64,000 nt of DNA from Octopus sinensis (GCF_006345805.1 NC_043004.1:101680001-101744000); one strand, 5' to 3'; counted from the stretch's first letter, positions 1 to 64,000 are shown. Translations and numbers: made by a program. Notes: generated from the sequence alone by a model not told the origin.

Positions 1-728
1 TTCTCTGTTGGATGAATGTGATACAATCCCTTATTTCTCACAAGGCCGTGTAAAGCAATAGCTACGAAATTTCACCATTTGAAGGAATCGAAATTTATTT
101 GTGCAGAATCTCTTCGTCAGCAAGCCAATAATTTTGAGGATCTATAAGTGAAATATACGAGCTTGTTTGGGTGCAACAATGGGAATAGTTCACAAGGTAT
201 TTGGTACCAATCTGGATGGGAATAGTCGAAAATTTACATTTCTAAAACTTACTGTAGAAACTGAAATGTTTCACATTGAATAAGTTGTAATTTTTCAAGA
301 TACAGATTCATTACTGCAAACATCTACTGCCTCTTCTTTTGCCACAACTTTGTCAATGAATGATTCCTAAGAAATTTAACATGAAGTTGGTTTAAAACGA
401 GACAAAATTTCAAAGTTTTAATAAATGTGTAGTTAACGAAAACGACGACTTTCACATTAAATCTTGAAATCTATTTTAACGAACAGTGGTGAGCCCTTAG
501 TACTAAATAAGGTCCCTAACTTTGTTCTGTGTATTCACTCAGCTGCTACATATTGCAACTAAATTATCTATAAGTCAAACCATACCGCCTTTAATAAGAT
601 AGTATTTAAGACGATATTGGATAAGGTTGTATTTGATATGCGATGCATGCAAAAAAGACGAAATGGTCAAGGTTGGGACGCTTTTGATTATAAGACTGCT
701 GGAAATTGATATGAATTGATATCTAATT

Positions 729-963
729 CAGTGATTCTCAACCGGGCCCCATACAAGATTTTGCTGTTAGGGTTTGTGTGCAATAAATTGGTTATACTTC
801 TACTATATACGAAATATTTAATATTTTTTTTTAACAATTCCTAATAATATTTAATTATAAAAATACAACAGGATTTTTTAAAACATTGAATGGCTGTGGC
901 GATCCAGCTGCGTAAAACAGGAATCAAAGGAGTCCATAGGCAAAAAATGGTTGAGAATCACTA
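729..963. mobile_element. hAT-type MITE
   Basis: TIRs CAGTGATTCTCAACC / GGTTGAGAATCACTA flanked by 8-bp TSD ATCTAATT (721-728 and 964-971). Confidence 0.8.
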
Positions 964-989
964 ATCTAATTGTAGGTGCACTACAGTTA

Positions 990-1430
990 AAAAAGAGAAA
1001 AAAGTGGTATCAGGTGCACTGATGGCAAATTTCAGGACGGAAATTTTGAAGGATGTAGTGTCTCGACAGCTAACAGCTGATGCAGGTACTTTATTCCATG
1101 CTTCAGCAATTCTGAGCGGGGAAAATGTTTCCGAAAGTCATGAGTGTTGTACTACCAAGTCAGTTACCAGACGTTTGAGCTTTAATGTGTCCATTCGTAG
1201 GGAAGCAAGACGGTCAGAGTATGGGAGATGCCTGACGGCAGGTATTCATTCTTTGGTTGCACGTTTCTGAACAGTTTCCAGGGAATTGATATGCCGAGCA
1301 AGCTAGGGGTTCCAGACTGGTAGTGCAATAAGTGTAGACGTACCATAGTCAAACATGGTTTTAAATATTTAAATAGATAGCTGGAGAGCCGCTGACAAAG
1401 GTCTTACTGAGTGACGCTTAGACACCCTCA
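990..1430 (-). mobile_element. CR1/L2-like LINE 3' fragment
   Basis: Minus-strand translation gives VWNP*LARHINSLETVQKRATKR and RIAEAWNKVPASAV...SFK, typical post-RT CR1/L2 motifs; disrupted. Confidence 0.6.
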
Positions 1431-2019
1431 GTCTTTTTGACAATCTTAGAGATGTGGTTTGTCCAACACAGATTACTGTTTAAAATTGAAAAAAAAAGGC
1501 AACATCAGCATAAACTACAAAAATATTATTATCGTCATCGTCATCGTCCCACTTTTGTCCATAATCTTCTATTGTAAGGCATTTAAAGCTATTTACATTT
1601 TTCATTATCTTACTACAATGATGCTGAGAGAATATCAAAAGAACAAAACATTAACAGCAATAGTATTTAAATATAGCGACCATGAAAGCAACTAGACAGA
1701 GACCTCTGCCACCACCACTACTACTACTAATACTAATACTAAGAAAATTTGTAGAATTCTCATACGATTTTCATGAAATAATCATATTAGATTTGTTTTA
1801 TAGACATAAAAATATCGTGGCATTAAGTTGCAGTTTACCAAGTTAAGTCTTAACAACAACAGTTGATACTTTATCCTTTGTAATATATCGCATCTGTAGC
1901 AAAGCCTTTGACCTCTGTATGACCGAGTCTTGTTCTCGTTTTGTCCCCAGATCAAGCCTGATTAGGTACACCTACCAATGTACAACTTTGAACATATATT
2001 TAGAAAGGACAAAACAAAT

Positions 2020-2620
2020 CAACAAAAAATGTTGATTAGTTTCCGTTTCAATAACTCTCCAAACGTAGAAGTCCATGGGATTTAAATCTAGTAAGTTTGA
2101 AGGTCACAAGTTCGGTGTTACATGACCATAGAGATTATCTGATATACATTTTTGGGGATACGAGAGCTTTGTGAGAAGGTGCTGAATCTTGATGAAATAC
2201 GTAAAGCCTTCCACTACATACTTCATCCATCTAGAGCTTAACAAGTGTCTTTGGAACTTCAATATGCCCAGCAGCTTTAATTCTAAGACGCCTTAGAAAG
2301 ATGTGAAGTGACATGACATGAACTTCGTTACTCACCACTCCTAAAAGCACTGGGGTGCTGGAAACGTAGTGTGTATCAGTTTGTGACATCAGAAAGGGTC
2401 TGCACGTAACCACCTGTCATTTCTCCTGTTAGACATTTGATTTTGGTTGACGTTTTTGTCATCGGAGAAGAACCAGAGCAACCATGTTCGTGAGGAGCCT
2501 TATTAAACTCCGTTTGGTATGGATCAAATGGGTTTTCGGTGTCTGTGCACAATGAATTGGCATTTCCTAAGTATATATGACTTGTATCAAATGTTCTCGT
2601 GCACCACAGTTCTGACAGAT
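2020..2620 (-). mobile_element. Tc1/mariner (maT/DD37D-like) transposase relic
   Basis: Minus strand encodes GRLYVFHQDSAPSHKA and P*PSNLLDLNPMDFYVWRVIETETN; stops present. Confidence 0.6.
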
Positions 2621-2627
2621 CATTCTT

Positions 2628-3035
2628 ATTTCTTTATTGCCCACAAGGGGCTAAACAGAGGGGACAAACAAGGACAAAGGGATTAAGTCGATTACATCGA
2701 CCCAGTGCGTAACTGGTACTTAATTTATTGACCCCGAAAGGATGAAAGGCAAAGTCGACCTCGGCGGAATTTGAACTCAGAACGTAGCAGCAGACGAAAT
2801 ACCTATTTCTTTACTACCCACAAGGGGCTAAACACAGGGGGGACGATCAAAGACAGACAAACAAATTAAGTCGATTATATCGGCCCCAGTGCGTAACTGG
2901 TACTTATTTAATCGACCCCGAAATGATGAAAGGCAAAGCAAAGTCGACCTCGGCGGAATTTGAACTCAGAACGTAGCAGCAGACGAAATACCGCTAAGCA
3001 TTTCGCCCGGCGTGCTAACCATTCTGCCAGCTCAT
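2628..3035 (-). mobile_element. SINE family C, two partial tandem copies
   Basis: Reverse complement of the tRNA-like GAGCTGGCAGAA...GAGTTCAAATTCCGCCGAGGTCGACTTTGCC element also at 25066, 33648 and 43233. Confidence 0.8.
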
Positions 3036-4065
3036 TCTGACATCTGAAATTCTCTAACGTTTATTCTTATTGTTTTTCCAATATCATCATAGAAAATGTT
3101 TTGAATACCTTGGATGAATTGCGGTGTTCTTATAGGGTTCGAATGTTTAGAATGCTGTTTTTCATTCTTTGATACGGTTGAAACAGGGGCTTGTAATTCC
3201 ATCTGGACTTTGTATAGAAAAGATCTTGCAACATTTAGAAAGTTGGCAACTTCTAAATCTTTATATTCCGCACATATAACAATGATTGCATGTCTTTATT
3301 TCTTGCGTTTGCATTTTACCTGACATTTTACCTTCTGTAAGAAGGAAAAACCGTTTAATTGGTTTGAAGACAGTAATATGATGACAATTAAGTGTTCTCA
3401 AATACCCCTCGCACTCTGCATAGTGTACCTAGGTTCACTTGCTCAGAATCTTTACGTGACCCCTCTCCCGATGCCGTATTTCTTTTTATTTACTTTGTCT
3501 GGATGAAATGAAATGTGCTCCCGACCATTGCAGGGCCTCTGAGACCGGAGAGCTTGATGTTAATTTTCCGTTTAAAATGTTATGGATCATAATCTGCTGG
3601 AAGGACGTGAAAATAACGAGATTTCAGAAGGTGGATGCTCAGGGGAGGAAGGAATGGTGTTAATGGTCAGCGTCGAGACAGGAGTGTTGAAAGCAACACA
3701 GGTGAGGAGAGGGGGAGAAACGGGTGGATCTGGGGTGCATGACTGGAGGATGTATGAGACCTGTCAGCTCGGAGGAATAGAGACCTTCATATCACATATA
3801 GGGACTTGAATACTCCCCCCCCCTCAAGTTTGCAGCCAACGCCATCGATCACATTGATTGTACTTGACCCAGTCTTATATGCTGCGAGTTCTGCAATATA
3901 GTGTACAAAGGTGAAATGGTTTGCTGGTGGAATGATTGATTTCGTGAATATATCTTCGATGTCTGTAACAACGACCAGAGAGTTCTCAGTCTTTTAATTC
4001 ACAGTTTTAACTTGCCTGCTTACTTCTCTCCCCCTCCCTCTCAGCCACCCGCGGTGTGCAGCATC

Positions 4066-5520
4066 GTCTGCTTTCTTTCTCAATTAACACTATGCCTCGT
4101 TTCCTATTCTCTATCTCATGGTCGCATTAAATCAGAAAATCCCAAAGGATCTTTGCATTATCATTTTCGATGATGCCTTCGGGTTTATGTTCGTACCATG
4201 TTTCTTGCTCTGTCAAGTCCATATTTGTAGCAAAGTGTCCAATGGACAATCCTTGCTATATTGTCATGACGTCTCTTATATTCTTTCTGGGATAGTAGCG
4301 TACATTGACTGGTAATATGCCATACGGTTTCACGATTTTGTCCACAAATTCTGCACTTATCACTTTCTGATGTGTTGTCTATTCTGTATTTGATGTAATT
4401 CGTTTTTAATGCTTGCTCTTAGGCATCACAGATTAGAGCCTCCTCCGTTTCCGGTTTAAAACACTTTTGGTCATCCATAGCCATCTTTTTTCTCTGTCTG
4501 TTTTATCTTCAACATTCCTATGAAATTGTCCATTCATTCTTTTCTCTATTGACCTATTTTCAGCTTCATTCAATCTCAAGTCATTGTACAGTGCATTATC
4601 TTTGCAATCTTCCATCCTACACAAGCCTGACCTTCTTACTTCCAATAATAGCGGTTCTGTAGCATTTTTTACATACCATGCTATGTTGTTTTCTTCTGCT
4701 CTAATGTTGTGTTCGCATTCAATCAGTCTGTCTGTGTCACTTTTGGGTAAAGAACCCCTTATCTAGTCAGCAACTTCCTTGTCTTTCTGTCTAAGCTGTT
4801 TAGTTCGTCTACTCTCCATACGATTACTCCTACTCCATATTTAAGGAGTGAAACCGCCCAGGTATTGATAGCTTCAATCTTATTCCTTCCGTTTAATTTC
4901 GACTTAAGGATCAGTCTCTGTCAGCGCAAGTACTGCACCATAATATTTTCTGCCATTTCTTTTTCCATCAATTTATTCATTTCCAATATCTTCAAGTACT
5001 TATAGCCCGTCTCTTCTATCTGTTTCATAAACACTCCCGACTCTATCGCTAGTCCGTCCACACATTTAATTTTACCTCTCTTCAAGACTAACACACCACA
5101 CTTTTTCAGTCCGAACACCATTCTGATATCAGCACTGAGAGTATACACCGTATCAACGAGGGAATTGACTTGGGATTCATCTTTATTATAAAGTTTGAGG
5201 TCATCCATGAATAACAAATGGTTGACGTTTTGTTGGCGGCTTTTGGATACATATCCAGCCTTTGCTTTCCTCAGAATCAGTATTAGTGGTATCTTGCACA
5301 GTAATAAGATCAGTGGGGACAGGCAGTCCCTTTGGAGGATGCCTCTCCTGATTTCTATTGTCCCTAAACTTCTTCCATATGCTGTCAGTTCCGTCCTCCA
5401 CTTCGCCATACTTTTTCCAAGCAATCGCTCAACATTTGATGCAATACCAAATAGGTTCATAGATTCCATAATCCAAGAATGTGAGATCATATCGCACGCA
5501 GAATACGCTGATTAACATTC
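4066..5520 (-). mobile_element. R4/Dong-like (RLE-type) non-LTR retrotransposon, inverted RT to zinc-finger segment
   Basis: ORF 4921-5490 has RRGILQRDCLSPL, NHLLFMDDLKLY, FGLKKC and GYKYL; downstream on minus are RLILKSKLNGRNKIEAINTWAV, CRICGQNRETVWHITSQC..EYKRRHD and KILWDF. Confidence 0.85.
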
Positions 5521-5644
5521 TATACAACTATCGGGAATGTAGGTGGTTCTCGCCTTCGTCTAACACCACGTCCTCTCACAACGCCTATGTAAGTTAAGTC
5601 GGAGTAAGCGATGAATTCAGCAGGTATTTCTTCGTCGTCTATTA

Positions 5645-5990
5645 ATTCATAGATATAGTATGTCCATATGACAACAAGGTATGCAATAAGAAAGAAAGAA
5701 AAGTCGATAGATATGGCAGGTTAGCTTGGGATGTTAAGCAGTTGTCGTCGCTGAAAAAGGTGGTAGTAGTACCAATAATTGTCGGGCCCTGGGAACAGTG
5801 AGTAAAAATCTTGAGAAGTACATGGAACAAACAGGGGCTGCAATAAGGGTGGAGCACTTACAGAAAACAGCACTGCTTGGGACCGCTCGGATACTCCCGA
5901 TAGTGCTCGAAAAATACGGGCTGACACCGTAGTACATCTCCAGCGTTAGATGCTGTGCAAAGACAATATAATAATAATATTACTAATAAT
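5645..5990 (+). mobile_element. 3' end (RLE domain and tail) of the same R4-like element
   Basis: IDIVCPYDNKV..KVDRYGRL..VVVVPIIVG..LGTVSKNL..HLQKTALLGTARIL followed by an (AAT)n-like tail. Confidence 0.75.
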
Positions 5991-6009
5991 GATATAAATA
6001 AAAGATTGC

Positions 6010-6465
6010 AAAATCCTGTGAGATTCAATAATTCAGTGGGACCACCAGATCAGACATCGGAAACCAGACATTGTTGTGAACAAAAAGGAAAAAAAAAACA
6101 TGTATGATATCGATATAGCATGCCCCGGTGATAACAGGATCGAAGAGAAAGAAGGAAAAATGAACAACTAGGACGAATTCAAGTGGGAAATACGCAAGTC
6201 GTGGGCAATGAAGAGAGTGGACGCGATACGAATAGTAATTGGTGCGTTTGGAAGTATCAGCACTCAACTACCAACATGGCTGAAAAAGATTGGTGCAAGT
6301 GTGAAGATAGACCACCTACAAAAATCATCATTGCTTGGAACTGCAAAAGTTCTCCATGGGGTTCTTGAAGTGTGATCAGTAAACAAGTGTCACCTTAGAC
6401 AGCTGATACTTTCCATCTCACCCAACAAAATAAGCTGAGAGTTTCATTAAAATAATGATAATTAA
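6010..6465 (+). mobile_element. R4-like LINE 3' fragment, second family
   Basis: HRKPDIVV..DIACPGDNRI..IVIGAFGSIS..HLQKSSLLGTAK; same 3' UTR as 60770-61650. Confidence 0.8.
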
Positions 6466-6889
6466 CATTTTAATAAACATGTTCCTTACTAAAAAGTTTG
6501 GAGTAAGTCTTCAGCTTAAAGTTGAATTGTATATTTGTATATATATAAAACTTGATATAAAAAGAATATGTGTGTGTATGTGTGTAGGTGTGTGCGCGTG
6601 TGAATTAGTTTTGTTTTCCCTCTCAGTAGACGAGACTTCTAAGATTTGATTTTTGTCTGTTTGGGAGTTCATTGAATACCTTCCCTACATGTCCATGGGT
6701 AGTGGTTGGATGCTTCTGTTAGAAATTGGAGACCTTAACAAATCTCAGATGCTATCCAGTCTCTTGCAGTTATTTGTGTGTTAGTGGGTTCTTTCCGCTG
6801 TTTGCGACACTATTACATTCTCTTTTCCCACTCTAATCTACAGTAATTTTTCTACAATATGTATACATCAAATTAGCGCATTTTATTTT

Positions 6890-7300
6890 GGAGGGGAACC
6901 TGTCCATAACCATTGTCCCCAACTGCCGTTTATTGTTCTGCTGTTTAATGTTCTTTGCAAAGTGACGACTGCAGTAAGATCAGGAGCAGAGTGAGAATTC
7001 CAAACGGCTGTTATTTCAGTGCGGTAGGATTGTGTAAAGTAGTTGGAGCAACGCTTTGAGGGTGGAGAAGACAAAATATAGGGGACAAAAGGATGGAAGA
7101 GGAATGAGTCGAGGGTCCTTGAGTGTATGTGACACAAGGCAAGCTGGCTCCGAGGAACAGAAGCTGATGTTGTAAGAGTAGACACTATAGAATAGGTTGA
7201 TACGATATGACAAATCCGCACTGCTTCTTTGAATAGAAACCTCTACACCATTCTCAAATTTACTCATGCCAATCTTGGGTCTTTCAGCAACAAAACACAA
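6890..7300 (-). mobile_element. L2/CR1-like LINE 3' relic
   Basis: Frame-shifted minus-strand motifs CSSEPACLV and TQSYRTEITAVWNS resemble the L2/CR1 C-terminus. Confidence 0.45.
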
Positions 7301-8318
7301 TTAATTTACATAAAGCAGTATCGTACTCACCTTAACATAAAAAAAACCCAAAAAAAACACGCAACTTGAATCTTCGAGGTCGCAACAAATGTTTAATATC
7401 ATCACCACCACTAGGGATATCTCTTGGCGATGTTTCATCAGCAATGTAACAAAAGGCGAATTTCAACGTATGGCCTTCCGCTACAGGGTCTGGAAAATAC
7501 TTCCGTTCCATACAGTTATAACCTTATCCCACAACCAAGGGAGATTTACTAAAAAAAAACTACTTCTACATCTGTGACACCGCTACTGGTATTCGTACAA
7601 ACATTCTTGACCACACTACTCAAAAGGTCACCGACTGTTTGCATTCAGTCACTTTTCAAAGCACCGTAATCTCTGATACATAACTGTACTATTCTTTTTC
7701 TCTTCTTCTTTTACCGCTACTAAAATGGGTTCTACTCCTTGGAACTGGCTGATCTCATTCTATCTCCGAAGCGATTCACTCGTCACTTCCCACTACGCTG
7801 TGCATATCCTACACACTCAGGTACCCTACTAACTTCTTCACTTTGTTCCTACTCCCAGATACTCAATCCTCTAGAAATTCATCACAATCTATCCTTTTCT
7901 TACAGCTTCTTGTTTATTGGCTTCGATAAAGGAAGAAGAGCAATACTCATGACAAGAGACCTACCCAGTTGCTTGCAGCAGAAAGGACGCTGTTAAATGG
8001 AAGTGATGTTAAATCGGGCGACAGGTTAAGTTTGAAAATCAAGAACTGGGACGGGCTCTATGATGGACTTCTACGTCGTTTCCGACATTGGAAGACCACT
8101 TTTACAAGATAACTTTGGTCGACCTAAAGCTGTGATAAAAGATACTTGCCCAAGGTGTCAAACACAGGGATCGAACCTGAGAGTATGGATTTGCAAAACA
8201 TTTCCTAGAAGCACGTAGCGATATTTGTAATTGTTGAAAAACATCAGTATCTCCGGTATCTTATTGTTTAGAGCCCCTGAAAAAAAAAAGCTTTTTTTCA
8301 GATGTATGTAGTGTTATA

Positions 8319-8686
8319 GGCGTAGGAATGGGTGTGTGGTAAGTAGCTCGCTTACGAACCACATGGTTTCGAGTTCAGTCCCACTGCGTGGCACTAGCCT
8401 TGTGAGTGGATTTGGTAGACGGAAACTGAAAGAAGCCCGTCGTATATATGTATATATATATGTGTCTGTGTGTGTATATGTTTGTGTGTCTGTGTTTGTC
8501 CCCCATCATCGCTTGACAACCGATGCTGGTGTGTTTACGCCCCCGTAGCTTAGCGTTTCGGCGAAAGAGACCTGTAGAATAAGTACTAGGCTTACAAAAA
8601 AAGTCCTGGGGTAGATTTGCTCGACTAAAAGTCGATGCTCCAGCATGGCCACAGTGAAATGACTGAAACAAGTAAAAGAGTAAGAG
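8319..8686 (+). mobile_element. SINE family A (tRNA-derived head, internal TA/TG microsatellite)
   Basis: GGCG.AGGAGTGGCTGTGTGGTAAG head, GGTTC.AGTCC B-box-like motif, ends GACTGAAACAAGTAAAAGAG; 11 copies in the window. Confidence 0.85.
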
Positions 8687-9479
8687 TTGTGTAATATATT
8701 GCAAGAAACAGCTAAGTTTCTTTCTGTAGCATTTTACAAAGTTCAACCTACACAAGTAAATGTGTGTGAAAAACAAAATAGGAATTTTGAAAGAAGTTCC
8801 TGTAAAACCAGTTTTTAAACCTTAAACGGCTATGGGGGTCTAACAGAATAAAATAGTAATCAAAGGGGTCCAGAGATTTTTAAAAAATGGTTGAGAACCC
8901 CTATTCTCGACTAAACAATTTAAAAAAGTTTTTTAATCATGGATACACGGTTGATTTGGTGATGAAGAGACATGAATTTTCCCAAATAGACAACGCAATA
9001 ATAACCATATTTGCACAATAAACTTAATCCACCGGCATCGGCTTATAAATATTCAAAGTATATACAGCTTATGCATGTACATACATGTATAAACACACAT
9101 TCTCCCCACTTGTACAAACGACAATAGTGGCAACAAATATTGCTATAGTGAAGTTCTTAATTCTTCAGATGCTATTGAAGTAAAATTGGTCAAGCGGGAC
9201 AAAGCTTCCTATATAAGGGTCATGTCCATTCCTATTTATAGACAAAACACTCACAAGTTTTGATCTGTGTACAGAGGAACTCACCGTTTGCTGGAAAGTA
9301 AGTTTCCTTCCTTTAATAGTGGGCGATTCTGTTTCCATTTTGCTTTTGCTTCTTGTATTTTGCATCTGATACGTTAATATATATAACCATAAAAGATATG
9401 CTGCGTGACATTGTAAAATAAAAGGAAATAAATTTTTAGGATATACCAGTCTCCATATACTCTATAGTTATATTTAGTG

Positions 9480-9806
9480 TGAGGGCGCGTGGCTTAGTGG
9501 TTAGGGCATTCGGCTCATGATCGTAAGGTTGTGAGTTCGATTCCCGGCGACGCGTTGTGTCCTTGAGCAAGACACTTTATTTCACGTTGCTCCAGTCCAC
9601 TCAGCTGGCAAAAATGAGTTGTACTTGTATTTCAAAGGGTCAGCCTTGTCACTCTCTGTGTCACGCTGATTATCCCCGAGAACTACGTTAAGGGTACACG
9701 TGTCTGTGGAATGCTCAGCCATTTGCACGTTAATTTCACGAGCAAGCTGTTCCGTTGATCGTATCAGCTGGGACCCTCGTCGTCGTAACCGGCGGAGTCT
9801 TTAAAA
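9480..9806 (+). mobile_element. SINE family B, young full-length copy
   Basis: A box GGCTTAGTGG, B box GAGTTCGATTCC, TCCTTGAGCAAGACACT core; 14-bp TSD AGTTATATTTAGTG (9466-9479 and 9807-9820). Confidence 0.9.
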
Positions 9807-10020
9807 AGTTATATTTAGTGCTGATATACACTCCAGATAGTATTGCCATCCAATGAGGCGAACAAGGAATTACCCATCGGAGGAGTTTACTGCGTGAGTG
9901 ACAACTTCTAGTAGACACAGACGTAAAATATTAATCGATGCGGTTATCGGCAACCTGGAACATAACTGAGAGCTACCAGAGTATCTGCCCGGATAATATA
10001 TCCCTCTAAACACACACACA

Positions 10021-10021
<1 letters not shown>

Positions 10022-10053
<32 letters not shown>

Positions 10054-10587
10054 TGTATGTATGTATGTATGTATGTATGTATGTATGTATGTATGTATGT
10101 ATGTATGTATGTATGTATGTATGTATGTATGTATGTATGTATGTATGTATGTATGATGTATGTATGTATGTATGTATGTATGTATGTATGTATGTATGTA
10201 TGTATGTATGTATGTATGTATGTATGTATGTATGTATGTATGTATGTATGTATGTATGTATGTATGTATGTATGTATATGTATGTTATGTATGTATGTAT
10301 GTATGTATGTATGTATGTATGTATGTATGTATGTATGTATGTATGTATGTATGTATGTATGTATGATGTATGTATGTATGTATGTAGTATGTATGTATTA
10401 ATGTATGTATGTATGTATGTATGTATGTAGTATGTATGTATGTATGTATGGTATGTATGTATGTATATGTATGTATGTATGTATGTATATATCTCTCACT
10501 CTCTATGTATATGTGTGTGCGTATGTACATATATATACATATACATATACATATATACATATTATATATATACATACATATATATTT

Positions 10588-10629
<42 letters not shown>

Positions 10630-10682
10630 TTATATATTATATATATATATATATACACACATATACATATACATATATATAC

Positions 10683-10724
<42 letters not shown>

Positions 10725-10748
10725 GATATATATATTATATATATATAC

Positions 10749-10784
<36 letters not shown>
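10022..10784. repeat. (TATG)n then (TA)n compound microsatellite
   Basis: Direct inspection. Confidence 0.95.
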
Positions 10785-10856
10785 CGAGGTGTTATCAAAA
10801 CGTTACCGAACTAGTTCTGTAGTGCGCTAACAGATAGCAGCAAAGGTTGCTTGCGC

Positions 10857-10933
<77 letters not shown>

Positions 10934-11760
10934 CAAAGACCTTCATGAGGAATTGTTCCGAGTGACATCGCTGTGTTTACTTCGCTAGTTGTGAAGTTTG
11001 TGTCTTTGCGTGATCACGTATATGCTGTAGCCAGCGATTTTGTCATGGGCAGGATGTTAGAACAAAGAGCCAACGTGAAATTTTGCGTTAAACTTGGGAA
11101 GTCTGCAACGGAAACATTGAGCATGCTTCGGTAAGCTTACGGGGACGAAGCAATGAGTCGTACGCAATGTTTCCTGTGGCTCGGGCACTTCAAGAGCAGA
11201 AGAGCGTCCCTGCAAAACCTGCCACGAGCGTCACCCCCGGAATTGTGGTATTGTGCACTGAGAATTCGTCCTTCAGGGCCAGACCGTCAATCGAGAATTC
11301 TACTGCGATGTTTTTGGGTGTTTGAAGGAGGATATTCGGTGAAAGCGACCGGATTTATGGAGCGTGAAGAATTGGATTCCTCACAATGACAATGTACCCT
11401 GTCGCCGAGCTCTCTTTACACGTAGAAGTGTCTTCTACTAAATCCATTCCATACGCGCCCTACTCGCCAGATTTAGCACCTGCGGACTTCCATCTCTTCC
11501 CCACGATGAAAATGTAGCTCAAAGGCCGCCGTATTAACACCGTTGTCGAGATCCAGAGCGAATTGTGGAAGGTCTTCGACTCATTTACGGAAAGCGACTT
11601 CCAGTCCGGATTCCAAAAGTGGAACGAACGATAGGACTGGTGTATAGCTGCGCACGATGACTATTTCGAAGGAGATGATGTTAAAACTTAGGTAAATAAG
11701 TTATCATTTTTTTTTTTTTATTAAACATAACTTGTACGGAAATCTTTTGATACCGCTTCG
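10785..11760 (+). mobile_element. Mariner DNA transposon, degenerate, with internal (GA)n
   Basis: Imperfect ~30-bp TIRs (CGAGGTGTTATCAAAACG / CTTTTGATACCGCTTCG); EQRANVKFCVKLGKSATET N-terminal HTH and PYSPDLAPADFHLFP motif; stops and deletions. Confidence 0.9.
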
Positions 11761-11914
11761 TTTATATATATTAGAAGAAATGAGGTACTCAGAAAATCGG
11801 ATGGTTTATATTTACAGATATTTATTTGTATATTACATTTTTTATATATATCATATAACTTAGATCATGTATTAGCGCTTTCTCCCATGCTAGTGGGGTT
11901 TTCAAATCAAACTA

Positions 11915-11924
11915 AGTATATATA

Positions 11925-11977
<53 letters not shown>

Positions 11978-12078
11978 TATATATATATATATAATATATA
12001 TGTATGTATATCTATATATATATATATGTATATATATATAGTATATATATATATATATATATAATATATATAGTATAG

Positions 12079-12117
<39 letters not shown>

Positions 12118-12154
12118 GATATATATATATATATCTATATATATATATATATAT

Positions 12155-12198
<44 letters not shown>
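11915..12198. repeat. (TA)n microsatellite
   Basis: Direct inspection. Confidence 0.95.
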
Positions 12199-12200
<2 letters not shown>

Positions 12201-12776
12201 AGGTAAGACAATTTTTTCTTGTTTGTTGCACACACGCATTTTTGCTAATACATACGCGGTGAAGCTATACATTAGCGTCGTATTATTACGTTCGCTATTT
12301 CCAGTAAATATCGGTACTTAGTTGTGCCATATATTTACTATTTTGTGTATTTTTCCCTCACGGGCTTTTCGTTACTGGAAGGCGATACTCTAGTATTGCA
12401 TTACTAATTTATTGAAGCTTCTTCACCGTTTTTCGTGCTGTTGGCGTTTCGGCGTTTCAGTCGAGTGTAATAGCATTAATGTGGTAACATCGTAGATTTT
12501 GTCATGGTATATGCTTGGCTGATGAAGATAGAACAAGATTATGGGTGGCAGACATATCTTGTAAAATCGGAAACCTGCAGGTCCCACATTATCCTTTTCC
12601 AGGTATTTCATCTCTCAGATGTTCTCCCTGGAGGTAAGACAATTTTTTCTTGTTTGTAGCACACACGCATTTTTGCTAATACATACGCGGTGAAGCTATA
12701 CATTAGCGTCGTATTATTACGTTCGCTATTTCCAGTAAATATCGGTACTTAGTTGTGCCATATATTTACTACTTTG
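12199..12776 (+). mobile_element. Hammerhead-containing 431-bp unit, about 1.35 tandem copies
   Basis: GGAGGTAAGACAA recurs at 12199 and 12630; related to 45691-46730; flanked by (TA)n on both sides. Confidence 0.75.
12511..12590 (+). ncRNA. Type I hammerhead ribozyme motif
   Basis: TGG-CTGATGA(12519-25)-A.GAT..ACAAGAT/ATCTTGT..ATC.G-GAAA-CCTGCAGG-TC-CCA; palindromic stem III ACCTGCAGGT; predicted cleavage after 12583. Confidence 0.75.
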
Positions 12777-12806
12777 TATATATATATATTATATATATAT
12801 ATATAT

Positions 12807-12858
<52 letters not shown>

Positions 12859-13013
12859 GAATATATATATATATGTATATATATATGTATATATATATAT
12901 GTATATATATATATGAATATATATATATGTATATATATATATATATGTATATATATATGAATATATATTATATATATAATATATATATATATATATGTAT
13001 ATATATATGAATA

Positions 13014-13044
<31 letters not shown>

Positions 13045-13126
13045 ATATGTATATATATATGAATATATATATATATAGATTATATGTATATATATATGTA
13101 ATATATATATATTGTATATATATATG

Positions 13127-13169
<43 letters not shown>

Positions 13170-13247
13170 GATATATATATTATGTAATATATATATGAAT
13201 ATATATATATATATATATATCTATATATATATTATATATATATATAC

Positions 13248-13333
<86 letters not shown>

Positions 13334-13345
13334 TATATATATATG
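12777..13345. repeat. (TA)n microsatellite, degenerate
   Basis: Direct inspection. Confidence 0.95.
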
Positions 13346-13451
13346 TACATATGCATACACAATACGTACATGCATACATATTCTTTTATTCTTTTACTGA
13401 ACGCGGAACTATGTAGTTGGGAAGCAAGCTTCTTACCACACAGCCAAACCT

Positions 13452-13596
13452 GTATGTATGTATGGTATGTATGTATGCATGCATGCATGCATGTATGTAT
13501 GTATGCATGTATGCATGTACGTATGTATGTATGTATGTATGTATGTATGTATGTATGTATGTATGTATGTATGTATGTATGTATCTATGTATGTAT
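13452..13596. repeat. (TATG)n microsatellite
   Basis: Direct inspection. Confidence 0.95.
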
Positions 13597-13597
13597 A

Positions 13598-14645
13598 CAG
13601 AGTGCGACGGATAAATTATCACCATTGTATACCTTTAATTTTGCGCATGCGCATTGTTTGTTTTTGAGACACGGCAACTCGGAAAATTTACTCTGATCGT
13701 TCTGATAAGAAAAAGAAAAAAAAACCCAAAAAGAAAAAAAAGAAACTCCTGAATATTTTGGTGAGGTCCAGACCATGATTAGCAACGATCCCTCCAAGTC
13801 AATCAGGTCAATCGCCAGGGACATGGGAGTGTCTGAGTTTCTTATCAGGCACATAATGCATGAAGACATTCGGTATTCCTCATAAAGGAATGAGAAAAGG
13901 CCAATTTTTATCTCAAGCCATCAAGGACAAAAGAAAGGACCACGCCACGAAACTTTTGAACAAACATTAGCATCCCCTCCAACTGAACATGCTTTAGTTT
14001 TTCTCAGACGAGAAAAATTTCTACTATGATCAGATGGTGAACATATAGAACAACCGTTGGCTTTCCGTGTCCACAAATCACGTACCGAGAATGAAAAAAA
14101 TCAAACATCCAGTCAACATCAAGGTGTTTAGAGTGATCACTAATGATGGCGATGTTATGCCTTCATTCATCTTCCCACATGGCCTCAGACCCAACATGGA
14201 GGCCTACATCAAGTGCCTGGAGGAGGTAGTGCTGCCCTGAGTCAAGAGAGTGGCTACTGGAAGACCCTATGTCTGGCAACAGAACTCTGCACCATGCCAC
14301 ATAAGCAAGAGAACCCAGTCATGGCTGTCAGACAATTTCTGCGATCACCTCACCCCTAGCATCTGGCCACCTAACTCCCCAAACTGCAACCCCCTTGATT
14401 ATTATGTGTGGGGTGCAGTTGAGTTAGTGATAAACAAAACTCCTTGTAACACTAAAGATGAACTTAAGACAAGGATTATGGCAGCATTTACCAACTTAAA
14501 GAAGGGGACTGCCAAGAAGTGTTGCAGGAGATTCTGAGATCGACTGGAGGCCGTGGTTGAAGCCAATGGCGATTTTATTGAATACATTTACTCTTTAGTA
14601 TTTCAAGATAATCTTATGTAATTTTGGTAAATATATTTTTGGTAA
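13598..14645 (+). mobile_element. Tc1/mariner maT (DD37D-like) transposon, degenerate
   Basis: Starts TA|CAGAGTGCGACGG; encodes GRPYVWQQNSAPCH and WPPNSPNCNPLDYYVWGAVE; right end lost at a SINE. Confidence 0.8.
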
Positions 14646-14647
14646 AT

Positions 14648-15103
14648 ATGGTTCCTGGTTCAGTCCCACGGCGTAGCACCATGGACAAGTGTCTTCTTCT
14701 ATAGTAGAAGTGTCTTCTATTAAATCCATTCTTGTGAATGGATTTGGTAGACGGAAACTGAAAGAAGCCCGTCGTATATATATATATATAAATATAAATA
14801 TAAATATATATATATAATATATATATATTATATATATATATATTATATATATGTATGTGTGTGTGTGTGTGTGTGTATGTTTGTGTGTCTGTATCTGTGC
14901 TCCCACCATCGCTTGATAACCGATGTTGGTGTGCTTACGTCCCCGTAACCTAGGAGTTCGGCAAAAAAACCCCGATAGAATAAGTACTAGGCTTACAAAG
15001 AATAAGTTCTGTGGTCGATTTGTTCGACTAAAGGCGGTGCTCCAGCATGGTCGCAATCAAATGGCTGATCGAAATAAAACAATTAAATAAAAGAATAAAA
15101 GAA
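14648..15103 (+). mobile_element. SINE family A, 5' truncated
   Basis: Matches the 8319 copy from the B box onward. Confidence 0.8.
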
Positions 15104-15176
15104 TATCTGTTAAAATGAAATGTCAGTATCATTTTTTCTTTTTTGCGTAACTTAGACGACAATTTATTCACCATAC

Positions 15177-15179
<3 letters not shown>

Positions 15180-15237
<58 letters not shown>

Positions 15238-15505
15238 AATAATATATTATATATGTATATATAATATATATATATATATATATATGGATATATATATATA
15301 TATAATATCTATATATATATATATTATATATATATATATATGTATAATATATATGTATATATATATTATGTATATATGTAATGTATATATATATATGTAT
15401 GTATATATATATATATATATCGATACATATATATATATATAATCGATACATATATATATCGATATCTATATAATATGTTATATATGTGTACATATATATA
15501 TATGT
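15180..15505. repeat. (TA)n microsatellite
   Basis: Direct inspection. Confidence 0.95.
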
Positions 15506-15589
15506 AATTATTTTTTGAGGGAATAAAATCCAAACTTACAAGGAAAAAAAATTCAATTTAGAAATACTAAATAAAATTTCCCACAATAT

Positions 15590-15870
15590 ATTATATATAT
15601 AAAAAAATTAGAAAAAAACCCACCTTTTATCAATTCGAAATGAACAATTAAATTACACCATCCAGAAAATTACATATAATAGAAATATTAAAATTAAAAT
15701 AACAATAAAATGTCAATGATCAGTAATTGCATTTTATTTTTATTTTATTTGTTTTTTTTTTTTATTTATTTAATATTTCTATTATATGTAATTTTCTGGA
15801 TGGTGTGTAATTTTAATTGTTCATTTTGAATTGATAAAAGGTGGTTTTTTTTCCTAATTTTATATATATA
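15590..15870. repeat. AT-rich foldback with about 135-bp inverted arms
   Basis: CACCATCCAGAAAATTACATATAATAGAAATATTAAA vs TTTAATATTTCTATTATATGTAATTTTCTGGATGGTG. Confidence 0.85.
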
Positions 15871-16340
15871 TATATATTATATATATATAATATATATATA
15901 TATATTTCGTTTATGTATTTGGTTAGCAAGATTCTTGATGTGAAAGCGTTCGTTGAAATAGATATTTTTATCTACTTAGGATCATCTTTTGCCAATTAAA
16001 TACATGCATTATAAGTTTAAATACAAACACTACTTAAAAATTGTTTTAGCATGATCTTATGAATTCTCGTATGTAGAACACAAATTCGCAAAAATATTCT
16101 GAAAATTCAAAAAAAAAAAAAACAAACATGTTATGAGAATTTATATGGGGTGCTTAAAGTAGAATTCTTCCCCCCAAAAAGTATACTTTTTGTAGACTTT
16201 ACTGAGAGCTAACAGTTTAGTCTACGGATACAGTAGGTAGCATGTATTTAACTGTAACATTGCTAGGAGCTTAACTCTGTCGTCCAAAATTAATTTTGCT
16301 AATTAAAGGATTAATGAAATATGTTAATACTTTTGTTGAA

Positions 16341-16740
16341 TCTTTTACTTGTTTCCGTCATTGGAGTGTGACTAAGCTGGATTACTGCCCTAACGAGTTC
16401 AGTCGAACGAATCGACCCCAAAGCTCAATTTTTAAAGTCTAGTACTTACTCTATCGGTCTCTTTTGCAGCTCAGTTACGGGGATGTAAGCAAACCAACAC
16501 CAGTTGTCTAGCGGTGGTGGGGGGACAAACACAAACACAAAGACGCGCGCGTGCGAGCACACACACACAAATACGCACAACAGGCTTTTTTCAGTTTCCA
16601 CCAACCAAATATACTCAAGGTTTTGGTCGGCTCGGGGCTATAGTAGAATACAGTTGCTCAAAACGCCACGCAGTGGGACGGAACCCAGGACCATATGGTC
16701 AGGAAGCAAGTTTCTTAACCATACATCCATGTCTGCACCT
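16341..16740 (-). mobile_element. SINE family A, diverged
   Basis: Reverse complement similarity to the 8319 copy. Confidence 0.7.
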
Positions 16741-16772
16741 TAGTTAAAGTTATGAAGCATATAATCAGTCAA

Positions 16773-17064
16773 TCTTTATATATAAAACTGTAGTTGTGTG
16801 TGTGTCTGTCTACTTCGCTTTAGATTCCTAACTACTCCCACATTTTGCGGTGCAGTTTAACCAAAAGCGGGTATCTTATAGTCGTGATTCATATAGAGCC
16901 CTTCTGGGTATTAGCGCGCGTCTACGATGAGCCTACGATTTAAAAAAAATTACCATAATTTTTCCGCATTTTTAATCTATTTTTGCTCGATTTATATAAG
17001 GGAAGTAATTCTCTAAAAATGCTTATATAGTTATTTCCCTTACAACGCCGGGTGATACTGCTAG
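16773..17064 (+). mobile_element. Non-autonomous Helitron
   Basis: 5' TC, 3' CTAG after a GC-rich hairpin-like end, inserted in A|T; body shared with 19368 and 34991. Confidence 0.8.
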
Positions 17065-17131
17065 TACTAAATATTTTAGATGTTTTCTTAACTGACGTTT
17101 ATTTCACATCCTAATTACAGAGAACTGGGCG

Positions 17132-17192
17132 ATGTCACTTAGATTAATTTTGCTGTTGTTGCTGATTGCATTGATCGGTCTTGCTCTGTCAC
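17132..17192 (+). CDS. Micro-exon gene, coding exon 1: signal peptide MSLRLILLLLLIALIGLALS
   Basis: Acceptor CCTAATTACAG at 17120, 11-nt UTR, ATG at 17132, basic-hydrophobic-ALS signal pattern, phase-1 donor GTAAGT at 17193. Confidence 0.8.
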
Positions 17193-17281
17193 GTAAGTAT
17201 TAGCAATCTTTTGTCTAATAACATTCATAGTTTTAACTAAAGTCAGTGTAATATCAGTGACATTAGGCATGTATATATATA

Positions 17282-17667
17282 CTAGCAGTATCGCCCGGCG
17301 TTGCTCAGGTTTGTAATGGAAATAACTATAAAGCATTTTAGAGAGTTATAGCCAAAAAATAGCAAAAAATGGAAAAAAATGATGGTAAATCTTTTTTTGA
17401 GATTTAAAAAAGTGGGGAGTTGCGTCCCCTAGACAGTTTGTGGTTTGTGTTTCTCATTGTCGACCCCATGTCGAATTTATCGATTTTTTTCAGAACTGGG
17501 GGAACTTTTCAAAATTTTCGCTGCGTTAGTTTTGAATTATGACATTGGGCTATGTGTGTGTCAAGTTTCATCAGAATCGGTTGAAAGCCGTGGTCAGGGT
17601 GAGGGTACGAGAAAACAGACACACAGAAACACGCACAGACAAACTGCCGTTTATATATAGAGAAAGA
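17282..17667 (-). mobile_element. Non-autonomous Helitron, different body
   Basis: Minus strand A|TC...GCAACGCCGGGCGATACTGCTAG|T; same 3' end as the other copies. Confidence 0.75.
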
Positions 17668-18639
17668 TGAATTTCAGAGCATTTACTAGGATTAATAACC
17701 ACACTGTACTGAAACAGCGGTGGAAGTGAAGATGCATATGCTTTTCTTGATCATTTTCAGGTGGGTTGGTGACCAACAAGTCATTAAAAAGCAAGACGCT
17801 GGTAATCTTCTATCGATGAAGTGTAAGTCATCGAGATTTGAAAATAAGAGGCAGATCATTAGTTATGATATGATGAATTATGATATGATGATGTCATATC
17901 ATTAGTTATGATATGACGTTACCAAAGTGTTTCTTGTTAAATACGGAGTAAATGATGCCAGTGTACTTTCGAAGATAGCGACGATTTGTTTGAAGAAGGA
18001 CTAAAAAAGAAAAAGAAAAGAAAGAAAAAAATGCTAGGCCTGACAGAAGATGCTCAAGCGCTGATGCTGTGCACAAGATTGATTGAAGGTTGAGTCGATG
18101 GGTTTGTTGAATGAACGTCCACCAGGAGACCGAAAGGATAAAAAATAACAAAACTCTTAGGATTGAGTTGGTAATTTAACTTCGATAAAAACTCTTACAA
18201 AACAGAGAAAATGTAACACAGTTCTCACCGGAAACAGTAACTGTAGGCTGGTTAAGAGCCGACAGAAGAATTGGTGTCAGTTCCTTGTTACCTGGCACCA
18301 GGGTAGATGGCAGAATACTGACTCTTTCAGTGTCGATAAGTTAACTGGTCATTTATGAAAAACAGACAACAAATGTTTTGAGTTCCAGGTTTATTTCTTA
18401 CAGTTAATCTCTGGCCGCCCTGTTTCTAAGATGAGGCGAGAAAACTTAAGAAAAAGAACAGAATGGCCTATAGTGATGTATGGCCCCGTGGGATTTAGTG
18501 GTACCAGCGCTGTTAATTTTCCGGACTCGTAGCATGAGGACTGCTAAGGAAAGTGCTGAAACCAACTATTACTGTGATTAGAAGGTCTCTAATTTGAAGC
18601 TGTGCAGCTCTGAGTTCAATCTGTGGAAGCTTGTCATTT

Positions 18640-19070
18640 AAAAAGAAGAAAGAGAAGGTGGAGGTGGAGAAGAATGAAAACAAATAGGAGGAAGCGAAGG
18701 AAAAGGAAGAGAAAAAGGAAGACAAGGAGAAGGAGAAGGAGAGGGAAGGAGGAGGAGGGGAAGAGGAGAAGGAGTAAGAAGAAGACTAGGAGGAAGACTA
18801 GGAGGAGTAGAAGGAGTAGGAAAACGATGAGTAAGAGGAAGACTAGGAGGAGGAATAGAAGGAGAAAGAAGGTGATGAGTAAGAGGAAGACTAGGAGGAG
18901 TAAGAGGAAGACTAGGAGGAGGAGGAGTAGAAGGAGTAGGAAAACGATGAGCAAGCGGAAGACTAGGAGGAGGAATAGAAGGAGAAAGAAGGCGATGAGT
19001 AAGAAGAAGAGTAGGAGGAGTAAGAGGAAGAGTAGGAGGATGAAGGCTAGGAGGAGGGACACAAGGAGGA
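18640..19070. repeat. Purine-rich (GGA/GAA) low-complexity tract with a 120-bp internal duplication
   Basis: AAGGAGTAGGAAAACGATGAG at 18811 and 18931. Confidence 0.9.
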
Positions 19071-19367
19071 ACTCCATTGTAGTCGATCCCCAACCCATGT
19101 CAATACACTTATGGGTCTTTAATCGCAATTGTATCGATAGCCAGTGATCTTTTTACTGATTGTCAATTAGTGTTCTATATTTTCAAATCAAATCCAAGAA
19201 ATCCATTCTGTATACTATTTTGATGGTATTATTTTATTTCCATTATTTGACGTTAGTGTTCTTGGTTTTTGTCTGTTACATAGCACTCGTAAGACAGACT
19301 ACTCTTCTGTATCTAACACAGCAACATGTTCCACATAGTTTCGTTCTTTGTGGCAACACGTCATTCA

Positions 19368-19745
19368 TCTTTATATATAAGAGTGAAGTTGTGTGTCTGT
19401 CTCCTACGATTTAGATTCCTAACTACTCCCACATTTTGCGGTGCAGTTTAACCAAAACCGGGTATCTTATAGTCGTGATTCATATCGAGCCCTTCTGGGT
19501 ATTAGCGCGCGTCTACGATGAGTCTACGATTTAAAAAAAATTTACCATAATTTTTTTCGCTATTATATAAGGGAAATAACTCTCTAAAAATGTCTACGAT
19601 GAGTCAACGATTTAAAAAAAAATTTACCATGATTTTTTTTCCATTTTTAATGCATTTTTTTGCTATTTTTTGGCTATAACTCTCTAAAAATGCTTATATA
19701 GTTATTTCCTTTACAAACCCGAGCAACGCCGGGCGATGCTGCTAG
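19368..19745 (+). mobile_element. Non-autonomous Helitron
   Basis: A|TCTTTATATATAA...CGCCGGGCGATGCTGCTAG|T. Confidence 0.85.
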
Positions 19746-20157
19746 TTAATTATACAACGATCCTATATTATATATTATATAACAATTCTATATCATTGAA
19801 CATAATCCAAAATATTGTTTCGTTGCTTTCCTACACCCGCCATCTGGAATTGTCGGTTTGAAATTTCTAATAAAAAAAAAAATGAAACAAAAACAGGAGA
19901 CTTCTGTAATTCTCAGCGTTAGTGAACATGAAAATGAAACAAATCGATAAACGTTTATAAATATTGTAATTAAAATCTGAGATCGAATCGAACTAAAAAA
20001 TAATTCATTTAAAAAAAATCGAATTTTTATACGTATTTCAGTTTCGCTTTCATTAACCACAAAATTCTCATTTCAGTTAAGTTCACTTAAAACTAATAGA
20101 AATTATCTTGAATCAACATCATTGTTCTAAATAAATTCTTTGTTTTATAATCTATAG

Positions 20158-20181
20158 AAAAACGGAATAGACAACAGCGAT
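20158..20181 (+). CDS. Micro-exon 2 (24 nt): (Q)KRNRQQR
   Basis: TTGTTTTATAATCTATAG acceptor, GTAAGT donor, phase 1-1. Confidence 0.75.
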
Positions 20182-20921
20182 GTAAGTATACAAACCAATA
20201 ATTTTATTTTTAACCGCGAATAATTATATGTAATAGGTCTGAACCAGCAACAATTTATTCTGTTTTCCGGCACACAAGTCGATGTAAGCGGGCATTTATA
20301 AACATTCAAACATCGTCACTATCTTTCCTAAACCTGTTGCTTTTTACGTGGGGTTTTTGGTCCAACAAAGCAATCTTAGTGAATTAGTCGACTTATTTTT
20401 GTTGGTTGAAAATTATGGTCTGAAAAATTCGACTTGTATGCCGTAATACATGGTAATTCTTCAATGGAGAATAATCTTTTTAGATAACTTATGGCTGTTG
20501 CATTGCTATTGAGTATAGCCACCTTTTGTTCCCCATCTTGCCTTATTCCAAAGGAGTAATGCCTCCTTCCCACGGGTTCTCATGATGGCAAAGTCATACA
20601 CCTGTATGGCAGGCTAAACTCATTCCTAGGTATCTTCTTTTGAAGATGTAGCCGCACGTGCAACTTGACTATTATGACTGCCCCTGCTTAACCTAGACCT
20701 TAGAGTACCCTCAGAAACGAAGAAACTACAGAAGTGGCCATATTTTATTGTATTAGACGTTCATTATACTCTGATTGCTGCAACGAAATAACTGCAGTCT
20801 GTTTGTGGCTTTAATAAGTTCGAGTCTTGATTTTATTTTGGAGGAATAAAGAGATGGGGGTGGGGGGAAGTTCCCACGCATAAAATTTGATAGTGACAAA
20901 GGCTTGTAAATCATAAATGCC

Positions 20922-21322
20922 TCTCTTTTACGCTCTTTTACTTGTTTCAGTCATTTGACTGCGGCCATGCTGGAGCACCGCCTTTAGTCGAGCAAATCGA
21001 CCCCGGGACTTATTCTTTGTAAGCCCAGTACTTATTCTATCGGTCTCTTTTGCCGAACCGCTATGTGACGGGGACGTAAACACACAGCATCGGTTGTCAA
21101 GCAATGCTAGGGGGACAAACACAAACACACACACACACATATATATATATACATATATACGACGGGCTTCTTTCAGTTTCCGTCTACCAAATCCACTCAC
21201 AAGGCTTTGGTCGGCCCGAGGCTATAGTAGAAGACACTTGCCCAAGGTGCCACACAGTGGGACTGAACCCGGAACCATGTGGTTGGTATGCAAGCTACTT
21301 ATCACACAGCCACACCTGCGCC
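20922..21322 (-). mobile_element. SINE family A
   Basis: Reverse complement of the family A sequence. Confidence 0.85.
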
Positions 21323-21482
21323 TATCAACAATATTAAAAAAAATGCAGGATGATCAAAGTCTAAAAACAATATAGATTTCAAGTTGGATTATCTTTCTCT
21401 CATGCACGTTTACACACACACACACACACACACGTATATATACATGTATGTATACGATTTTACCTCAACAAAAAGTTTTCAG

Positions 21483-21715
21483 ACTAGTTCTGTAGCGCCA
21501 ACAGATGGCAGCACACGGTTGCGTTCACAATGAGAGCTTGCAGTGATCTTCATTTTGCCGTAATAATCCAGAGCGAATCGGAGAAAGTCCTCGATTCGCT
21601 TACGGAAAATGACTTCCAGTCCGGATTCCAAAAGTGGTAGAAACGCTTGGACTGGTGTATTGTTGCACAAGGTTACTATTTCGAAGTAGATGATGTTAAA
21701 ACTTAGGTAAATAGG
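21483..21715 (+). mobile_element. Internally deleted derivative of the 10785 mariner
   Basis: ACTAGTTCTGTAG 5' part joined to GACTTCCAGTCCGGATTCCAAAAGTGG...GATGATGTTAAAACTTAGGTAAATA 3' part. Confidence 0.75.
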
Positions 21716-22107
21716 TTCCGTGGCACCTTGGGCAAGTGTCTTCTACTATAGCCTCGGGCCGACCAAAGCCTTGTGAGTGGATTTGGTAGACGGAAACTGA
21801 AAGAAGCCCGTCGTATATATATGTATATATATATATATGTGTGTGTGTGATGTGTGTGTGTGTGTGTGGTGAGTGTGTGTGTGTGTATACATTTGTGTGT
21901 CTGTGTTTGTCCCCCAAACATCGCTTGACGACCGATGCTGGTGTGTTTATGTCCCCGTAACTTAGCGGTTCGGCAAAAGAAACCGATAGATTAAGTACTA
22001 GGCTTCCAAAGAATAAGTCCTGGGTTCGATTTGCTCGACTAAAAGGAGGTGCTCCAGCATGGCCACAATCAAATCACTGAAACAAGTAAAGAGAGTAAAG
22101 AGTAGAT
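21716..22107 (+). mobile_element. SINE family A, 5' truncated
   Basis: Family A body and 3' end. Confidence 0.8.
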
Positions 22108-22179
22108 AAGTTAATTTTTTAAATTTATGCATTACTAGTCCTGCAACTCTTTCAATCCACCTCGTATGTTCACATTCCC

Positions 22180-22479
22180 TTCATTTTTCTGTCTTCCTTC
22201 TTTCCCTCCTCCCTTCCTTCCTTCCTCCCTTCTTTCCTTTCTTCCTTCCTTCCTTCCTTCCTTCTTCCTTCTTTCTTTCTTCCTTTCTTTCCTTTCTTTC
22301 TTCCTTCCTTCTTCCTTTCTTCATTTCTTTCTTTCTTCCTTTCTTTCCTTCTTTCTTCCTTTATTTCTTTGTTTTTTCTTCTTTCTTTCCCTTCCTTCCT
22401 TCCTTCCTTCTTCCTTCCTTCCTTCCTTCTTTCCTTCCTTCCTTCCTTCCTTCTTCCTTCCTTCCTTTCTTTCTCCTTC

Positions 22480-22516
<37 letters not shown>

Positions 22517-22580
22517 TTCCTTCTTCTTCTTCTTTCGTTTCTTTTTTCTTTCTTTCTTTCTTTCTTCCTTCTATCCTTTC

Positions 22581-22618
<38 letters not shown>

Positions 22619-22632
22619 TTCCATCCTTTCTC

Positions 22633-22703
<71 letters not shown>

Positions 22704-22706
22704 TCA
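22180..22706. repeat. (CTTT/CTTC)n polypyrimidine microsatellite
   Basis: Direct inspection. Confidence 0.95.
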
Positions 22707-22928
22707 AACGAACTCGTTCAACCAGTTTATTCGACTTATGAAAACTCTCATTATCATCAATTTCAAATGTAAATCACTTGGTCCACATTTCAAAAATAAA
22801 TAAGTAAATAAATAAATAAACAAACAAATAAATAAATAGATAAATAAATAATGTAAAATGTCTTCGTGCGCGCAAAAGTATCAGTAATTGTTTTTCTAAA
22901 TAAATTTTCATTGTTTTATCATATCCAG

Positions 22929-22964
22929 ACGAAAAACGCGTACGAGAACCCTCGCGGAGAAAAT
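22929..22964 (+). CDS. Micro-exon 3 (36 nt): (Y)EKRVREPSRRK
   Basis: TTGTTTTATCATATCCAG acceptor, GTAAGT donor, phase 1-1. Confidence 0.8.
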
Positions 22965-23167
22965 GTAAGTATGCAAATTAAGAATCAATTAACAGATGCG
23001 CAGAATTATAGGTGGCAAGTGTGTGTGTGTGTGTGTTTGCGTGTGTGTGTATGTGAATGATTGCGAGCGCATGCGTGTGTGAGTGAGTGCGTGTTGAAGT
23101 ATGATCGTAAAAGTCGTTCTCTGTGTAATAGCGAATTTATTGCTTCTATCTATGCATAAACTTGGAG

Positions 23168-24650
23168 ATACATACATACATGCACACATACATACATACA
23201 TACATACATACACACATACATACACACATACATACATACATACATACATACACACATACATACATACATACACACATACATACATACATACATGCATACA
23301 TACATGCATACATACATACACACATACATACATACATACACACATACATACACACATACATACATACATACATACACACATACATACATACACACATACA
23401 TACACATACATACATACATACATACATACACACATACATATATACAATACAATACATACATGCATACACGTAAACGCACACACATACATACATATATGCA
23501 TACATACATACATACACGCATGCATACATACATGCATACATACATGCATACATACATACATACATACATACATGCATGCATACACGTAAACGCACACATA
23601 TACATACATACATACATGCATACATACATACATACATGCATACATACATGCATACATGCATGCATACATACATACATACATTACATACATACATACATTA
23701 CATACATACATGCATGCATACATGCATGCATACATACATACATACATACATACATACATACATGCATGCACACATGCATACATACATACATACATGCATA
23801 CATGCATACATACATACATACATACATACATGCATACATACATGCATACATACATACACACATACATACATACATACATACACACATACATACACACATA
23901 CATACATACATACACACATACATACATACACACATACATACACATACATACATACATACATACATACATACACACATACATATATACAATACAATACATA
24001 CATGCATACACGTAAACGCACACACATACATACATACATGCATACATACATACATACATACATGCATGCATACATACATACATACATGCATGCATACATA
24101 CATGCATACATACATGCATACATACATACACACATACATACATGCATGCATACACGTAAACGCACACATATACATACATACATACATGCATACATACATA
24201 CATACATACATGCATACATACATGCATACATGCATGCATACATACATACATACATACATTACATACATACATACATTACATACATACATACATGCATGCA
24301 TACATGCATGCATACATACATACATACATACATACATACATGCACACATGCATACATACATACATACATGCATACATGCATACATGCATACATGCATGCA
24401 TACATGCATACATACAGACATACATGCATACATGCATACATACATACATACATACATGCATACATACATGCATACATACATACATACACACACACATACA
24501 CATACATACACACATACATACACACATACATACATGCATACATACATGCATACATACTACATACATACATACATACATACATACATACATACATGCATAC
24601 ATGCATACATACATACATGCATACATGCATACATACATACATGCATACAT
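23168..24650. repeat. (TACA/TGCA)n microsatellite with higher-order duplications
   Basis: Variant motifs ACACGTAAACGCACAC (4x) and TACAATACAATAC (2x, about 545 bp apart). Confidence 0.95.
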
Positions 24651-25065
24651 GATGACTGCAACCCAATTCTGCGGAATACCATCGCTTGATTGCTCTCTTA
24701 TAGCAGCATCCATGTGACTTTTCAGTCCTGCAAGGGTCAACACTTTTATGCAAAAATGTAGCAATCGATGGGCACCTCTATCAGTAGGTGTTTAGAGCCT
24801 TACCATTCGCACTGTTACATACAAATCATTTAGCGCTAGTGTTTAGTATTTAGTTACTTCCCTTCAATTTAAAACTATTTATTGTTTATTATTTTACTTA
24901 ACAAATCCTATTTTAATAAAATATTTACTGTGGGCCAATGACCGCCTGATTAATAAACTACATGTAATTTCTCTTATTTTTTTCTAGTTCTCTTCAACCA
25001 AACAGCTAGGCGGGCAGACTACTATTTATGATAGTAAATTCTTCCCTGCTTGGGAAGAGGAATGT

Positions 25066-25300
25066 ACCTATTTCTTTACTACCCACAAGGGGCTAAACAT
25101 AGAGGGGACAAACTAGGACAGACATAGGTATGAAGTCGATTACATCGACCCCCAGTGCGTAACTGGTACTTAATTTATCGACTCCGAAAGGATGAAAGGC
25201 AAAGTCGACCTCGGCGGAATTTGAACTCACAACGCAGCGGCAGACGAAATACCGTTAAGCATTTCGCCCGGCGTGTTAGCGTTTCTGCCAGCTCGCCGCC
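25066..25300 (-). mobile_element. SINE family C
   Basis: Matches the 43233 copy in reverse. Confidence 0.85.
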
Positions 25301-25421
25301 CTACGGAATATACCACGTAGCTATTCTTCAGTTATTTCATATAACACTTCACTTCTGCAACTATTATTTGACATAATCCAAAGTATTCTGTGAAGAATAT
25401 TTTTCGTTCCTTGTTATTATA

Positions 25422-25662
25422 CTCTTTTACTCTTTTACTTGTTTTAGTCATTTGACTGTGGCCATGCTGGAGCACCTCCTTTAGTCGAGCAAATCGACCC
25501 CCAGGACTTATTCTATCGGTTTCTTTTGCCGAACCGCTAAGTGACGGGGACGTAAACACACCAGCATCGGTTGTCAAGCAATATTGGGGGGAGAAACACA
25601 GACACACAAACACACACACACACACACCACACACAACATACACACACACACACACACCACAC

Positions 25663-25694
<32 letters not shown>

Positions 25695-25862
25695 TACGAC
25701 GGGCTTCTTTCAGTTTCCGTCTACCAAATCCACTCACAAGGCTTTGGTCGACCCGGGGCTATAGCAGAAGATACTTGCCCAAGGTGCCATGCTGTGGAAC
25801 TGAACCAGGAACCATGTGGTTCGTAAGCAAGCTACTTAACCACACAGCCACTCCTACGCCTA
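25422..25862 (-). mobile_element. SINE family A followed by (TTA)n
   Basis: Reverse complement of the family A sequence. Confidence 0.85.
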
Positions 25863-25926
<64 letters not shown>

Positions 25927-26184
25927 GTTTTCTATCATTACTTCTCTATTTGTAATTTAAAATGGAGAAATGAGAATTGTTTCTTAAAATTGAAATCGTG
26001 AGTGAATGGGAAATCAAAATGAAATCAAACTGAATCGAAAAATATTGTAATTGAAATTCGGTATGGAAGCTAACAAAGAATTATTTTAGATTTTAAATAT
26101 CATTTTTCGATTTGAATTCGGAGTTTCTTACAAATAGAGGTTTTCCAATCATCAAATATAACTCATATTATAAAAATTATCAAT

Positions 26185-26385
26185 GGCGCAGGAGTGGCTG
26201 TGTGGTAAGTAGCTTGCTAACAAACCACATGATTCCGGGTTCAGTCCCACTGCGTGGTATCTTGGCAAGTGTCTTCTGCTATAGCCCCGGCGACCAATAC
26301 CTTGTGAGTGGATTGGTAGACGGAAACTGAAAGAAGCCTGTTGTATATGTGGTATATATATATATATATTATCTAATTATATATA

Positions 26386-26437
<52 letters not shown>

Positions 26438-26645
26438 TGTGTGTGTGTTTGTGTGTCTGTGTTTGTCCCCCTAGCATTGCTTGACAACCGATGCTGGTGT
26501 GTGTTTACGTCCCCGTCACTTAGCGGTTCGCAAAAGACACCGATAGAATAAGTACTGGGCTTACAATGAAATGTCCGGGGTCGATTTGCTCGACTAAAGG
26601 CGGTGCTCCAGCATGACTGAAACAAGTAAAAGAGTAAAAGAGTAA
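26185..26645 (+). mobile_element. SINE family A
   Basis: GGCGCAGGAGTGGCTGTGTGG head to GTAAAAGAG tail. Confidence 0.85.
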
Positions 26646-26827
26646 TTGTGTGAAGTTCAGATTTTACTCCTCAACTTTGAAAGAAAGAACAAAACCAAAA
26701 AAAAAAACACACACACACACACAAAACAACAGCAAAACGCAACAAAAAAGACAAAAACAAAACAAAAACAAATTCTCACTCGGAGTTACTGTTCTCAATC
26801 CATTTCGTCTTGTTTTATAATATACAG

Positions 26828-26863
26828 CTAGAGATCATCACCCCGGTAGCTGGCGTCGGCGTC
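26828..26863 (+). CDS. Micro-exon 4 (36 nt): (S)RDHHPGSWRRR
   Basis: TTGTTTTATAATATACAG acceptor, GTAAGT donor, phase 1-1. Confidence 0.85.
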
Positions 26864-28174
26864 GTAAGTATAGAAATTTAAAATAACCTTTTTACCGAAA
26901 AATTAATATGCTATAACTCTATATATTGATTTGTAACATTGGTACAGAGCTACATATTATTGACAAGCGGGTATGGTATATTGAATCGATCTCAGCACTT
27001 GACTGGTACTTTGTTTTATCCACTCTTAAAGGATGAAAGCTAAATCTGACATCTGCAGGATTTGATCTCAGAAATTATAAGGTTGTAGCTTACTACTGCA
27101 ACGTATTTTGTCCGACGCTCTAACGATCATTCTAACCTATCATTTGCCATCCTAATACTTCTGTAAACTATAACAAAATCTTTCAATGGATGATAAACTT
27201 CATACATACATATATACAGGTATAATTGCATACATAAATACATACATATATACATACATGCAGACTTCAGTTTTTTGTCTGAACGTATATAGTTTTCACA
27301 GTCATCTTACCTTCATATGAAATAGCTGAGCTGTAAAAAGTTTTATGTGAATATTTTTCCGTATTTAATGATTAGATATATACTTCAGTATGTATGTGTA
27401 TACGATCACTTCGGCACTTGACGTGTGGCACACCGCACATCTGTAAAGGCAAAATCAGTTTAATGGAGTAAGTGAACTTATGTGCAGCACAAGCATTTGA
27501 TCACTATAAGCAAATCCTCTGTATAAAGTATTGAGCAAGAAATTGCAGAACCATTTTCCTTGGATCGAAAGATTATCATTAAATTAAGTATGTGTAAATG
27601 AGCCAAATAGCTCTTCTGTAAAGCTTCCTTCATATTGCATGTTTATGAAGTATGTACGATAACATACTCTTAAAAGAAAGGCAAAAATAGAAGAAATCTC
27701 AAGCTATGAATAATTATGAAATTTAATTACAGCTAAATCCTGTCGAAACTTTCCAAATCTATCAACATATCTTAAATTTGCGTCAATAGTAAATATACAA
27801 ATCCTCATGCTTAATGCTAAATAAAGAACAAGATCAGAGACAGGAATTTACAACCTTTGGTGAAAGAGTAAAGTATAACTCGGCGTACTGAAAATATATA
27901 ATGCTGAAGAGGCTGTCCTTCAAATATAATAAATAAATCAGACTAATATATGGCTTCAACGAAACAGAATATTAGTTCAAGAAGTTCAGAATTTATCGTT
28001 GGTATTTCATAACATTCAATGGAAAGTGTAAGGATTTCTGAAGATGTATCAACTACTTTCAATCTTATCAATAAATAAATAAAGCTAAAATTGTTCACTT
28101 GACTGTCTTCCAGTACATTTTCTTTATGATTTTGATTAGCTGTCCCGAAGTGTTTTCTCTATATAATTGTACCT

Positions 28175-28567
28175 ACTCTTTTACTTGTTTCAGTCATTTG
28201 ACTGCGGCCATGCTGGAGCACCGCCTTTAGTTGAACAAATCGACCCCGGGACTTATTCTTTGTAAGCCCAGTACTTATTCTATCGGTCTCTTTTGCCGAA
28301 CAGCATCGGTTGTCAAGCAATGCTAGGGGGACAAACACAGACACACAAACACACACACACACACACACACACCACACACATATATATATATATGCATATA
28401 TACGACAGGCTTCTTTCAGTTTCCGTTTACCAAATCCACTCACAAGGTATTGGTCGGCCCGGGGCTATAGCAGAAGACACTTGCCCAAGATGCCACGCAG
28501 TTGGACTGAACCCGGAACCATGTGGTTGGTTAGCAAGCTACTTACCACACAGCCACTCCTGCGCCTA
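28175..28567 (-). mobile_element. SINE family A with internal deletion
   Basis: Reverse complement of the family A sequence. Confidence 0.85.
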
Positions 28568-29693
28568 TGAGTATATATATTTCGTAGATATATTAACAAA
28601 ATAATACAAGATAAAAGACAGGAAATAAACTCAAGAAAATAGTGTCCGGTCTCAAAATACCATTAATTATCTCGTTTACTATCCTGTGATTCTGCTTATT
28701 CAAAGCAACCGACAACCCACAAGCTGACCTTTGCACATATATGATTTAACGTATTACTGAATGCACTATGGAGCTCCTGCAAGCCCGTATAATCAAATTA
28801 AATCTGTCTTTTCTGCAATTCTAAATGTATTATTTTACATCTACAAGATAATTTAACATTATGAGCAAGTTGAGAATAATTATAAAATTAAACTCGATTA
28901 AAATTTGTCGATATTTCTAAAGCCATCATCTTACATCTTCAATTTATATATACGTTAATTATTAATATTTAAATTCATTATAACCAACCACTGATATAAT
29001 TAAAGTACCTCTTATGGTTGAACTGTTAATTTTTTTCTGGTTATTTATTTTGAGTAAACTTTTTTTATAATTTTTTTCGTCCGTTTGAAATTCGAAACTC
29101 AGAATATGAATGTATCGTTTTAAAAGGAAGTCACTAGAGAATATAAAATCGAATTCAGTCAAAAATAAAAAAAAATAAAATTGAAATTAATAATCTTGAT
29201 AGCACGCCGCCACATCTACATTATTTCGTTGGTTGTGATAAAAACTAGTTCTGTATTGATTATTTGACATCATCCAAAATATTCTAAAAGGAATATTTTC
29301 TGGTTATTTATTTATTTTAAATATTTAAAAAATTCTTATTTATTTTTCTCCATTTATGTCCGCTTGAATATTTAAATTTTGAATATGTGTTTTGACTTAA
29401 ATCAAATTCACAAGAGAATGTGAAATCGAATTCCGTCGAAAAAGTTTTAAAGATTGTTGCTGAAATTCGGAATGGAACGGAAAAATCAATAACTTCAGTT
29501 GTTTAAATATGTTCTCGATTAATGTTTGTATTTTAAATTTTATATATTCATGTCTTCAATTAACTCTTACCAGATAAAATTTGTTTTATGAAAATATTAG
29601 CTAAATGAAACTAGTATTTTAAACTGAAAATAATATCTTGATAGTTAATATTGTTTTTCTAAAGATATTTCCGCTTTGTTTTCTAATATATAG

Positions 29694-29726
29694 GTGAAGA
29701 TCATGACGTTGACTGGCATGGAGATC
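29694..29726 (+). CDS. Micro-exon 5 (33 nt): (R)EDHDVDWHGD
   Basis: TTGTTTTCTAATATATAG acceptor, GTAAGT donor, phase 1-1. Confidence 0.85.
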
Positions 29727-30870
29727 GTAAGTAAAACAAACCTAGAATCATATTTTAATCGTGAAAAGTTAATATGTAACTTTCTATGTTAACTTCTGAC
29801 ATTTGTACAAGACTAGATATTTTCGATGAGAGAATAAAGTATATTGAATCGAAATCAATACTCGGCTAGCATTTTAACTTATTCCCTCCGGAAGAAAGAA
29901 AGAAAGCTAACATTGACATAGAAGAATTTCAACTTAGGACAAAGTAGGTATAGCTACTTATATTCTGTAAAGGATTTTATATGACGTTCCAACGATTCAG
30001 CAATAACGCTGTCTTAATAGCTATTTGTATTAAGGTACAATAAAACCCCTCAATGGGTGATAAACCTAATATATACAGATATTGGTAAGTGTAAATGTTA
30101 GTTTCAAGTTTGAACGCATATAATTGCTTTCATACCATAACATGAAATAGCTGCGCTGAAAAAAAGAAACGGTTACGATTCTATAGAAATATTGTTACGT
30201 AAGTATCTTAATATTACATACCCTTTAACATAAATCTATGAATAAGTTCATTAATCCTTTAGCAATAAATATTTTACGTATTTCATGTTATTTAAGTATG
30301 TTCGGTACATTTAATAACTCGAAACACAAAAAACAAGTTGAGAATAATTATAAAATTAAACTCGATTAAAATTTGTCGATATTTCTAAAGCCATCATCTT
30401 ACATCTTCAATTTATATATACGTTAAATATTAATATTTAAATTCATTATAACCAACCACTGATATAATTAAAGTACCTCTTATATTTGAACTGTTAAGTT
30501 TTTTCTGGTTATTTATTTTGAGTAATCTTTTTTTTATAATTTTTTTTTCGTCCGTTTGAAATTCGAAACTCAGAATATGAATGTATCGTTTTAAAAGGAA
30601 GTCACTAGAGAATATAAAATAAAATTGAAATTCAAAATGAAATTAATAAAATAAATAATTTCAGTTGATTAAATATTCACTTTTGCTTTCTTTTCGCATT
30701 TTAAGTTCTGTATATTCATTTCTTACAATTGAACTAAAAAAAATCGGCATGTGACAATTGCTAAATGTATCTCATACTTTAGTCTTCTAATCCAGAATAA
30801 ACTAAAAATAATGTCCTGACAGGGAATTATTCTCTTCTAAATATATTTTGCTTTGTTTTATAATATACAG

Positions 30871-30951
30871 ATGGACATCATGGCAAACACTGGCCTGGAT
30901 ATCCCGACAAACACTGGCCTGGATATCCTGACAAACACTGGCCTGGACATC
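30871..30951 (+). CDS. Micro-exon 6 (81 nt): (H)GHHGKHWPGYPDKHWPGYPDKHWPGH
   Basis: TTGTTTTATAATATACAG acceptor, GTAAGT donor; a 33-nt module plus two internal 24-nt repeats. Confidence 0.85.
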
Positions 30952-31954
30952 GTAAGTGCATCTAAAATAACATTTTTACTACAGGATCCAATATGTGATA
31001 TTTCTATGTATTGATATCTAATACTATTAAAAGGCTAATTTTTGTATACGGAAGGGTATAGCATATACTTGGCTGGAACTATATTTTATCCATTCGGGAA
31101 AGTTGAGAACCAAAATTGACGTCAGCGGAATTTGATCGGAAAGCAGAAAAGTTGATATATAATTAATTACTGGACGATATTTTGTCCAATTCTTCGCCTC
31201 TATAGAACTATCTATTAAACTGCAACAAAATATTTCAGTAGGTAATAAATTTTACACACACACGCGCACACACACATACACACAAACACACATACATACA
31301 TACATGCACATACACACACACACAGTGAATGCAGACTTCAGCTCAATTGAACGCATATAATTATTGCTTTCATAAAGGCAGCATAAGAAACTTTTGAGCG
31401 ACAAAATACTGTTATGATTATAGTTTTGCGTATATAAATATTATATATTACTTTAGCATAGATGTATAAATAAGCCAAATTAATTTCGATAAGGAACTAC
31501 TCGCACTGCATGCTTATGCAGTATGTCAATACAATACAATAAAACATAAAAGGAAAGGAAACTCAAGCTATGAATTACTATAATTTAGACTTCGTTGAAC
31601 TATCGAACACTGCCAACATATATATTAAATTAAATACACGTCAATAGTAAAGAGATAATATCGCCACGGTTGGTTGAGATATGATCGAAATCTGAGCATA
31701 AACGTCAAAGTTTTGTGCAGAAACCAAAATACCTCTAGAATATCAAAATGGAAAAGTTAAATCCTAATTACCGTTAGTCAAGTTTAAGCTATAAATTGAA
31801 CGATGAAATATTATTTATAAGAAAAAAAGTTACAAATTCCTGTAATTTTGATGTGTAACGATGATATCATGTCCAGAAAACAAAGGGAATTAAAAATTAG
31901 TGATAAAATTTGAAACACTAAATTATAAACTACATAAAAAACAAGAACTTACAA

Positions 31955-32330
31955 GACGCAGGAGTGGCTGTGTGGTAAGTAGCTTGCTAACCAACCACAT
32001 GGTTCTGGGTTCAGTCCCACTGCGTGGCATCTTGGGCAAGTGTCTTCTGCTATATGCCTTGTGAGTGGATTTGGTTGACGGAAACTGAAAGAAGCCTGTT
32101 GTATATATGTATATATATATATGTGTGTGCATTTGTGTACCCCTAGCATTGCTTGACAACTGATGCTGGTGTGTTTACGTCTCCGTCACTTAGCGGTTCG
32201 GCAAAAGAGACCGATAGAATAAGTACTGGGCTTACAAAGAATAAGTCCCGGGGTCGAGTTGCTCGATTAAAGGCGGTGCTCCAGCATGGCCGCAGTCAAA
32301 TGACTGAAACAAGTAAAAGAGTAAAGAGTA
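31955..32330 (+). mobile_element. SINE family A
   Basis: Family A head and tail. Confidence 0.85.
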
Positions 32331-33009
32331 TAGTCGAAAAGGTAGAATACAAATCAATGTATTACGAAAGCAAAACGCTAAAGAAACTATCTCCATTGTT
32401 AAAAATTAGTCAGACGTATTGTTCCAACGTAAACCGGATTCAAGAAGCTAAGGATTTATCACCTTGGAATGAAAGAAGATTTCTTGAAATATTTTCAAAC
32501 AGTTGTCTAATTCCTGTACTTTTATTAAAATTAACCAAACCGATGAAACTAAATAACATGATCGAACACTATTTATGTATTATAAACTGATTATCTCAAA
32601 ATCTCATGAAATCATTGTTTCCTGTTATATCATGGCATCTCAGTAAACCGAAAGGGAAAAAGTACGGGGATGTACATCGCAGCTACATATTAACAAAATG
32701 TCGCATGATAAAAGCCTTGTACACAAACACAATAACTCGTTTGTAAAATGATTGGGCAACCAGAAAGCTGGGGTTGATTGTCAAAGCTTTACGACTAGCC
32801 AAAGTCTACATAATACTTTTTTTTTTATCAAACTTGATGCGGAGTACATCAGATGTGCAGTGTCATTTCTCTATATATTCTATGATATGATGACGACCTT
32901 TTTTGCTCTGAATTAGCTTGTTACATGCTACCAACTCCCAGACAAACCAGTCTCAGCGTCTAGCTTTCAGCTCTTAAGATTTTGTAATTCTCTTTCCGTA
33001 GTTGATCTG

Positions 33010-33395
33010 TGGAAGCACTCCGTCGGTTACGACGACGAGGGTTCCGGTTGATCCGAATCAACGGAACAGCCTGCTCGTGAAATTAACGTGGAAGTGGCTG
33101 AGCACTCCACAGACACGTGCACCCTTAACGTAGTTCTCGGGGATATTCAGTGTGACACAGAGAGTGACAAGGCCGGCCCTTTGAAATACAGGTACAACAG
33201 AAACAGGAAGTAAGAGTGAGAGAAAGTTGTGGTGAAAGAGTACAGCAGGGATGACCACCATCCCCTGCCGGAGCCTCGTGGAGCTTTTAGGTGTTTTCGC
33301 TCAATAAACACTCACAACACCCGGTCTGGGAATCGAAACCGCGATCCTATGACCGTGAGTCCACTGTCCTAACCACTGGGCCACTGCACCTCCAC
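33010..33395 (-). mobile_element. SINE family B subfamily
   Basis: Near reverse complement of 62737-63120. Confidence 0.85.
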
Positions 33396-33647
33396 AGTTG
33401 ATCTACAGATGTTCAAACTGAACATCATCAACACTGATCTCACTTGGCTCACAAATAAAATATCTTAACCTAAGACATCTATTATGTGCTGCGGAATATG
33501 AGATAATTTCACTTATGTCTCGATACCCTCGGTATAGAATATTGACATCGCAACAAATTACATTCTCTGCAATATTTCCTTACGTTTTTGAACTTGCTGG
33601 ACTTCAAATCCCGAGGGGCTCAGGTTTGTGGTTCACCTTCGGGATTC

Positions 33648-33885
33648 GATAATATTAATTTCAAATTTTAACACAAGGTCAGCAATTTTGGGAGAGGGGT
33701 AAGTTGATTACATCAACCCCAGTATCCAACTGGTACTTTTTTTTATCTGGTACTATTTTCATCGTCCTCGAAAGGATGAAAAGTAAAGTCGACCTCGACG
33801 GAATTTGAACTCAGAATGTAAAGACGGACGAAATGCCGCTAATCATTTTGTTCGGCGTGCTAACGATTCTGCCATCTCGCCCCTT
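33648..33885 (-). mobile_element. SINE family C, diverged
   Basis: AAAGTCGACCTCGACGGAATTTGAACTCAGAA core. Confidence 0.75.
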
Positions 33886-34882
33886 TAGGGTTCGATAATA
33901 TTAGAATCAATCTAGTTCTAAGTTGATTCGATTATAATCTCGCCTTCCACCTCACCTCAACCAAATCGACCATTATTTCCCCAAATTATTTCTGATGTAG
34001 GCAGAAGGCCTCACATTTTTGAGGAAAGGTATTGTCTATCGTGTCGACTTTAATTCTCGGTTGGTACTTATTTTATTAATTTCTTGAGAATGAAAGGCTA
34101 AATCAGCCTTTTTAGGGTTTCGAAGAACTGTAAATTATTTTGTCCCCCAATATCTGATTTTAATAATTCAGAACCATTTTTAAGGCAATAGCTCGTTTTT
34201 AAGCATTTATATATCACTTAATCAGAAGACAGGCTTCTAATTACGCTATAGAGCGTCTATAAATCTATACATTTAAGTTTGATCTATTTCTATGTATTTT
34301 ATACAACTATTACTTGTGCCATTTTACTTCTACAAGATAATATCTGTCTCTAGCGCTATGAGAATAAACTATCCAATTAATAGTCGCGATAGTAAGGACA
34401 TCGATTCTTAGGTTGTGATGTAAAATATGTCATGATATCAATTTTCTTTGTGCTTATTTTACATATTTCAAGATATTCTAAACAGAATAATTTCTGTTTA
34501 TTTATGCCTTTTTGGGGTGAGCAAATCACAGATTTTTTTTAATTTCTTTCTCGTTTGAAACTTGAAATTTAGAAAAAGAAGCTTTGTCTTAAAACCGAAA
34601 TCGTGAATGCATGTGAAATAAATTTGAAAATTTTAAAGATCTCACAACTGAATTTCGGAATGAAATCGAAGAAAACAAAATTTTATTTGTTTCAATATTA
34701 AGTGTCCATGAGTGTTCGTATTTTAAATTCAGCTATCAAATTTCTTTCCAACTGACTCTCCCTATACAAAATTGTTATATGAAAAGATGGGTTTTTTTTG
34801 AATGTCAAACTTTAGACAGATTCTTGAGAATAATGTCCTGATTGGTAACTCTTTTCTCTTAATAAAATTTTGTTTTATGCAG

Positions 34883-34915
34883 ATGGACACCATGGCCAAC
34901 ACTTACATGGACATC
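34883..34915 (+). CDS. Micro-exon 7 (33 nt): (H)GHHGQHLHGH
   Basis: TTTTGTTTTATGCAG acceptor, GTAATT donor; paralogous to exon 6. Confidence 0.8.
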
Positions 34916-34990
34916 GTAATTATACACATATAAAATAGCATTTTAACCACGATGATATTATCTATGAGTTGTAGACCGAATGCTTCAATA

Positions 34991-35293
34991 TCTTTATATA
35001 TAAAAGTGAAGTTGTGTGAGTGTCTGTCTCCTACGATTTAGATTCCTAACTACTCCCACATTTTGCGGTGCAGTTTAACCAAAAGCGGGTATCTTATAGT
35101 CGTGATTTATATCGAGCCCTTCTGGGTATTAGCGCGCGTCTACGATGAGTCTACGATTTAAAAAAAAGTTTACCATCATTTTTGCCCATTTTTAATGCAT
35201 TTTTTTGCTATTATATAAGAGAAGTAACTCTCTAAAAATGCTTATATAGTTATTTCCCTTACAAACCCGAGCAACGCCGGGCGATACTGCTAG
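34991..35293 (+). mobile_element. Non-autonomous Helitron
   Basis: A|TCTTTATATATAA...CGCCGGGCGATACTGCTAG|T. Confidence 0.85.
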
Positions 35294-36326
35294 TATTTTA
35301 TAAAATAATTATGATTTCTGTCGTATAAAAATAACACCTCAATGTAAATTGAAGGCAATTAAGAAGTATGAGACGGTATATCGCAGCAGCTATTTTGTAG
35401 CAAAATGATAAAAAGGCTGTAACTTAATGAAGAAATCTATCTATAGTGGACCACCAGAAAGCTGAAGTTGATTAACGAAGCTTTACTACTTGCCAAATTT
35501 CTAAAGCTATTTCTTAAGAAGGAAAAAGCAGCCTAGAAATATCCACTGTAAAGCAGTGTCAACAATATTCCTTTACAACAGCCAATAAGCTACAAATATG
35601 CAGTGCCCCTTTCTCTGCAGTTTCTATTAATGCGATAACTGCCTTCATTGCTATAAATTACTTAGTTGCGTACCACATTCCACTAGATGAACTTCTCTCA
35701 ATCATTTCTTCTGCTGGCAACCTTCTGCAGTTCTCTTCCTAAGCATATTTTCCGGCACTTATAGATACACACATGTTAAAGCTGATCATCACCTGCATTG
35801 ATCTCACCATACTTGTAAAGTCCCACCTCCAGACTTAGAGATAAAATATCATAAACCCAAACACAGCGGGATGATTGAAGTCATTTCACATGCGTTTTTG
35901 ACGGTTTTGGGGGATAGGTTAAGCACACTATGCTACTTTTTCCCCCCATTTAATACAGCACTTTTGTGCTCATATAAGAAGAAATTAATTCTATTACTAA
36001 CATTTGCACGGCAGAGTGGCATAGCAACAGAAAACTGGTTACATATTCAACATTGCTTCCTTATGCCATTAACTTTGTCTTCAAATTTCACTGGTTTCTT
36101 GTATGCCTTTCATCTTCTGGGTTTGATAACATTAGAACCGATCTAGCACTAGATCAATTAAATCAAACGTAAAATTGCCCCTAAATCTCTCACCCTTTTT
36201 CAAAATTTATTTCTAACATAATCACAAAGCCACACATTTATTTCCATCTCCCAGAATCAAATGAAAATAATATACCACAAGTAATTATTTTCTTCTAAAT
36301 ATATTTCACTTTGTTTTATAATATAG

Positions 36327-36345
36327 GAACCCTGGCATAAATCTC
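36327..36345 (+). pseudogene. Dead copy of the exon 8-type micro-exon
   Basis: Same flanks as exon 8, but a deletion removes CAGCTGGACAC, the donor is ATAAGT instead of GTAAGT and the length is 19 nt. Confidence 0.75.
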
Positions 36346-36863
36346 ATAAGTATACCAAACTAGAATTATAATTTATCTGCGAAGACTTAATGTGCGGTTC
36401 CATTAAATTAATCTGTGGCGTCAAATGTCATGCACTATTTCGTAATCATAGTTTTTCTATGTCGATTACTTGATAAAATCCAAATGATCCCAAACAAAGT
36501 AATGTATTTCCAACTGTTTTAAAAGTAATTTTTATATTTTAGTTTCACCTGTTTGAAATTTGTTTCAAAATGATGAACGGATACCAAATAGGATACATTT
36601 GAATAATTAAAAGATTAATTGAGTTTTGAAATGGAATCGAAAAAATAAGTTTAGTTGTTTAAGTACTGGCTTCCAGTTTCCGTACCTTAAGTTCAATATT
36701 TAAAATCCTTTCAAACCGACTCTTCTCACAAAATTTCATCTACAAAAATATCAGTTGATCAAATCTTATAATTTATTTCCATCTCCCAGAATCAAATGAA
36801 AATAAAATATGAAAAGTAATTATTTTCTTCTAAAGATATTTCACTTTGTTTTATAATATACAG

Positions 36864-36896
36864 CTGGACACTATAGGAGGCGCTGGCATAGACGTC
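36864..36896 (+). CDS. Micro-exon 8 (33 nt): (P)GHYRRRWHRR
   Basis: TTGTTTTATAATATACAG acceptor, GTAAGT donor. Confidence 0.85.
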
Positions 36897-37973
36897 GTAA
36901 GTATACCGATCTAGAATTATATTTTATCTGCGATGAGTTAATGTGTGGTTGCATTAAATTAATCTCTAAAATTGGTATAAATTCAATTAAAAAAAATGTT
37001 CTTGTATGCCTTAATCTTCTGGGTTTGATAACACTAGAACCGATCTAGCACTAGGTTGATTAAATCAAACAGAAAATTGCCCCTAAATCTCTCATCCTTT
37101 TCCAAAATTTATTTCTAACATAAGCACAAAGCCACGCATTGTTTTTTGGGAAATGTATTGCTTATCAATTAGTCACAATACTTGGTATGTTTATATATTT
37201 CGTGGAATCTGTAAGAAGGAAACGCAAAGCCATCTTTGGTGGGTTTCGAAATACTACAAGTTACTTTGTCTACTGCTCTTTGATTCTCGTTATTCACAAC
37301 ACATCTCAATCTCCTAACGACACTCTTAAAACGTGTAGATCACTCAGCAGGTAATAATACAATAGAGCGCTAGTAGGTCCATACAATTAAATTAGATATA
37401 TAAATCTTTCTACTGCTTTAACGGCCCTATTTTACATTTACAACATATGTTGATGACTTTACAGTGTGACAATTGAGAATCCTGTTATTACTCATTGCAA
37501 GATGTCCTACATTATTTCGGTGGCTGTGGCGTCAAATGTCACACACTATTTCGTAATCATAGTTTTTCTACATCGATTACTTGATAAAATCCAAATGATC
37601 TCAAACAAAGTAATGTATATCCAAATGTTTTAAAAGTAATTTTTGTATCATATTTTCACCTGTTTGAAATTCGTTTCAAAATTATTAATAAATGGCAAAT
37701 AGAATACATTTGATTAATTAAAAGATTAATTGAATTTTGGAATGAAATTGAAGAAATAAGTTTAATTTTTAAGTACTGGCTTCCAGTTTCCGTACTTATA
37801 GTTCAATATTTAAAATTCTTTCAAACCGACTCTTCTCACAAAATTTCATCTACAAAAATATCAGTTGATCAAATCTTATAATTTATTTCCATCTCCCAGA
37901 ATCAAATGAAAATAAAATATGAAAAGTAATTATTTTCTTCTAAAGATATTTCACTTTGTTTTATAATATACAG

Positions 37974-38006
37974 CTGGACACTATAGGAAGCGCTGGCATA
38001 GACGTC
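37974..38006 (+). CDS. Micro-exon 9 (33 nt): (P)GHYRKRWHRR
   Basis: Duplicate of exon 8, 1110 bp downstream. Confidence 0.85.
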
Positions 38007-38234
38007 GTAAGTATAACAATCTAGAATTATATTTTATCTGCGATGAGTTAATGTGTGGTTGCATTAAATTAATCTCTAAAATTGGTATAAATTCAATTTT
38101 TAAAAAAATTTTCTTGTATGCCTTTCATCTTCTGGGTTTGATAACACTAGAACCGATCTAGCACTAGGTTGATTAAATCAAACAGAAAATTGCCCCTAAA
38201 TCTCTCACCCTTTCTCAAAATTTATTTCTAACAT

Positions 38235-38663
38235 GTCTGGAAGATCCCGGAAGGAATTGTGCCAAATTTTGGCATTGTAAGCTACACCAATGCTAGAACG
38301 GGACGACACTGCATAGTGCCAAAGATCCCAGCAATGCCATCACGCTTCAGGACCAGCTTCTGCAACAGCCTGGGTTTCAAGGGCCCACAGCTTTTTAATA
38401 TTCTCCCAAAGAGTCTGAGGAACTTGCACCAAGTAGATGTAGCCGTTTTTAAATCAAAGCTGGACATCTTCCTGTCAAGAGTCCCAGATGAACCTACCTC
38501 ACGGCAAGAGGTGCAAATGAGAGTAGCTGTATCAAACTCCATTCTTCACCAAGTGCCACATATTAGACGAGGTTCGTCGCAATAACAGTGTAGCACAAAA
38601 CGGCGGTGCATCAGCATGGCCGCAGCTCTGAGCTGAAACTAGAAAAAAAAACAAAAAAAAAAA
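38235..38663 (+). mobile_element. 5'-truncated CR1/L2-group LINE with A-rich tail
   Basis: GPQLFNILPKSLRN..FKSKLDIFLSRVPDEP..SNSILHQ; the empty site is visible in the paralogous intron near 37120. Confidence 0.8.
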
Positions 38664-39512
38664 CACAAAGCCACGCATTGTTTTTTTGGGAAATGTATTG
38701 CTTATCAATTAGTCACAATACTTGGTATATTTATATTTCGTGGAATCTGTAAGAAGGAAACGCAAAGCCATCTTTGGTGGGTTTCGAAATACTACAAGTT
38801 ACTTTGTCCACCGCTCTTTGATTCTCGTTATTCACAACACATATCAATCTCCTAACGACACTCTTAAAACGTGTAGATCACTCAGCAGGTAATAATACAA
38901 TAGAGCGCTAGTAGGTCCATACAATTAAATTAGATATATAAATCTTTCTACTGCTTTTACGGCCCTATTTTACATTTACAACATATGTTGATGACTTTAC
39001 AGTGTGACAATTGAGCATCCTGTTATTACTCATTGCAAGATGTCCTACATTATTTCGGCGGCTGTGGCGTCAAATGTCACACATTATTTCGTAGTCATAA
39101 TTTTTCTACGTCGATTACTTGATAAAATCCAAATGATCTCAAACAAAGTAATGTATGTCCAACCGTTTTAAAAGTAATTTTTGTATTATATTTTCACCTG
39201 TTTGAAGTTCGTTTCAAAATTATTAATGAATGGCAAGTAGAATACATTTGATTAATTAAAAGATTAATTGAATTTTGGAATGAAATCGAAAAAATAAGTT
39301 TAGTTGTTTAAGTACTGGCTTCCAGTTTCCGTACTTATAGTTCAATATTTAAAATTCTTTCAAACCGACTCTTCTCACAAAATTTCATCTACAAAATTAT
39401 CAGTTCATCAAATCTTATAATTTATTTCCATCTCCCAGAATCAAATGAAAATAAAATACGAAAAGTAATAATTTTCTCCTAAAGATGTTTCACTTTGTTT
39501 TATAATATACAG

Positions 39513-39545
39513 CTGGACACTATAGGAAGCGCTGGCATAGACGTC
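39513..39545 (+). CDS. Micro-exon 10 (33 nt): (P)GHYRKRWHRR
   Basis: Identical to exon 9; spacing 1539 = 1110 + 429-bp LINE. Confidence 0.85.
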
Positions 39546-40384
39546 GTAAGTATAACAATCTAGAATTATGTTTTATCTGCGAAGAGTTAATGCGTGGTTG
39601 CATTAAGTTAATCTCTAAAATTGGTATAAATTCAATTACTTTTTTACGAGAGAGAAAAGTTTATTGAATCGACCTCAGTACATGAATGGTACAGTTGCCT
39701 TATCCATTCCGGAAGGACGAAATCCAGCACTAACATCGGCGAAATTTGATCTCAAGGAGTAACTATCTACTGTAATCATATTAGGTTATTTGACATAATC
39801 CAAAATATTTTAAATAGAATATTTCCTGCTCAGTTTTTAGTACTTAAAAAAAAATTGTACGTTCGAAATTTGAAAATCGGATCTATGGTAAATATTACCT
39901 ATGTTATTTCTTAGATAAAGAGATTATAAATTTTATCGCTTTCAGATGTAACAAAATTTAAGTGTTGCTGTATGAATACAAGCTATAAAGTACATAAAAA
40001 ATTTATTAAAATTATTAAGAATTGTTTGTATTACAATTAATTCACATATTTACAATTATTCAAAAATATATAATTGTTGTAATCTACTTAATCATAAATA
40101 CATAAATAATTTCTAAAACAAATACTAAATTACTTAGTTTATCGGAGGAAAAAACTGTAAGTAAAAGTTTAAACATTTATAAATAAATTAGCTATTAAGC
40201 CCCACCCCCAGAAATACGCGCTTGAAAATAAATGTTTTTTATTGCAATATGTCATTAAGTAAAATTATTCATATATTATTATTATCATTATTATTATTAC
40301 CATTAATTGATAAATTAAATGAATGTATTCATAAAGTATAATTTAGTATAATGAAGATAGCTTATTTGTAATCTATCACCGTGT

Positions 40385-40722
40385 GAAGGCGCGTGGCTCA
40401 GTGGTTAGAGCGTCGAGCTTACGATCGTGAGGTTGTGAGCTCGAATCCCGGACCGGGCTGCGTGTTGTGTTCTTGAGCAAGACACTTTATTTCACGTTGC
40501 TTCAGTTCACTCAGCTGTAGAAATGAGTTGCGACGTCACAGGTGCCAAGCTGTATCGGCCCTTGCCTTTCCCTTGGACAACATCGGTGATGTGGAGAGGG
40601 GAGGCCGGTATGCATGGGCGACTGCTGGTCTTCCATAAAACAACCTTGCCCAGACTTGTGCCTCAGAGGGTAACTCTCTAGGTGCAAACCCATGGTCAGT
40701 GTCTGACCGATGGGGGTCACCA
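40385..40722 (+). mobile_element. SINE family B-related (same head, different 3' part)
   Basis: GGCGCGTGGCTCAGTGGTTAGAGC head and TTCTTGAGCAAGACACT core. Confidence 0.75.
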
Positions 40723-41205
40723 ATTAATATTTAACTACGAATATAATGATGTATTTTACAGTAAATATAAATATTTTCACTGGAACTAATACGAAATATC
40801 ACGAATTAATCCACTAAAAAAGTCTTTTTCCAAATGCTCACCTTACAGAATTTAAAATAACAAACCCTATGTCTCAATACAAGAAACTTAAAAAGGAATC
40901 AGTATAAAGATAAAAAATCAAAAAACTTAGTATGAATCCGACATAGCAACAATTAAGGAAACAAATGCTTTAGTCTAATAATTTAATGTCTTAAAATGAT
41001 TTTGAGCAAGTGAACTAGTGGTTAGAAGAACAAGATGGTGAAATAAAGTCCTAAGCAGACGATCAGAAAGCCCACGGATCAAAATGGGGTGTGAGCAGAA
41101 CATCCATGGTCAGGGAAATAAACTGAAAGCAAAAAAAACACCGCTCATACATTGATACTGATCATTACAGTGACATAAAATGCCATTTTGTTTCTATCTT
41201 TGCAG

Positions 41206-41234
41206 ACGGAAGACATTACGCCCGCCATGGTTAA
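41206..41234 (+). CDS. Micro-exon 11, last coding exon: (H)GRHYARHG*
   Basis: TTTCTATCTTTGCAG acceptor; 33-nt exon 41206-41238 with TAA at 41232-41234 and GTGAGT donor at 41239. Confidence 0.8.
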
Positions 41235-41284
41235 AAATGTGAGTATACTAAATTAAATTACTAACCTTATTCAATAAAAAAAAT

Positions 41285-41533
41285 AAATGCGCCCTTTTAA
41301 AGTCTAGCCAGACTTATAGGCCCGGTTTCCCAGTTTCAATGGCGTATGTGTTCCCCAGCTGGACGGGAGGCCAGTCCATCACAGCGTTACTCATTTTTGC
41401 CAGCTGAGTGGACTGGAGCAACGTGAAATGAAATGTTTTGCTCAAGAACACAACGCGTCGCCCGCCCCATAATCGAAACCACAATCTTACGATCACGATG
41501 CTGACACCCTAACCACTAAGCCACGCGCCTCCA
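41285..41533 (-). mobile_element. SINE family B-related
   Basis: Reverse complement head AACCACTAAGCCACGCGCC and TTGCTCAAGAACACAAC core. Confidence 0.75.
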
Positions 41534-41940
41534 ACTGTATTCAAGTGGTCCTGGAAATATTACTATGTTTTATTCCGAGATAGCTACAATTCGGTTCAGG
41601 CAACTTAAGATTAAATCTAAGAAGTGTTGGAAACTTTGCAAAGTCAGCAAATCGTGTCAAATCGTCGGAACAATGCGGTAATCACCTGGGTATATTCCAC
41701 TCAACAGCTAGCTTCAATCAGATTGGAAAAGATCTCACAAGACGGTCTGATCCACCCTGTAAGTAGCAGCAGTGGTTTCACAGTGGAATCGAACCGTGAA
41801 TCGTTAGTCTGAAGTGTTGAACTGAATTGCAGCTGCAGGAAAACATTACCGGCAAAAGACTAGCGTCTTAGCCATGGGACCATTTGTTTCTCATCTCATC
41901 CAGTTATCGCAGACTTTTCTTTTATCTTTTACTTCTGCAG

Positions 41941-42420
41941 ATTGTTTCCTAAGTGCAGATTACCCAAGACATTATTTAGTGTCTTCGCTTCTAAGACGGT
42001 TGGGTATCATTTGAAAGAAATTTACTTGTAACCTATTTCTGGTCGAATAACAATGTGGGTGAGCTCTCGGTTGTCCCTGGCAGCGTAGCCAGATGATGGA
42101 AGTTGTCCGCTCCGAGCGACGCTTTTGTGGTGACGGCACTTTTGGGATTACTGTATTAAGTCCGTGTAGGCTTGGGGGCCCCCGGTGGGCCGCAAACCTT
42201 AGAGCTGTAGTGGCAAACACTCTACCTACGTCACATGTTGTTCCGTGGTGTTTTAAATTTTTCTCGGTGTTTGTAATGATTGTATATGTGCTGGAAACTG
42301 CTAAGATTGGAACTTGGAGTTGTAAAAGACAGAGATCCTATCGATTTTAGTTGTTTTGTTTCTTTGTGTAGGTGGTTTGTGATCGACCTATGAAGATGCG
42401 AAGTGCACTATTTTTGTTCT
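41941..42420 (+). other. Candidate terminal 3' UTR exon of the micro-exon gene (end not defined)
   Basis: First very strong acceptor (CTTTTCTTTTATCTTTTACTTCTGCAG) after the exon 11 donor; no transcript evidence. Confidence 0.35.
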
Positions 42421-42546
42421 TTTTCTAGTTTATTATGGTTTGTAGAAGAGGAATTGGGACCGAAGCATGTTAGATTTAATGCATCGTTTGCATACTAATG
42501 TTTCTTTGCATATGTTACACTGTAGGTTTGTGGATTTGGTAGACGC

Positions 42547-42548
<2 letters not shown>

Positions 42549-42636
<88 letters not shown>
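42549..42636. repeat. (GA)n microsatellite
   Basis: Direct inspection. Confidence 0.95.
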
Positions 42637-42639
<3 letters not shown>

Positions 42640-43232
42640 TGTGTGTGCGTGTGCGTGCATGCGCGTGTATGTATGTATTCATGAGAAGACATGTATAATT
42701 CTTTTTCAAGCCTTGGTATTATCTTTATATGTTTTAATTTGAAGGAATCCCTATTAAAATAATACTTTAATGATTTTCTTTTCGTTTTTCTAAAGTTTTA
42801 GAGGACTGCAGTCGAAGAAAGAGCACAATTTCGGAATTTATAGCTAAGCAGTTCATTATGAATAATGATGTTCATACTCTAAGGATTATTTTTTGCTTAA
42901 CCGTTCACTAATGGGTATCACTAAGAACATCTGTCAACAGTGGATGAAACACTATTTTCCGCTGTTTTTCCAGACATTAAAAAAAAAAACTACATTTACT
43001 CACTGACTATCTGAGTTCAAAATGTTCTTCCAAGTGTGACTTAATAAATAATTTTCATAACTGAAAATAAAAACAATGTCTCGTTTTCTTGTAATATATC
43101 GATTATGCTTTCATTTGGTGACCTAACACGGTGTTCCGTAGCATCTAATTATCTCCCTTTATATATGTACTCCTTTTCTTCAGTCAGCTCCCACCACTGC
43201 TCTGGTCTATTGCACGATGATATAAATTGAGG

Positions 43233-43626
43233 ACGGCGAGCTGGCAGAAACGTTAGCACGCCGGGCGAAATACGTAGCCGTATTTCGTCTGCCGTTACGT
43301 TCTGAGTTCAAATTCCGCCGAGGTCGACTTTGCCTTTCATCCTTTCGGGGTCGTTAAATTAAGTACCAGTAACGCACTGGGGTCGATGTAATCGACTTAA
43401 TCCGTGTTTAGCCCCTTGTGGGTAATAAAGAAACAGAAACAGGTATTTCGTCTGCCGCTACGTTCTGAGTTCAAATTCCGCCGAGGTCGACTTTGCCTTT
43501 CATCCTTTCGGGGTCGATTAAATAAGTACCAGTTACGTACTGGGGTCGATATAATCGACTTAATCTGTTTCTCTGTCATTGTTTGTCCTCTCTGTATTTA
43601 GCCCCTTGTGGATAGTAAAGAAAGAG
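43233..43626 (+). mobile_element. SINE family C, tandem partial duplication
   Basis: GTATTTCGTCTGCCG..GAGTTCAAATTCCGCCGAGG appears twice. Confidence 0.85.
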
Positions 43627-43810
43627 ATATAAATTGAGGACAGCAAGATAACACAGTTCTGGTCTCTTGCGCAATATTTCTTTTTGTTTCTTGGTGATTA
43701 GCTCATTGCACCTAGATAGAGCTGTGTAGACTAAAACAGTGATAGTAAACACTGATCCAAGGAAAAGTGAAGTAGACGAATTTTATCTTAGGCAAAGTAA
43801 CATTTCGTAG

Positions 43811-44237
43811 TGTTGCTGTGTGGTAAGTAGCTTGCTAACCAACCACATGGTTCCGGGTTCAGTCCCACTGCGTGGCATCTTGGGCAAGTGTCTTCTGCTA
43901 TAGCCCCGGGCCGACCAATGCCTTGTGAGTGGATTTGGTAGACGGGAACTGAAAGAAGCCTGTCGTATATATATATATATTATATATATATATTATATAT
44001 ATATATATAAGTGTGTGTGTATGTGTTTGTGTGTCTGTGTTTGTCCCCCCTAGCATTGCTTGACAACCGATGCTGGTGTGTTTACGTCCCGTCACTTAGC
44101 GGTTCGGCAAAGAGAACGATAGATAGAATAAATACTGGGCTTACAAAGAATAAGTCCCGGGTTCGATTTGCCCGACTAAAGGCGGTGCTCCAGCATGGCC
44201 GCAGTCAAATGACTGAAACAAGTAAAAGAGTAAAGAG
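43811..44237 (+). mobile_element. SINE family A
   Basis: Family A sequence. Confidence 0.85.
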
Positions 44238-44936
44238 TATATATGGTGAATTTCTGATCGCATCAGTGATATTCAGATATTTACTTATGCATCAGAAAAC
44301 TGCCCAATCGAGCTAGACCGAATGAAAGAAAAGAAACAAAAGAAACAGTAATAACACTGTATATTTATAGTCAAGCAATGTAACCATAGGAAAGTAGCGT
44401 TTCAGTGTTGACCATAACTAAAATTACGAAATATTTTCATGCAGTCAGGAAAAATAATTTAATGTTTCGAGCAGAATCTTTTGTATGAGAGAGGAGAAAT
44501 AACTATTGGTTTTGAAGGATAAATGCATGAGAAAAAGTAAGAAAGAGATGGGAAATGACAAGGAGAAGATAACAAGTGTTACTGCAGACTAGCAACGGCC
44601 ACAGATAGAAGAGAATCAAATACCAATGAATTCGGAAAACGCTGAAGGTAGGTAGGAGGAAATGGTAGGGAAGAACTACACAGGCGTACACATACACACA
44701 CGCATGTGCGCGCGCGACTCAGTTGTATGGTATTGATAAGCCGCAAAAGCCGAAATGTACGCATGTGTAACTCACGCGGTAGCTTCCGGGACGATTCGTT
44801 TCGTCTTGCTACATCTATAAAGGGATATTTCCCCGAGATAACCACAGCAGCCTCTGACTTTTCTACGATACACATGCGTTGGAATCTGTGTCATGTGAAT
44901 AAAGAGTTTTACCTGGGGCCGCTTCTATGGCACAAT

Positions 44937-44940
<4 letters not shown>

Positions 44941-45014
<74 letters not shown>

Positions 45015-45034
45015 TATATATATATATATATATA

Positions 45035-45076
<42 letters not shown>

Positions 45077-45205
45077 ATATTATATATATATATATGAATA
45101 TATATATATATATATATATGAATAATATATATATATATATGAATATATATATATATATATATGAATATATATATTATATATATATGAATATATATATATA
45201 TATAT
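44941..45205. repeat. (TA)n / TATGAA microsatellite
   Basis: Direct inspection. Confidence 0.95.
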
Positions 45206-45636
45206 GGTGGCGGTTTTTTTGACTATTATTAAAATTTTATGTATTGATTAAGTCTTTCCTTGTTGGTTTTGCAAAATAGTGGTTTTGTCTCTAATAATAT
45301 TTTATATATATATATATATATATATAAAGTTAATCCAAACATAAAAACACAAGAGAAAAAACACAACAACGCGGGGACGTGGAACAAATATAGTATTATT
45401 GGACGTTCGGGAAGGAAAAGAAGAGGAGGGTTTAACGTTTCGAGCGGAGCTCTTCGTCGGAAACATAGGAGAAGGAAAGATCCAGAAAAGGGAAGAAAGG
45501 AAAAAAAATCGCCAACGGTACACACGCGGTCGTATGTATGTATGTATATATATATAATTAAATATATTAATATACATATTATATATATTAATATATATAT
45601 TATATATATATTTATGTATATATATATTATATATAT

Positions 45637-45681
<45 letters not shown>

Positions 45682-45872
45682 TATATATATAAAGTAAATA
45701 AATGGTACAACGAGCACCGATATTACTGGAAAATAGCGATCGTAATAAATACAACGCTAATGTATAGCTTCACTGCGTATGTACTAGTAAAGATGCGTGT
45801 GTGCAACAAACATGAAAAAATTGTCTTACCTCTAGGAAGAACATCTGAAAAATGAAAACCCTAGAAACGGAT

Positions 45873-45945
45873 AATGCAGTACCGGTTTCAGACTCTTCAA
45901 ATACGTTTGCCAACATAGATTTGATTTGTCATCATCAGCCGCATA
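45873..45945 (-). ncRNA. Type I hammerhead ribozyme motif
   Basis: Minus strand ATGCGG-CTGATGA-T.GAC...GTC.T-GAAA-CCGG-TA-CTGCAT; predicted cleavage at 45880. Confidence 0.75.
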
Positions 45946-46397
45946 TACCTCGACAACATTTCAAATGTTGCCACATCTATGCCAGTACACTCGTCTGAAC
46001 GCCAAAACGTTAACAGAAGGAGAACAGTGAAGAAGTTTCAATGAAAATAGTAATGCAATACGAGAGTATTGCTTTCCAGCAAAGGATAGCCCGTAAGGGT
46101 AAAATTATACATATAAAGTAAATAGATGTGGCAACATTTGAAATGTTGTCGAGGTATATGCGGCTGATGATGACAAATCAAATAGAGTGTGTGTAACAAA
46201 CATGAAAAAAATTGTCTTACCTCTAGAAAGAACATCTGAAAAATGAAAAACCTAGAAACCGATAATGCGGTACCGGTTTCAGACTCTTCAAATACGTTTG
46301 CCAACGTAGATTTGATTTGTCATCATCTGTTAACGTTTTGGCGTTCAGATGAGTGTACTGGCATAGATGTGGCAACATTTGAAATGTTGTCGAGGTA

Positions 46398-46470
46398 TAT
46401 GCGGCTGATGATGACAAATCAAATCTACGTTGGCAAACGTATTTGAAGAGTCTGAAACCGGTACTGCATT
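46398..46470 (+). ncRNA. Type I hammerhead ribozyme motif
   Basis: Stem I ATGCGG/CTGCAT, CTGATGA 46405-11, stem II GAC/GTC extended by TACGTT/AACGTA, GAAA 46454-57, palindromic ACCGGT; cleavage after 46463. Confidence 0.78.
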
Positions 46471-46727
46471 ATCCGTTTCTAGGTTTTTCATTTTTCAGAT
46501 GTTCTTCCTAGAGGTAAGACAATTTTTTTCATGTGTGTTGCACACACGCATCTTTACTAGTACATATGCAGTGAAGCTATACATTAGCGTCGTATTTATT
46601 ACGATCGCTATTTTCCAGTAAATATCGGTGCTTCGTCGTACCATTTATTTACTTTATATGTATAATTTTACACTTACGGGCTATCCTTTACTGGAAAGCA
46701 ATACTTTCGTATTGCATTACTATTTTC

Positions 46728-46788
<61 letters not shown>

Positions 46789-47406
46789 GTATGTATAGTC
46801 AATTCAAAGAACAAACAAATAAAAAACAGAGAAAAAAACGCGAGGACGTGCACAAGAAATATATTAATTTGACACTCGTTGAAAGAAGAGAGTTGTTAAC
46901 GTTTCGAGCATAGCTCTTAGTCGGAAAGAGAAAGAAGGGAAAATAAGAGGTCGCCAACAATCCACGTGACGTTACATTTCTGAAGTGACTGGAAGTGGAA
47001 GGAGAAAGAGAAAGTGATTTCTGTGACAGGAGAGTGTGAAGATGGCCAATATGTGTGTGTGTGTGAGTGTGGCAGTAGCTGCGCGTATGTGTGTGTATCT
47101 CTGTGTAATAGTGGGTGTGTGGCAGCAAATGCGTTCGCGCGCATGTGTCAATAACTACTTGTTTGTGTGTGCGGTAGCGTGTCTGCGTGTGGTAGTAAAT
47201 ATGTGTGTGTGTGTGTGTGTGTGTGTATTTACATGTGTGTGTAGACGGTGTAGTTAATAGTGAGTCAGTGACAATCTTAAAAGGTGTGTGAATGTGTGGC
47301 TTTAGCTGTGTGTGTGTGCTGGCATGTGTACGTAAACGGAGTGGGAATGTGTGTGTGTGTGTGTGCATATGCGTATGGATGCGTGTGTATGTGTGTCTCT
47401 CCCTTC

Positions 47407-47466
<60 letters not shown>

Positions 47467-47524
47467 ATGCACGTGTATGCGTGTGGGTATGTGTGTATGT
47501 GTGTGCGTATGGGAGGGTCTAGTT

Positions 47525-48730
47525 TTTTTCATTCGCAAAACATGCATTTTTTAAAAGACAGTAAAAGAATCTGAAAATCGGCTACAATAATAAAGTTTTC
47601 CAGTCTAATGGCTATGAAGGTATGATGTTGTGGAGGACAATTGGAGGAAAAATTTCAAAGGTTTAAAAATCGAAAAAACTGTGTATTTATAGCCAACAGT
47701 GAGACAGAAATTTTCTGCGTTTAGCGGAGCGGTGTCAACTTTAAAGTTATACCCTGTGAAATTTATAGTTTAGCGTCCGTGAAATGACCTCTTCATTGTA
47801 GGTTTCTAAATAACAGAAATACCTAAGAAAATCAATATGTATCATCTTACTGTTTCTTTTTTCTCTTCGTTGATTGTCTGTTTTTATTATTTAAAAAAAA
47901 ATTGTATTAGTAATATATTTGTCGACACGTGTATACTTTATGCGTATTTCAGTATTATGACTACCAGTATTATGGATACTGCAGTAGATGCCATGAACGA
48001 AACTCTCATATTGGCTTTTGGTGCAGAATGCACTCTTGTTTATATAAGCAAGAGCGAATTTTGTATTTTGCACCAAAAGCCAATACGAAAGTTTCTTCGC
48101 AGTATAGTTTGCTTTCACAGAACATCCATATTTAAGTAGAATTAAATATTACCTCTTGATATTAGTACTGCCTCTGTCGCTAACACAAATCTTTTAACAA
48201 AGTATGAATACTATCACAATTTGACATTATCTTCTCTTTTATTACAATAAATCAGAGAAATAAGGAGTTTGATGCTTAGAACACCATTTATTACCTTGAT
48301 CAGATCTAGCCAAACTGTCACAAAATATGCATTTTTTAAAAGAAAGTAAAAAATCTGAAAATTGGCTATTATAATGTAGTTTTCCAGACTTATTGCTATG
48401 AAGGTATGATGTTGTGGAGAAAAAAATTGGAGAAAAAAGTTACAGAGGTTTAAAAATTTAGCCAATAGCGAGACAGAAATTTTCTGCGTTTATCGGAGCG
48501 GTGTCAGCCTTAAGGTTGTACTCTGTGAAATTTATAGTTTAGCATCTGTGAAATGGCCTGTTCATTGCAGGTTTCTAAATAAGCAGAAATAATAAAATCA
48601 ACATGTATCATTTTACTGTTTCTTTTGCCTCTTCATTGATTGTCTGTTTTTATTTTTAAAAATTGTATTATAAATAATATTTGTCGGCATCTGTTTACTT
48701 TATGCGTATTTCAGTATTATGACTACCTCT
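47525..48730. repeat. Diverged direct duplication of about 430 bp (about 47525-47960 vs 48320-48725)
   Basis: Shared ATGCATTTTTTAAAAG, GCTATGAAGGTATGATGTTGTGGAG and GAGACAGAAATTTTCTGCGTTTA. Confidence 0.8.
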
Positions 48731-49082
48731 CATGTATTTGTGTACATCATTAACATATAAGTGCAAGTGTGTGTGTGTATGTGTGTGTGTGTATATGTGT
48801 GTGTGCGTGTGTGTGTGTGAAAAGGGGCGTCTGTCTCAAAAACTTCAAAGTTGAGTAAAGCTTTCATGCACAGTTTGAGGAATTTGTAGGATAAGGAGTT
48901 CGAAATGTAGCGGGTATGGTGGTTGGATCCAGTGTGGGGAGTGGTGTTGGTGATGAAAGGACCCCGCCCCGTCCTTCCGACTGTTTTGGAATACCTGATT
49001 CATGGATTTCTCTCTACCATTGGAGTACTTCACCTTTTTATTCATTCAGAGTACGTCATTTCTGCACCTTTGATTGTGAATC

Positions 49083-49113
<31 letters not shown>

Positions 49114-49235
49114 ACAATTTAGGAATGACCCTAACAGGTCATTCGTCCACCAGAAAGAGCAGCCATAACTCACACCGCCAAGTAGTAGTAATTCAGAAAT
49201 TAGGTGAAAATTTAAAAACATTTACCCTAATTCAT

Positions 49236-49336
49236 CTTTTAGACGTTGCAACGTTTCTGTGTCATTAATGATTAAATTAGCTTAATTAAAATAAAATTAA
49301 GCCAATCTACCATAGGTTACACTTCATCAGTAAAAA
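49236..49336 (-). ncRNA. Type I hammerhead ribozyme motif
   Basis: Reverse complement of the 50620 motif; CTGATGA at 49330-49324, C17 at 49242. Confidence 0.7.
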
Positions 49337-50619
49337 ACCTGGAGAGACAATATACACGAGGCGTCTGTATCGATGCCTACGGGATATCTGTCTTAAAATT
49401 TTCAAGACTGACGTATTCGCGCCAACTTATCAGCAGTAAATATAAACTGCCGATTCAATCTCAGAATTAATCAGAAAATTATCAATTAGTCAATTTAGGG
49501 TAGCAAAAAATTCAATAGAAATTTATCGCTACCAGCGGCCTGGTGGAAAAGAGAAAATAGTCAACGACTACATATATAAATATAACAATTTAGGAATGAC
49601 CCTAACAGGTCATTCGTCCACCAGAAAGAGCAGCCATAACTCACACCGCCAAGTAGTAGTAATTCAGAAATTAGGTGAAAATTTAAAAACATTTACCCTA
49701 ATTCATCTTTTAGACGTAGCTAATTTAATCATTAATGACACAGAAACGTTGCAACGTCTAAAAGATGAATTAGGGTAAATGTTTTTAAATTTTCACCTAA
49801 TTTCTGAATTACTACTACTTGGCGGTTGTGAGTTATGGCTGCTCTTTCTGGTGGACGAATGACCTGTTAGGGTCATTCCTAAATTGTTATATTTATATAT
49901 GTAGTCGTTGACTATTTTCTCTTTTCCACAGGCCGCTGGTAGCGATAAATTTCTATTGAATTTTTTGCTACCCTAAATTGACTAATTGATAATTTTCTGA
50001 TTAATTCTGAGATTGAATCGGCAGTTTATAGTTACTGCTGATAAGTTTGGCGCGAATACGTCAGTCTTGAAAATTTTAAGACAGATATCCATCCCGTAGG
50101 CATCGATACAGACGCCTCGTGTATATTTGTCTCTCCCAGGTTTTTTCTGATGAAGTGTAACCTATGGTAGATTGGCTTAATTTTATTTTATTAAGCTAAT
50201 TTAATCATTAATGACACACGAAACGTTTGCAACGTCTAAAAGATGAATTAGGGTAAATGTTTTTAATATTTTACACCTATTTCTGAATTACTACTACTAC
50301 TTGGCGGTGTGAGTTATGGCTGCTCTTTCTGGTGGACGAATGACCTGTTAGGGTCATTCCTAAATTGTTATATTTATATATGTAGTCGTTGACTATTTTC
50401 TCTTTTCCACCAGGCCGCTGGTAGCGATAAATTTCTATTGAATTTTTTGCTACCCTAAATTGACTAATTGATAATTTTCTGATTAATTCTGAGATTGAAT
50501 CGGCAGTTTATATTTACTGCTGATAAGTTTGGCGCGAATACGTCAGTCTTGAAAATTTTAAGACAGATATCCCGTAGGCATCGATACAGACGCCTCGTGT
50601 ATATTTGTCTCTCCCAGGT

Positions 50620-50720
50620 TTTTTACTGATGAAGTGTAACCTATGGTAGATTGGCTTAATTTTAATTTAATTAAGCTAATTTAATCATTAATGACACAGA
50701 AACGTTGCAACGTCTAAAAG
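50620..50720 (+). ncRNA. Type I hammerhead ribozyme motif (variant copies at about 50141-50242 and 51095-51194)
   Basis: TTTTA-CTGATGA(50626-32)-A.GTGT..GCTTAATT/AATTAAGC..ACAC.A-GAAA-CGTTGCAACG-TC-TAAAA; palindromic stem III; cleavage after 50714. Confidence 0.72.
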
Positions 50721-51411
50721 ATGAATTAGGGTAAATGTTTTTAAATTTTCACCTAATTTCTGAATTACTACTACTTGGCGGTGTGAGTTATGGCTGCTCT
50801 TTCTGGTGGACGAATGACCTGTTAGGGTCATTCCTAAATTGTTATATTTATATATGTAGTCGTTGACTATTTTCTCTTTTCCACCAGGCCGCTGGTAGCG
50901 ATAAATTTCTATTGAATTTTTTGCTACCCTAAATTGACTAATTGATAATTTTCTGATTAATTCTGAGATTGAATCGGCAGTTTATATTACTGCTGATAAG
51001 TTTGGCGCGAATACGTCAGTCTTGAAAATTTTAAGACAGATATCCCGTAGGCATCGATACAGACGCCTCGTGTATATTTGTCTCTCTCCCCAGGTTTTTT
51101 CTGATGAAGTGTAACTATGGTAGATTGGCTTAATTTTATTTTAATTAAGCTAATTTAATCATTAATGACACAGAAACGTTGCAACGTCTAAAAGATGAAT
51201 TAGGGTAAATGTTTTTAAATTTTCACCTAATTTCTGAATTACTACTACTACTTGGCGGTGTGAGTTATGGCTGCTCTTTCTGGTGGACGAATGACCTGTT
51301 AGGGTCATTCCTAAATTGTTATATTTATATATGTAGTCGTTGACTATTTTCTCTTTTCCACCAGGCCGCTGGTAGCGATAAATTTCTTTGAATTTTTTGC
51401 TACCCTAAATT

Positions 51412-51463
<52 letters not shown>

Positions 51464-51465
<2 letters not shown>

Positions 51466-51848
51466 TTTTATTTGTTTCAGTCATTTCACTGCAGCCATGC
51501 TGGAGCACCACCTTTAGTCGAGCAAATCGACCCCAGGACTTATTCATTGTAAGCCTAGTGCTTATTCTATCGGTTCTTTTGCCAAACCGCTAAGTTACGG
51601 GGATACAAATACACCAAGATCGGTTGTCAAGCGATGCTGGGGGGGGGGCAAACCAAACACAGACACAAACATATATATATAAAACGGGCTCTTTCAGTTT
51701 TCCGTCTACTAAATCCACTCACAAGGCTTTGGTCGACCCGAGGCTATAGTAGAAGACACTTACCCAAGGTGCCACGCAGTGGGACTAAAGCCAGAACCAT
51801 GTGGTTGGGAAGAAAGCTACCTATCACACACAGCCACTCCTGCGCCGA
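51464..51848 (-). mobile_element. SINE family A
   Basis: Reverse complement of the family A sequence. Confidence 0.8.
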
Positions 51849-52021
51849 TATATATATATAATATATATATAATATATAAAGCAATAAAGATTCCTTAATT
51901 TAAATGAATTTACTTGATATGGTACCTAACTTAGATGCACCAAAAAAAACTATACTGTTTTTAACAATACAGTAATGTGGGGTGATTATAAGCGAGAAAG
52001 AAGCAACAAGAATGGATAGGT

Positions 52022-52112
52022 TTTTAGTACAATCGTTTCATACAAGGACAGGCTTTATTAAAAGTTGCAAAAATTACAGCATATAAACGTGTCCCGTACT
52101 CATCAGCTAAAA
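52022..52112 (-). ncRNA. Type I hammerhead ribozyme motif (left arm)
   Basis: Mirror of 52333-52423. Confidence 0.72.
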
Positions 52113-52332
52113 TACATGTGAGTTCTCTAGACATCCTAGTGGTTGAGGCTATACTCATGAAGTAATGTAGATAATTAAGTAACATAAACAGATTTCCAAA
52201 GTTCATTAAAGTTCTTTAAAGAACTTTAAAGAACTTTAATGAACTTTGGAAATCTGTTTATGTTACTTAATTATCTACATTACTTCATGAGTATAGCCTC
52301 AACCACTAGGATGTCTAGAGAACTCACATGTA

Positions 52333-52423
52333 TTTTAGCTGATGAGTACGGGACACGTTTATATGCTGTAATTTTTGCAACTTTTAATAAAGCCTGTCCT
52401 TGTATGAAACGATTGTACTAAAA
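52333..52423 (+). ncRNA. Type I hammerhead ribozyme motif (right arm)
   Basis: Stem I TTTTAG/CTAAAA, CTGATGA 52339-45, stem II GTAC/GTAT plus GGAC/GTCC, GAAA 52406-09, stem III ACGATTGT, cleavage after A52417. Confidence 0.75.
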
Positions 52424-52490
52424 ACCTATCCATTCTTGTTGCTTCTTTCTCGCGTATATATATATATATATATATATATTAATATATATA

Positions 52491-52538
<48 letters not shown>

Positions 52539-52753
52539 TATATATATTATATATCGTTAGCTACTGCACGCATTTTTTTTCTCTCCTTCTTTCTTTCTGT
52601 GTTTTCTCTCTCTGTGTATCTTTCTGTTGAAGAGCGTAGGCTCGAAACGTTAAAGACTTGTTTTATTTATATTTCCTGAGCGCATACTAATACAATTGTT
52701 CGTTTGTCTTCCACCTGCCTTCGTCTTTTGTTTATTTTCATAAAGCTTCCCGT

Positions 52754-52785
<32 letters not shown>

Positions 52786-53159
52786 ATAAAGAAACAGAAA
52801 ATTTGCATCAATTATTATTTATCAATAATGGATAATAATTGCTGCAAATCAATTGCTGTTCATCAATGTTATATCCTTTTTCTGTTTTCTTTAAATTTTG
52901 ATTCCTGATAAACACTTGTGTACCTTTGTCTTTACCTATAATTTATGAGCATAACATTTTACCTATATTTAAATATAGGTAAACTACCGGTCGTATTTTG
53001 GATACTTTTACCCCTTAGACGGTTATTTTAAGCTTTAACTCAACTAACCTTTATATATATATACACACACACATACACACATATGCATATATATGTATAT
53101 ATATGTGTGTGTGTTGTGGTTGTCTACTCCCTTTTCAGACTCTGACCACCTCTTGTACT

Positions 53160-53900
53160 TACACCTTAAATCCATCATGGCATCTGATGTAGCTTTTTAA
53201 ACCACACAATGTATTGAAAAGACACCCATTTAGATTGTATATCTGATTTGAACAACCACCGAGAGCTGGAGTTATGTTCTGATCTTTGTGGATCTTAAAA
53301 TGTTTTTTGAAACCTCCGTTAGACTTGCAGACCTTATAGCATACACGACACTGTAGGGTGAACACAGATATATAGCCAGAGTAATTGGTGGAAGTTCGTT
53401 TTTCAGGGGTCCGCAAATGGAATTTGAACCCAGCAAAAGAAAGCTTGGTCTTTCACAAACTGTGTGCACAACATTGTCATTGAGATTCACCTTCTCGATC
53501 TCAATATTCTTCTTTAAATCTCTCTTGAGTCTTTGCATATGTCATCCTGGCTTCATCAAACGCTTTCACTCACTCCACACTTTTGTCCACCATCCAGCTC
53601 GGTCCGAAGCAAAGGTTTTAATGGCCTTTGGATCCATTCCAAGTGACTTCATGGCAGTCCTTACGCCGTCCTTAAACCTCTTTTTAGGTTTACACCGATT
53701 GCGATTCCCCTCTGCAAGCTCGCCATAAAACAGTTTTTCGGGTTTGCGTTCATCCACCAATCCAACAATATGACCAGATTATCTCATTTGGTTTTCCAGA
53801 ACCATCGATTTAATTGAAGCGATACCTGCAGACGCAAAGACATCTTTTCTGCAGTAAAAAAGCTCCATTTAATGTTTAAAATGCGGTGAAAGCATTTTTG
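53160..53900 (-). mobile_element. RTE-clade LINE 3' fragment
   Basis: KPEKLFYGELAEGNRNRCKPKKRFKD..ASDRAGW and a C2H2-like CRVCYKVCKSNGGFKKHFKIH. Confidence 0.8.
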
Positions 53901-54169
53901 GTAGAATCGTTATCGATGTTCTTAGGATATATGTGCGTGTATGCCTGCACACGTATGTGTGTATATCTGTGTTTCTCTTTCCTTCACTAGGGATATCTGT
54001 GATGCTCCTGATGCGTATCCAGATATAAGCACTTCATCCAAATGTATTTTTGTATTATAAAAACTTTTTCTGTCTGACAAATTATTAATAGGAAATTCCT
54101 TAGAAGTAAATGAAATACGTGTAATAGAGAATAAATGATACAAAAAATTCCCACGTTCCTGTTTTGTTA

Positions 54170-54750
54170 TATGTATGTATGTATGTATGTATGTATGAAT
54201 GTATGTATGTATGTATGTATGTATGTATGTATGTATGTATGTATGTATGCATGCATGTATGTATGTATGTATGTATGTATGTATGTATGTATGTATGTAT
54301 GTATGTTTGTAGGTATGTTTGTATTATGTATGTATGTATGTATGTATGTATGTATGTATGTCATTATTCAATTTATTTCAAGATTTCTTGCCAATAGAGA
54401 AAGAACCGGTTTCTAACCTAAATCCAAGATTTCTTCATTGGAATTTCAACATCAACAACAAGGTATTATTGTAATTATGTATGTATGTATGTATGTACGT
54501 ATGTGTATGTATGTATGTATGTATGTATGTATTTGTGAATAAATGTATGTATGTGTGTGTGCGTATGTATGTATGAATTTATGTATGTATGTATGCATGT
54601 ATATATGTATGTCATTATTCAGTTTATTTCAAGATTTCTTGCCAATAGAGAAAGAACCGGTTTCTAACCTCGATCCAAGGATTCTTCATTGGAATTTTAA
54701 CATCAACAACAGGGTATTTTTGTATGTATGTATGTATGTATGTATGTATG
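54170..54750. repeat. (TATG)n tracts enclosing a duplicated ~115-bp unit (about 54360 and 54611)
   Basis: GTCATTATTCA..CAAGATTTCTTGCCAATAGAGAAAGAACCGGTTTCTAACC appears twice. Confidence 0.9.
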
Positions 54751-54792
54751 GAGTAGTTTAGGTGTAGCATTGTGTGATATTGCAAATATATT

Positions 54793-55122
54793 AAAAAAAA
54801 AGACTCCGCCGGTTACGACGACGAGGGTCCCAGCTGATACGATCAACGGAACAGCTTGCTCGTGAAATTAACGTGCAAATGGCTGAGCATTCCACAGACA
54901 CGTGTACCCTTAACGTAGTTCTCGGGGATAATCAGCGTGACACAGAGAGTGACAAGGCTGACCCTTTGAAATACAAGTACAACTCATTTTTGCCAGCTGA
55001 GTGGACTGGAGCAACGTGAAATAAAGTGTCTTGCTCAAGGACACAACGCGTCGCCGGGAATCGAACTCACAACCTTACGATCATGAGCCGAATGCCCTAA
55101 CCACTAAGCCACGCGCCCTCAC
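54793..55122 (-). mobile_element. SINE family B, young full-length copy
   Basis: Appears identical to the 9480 copy; 12-bp TSD TGCAAATATATT (54781-92 and 55123-34). Confidence 0.9.
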
Positions 55123-55531
55123 TGCAAATATATTATTTAAGAATGGAAAAACAGTTTATAAAAATGTCTTTTTGTGTACTCCTTATAAATGGCAGTGAGC
55201 GCTGGAGTGACAGAAATAAACGCATTTGAGCATCATGTACCGCATCTTCGGTGAATCATTTAATATGTAGAACATATGTTAGGCTTAATTAGTATTAGTA
55301 TTCAATACAAAACTATGAAAAAAAGCGAGTCATTATGTTTAGAATGATCTGTTTTGTTGTTATTCTAAAGACTACCGCACAGAAAACGTGAAACTATGTG
55401 CTTATTCATGTCTACGTGGAATTGCTAGTCTATGTTTCAGTCGTCCCATTAATATTTATGTGCAAATAGGTTACACAACTTTGTCTTTTCCTTCTGCTTG
55501 TGTTTAACAAGGGAAATGGCTGAGAATAAAA

Positions 55532-55918
55532 TCTATATATATAAAGCTGAAGTTGTCTGTGTATGGTAGGTTTGGTAGCCTTCAACTTACACTATCTCCT
55601 CCGAGACCCTGCGGCGCAAGTTGACCAAAATTGAGAGTATGATAGAAGAAGGCTTGCTCTTCCTTCCGTAGAAGAATTTCAAATCGGACCATGTTAACAC
55701 CAAAAATTATTTACATCAAAAAGGTGCTTTTTTCTATGAAAATCCCTATTTTTTACGATTTTTTTACTGCTATGTCGCCATTTTTCCGTGTATTTCAACC
55801 AGAAAAAATGTTTACCCAAAGAGAATAACAAGCTACATAATGCAAAAGTTTTACTTTTCAAAAATTCCAATTCTAAAGGGTCGAAACAAACCCAAGCAAC
55901 GCCGGACGATACTGCTAG
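55532..55918 (+). mobile_element. Non-autonomous Helitron, third body type
   Basis: A|TCTATATATATAAAG...GCAACGCCGGACGATACTGCTAG|T. Confidence 0.8.
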
Positions 55919-58882
55919 TTAAGAATATATAAGATACTTCACGTATTTTCATTGTCTTCGTAATAGAAAAAAACTTCCACAGTAGAAATAAATCAAATAT
56001 TTACGTATTTTGTGGAGACGACTGAAGGAAGCAGGGAAATATAATAAAAATAGCAAGAGATTTACTAACGCCTTCAGTGTGAACATATTTTGATTTATTC
56101 AGTGCAATACCACTTGAAACAATTTGCTTTGAGGTGGGTTCACTATTTTACAAATATCTACAGTCAGCAAAATTCTGCTGTTTATAAGGCAAATATTTTA
56201 TTTTCCACTACAGTTGTCAGATTTAAAGAAAGTTCGTAATAACAATCCTTATCATGAATTAAAATTTATTGAAATTTATAATTTGTAATTTTGTTCTTAG
56301 GCAGCTGCAGCTACCTAGTACAATCGTTATTGGTGGTATTTCTTCCGGTTTTTTACAGCCAGCTACGCCAACCGTGCTTTTCAACCTTCGGGATCGATAA
56401 AATGATTACTAGTTGGGCACAAGGTAGATGTACTCGACTTTTCCTTTTTCCAAAATTGCTGAACTGGTCCCAGAATTAAAAAGAATTATTTATGCTATTA
56501 TTAGAAGCTGAAATTTGCTAAATGTTTCAGTTTGCATAAGTTTTTTGAAAAATAGGAACATTTGAAATTTAAACTTTTTTGCTATCCATTTGATAGTTTA
56601 CAATATATCATGCTTGCCAGTTTCATAGACCTGGGTACTGAGTTTTGTAGAGTTTGAACTACTTAATTACTGGAAGAACCATCCAGAGTGATGTGTCGGG
56701 TCTCAGTCAATCTAGTCGATCACATTCTATTCTAGTCGATGATAAACAGAACAAGAAAAGCAAAATAAGTAGAACAAAATGGCTTCTAAAACTATTTTTA
56801 GGTTTATTTATTGAAAAATTTTATTACGTAGAAATAATACAAAAAGTATTTGAATGTTTGAACTTTATTGGAATCGGAGAATAACATGAACAAATATCAC
56901 ATTCTGGATATGAATCCTTTGTAAGCAAGTAACACTGAATTTTAATTCATTATGGAAAATAAAGCTTTAACTCATTGGGAAAAATGAAGCTTATAAGAAT
57001 CCCTTAATTCATATCACACCAGATACAGGTTCATTTTATGCCACATTTCGCCGATTACCTTATGCAATATTGGAAACTAAAATCGTATGCAATAATCAGA
57101 ATTTGTCTTTATTGGTATATGCAATTAAGTTTAAATTTTTACACACACGCGCTCATACAATCAGATACGTATGTATACGTATAAATTTAGAATATTCATG
57201 AAAGATTTTCCTCAGCTATACATCAAAGATTACTTTTCATACTTATATAGGAATTGATATTTTATTAATATGATCTGATCAGTATTTGTAAAAGTGTTAA
57301 ATTAACCAATAAGAAATCGAAATGAAAATCATTCCGGTCTTTACGAAGAATTTTGCAGCTGAATTCTAGAAAATACAAAAAGAAAAAAAAAGAAGTGAAA
57401 TTAGATTAAATAAAAAGAATTTAATTCGAGAAGATCTTAAAAACTTATTTTTGCGAATTGAAATGAAAATATGATATTTTCCCTTTCGGTTTTCTAAATT
57501 TTGGGTGACCAAAAAACTGGTGGATGGTACTACAACTACTCCTATTTAGTCAGACGGCCAATCTAAACAGAGAGAGAGAGAGAGAGAGACACACACACAC
57601 ACACATACGTACAAAATACACACGGACCTCTAACACCAAACACAACGGGTCACTCAACTAATTAGCGAAACATCCATCACTAACATACTTCAACAATTAG
57701 CTCATAAACAAACCGGTTCTCTTTGTCTCTTCTATCGATTCTACAATAATTACTATTCTTCTTAACTAGCTAGTTGCATAATCTCACAGCCCAGCTTGAC
57801 TCGTCTCACCTAATTTCCTTCTTAAGTTATTCTTACGGTATTCAAACCACGGAGTACCCCAACTTCCTATCCTGCCTCTCCAAAATTAGCTCTTCTGGAA
57901 TCCCTCTTTGTCTACGTATTTTCTATACACGTTGAGTTAGAGATTATCAAGCTGAGCATAAGCAATATCAATCTCACCAGTCTATGAAGATTTAAAATGC
58001 CATAAGCACTACCATTTGTCCCCTGACTTATTTATATAAGAGAGAAGTGGAATATTTTGAAACTGCTAATTTGTTACAATAGTTTATAGTTAACTGAATG
58101 ATACAGTTAATAATAGTTAAAATAAGTAATCCGACTACAATTTGTGAAAATACATTGGTTCACAGTTCCATTGCATGAATTAGTGCAGCAGAAATTATTT
58201 CAAGCATGTACTATTTTGCATACACAGTAGAAGTCTTCATTGTTTTGAAACAACTTCACTACTTTTGCAACTATAATTAATTCCCATTCTCAAGGCACCT
58301 ATCATTATAGGTAACGTTTTAATTTCCATTCTTCATGTTCTAGGTATGGCTCTTTCTACAGTATTTAGAAATTTTCTCCATTTCTTTTGCAGATCCTTTA
58401 TTGTTTATTTGAATTGATACTTTGACTATGAAGCACTTCGTTTCTTCTTGTCGAACACAAAAAACCCGATAGATTAACCTAAATTTCCATGTCTGTGAAT
58501 ATTGTCATATCTCAAAGTTTGGTCCTTTTGTTCTTATCTTGTGCAGGTCCAGTTTGCCTTTTATTCTTTTGGGGTTGATGAAATAAGTATCAGTTGGGCA
58601 CTGTGGTCGATATGACTGAGTACCCACCCCCGCCTAAAATTTCAGGCATTTTCCCTACACTAGAAAGGATTTTCGTATTATTATATAATCACTTCCATCT
58701 GTTGAACAAGAAAAGGCATTAAACAAAAACTAAATCCACGAATGTGTCCTAATTAGTTATACGGTAACGGAAGTAAATATATAAGTAACTGGATGATAGT
58801 GAGAAAGTGTATTGACTTGTTTGAATGTTTTAATTGAGAAACCGTATTCAAAATATTTTATTGTCGAAAATTAGATACTTAC

Positions 58883-58963
58883 CTTTTCGGTTGTAGGTGG
58901 TTGTTGAGTTGTCGGGTCATCAGATTTAATTACCGGGAAAGTTTGATTCATATACTCGATACG
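58883..58963 (-). CDS. Candidate 81-nt exon RIEYMNQTFPVIKSDDPTTQQPPTTEK of an unidentified minus-strand gene
   Basis: TTTGTAG acceptor, AAG|GTAAGT donor, only phase 0 open; no homology recognised. Confidence 0.35.
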
Positions 58964-60769
58964 CTACAAAGTTTTAGAATATCGATATCTTGTAACTGTA
59001 TATTTTAAACTGTTATATACCAAACTAAATTTAGAATTACATAATTTAGTAAAGAATTATATTTTAGTAAATTTTCTACTGTAACTTAAAATAGATTAGT
59101 TCAAAGAAATATACAAGGCTTAAGATAGAATCAAAGACAAAACCCTACTCAATACCTTAGGTGTAATAAAAAATGATCTATAAAATAAATAAGATGAAGT
59201 GCAATTCGTGGGCTTTATTTGTAGATTCCTTTTGGTTAGTAGATAGTTAGGTTAGTCAAACATCACGTTATAATTCTGCTTGAGCCAGTTTAGATTTCTA
59301 ACTATAGTCATTTCTCATCATTTACGTAGCAAATCCTTTTCCGTCACAAGCGCCGTCCTGTTTCCCTAAAAGCACTCCATTCAGAAAACCTTAATGTATT
59401 TCTTTCTTAACATATTTTGATAGAATCATAGTAAATTAAACATAGATATATCTAATTTACACGTGGTTGTATATACATGCATATGCAAACACATATTCAC
59501 AAAAGTAATGCGATTAAATGGCTTATGCGGTTGACTTGATTTGGAATTACGGATCTTAAAAGAAATGCCTCAAAGTATTTAACAAGTGATAATAGTTGCG
59601 AACGCTATAGAATCCCTAGTAAAATTCTAGTGAGTCAAAACTAGAGCGCATTTTAAATTATTAATTATTTAAATCATTAAATTATTTAAATTAATTGGAA
59701 ATACCTTTCAGGAAATGCATAAAGACATCACACACCTATTTCTCTCTTTCAGAGATTTTTTAGACAAATAACTGACATCTCTCTTTCAGAGATGCCAATT
59801 ATTCGTCTAAAAATTATTTAAGATGAGCAAATGGGATTTCGTGATATTTACATTACATTACAAGCGTAAGTTTCTTTAACTTAAGTAAAATAGCTTCAAC
59901 TGCAGTAAAATATGCCCTCTGATTGAATCTGTTCTATACATTTTACTACTAAATACATAATACATGGCTCAAACAGATTCATGAGTCGTATTCTGTTAGA
60001 AGGAACTTCACTATCATGGCCTTGTAGTAGAGAGATTCTTCTCACACTTGAGTGGTTTCAGGTTCAATCCTATTTCAAGGTACTTCTAAAATAGCTTCGG
60101 GTTGATCTAAATTCGTAAGTGAAATTTTAAAAGTGCAGAGTTTTCTACATATATTTGCGTGATCGACCTGTTGTAATGCCACCACCTTCCTTTGAGTACT
60201 TTTAGCAGAGTCCATTCTGTGAAAACCAGTTGAACCAGTTCTCCCGCCTCATGATGATAAACTCGATATCTCTTACATTTTTCTACGTCAGCAATACATG
60301 TGTACCGTTTTCTTTTTCTACCATATGTTCTCACACCAATATTGAAGGTACCGTAAAAGTTATTAGTGCAACTAACTAACTAAGCTACAATAACTTCACT
60401 AAATTGTCAAACTAATTCCAAAGTGGAAAATAGGTTACCACTGCTTGCAACAAGTAAGCAGTAGCGCTTAAAATTGACCAATGTAAGTATTCATTTACAA
60501 ATCTTAAAATTTCACAACCTTAAAGAATTTTCAAATAAGACACAAACTCAAAAATCTAGCAAAGAAAAGGAAAAGCAAAGTAACACTTACACTTGTCTTA
60601 TTAACACAAGTCTGAATAAAACCGACTTCGGGTTCCAAACCGTTGACTATTAATTCCATTTTTTTAACTGCACTTTGGTTATTCTTATATTGCAAGTTAG
60701 TCCTGAAACAGATAATATTATATATTCAAGGACAGAGGCCGTGGTTTAAATAAGAGAAATGAAAATAAA

Positions 60770-61650
60770 CAAGAAGAAATGAATACAAAAACGGAAACAG
60801 CAGCGAAGGGTTAAAATGTACGGTCAGTTTGCAAGAGATGTGAACGCCTAGACAGACACGGAGCACCGGTGGCTATGGGTGAAGGGTGTGATCTGAAGAT
60901 AGAAACAGAAGCACTCATATGCGCAGCTCAAGAACGAGCTATGTGAAGTGAAGAATAGACAACACTACTGACAGCAAAAAATGCAAAATGCATGGCGAGA
61001 GGGATGAAATGGTATGACACATCGTAAGCGAATGCCCGAAACTGGCACAACGCGAATACCAAAGACGCCATGACAATGGGGCAAGAATGATCCATTGGGA
61101 GCTCTGTGGAAATCATGGATTACAGAGAGCAAAGACGTGGTATGAGAAAACCCCAGACGGAGCCACCGAGAATGACAATTTTAAAATGCTGTGGGATTCA
61201 ATGATCCAGTGCGCTCACCTGACCAGTCATCGGAAAATGGACATTGCTGTGGTGAATAAAAAAGAAAGAACATGAATGATAAACGACATAACATGCCGCG
61301 GTGACAACAGGATCAATGTGAAAGAAGAAAAAATAAACAACTATGGCGATTTGAAGAGGGAAATACGAAGGTTGTGGTCAGTGAAGAGAGCAGACGTGAT
61401 ACCAATAGTAATTGGTGCACTTAGAAGTATCAGCACTCATCTACCAACACGGCTGAAAAAGATTGGTGTAAGTATGACAGTAGAACACCTACAGATCAGC
61501 ATTGCTTGGAACTGCAAGAATTCTTCACAGGGCTCTTGAAGCATGACCAGTAAACAAGTGTCACCTTAGTCTGTTAGCTGTAGACAGTTGACACTTTCCA
61601 TCATGCCTAGCAAAATAAGCTGTGAGTTTTCATCGCAAAATGGTAATAAT
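60770..61650 (+). mobile_element. R4-like LINE 3' fragment
   Basis: CKKCKM..HIVSECPKLAQREYQRRHDN..IHWELC, KMLWD, DITCRGDNRI, IVIGALRSIS; same family as 6010. Confidence 0.85.
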
Positions 61651-61879
61651 GATTTCTTTTATTAGCCACAAGGGCCCAGGACACGGTGGACAATATTGAA
61701 GGACGAGTTACAGTACAAAACAAAAATTACAAAAACATGTGGGGTTACCATAAATCAAGTGGGGTTGTTACCACATTAAAGGAAATGACAAAAGATATAT
61801 AATAGAAAATAGAGAAATTATAAATAAATAAATAAATAAATAAATAGATAATTAGAATTCCCAAGAGCGGGGCGGTCCA

Positions 61880-63290
61880 CTTAGGGTAATTCGGGATAAA
61901 CCCCACACAAAAATCCTGGATTACTCTGCCATCCCCAAGGCATGGGAATATCTTCCTGTTTCTTTCCCCCGGCTTAGAAAAGTATATTCAAAGTAGATCC
62001 ATCCAGTCTCACCAGACTTCTTACTGTCGACCATCTTTTGACAAACACACAAGAACGCAGCACCTCCCTCTCTACCCTCCAATTTCCTCTTCAAGTGATA
62101 TTTTGACCAGGTAAGAAAGTGCCTATCTTCAAACCTTTCAGACGCGTCCACCACACAGCCTCTTTTGCACAGCCGTTAAGCAGAGAAAGATCTGCCTTCC
62201 TTCTCAGCAGTCAGATGAATTCGTCTTACACGCTACAGCAACAACACCACACAATCCCACAGCTCTCTAATGCATGGATACTGAATTATTACAATGCAGG
62301 ACGGTTTTGTTCCGTTACAAGTATCTCACACAGGTTCGAAGAGCTTGTCTCGAACAGGCAATGCTCCTCTGTAGCACTGCCATGCCAAAGACTTTTGCAA
62401 ATTTCCCATGATCTTCGACCCGAAGGGGCTCTAGTAGAGAGTACTCAGACTGTTCTCGTCGATGTCCAGATTCAATAATAGGCCATCGTCACTCATACCC
62501 TCAACTAGCCCCCTATAGAAAGCTTGGGTTGTTTTCCTGCTTACGGCTTTTGGGCAGCTGGTACAATGCAGTGAGCGCCTAGCGACATTCTAGATGCCAA
62601 ACACCCAACCTTGGTCTACGTTTGACCCATGACTGTAACTCTGTCAATGAGATGAACTGCTGAAAGACGTGTCGCACGAAAGACGCACACAGCAGTTCAA
62701 TCTTACTTTCGTCTTCGTCGTTGTCCACACCGTGGAGGCGCAATGGCCCAGTGGTTAGGGCAGCGGACTCGCGGTCATAGGATCGCGGTTTCGATTCCCA
62801 GACCGGGCGTTGTGAGTGTTTATTGAGCGAAAACACCTAAAAAGCTCCACGAGGCTCCGGCAGGGGATGGTGGTGATCCCTGCTGTACTCTTTCACCACA
62901 ACTTTCTCTCACTCTTTCTTCCTGTTTCTGTTGTACCTGTATTTCAAAGGGCCGGCCTTGTCACTCTCTGTGTCACGCTGAATATCCCCGAGAACTACGT
63001 TAAGGGTGCACGTGTCTGTGGAGTGCTCAGCCACTTAAACGTTAATTTCACGAGCAGGCTGTTCCGTTGATTCGGATCAACCGGAACCCTCATCGTCGTA
63101 ACCGACGGAGTGCTTCCATCCATGTCCACACCATTGCAGTGATTTAGATATTTCTGAAGGTGCGGCAGCCTCAAGGCGTGGCGCGGCATCATCAGGGATG
63201 GCATTCCAAGACCACCTCGCTGTGGTTGTTGATAGCAGATAGATTTTCTGCTCAGCGGAACCTGACCTTTCCATAAGAATCAGAAAAGTA
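61880..63290 (-). mobile_element. Tx1/L1-like LINE fragment interrupted by a SINE
   Basis: MPSLMMPRHALRL, LAWQCYRGALPVRDKL and KYHLKRKLEGRE on minus; degenerate. Confidence 0.6.
62737..63120 (+). mobile_element. SINE family B subfamily
   Basis: GGCGCAATGGCCCAGTGGTTAGGG head and family B 3' half; sister of 33010. Confidence 0.85.
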
Positions 63291-63500
63291 AGCGACCCAA
63301 GCTGGTCAGAATTTTCTTAGGTCAAGGTACGACAGCTAGGTGGTAGTACACAACCGAGGCGATATATGCATCCGCTACTTCCCCTTGGCTTGCTTAACGT
63401 TTCTGCTAACTCGCCGCCTTGAAGCCAAATAATATTAATATGCAGACTAGAAGAGGAACAGTTCTCACTTAAAGATCGTAGTTTAGGGAAATCTGAGTCA

Positions 63501-63535
<35 letters not shown>

Positions 63536-63618
63536 CACACACACACACACACACACACCACACACACACACGCACACACACTCTTACACACTCACTGATA
63601 TACAGAAATAGACATATA

Positions 63619-64000
63619 CCGTAAATCCTCGAGTATAGTCCGCTCTTGCGTATAATACGCAGGGGATTTTTAGGGAGCTGTACCTCTGAAAAACTTAAAC
63701 CTTGTGTATAATACGCACCCCTTTATTATGCACGACGTGAGTCCTGCGTAAGTAAGCCAGCAGCACCTAGTCGAACAAACTTCTGTGCATGCGTAATACA
63801 ATAATGGTGATGTTCTTAACTGTTATATGGGAATGTAAATATGTTTGCAAATTGTTTTTGTTACATGTTATTCTGTGTTATGAATACTTTTATTTTAATA
63901 AATGTTGCTTACTGCAAGTTATGGATGATTCTTTTATGACTTCATTGCTTTCATGCTTAGCTTAAGGTATTTTCGCGCCCGACATCACAAAATGCGTCTG
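63619..64000. mobile_element. Possible pogo/Tigger-like DNA transposon end
   Basis: TA|CCGTAAATCCTCGAGTATA terminus and repeated GTATAATACGCA; partner TIR not in the window. Confidence 0.4.

Follow-up and report, generated by a model that had tools for sequence, protein, structure and literature searches.

We asked whether the plus strand of a 64-kb stretch of Octopus sinensis DNA (hereafter the window) holds a genuine gene of about 24 kb built largely of tiny exons, and what such a gene might encode. Eleven plus-strand exons of 61, 24, 36, 36, 33, 81, 33, 33, 33, 33 and 33 nt were read from the window; the signal-peptide exon with a phase-1 donor and the ten tiny exons proposed in the first-pass annotation all fell where it had placed them, with AG acceptors and GT donors. 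Exon 1 (17132–17192) carries the ATG and a signal peptide, MSLRLILLLLLIALIGLALS, cut before Q, and ends in phase 1 at a GTAAGTAT donor. The peptide shows an Arg in its n-region, an h-region of 15 residues and A-x-S at −3/−1. When both strands (128 kb in total) were scanned heuristically for ATG exons that combine a signal-peptide-like h-region with a GTRAGT donor, position 17132 was the only one returned. The following exons encode (Q)KRNRQQR(Y) (exon 2, 20158–20181, 24 nt), (Y)EKRVREPSRRK(S) (exon 3, 22929–22964, 36 nt), (S)RDHHPGSWRRR(R) (exon 4, 26828–26863, 36 nt) and an acidic module, (R)EDHDVDWHGD(H) (exon 5, 29694–29726, 33 nt). In exon 6 (30871–30951, 81 nt, GHHGKHWPGYPDKHWPGYPDKHWPGH), an internal tandem repeat of 24 nt (TRF: period 24, 2.8 copies, 95% matches, 30884–30951) has expanded a 33-nt module; in its paralog exon 7 (34883–34915, 33 nt, GHHGQHLHGH) the donor, GTAATT, is weaker and the acceptor flank has diverged. 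Three further 33-nt exons encode (P)GHYRRRWHRR (exon 8, 36864–36896) and, twice, (P)GHYRKRWHRR (exon 9, 37974–38006, and exon 10, 39513–39545); the last two are recent tandem copies, the 402-nt exon-9 unit being 97.5% identical to the exon-8 unit. Exon 11 (41206–41238) encodes (H)GRHYARHG followed by TAA at 41232–41234, with a GTGAGT donor-like site at 41239. Two AATAAA hexamers on the same strand (41273–41278 and 41282–41287, within 41273–41288), read from the sequence 39–48 nt past the stop, are a candidate polyadenylation signal, provided that exon 11 is the last exon.

The spliced exons total 436 nt and encode 143 amino acids. The stop-free 432-nt CDS of the first-pass annotation thus corresponds to 143 codons plus the stop, the final 33-nt exon not being wholly coding, and its statement that the exon sizes are multiples of three in symmetric phase 1 is true of the nine internal exons, every one of which is in phase 1-1. 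These internal exons account for 79% of the CDS, of which 60% falls in exons no longer than 36 nt. The micro-exons are separated by introns of 1077–3931 nt and stand out as GC islands, with 52% GC in the internal exons against 21–34% in their 100-nt flanks. On the upstream side, an interspersed repeat copy on the plus strand (16772–17066), at least 66 nt from the ATG, has inverted-repeat arms and copies about 92% identical at 19361–19745 and 34990–35295; it occupies the sequence immediately 5′ of exon 1, where the promoter would be expected, and this counts against the gene model. A possible acceptor, ttacag followed by AGAACTGGGCG, was observed 12 nt 5′ of the exon 1 ATG. Intron 1 contains a 385-bp insertion (17282–17666, no strand assigned) that is not in the O. 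vulgaris reference and that starts with an inverted copy of the upstream repeat.

The reading frame of the spliced exons was examined at the sites that are prone to stop codons in phase 1. Before the terminal TAA, T is avoided at 29 of 29 such sites (P about 0.002–0.006). The offset-0 frame likewise meets no stop in any of the nine internal exons or in exon 11, which then ends at the GTGAGT donor, and this frame has a purine-rich first codon position, so that the exons might be spliced and read in phase 0 (...LDTIGGAGIDV...), or the RNA might be non-coding. We consider this very improbable. The openness of frame 0 follows automatically from a phase-1 protein without L, I, V or M, which leaves only two sites at risk, whereas the converse requires all 29 sites to avoid T. 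Furthermore, phase 1 is imposed by exon 1, no start exon in phase 0 was seen, and the frame-0 peptide gave neither a Pfam match nor a homolog.

The splice signals were then compared among exons. The acceptor motif TTGTTTTATAATATACAG has 10 matches at three or fewer mismatches against 0.58 expected, a count reached by no shuffle; as had been claimed, it is common to most micro-exons, with 8 of the 10 acceptors matching at two or fewer mismatches and exons 7 and 11 as the exceptions. The GTAAGTAT donor occurs 10 times on the plus strand and once on the minus strand; eight of the plus-strand copies lie inside the region, and seven of those are donors of the model. Each repeated unit consists of a branch-point-like TTCTAAA, a T-rich tract ending in TATACAG, the exon body and the extended GTAAGTAT donor. 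Within the 64-kb window, profiles of the acceptor and donor flanks match the nine internal exons and one degenerate unit (36287–36402), all on the plus strand, and the search of both strands revealed no further unit elsewhere in the window. The observed pattern of exons and motifs is far above chance expectation.

Since the units are plainly repeats of each other, flanks included, and transposable elements and microsatellites abound in the region, the locus might be no gene but a local array of dispersed repeats with segments bounded by AG and GT by chance. Several features make this extremely improbable: the unit bodies vary only by multiples of 3 (24, 33, 36, 48 and 81 nt), the units are open in the frame of the signal exon with a stop and AATAAA at the end, the splice signals are the best-conserved part of the units, and the single unit with a lost donor has also decayed in length. 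In most pairs of old units, exon bodies are 0.39–0.70 alike, in comparison with 0.7–0.9 for acceptor flanks. The degenerate unit, a pseudo-exon, has an ATAAGT donor in both genomes compared here; its acceptor AG is deleted in the window and intact in the O. vulgaris reference, where it serves as the last coding exon of an annotated model.

The locus was compared with O. vulgaris chromosome OX597821.1, to which the window is 96–99% identical, in agreement with the cephalopod host assigned earlier. Between these two nearly identical genomes the ORF shows in-frame differences only, and OX597821.1 retains it intact with 12 exons and 158 amino acids. Exons 1, 2 and 11 are the same in O. vulgaris, and exons 3 and 5 are present there. 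The O. vulgaris reference has four 33-nt exons of the exon 8–10 type against three in the window, and its exon 4 differs by two substitutions and a 12-nt in-frame difference (48 vs 36 nt); the indel falls within a hexamer-like CGTCGN repeat, where slippage by itself could account for the preserved frame.

The comparison also showed that, contrary to the first-pass annotation, the gene is not fully hidden. Micro-exons 2, 3, 5 and 6 are already part of an annotated O. vulgaris protein, CAI9727123.1 (UniRef100_A0AA36B4B3, named 'Hypothetical predicted protein / Mediator subunit 23'), with 100% identity across them, so that an independent annotation pipeline joins exons 2-3-5-6 in the frame of our gene model. 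That pipeline as a whole used Iso-Seq, RNA-seq and ab initio inputs (PMC10700109). The annotated model starts with two Med23 exons located 27–30 kb upstream, whose contribution corresponds to Pfam positions 500–593 of 1304; it skips exons 4 and 7 in frame, lacks exon 1, exon 4 and exons 7–11, and ends by read-through of the decayed unit. Instead of forming a gene of their own, the micro-exons could accordingly supply an alternative 3′ portion of Med23 transcripts, given that the model joins them to Med23 in phase, that Med23 lies upstream on the same strand, and that the plus strand at 42–64 kb, when searched, contained no further Med23 exon. This would, however, cut Mediator subunit 23 to less than half its length and add a polybasic tail to it; in addition, an ATG/signal-peptide exon with the matching phase-1 donor and GTAAGTAT lies 3 kb 5′ of exon 2, and the annotated model terminates by running through a decayed unit whose donor is dead. 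Neighbouring or nested genes are often fused by consensus gene builders. We therefore judge a Med23 origin very improbable, and CAI9727123.1 is probably a chimera of a Med23 fragment and the micro-exon gene. The 24-kb locus is very probably a real but mis-annotated gene.

The mature part of the product, 123 residues in the window, contains 26 His (21%), 27 Arg (22%), 8 Trp and no Cys; the counts are exactly those previously reported. Across both genomes the mature chain has about 123–138 residues, with a computed pI of about 11.7–11.9 and a charge of +27 to +33; the computed charge rises from +27 at pH 7 to +45 at pH 5.5. Disorder-promoting residues represent 58% of the total and order-promoting residues 15%. 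The 33-nt exon of the duplicated unit encodes an 11-residue module, x-G-H-[H/Y]-x-x-x-W-H-[G/R]-x, and the central block encoded by exons 5–7 is rich in His, Gly, Pro, Trp and Tyr with an 8-residue repeat. A search of 5.8 billion proteins, in databases poor in cephalopod proteins, returned only the octopus model; no Pfam family exceeded its cut-off, no similarity was found in the PDB, and a literature search found no published description of the gene or its product. The earlier statement that no named homolog could be recognised was thus borne out, within databases that hold few cephalopod proteins.

From its sequence, the product is predicted to be secreted, intrinsically disordered and extremely basic, and it would probably be cut at RR/KR/RRRR sites and amidated at a terminal Gly. 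A tentative assignment is that of a secreted host-defence peptide precursor, cationic and disordered, that would be tuned by pH or metal through its His residues. The main alternative suggested by the composition is a matrix or adhesive protein that binds metal or coacervates: the same gene would encode a structural protein of the beak, radula, sucker cuticle or egg-case cement, in which His, Arg, Trp and Tyr would serve as stickers by cross-linking or cation-pi contacts. The jaws and beaks of other invertebrates are hardened by His-rich secreted proteins, single-repeat modular exons are typical of structural proteins such as collagen and tropoelastin, and the exon 5–7 block with its repeat would suit such a function. 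Nevertheless, the 22% Arg, the dense RR/KR/RRRR sites and the terminal Gly resemble those of a processed peptide precursor more closely. At about 15 kDa the product is also small, it seems to be free of the Gly/Ala-rich blocks seen in known beak proteins, and the protein and PDB searches gave no similarity; a matrix role is thus rather unlikely. Altogether, we regard it as probable that the locus is a genuine lineage-specific gene of the O. vulgaris group, about 24 kb long and with a secreted product, for which a host-defence precursor is the best guess.

In this gene, exon 1 supplies the cleavable signal peptide and ends in phase 1, and exon 11 supplies the ...RHG-stop. The paralogy among units shows that one 33-nt exon plus flanking intron was tandemly duplicated time after time to build the array, with exon 6 being enlarged later through its internal 24-nt repeat. 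Exon copy number differs between the two genomes, so the duplication process is still active. All combinations in which internal exons are skipped are stop-free, as derived from the junction codons of the spliced sequence. With symmetric internal exons and no junction that creates a stop, the frame survives the skipping or duplication of any subset, and consequently both exon skipping and copy-number change could vary the product. The phases would permit such skipping, of which the one hint is the in-frame omission of exons 4 and 7 from the annotated O. vulgaris model. It is a doubtful, further-reaching idea that a cephalopod independently evolved a schistosome-style micro-exon gene in which combinatorial skipping and the ongoing gain and loss of 33-nt units between haplotypes diversify a secreted polycationic His/Arg/Trp peptide at the body surface.

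Should transcripts confirm the model, this would be a protein caught growing exon by exon, with three vs four copies, one decaying unit and one repeat-enlarged exon. It would also be a case of a micro-exon gene that evades or corrupts automatic annotation, here as a chimera with Mediator subunit 23, and its product would add a new candidate to the host-defence or metal-binding peptides of cephalopods; to our knowledge, few such peptides are known from cephalopods.

Several known systems resemble parts of this gene. The vertebrate SCPP genes (caseins, statherin, histatins) have a signal exon and many short exons of 3n length, often skipped, encode secreted disordered products and evolve fast by exon duplication; the histatins are His-rich cationic salivary antimicrobial peptides. 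The octopus gene shares the signal exon, the short 3n exons, the predicted secreted disordered product and the exon duplication. Coding introns of SCPP genes are all phase 0, whereas the octopus introns are all phase 1; this difference and the absence of S-x-E from the 143 residues rule out membership of the family, to which there is no homology and which belongs to another phylum. Tropoelastin and the fibrillar collagens (54-bp exons) have one module per exon with a uniform codon split and grow by exon duplication. The octopus array likewise has one module per exon, the same border phase and cassettes that can be added or removed in frame, but those proteins are large, structural and of other composition, and their exons are generally longer. 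The exon 5–7 block resembles the squid beak histidine-rich proteins and the Nereis jaw protein in composition only, its Arg-rich flanks being unlike them, and no similarity to His-rich hardening or matrix proteins was found in the protein-database and PDB searches.

The CIDAMP concept, that of antimicrobial peptides which are cationic and intrinsically disordered, comprises linear peptides with many disorder-promoting and few order-promoting residues (PMC6399351). With 58% and 15% of these residues, respectively, a charge of +27, a pI of 11.7 and no Cys, the octopus product has a CIDAMP composition; it is linear and strongly cationic, with a pH-dependent charge from His. This class is defined by composition and function and not as a family, the octopus likeness is one of composition only, and hornerin differs in being an S100-fused intracellular protein and no signal-peptide precursor.

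An architectural parallel had been drawn with Schistosoma micro-exon genes (MEGs), whose organisation is known until now chiefly from parasitic flatworms. MEGs have been described as restricted to platyhelminths (PMC4350168), with exons of 6–81 bp and introns of 0.1–5 kb (PMC4350168, bioRxiv 10.1101/2023.06.21.545858, PMC4015677). The parallel stands as regards architecture: a 5′ signal-peptide exon is followed by symmetrical 3n exons of 24–81 nt holding 79% of the CDS, introns are long (1.1–3.9 kb), the product is small, predicted to be secreted and devoid of known domains, divergence of the exon bodies outpaces that of the sequence around them, and in-frame exon skipping is permitted, in the octopus as judged from gene structure alone. 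It does not extend to family membership, which is ruled out by the octopus-only protein match, the lack of Pfam and PDB hits and of any sequence similarity to MEG families, and the host, a free-living cephalopod and not a platyhelminth. The octopus micro-exons differ, moreover, in being visible paralogs of a single 33-nt module whose flanking intron is conserved, and the product is extreme in its His and Arg content. If the combinatorial reading were true, the octopus gene would become the first diversity generator of MEG type beyond the flatworms, in a free-living animal; if transcripts confirm the gene, micro-exon architecture would be no peculiarity of flatworms or parasites but a convergent route to varied small secreted disordered proteins. 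On the best reading of our analysis, the architecture would be convergent with that of schistosome micro-exon genes and built by serial duplication of exon units.

The window is eukaryotic and AT-rich (35% GC), with abundant microsatellites and interspersed repeats, and the modelled gene comprises eleven exons on its plus strand. Exon 1 (61 nt) opens at the ATG at position 17132 (MSLRLILLLLLIALIGLALS) and ends at the donor GTAAGTAT in phase 1; a candidate acceptor was found 12 nt 5′ of this ATG, and the immediate ~300 nt upstream of the exon are a copy of an interspersed repeat. The following exons are all bounded by AG...GT: exon 2 (20158-20181, 24 nt), exons 3 and 4 (22929-22964 and 26828-26863, 36 nt each), exon 5 (29694-29726, 33 nt), exon 6 (30871-30951, 81 nt), and exons 7 to 11 (34883-34915, 36864-36896, 37974-38006, 39513-39545 and 41206-41238, 33 nt each). 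Exon 11 contains a TAA at 41232-41234, with two AATAAA hexamers 3′ of this stop at 41273 and 41282. The modelled junctions read ...GCTCTGTCAC/AAAAACGGAA between exons 1 and 2, ...CAGCGAT/ACGAAAAACG between exons 2 and 3, and ...GACGTC/ACGGAAGACA between exons 10 and 11. The exon set proposed in the first-pass annotation, ten micro-exons behind a signal exon, was recovered with 143 codons followed by TAA, and all of its figures were reproduced: the 432 nt correspond to 143 codons plus the stop, hence exon 11 is coding only in part, and a recount of the mature 123-residue chain gave the same composition (27 Arg, 26 His and 8 Trp residues, with Cys absent).

Several lines of evidence place this arrangement beyond chance. 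A motif scan of the window revealed ten matches to the acceptor 18-mer vs 0.58 expected, and the donor GTAAGTAT occurred in ten copies on the plus strand, eight of them within the gene region and seven being model donors, and in one copy on the minus strand. The signature of the unit, which consists of one micro-exon and its conserved intron flanks, is TTGTTTTATAATATACAG ... GTAAGTAT. Profiles built with nhmmer from 45 nt 5′ and 60 nt 3′ of the internal exons (exons 2 to 10) were scanned over the 64 kb on both strands, and matched exactly the nine internal exons and a decayed unit at 36287-36402, with no other match within the 64 kb and none on the opposite strand. The signal exon at 17132 was the sole result of a both-strand scan for an ATG exon combining a signal-peptide-like hydrophobic core with a strong donor. 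Internal exons behave as GC islands (52% GC vs 21-34% in the adjoining 100 nt), and a TTCTAAA(T/G)A element, a putative branch-point region, is conserved ~35 nt before the AG of each internal acceptor. Altogether, the data support an architecture of a signal exon followed by symmetric micro-exons and confirm the original observation; it is very probable that the gene is real.

Two of the three frames lack stops across all internal exons, so openness by itself cannot decide the reading frame, and the asymmetry of stop avoidance does. If phase 1 were the coding frame, any stop in frame 0 would need a preceding xTA or xTG codon, and only two sites are at risk because the product is almost devoid of Leu, Ile, Val and Met. 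If frame 0 were coding, there would be 30 sites at which a third-position T creates a phase 1 stop; the first 29 all lack T (29/29, P about 0.002-0.006), and the 30th coincides with the terminal TAA of exon 11. This asymmetry led us to reject frame 0 as the coding frame, and the frame-0 peptide had neither a Pfam match nor a homolog in the protein search. Phase 1 is also dictated by exon 1, and is taken here as the predicted reading frame. Synonymous and non-synonymous changes, both among paralogs and between the two genomes compared below, were set aside as too few and evenly split between frames. Frame 0 (...LDTIGGAGIDV...) is open through all micro-exons (20158-41238), including exon 11, where it ends at a GTGAGT donor. 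Its openness can be accounted for by the lack of Leu, Ile, Val and Met in the phase 1 protein; a dual use of frame 0 alongside phase 1 is conceivable.

We then placed the modelled exons on the reference genome of O. vulgaris, in which locus OX597821.1 (assembly GCA_951406725.2; positions on this locus are denoted L001) aligns to window positions 1-45205 with 96-99% identity. At this level of identity the window is Octopus DNA, derived from a different individual or haplotype or from a very close species. The gene lies there on the minus strand at about 86,531,541-86,558,423, as 12 exons with an intact ORF of 158 aa. Exons 1, 2, 3, 5, 6, 7 and 11 and their flanks showed no difference between window and reference. 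Exon 4 is 48 nt long in the reference vs 36 in the window, with two substitutions and 12 extra nt, in surroundings that differ by one substitution in the 400 nt downstream and none in the 150 nt upstream; the indel sits in a CGTCGN-like hexamer repeat, so slippage may partly account for the kept frame. The 33-nt exons encoding GHYR(R/K)RW(H/Q)RR number four in the reference (L001 62064-65863) vs three in the window (36864-39545), and a His-to-Gln change was found in two of the four reference copies. In both genomes the donor of the decayed unit (window 36287-36402; L001 61457-61610) is mutated to ATAAGT, whereas its acceptor is intact in the reference and deleted in the window. The O. vulgaris annotation takes this unit as a terminal exon, and the acceptor loss represents an allelic difference in a potential alternative 3′ end. 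A 385-bp segment of intron 1 (17282-17666) is missing from the reference; it begins with an inverted copy of the interspersed repeat also present directly 5′ of the signal exon, so that exon 1 is flanked by inverted repeat arms in the window haplotype only. Related repeats were found at 16772-17066, 19361-19745 and 34990-35295.

A protein search with the 143-aa product bore out the earlier statement that no named homolog is recognisable, the sole match being CAI9727123.1, a 169-aa O. vulgaris 'Hypothetical predicted protein'. Its residues 1-98 match positions 500-593 of 1304 of the Pfam model for Mediator subunit 23 (Med23), and their coding sequence lies 27-30 kb 5′ of exon 1, beyond the window; the rest corresponds to micro-exons 2, 3, 5 and 6 in the phase 1 frame, followed by read-through of the decayed unit. 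The fusion is probably a chimera, because it leaves out the perfectly phased signal exon and would cut Med23 to less than half its length. The annotation pipeline of O. vulgaris merged Iso-Seq, RNA-seq, protein alignments, Augustus, GeneMark, EVM and PASA (PMC10700109), and the fact that the model reaches a 24-nt exon across 30 kb of intron suggests that splice-junction evidence, and not ab initio prediction alone, lies behind it. Med23 (L001 1-13280, upstream of the window) lies on the same strand, and the O. vulgaris annotation divides it between two models. A Pfam search of stop-free segments on the plus strand at 42-64 kb of the window revealed no exons for Med23 positions 594-1304. The micro-exon gene may lie inside a very long Med23 intron.

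Further searches were negative. No copy of the exact 143-aa sequence was found in a collection of 15 billion proteins; since protein collections are evidently poor in cephalopods, the lack of a homolog says little beyond the product not belonging to a widespread family. A search with the Med23 fragment returned only short fragments from the same region and not octopus Med23 itself. Pfam and PDB searches with both open frames gave nothing meaningful, and a GRP match was discarded at 18 bits, below the 30-bit cut-off. Eight weak matches to the contiguous exon-6 read-through (33 aa) were low-complexity 'PG[CFY]PD' repeat translations and were rejected as relatives. The literature search found no link of micro-exon genes to octopus or cephalopods and no text with the product peptide strings (n=7).

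The flanking intron sequence is homologous across all nine internal exons; these are copies of a single exon-plus-flank unit. Exons 8 to 10 lie in tandem copies of 1.1-1.5 kb with 96.6-97.5% identity. An 11-residue module, x-G-H-(H/Y)-x-x-x-W-H-(G/R)-x, is still visible in exons 5, 6, 7, 8 and 11, exon 6 being this module enlarged via an internal 24-nt repeat (2.8 copies). Exons 2 to 4, the bodies of which are no longer alignable, are older units. In most pairs of old units the exon bodies are 0.39-0.70 alike vs 0.7-0.9 for the acceptor flanks: splice signals are kept, and drift or diversification affects the coding part. Internal exons end in C or T and begin with AA, AC, CT, GT or AT, so no skipping combination makes a junction stop and all 2^9 skip patterns are predicted from the sequence to be in frame.

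After a predicted ALS/Q cleavage, the mature chain would comprise 123 residues for the window sequence and 138 for the reference, with a computed pI of 11.7-11.9, a charge of +27 to +33 at pH 7 and +45 to +50 at pH 5.5, and a GRAVY of -2.5; 58% of the product residues are disorder-promoting and 15% order-promoting. Three zones were distinguished: a polybasic N-terminal zone (exons 2-4) ending in RRRR/E, a putative furin-type site; a core (exons 5-7) of acidic to neutral character, built on His, Gly, Pro, Trp and Tyr; and a polybasic tail of GHYR(R/K)RWHRR repeats ending in Gly-stop. Gly before the stop is the usual amidation signal; amidation there and cleavage at the furin-type site are predicted from the sequence and from the way secreted precursors are generally processed. 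Exon 6 encodes an 8-residue His/Trp/Gly/Pro repeat that may resemble the copper-binding octarepeat region of mammalian prion protein. By composition, the product could tentatively be a cationic, intrinsically disordered antimicrobial peptide or a His-rich peptide tuned by pH or metal; a metal-binding or coacervating role in a matrix or adhesive appears somewhat less likely. In antimicrobial peptides of the cationic disordered type, activity is set by charge and disorder and not by sequence (PMC6399351).

Other elements were observed in the window. A purine-rich tandem array with a 120-nt period and a 1.5-kb (ATAC)n tract occupy parts of introns 1 and 3 (18698-19056 and 23168-24650), and these repeat tracts account for the long spurious ORFs in the ORF list. 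The last intron contains an interspersed repeat whose head is tRNA-like (40384-40718; GGCGCGTGGCTCAGTGGTTAGAGC...GAGCTCGAATCCCGG), probably a SINE, with an 88% identical copy at L001 16466-16801; neither ARAGORN nor Rfam called it, and the two detected no RNA genes in the window. The strongest tandem array apart from microsatellites is a 474-bp repeat at 49718-51416 (3.6 copies, 97% identity, TRF score 3168). A 189-aa ORF on the minus strand (4921-5490), with a partial match to the reverse transcriptase family RVT_1 (E 9.6e-06, below the gathering score), is a retroelement remnant. Stop-free segments on the plus strand at ~60900-61500 (e.g. HIVSECPKLAQREYQRRHDNGARMIHWELC...) had no Pfam match, and they look similar to the tail of ORFs carried by non-LTR retroelements of invertebrates.

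The likeness to schistosome micro-exon genes (MEGs) drawn in the first-pass annotation held for every architectural feature tested. As in MEGs, very small symmetrical exons make up most of the CDS, the 5′ exon encodes a (predicted) signal peptide, introns fall within 0.1-5 kb, and the product is small, domain-free and predicted to be secreted (PMC4350168, bioRxiv 10.1101/2023.06.21.545858, PMC4015677). The octopus gene has no sequence relationship to MEGs, which are described as confined to platyhelminths (PMC4350168). For these two reasons membership fails, and the gene would be MEG-like in architecture and not a MEG member, with convergence as the sensible reading. Vertebrate genes for caseins, statherin and histatins form a second analogue: a signal exon precedes many short exons of 3n length that can be skipped, and the secreted products are disordered; the introns of these genes are in phase 0. 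Tropoelastin and the fibrillar collagens are analogues of the design in which each exon encodes one module.
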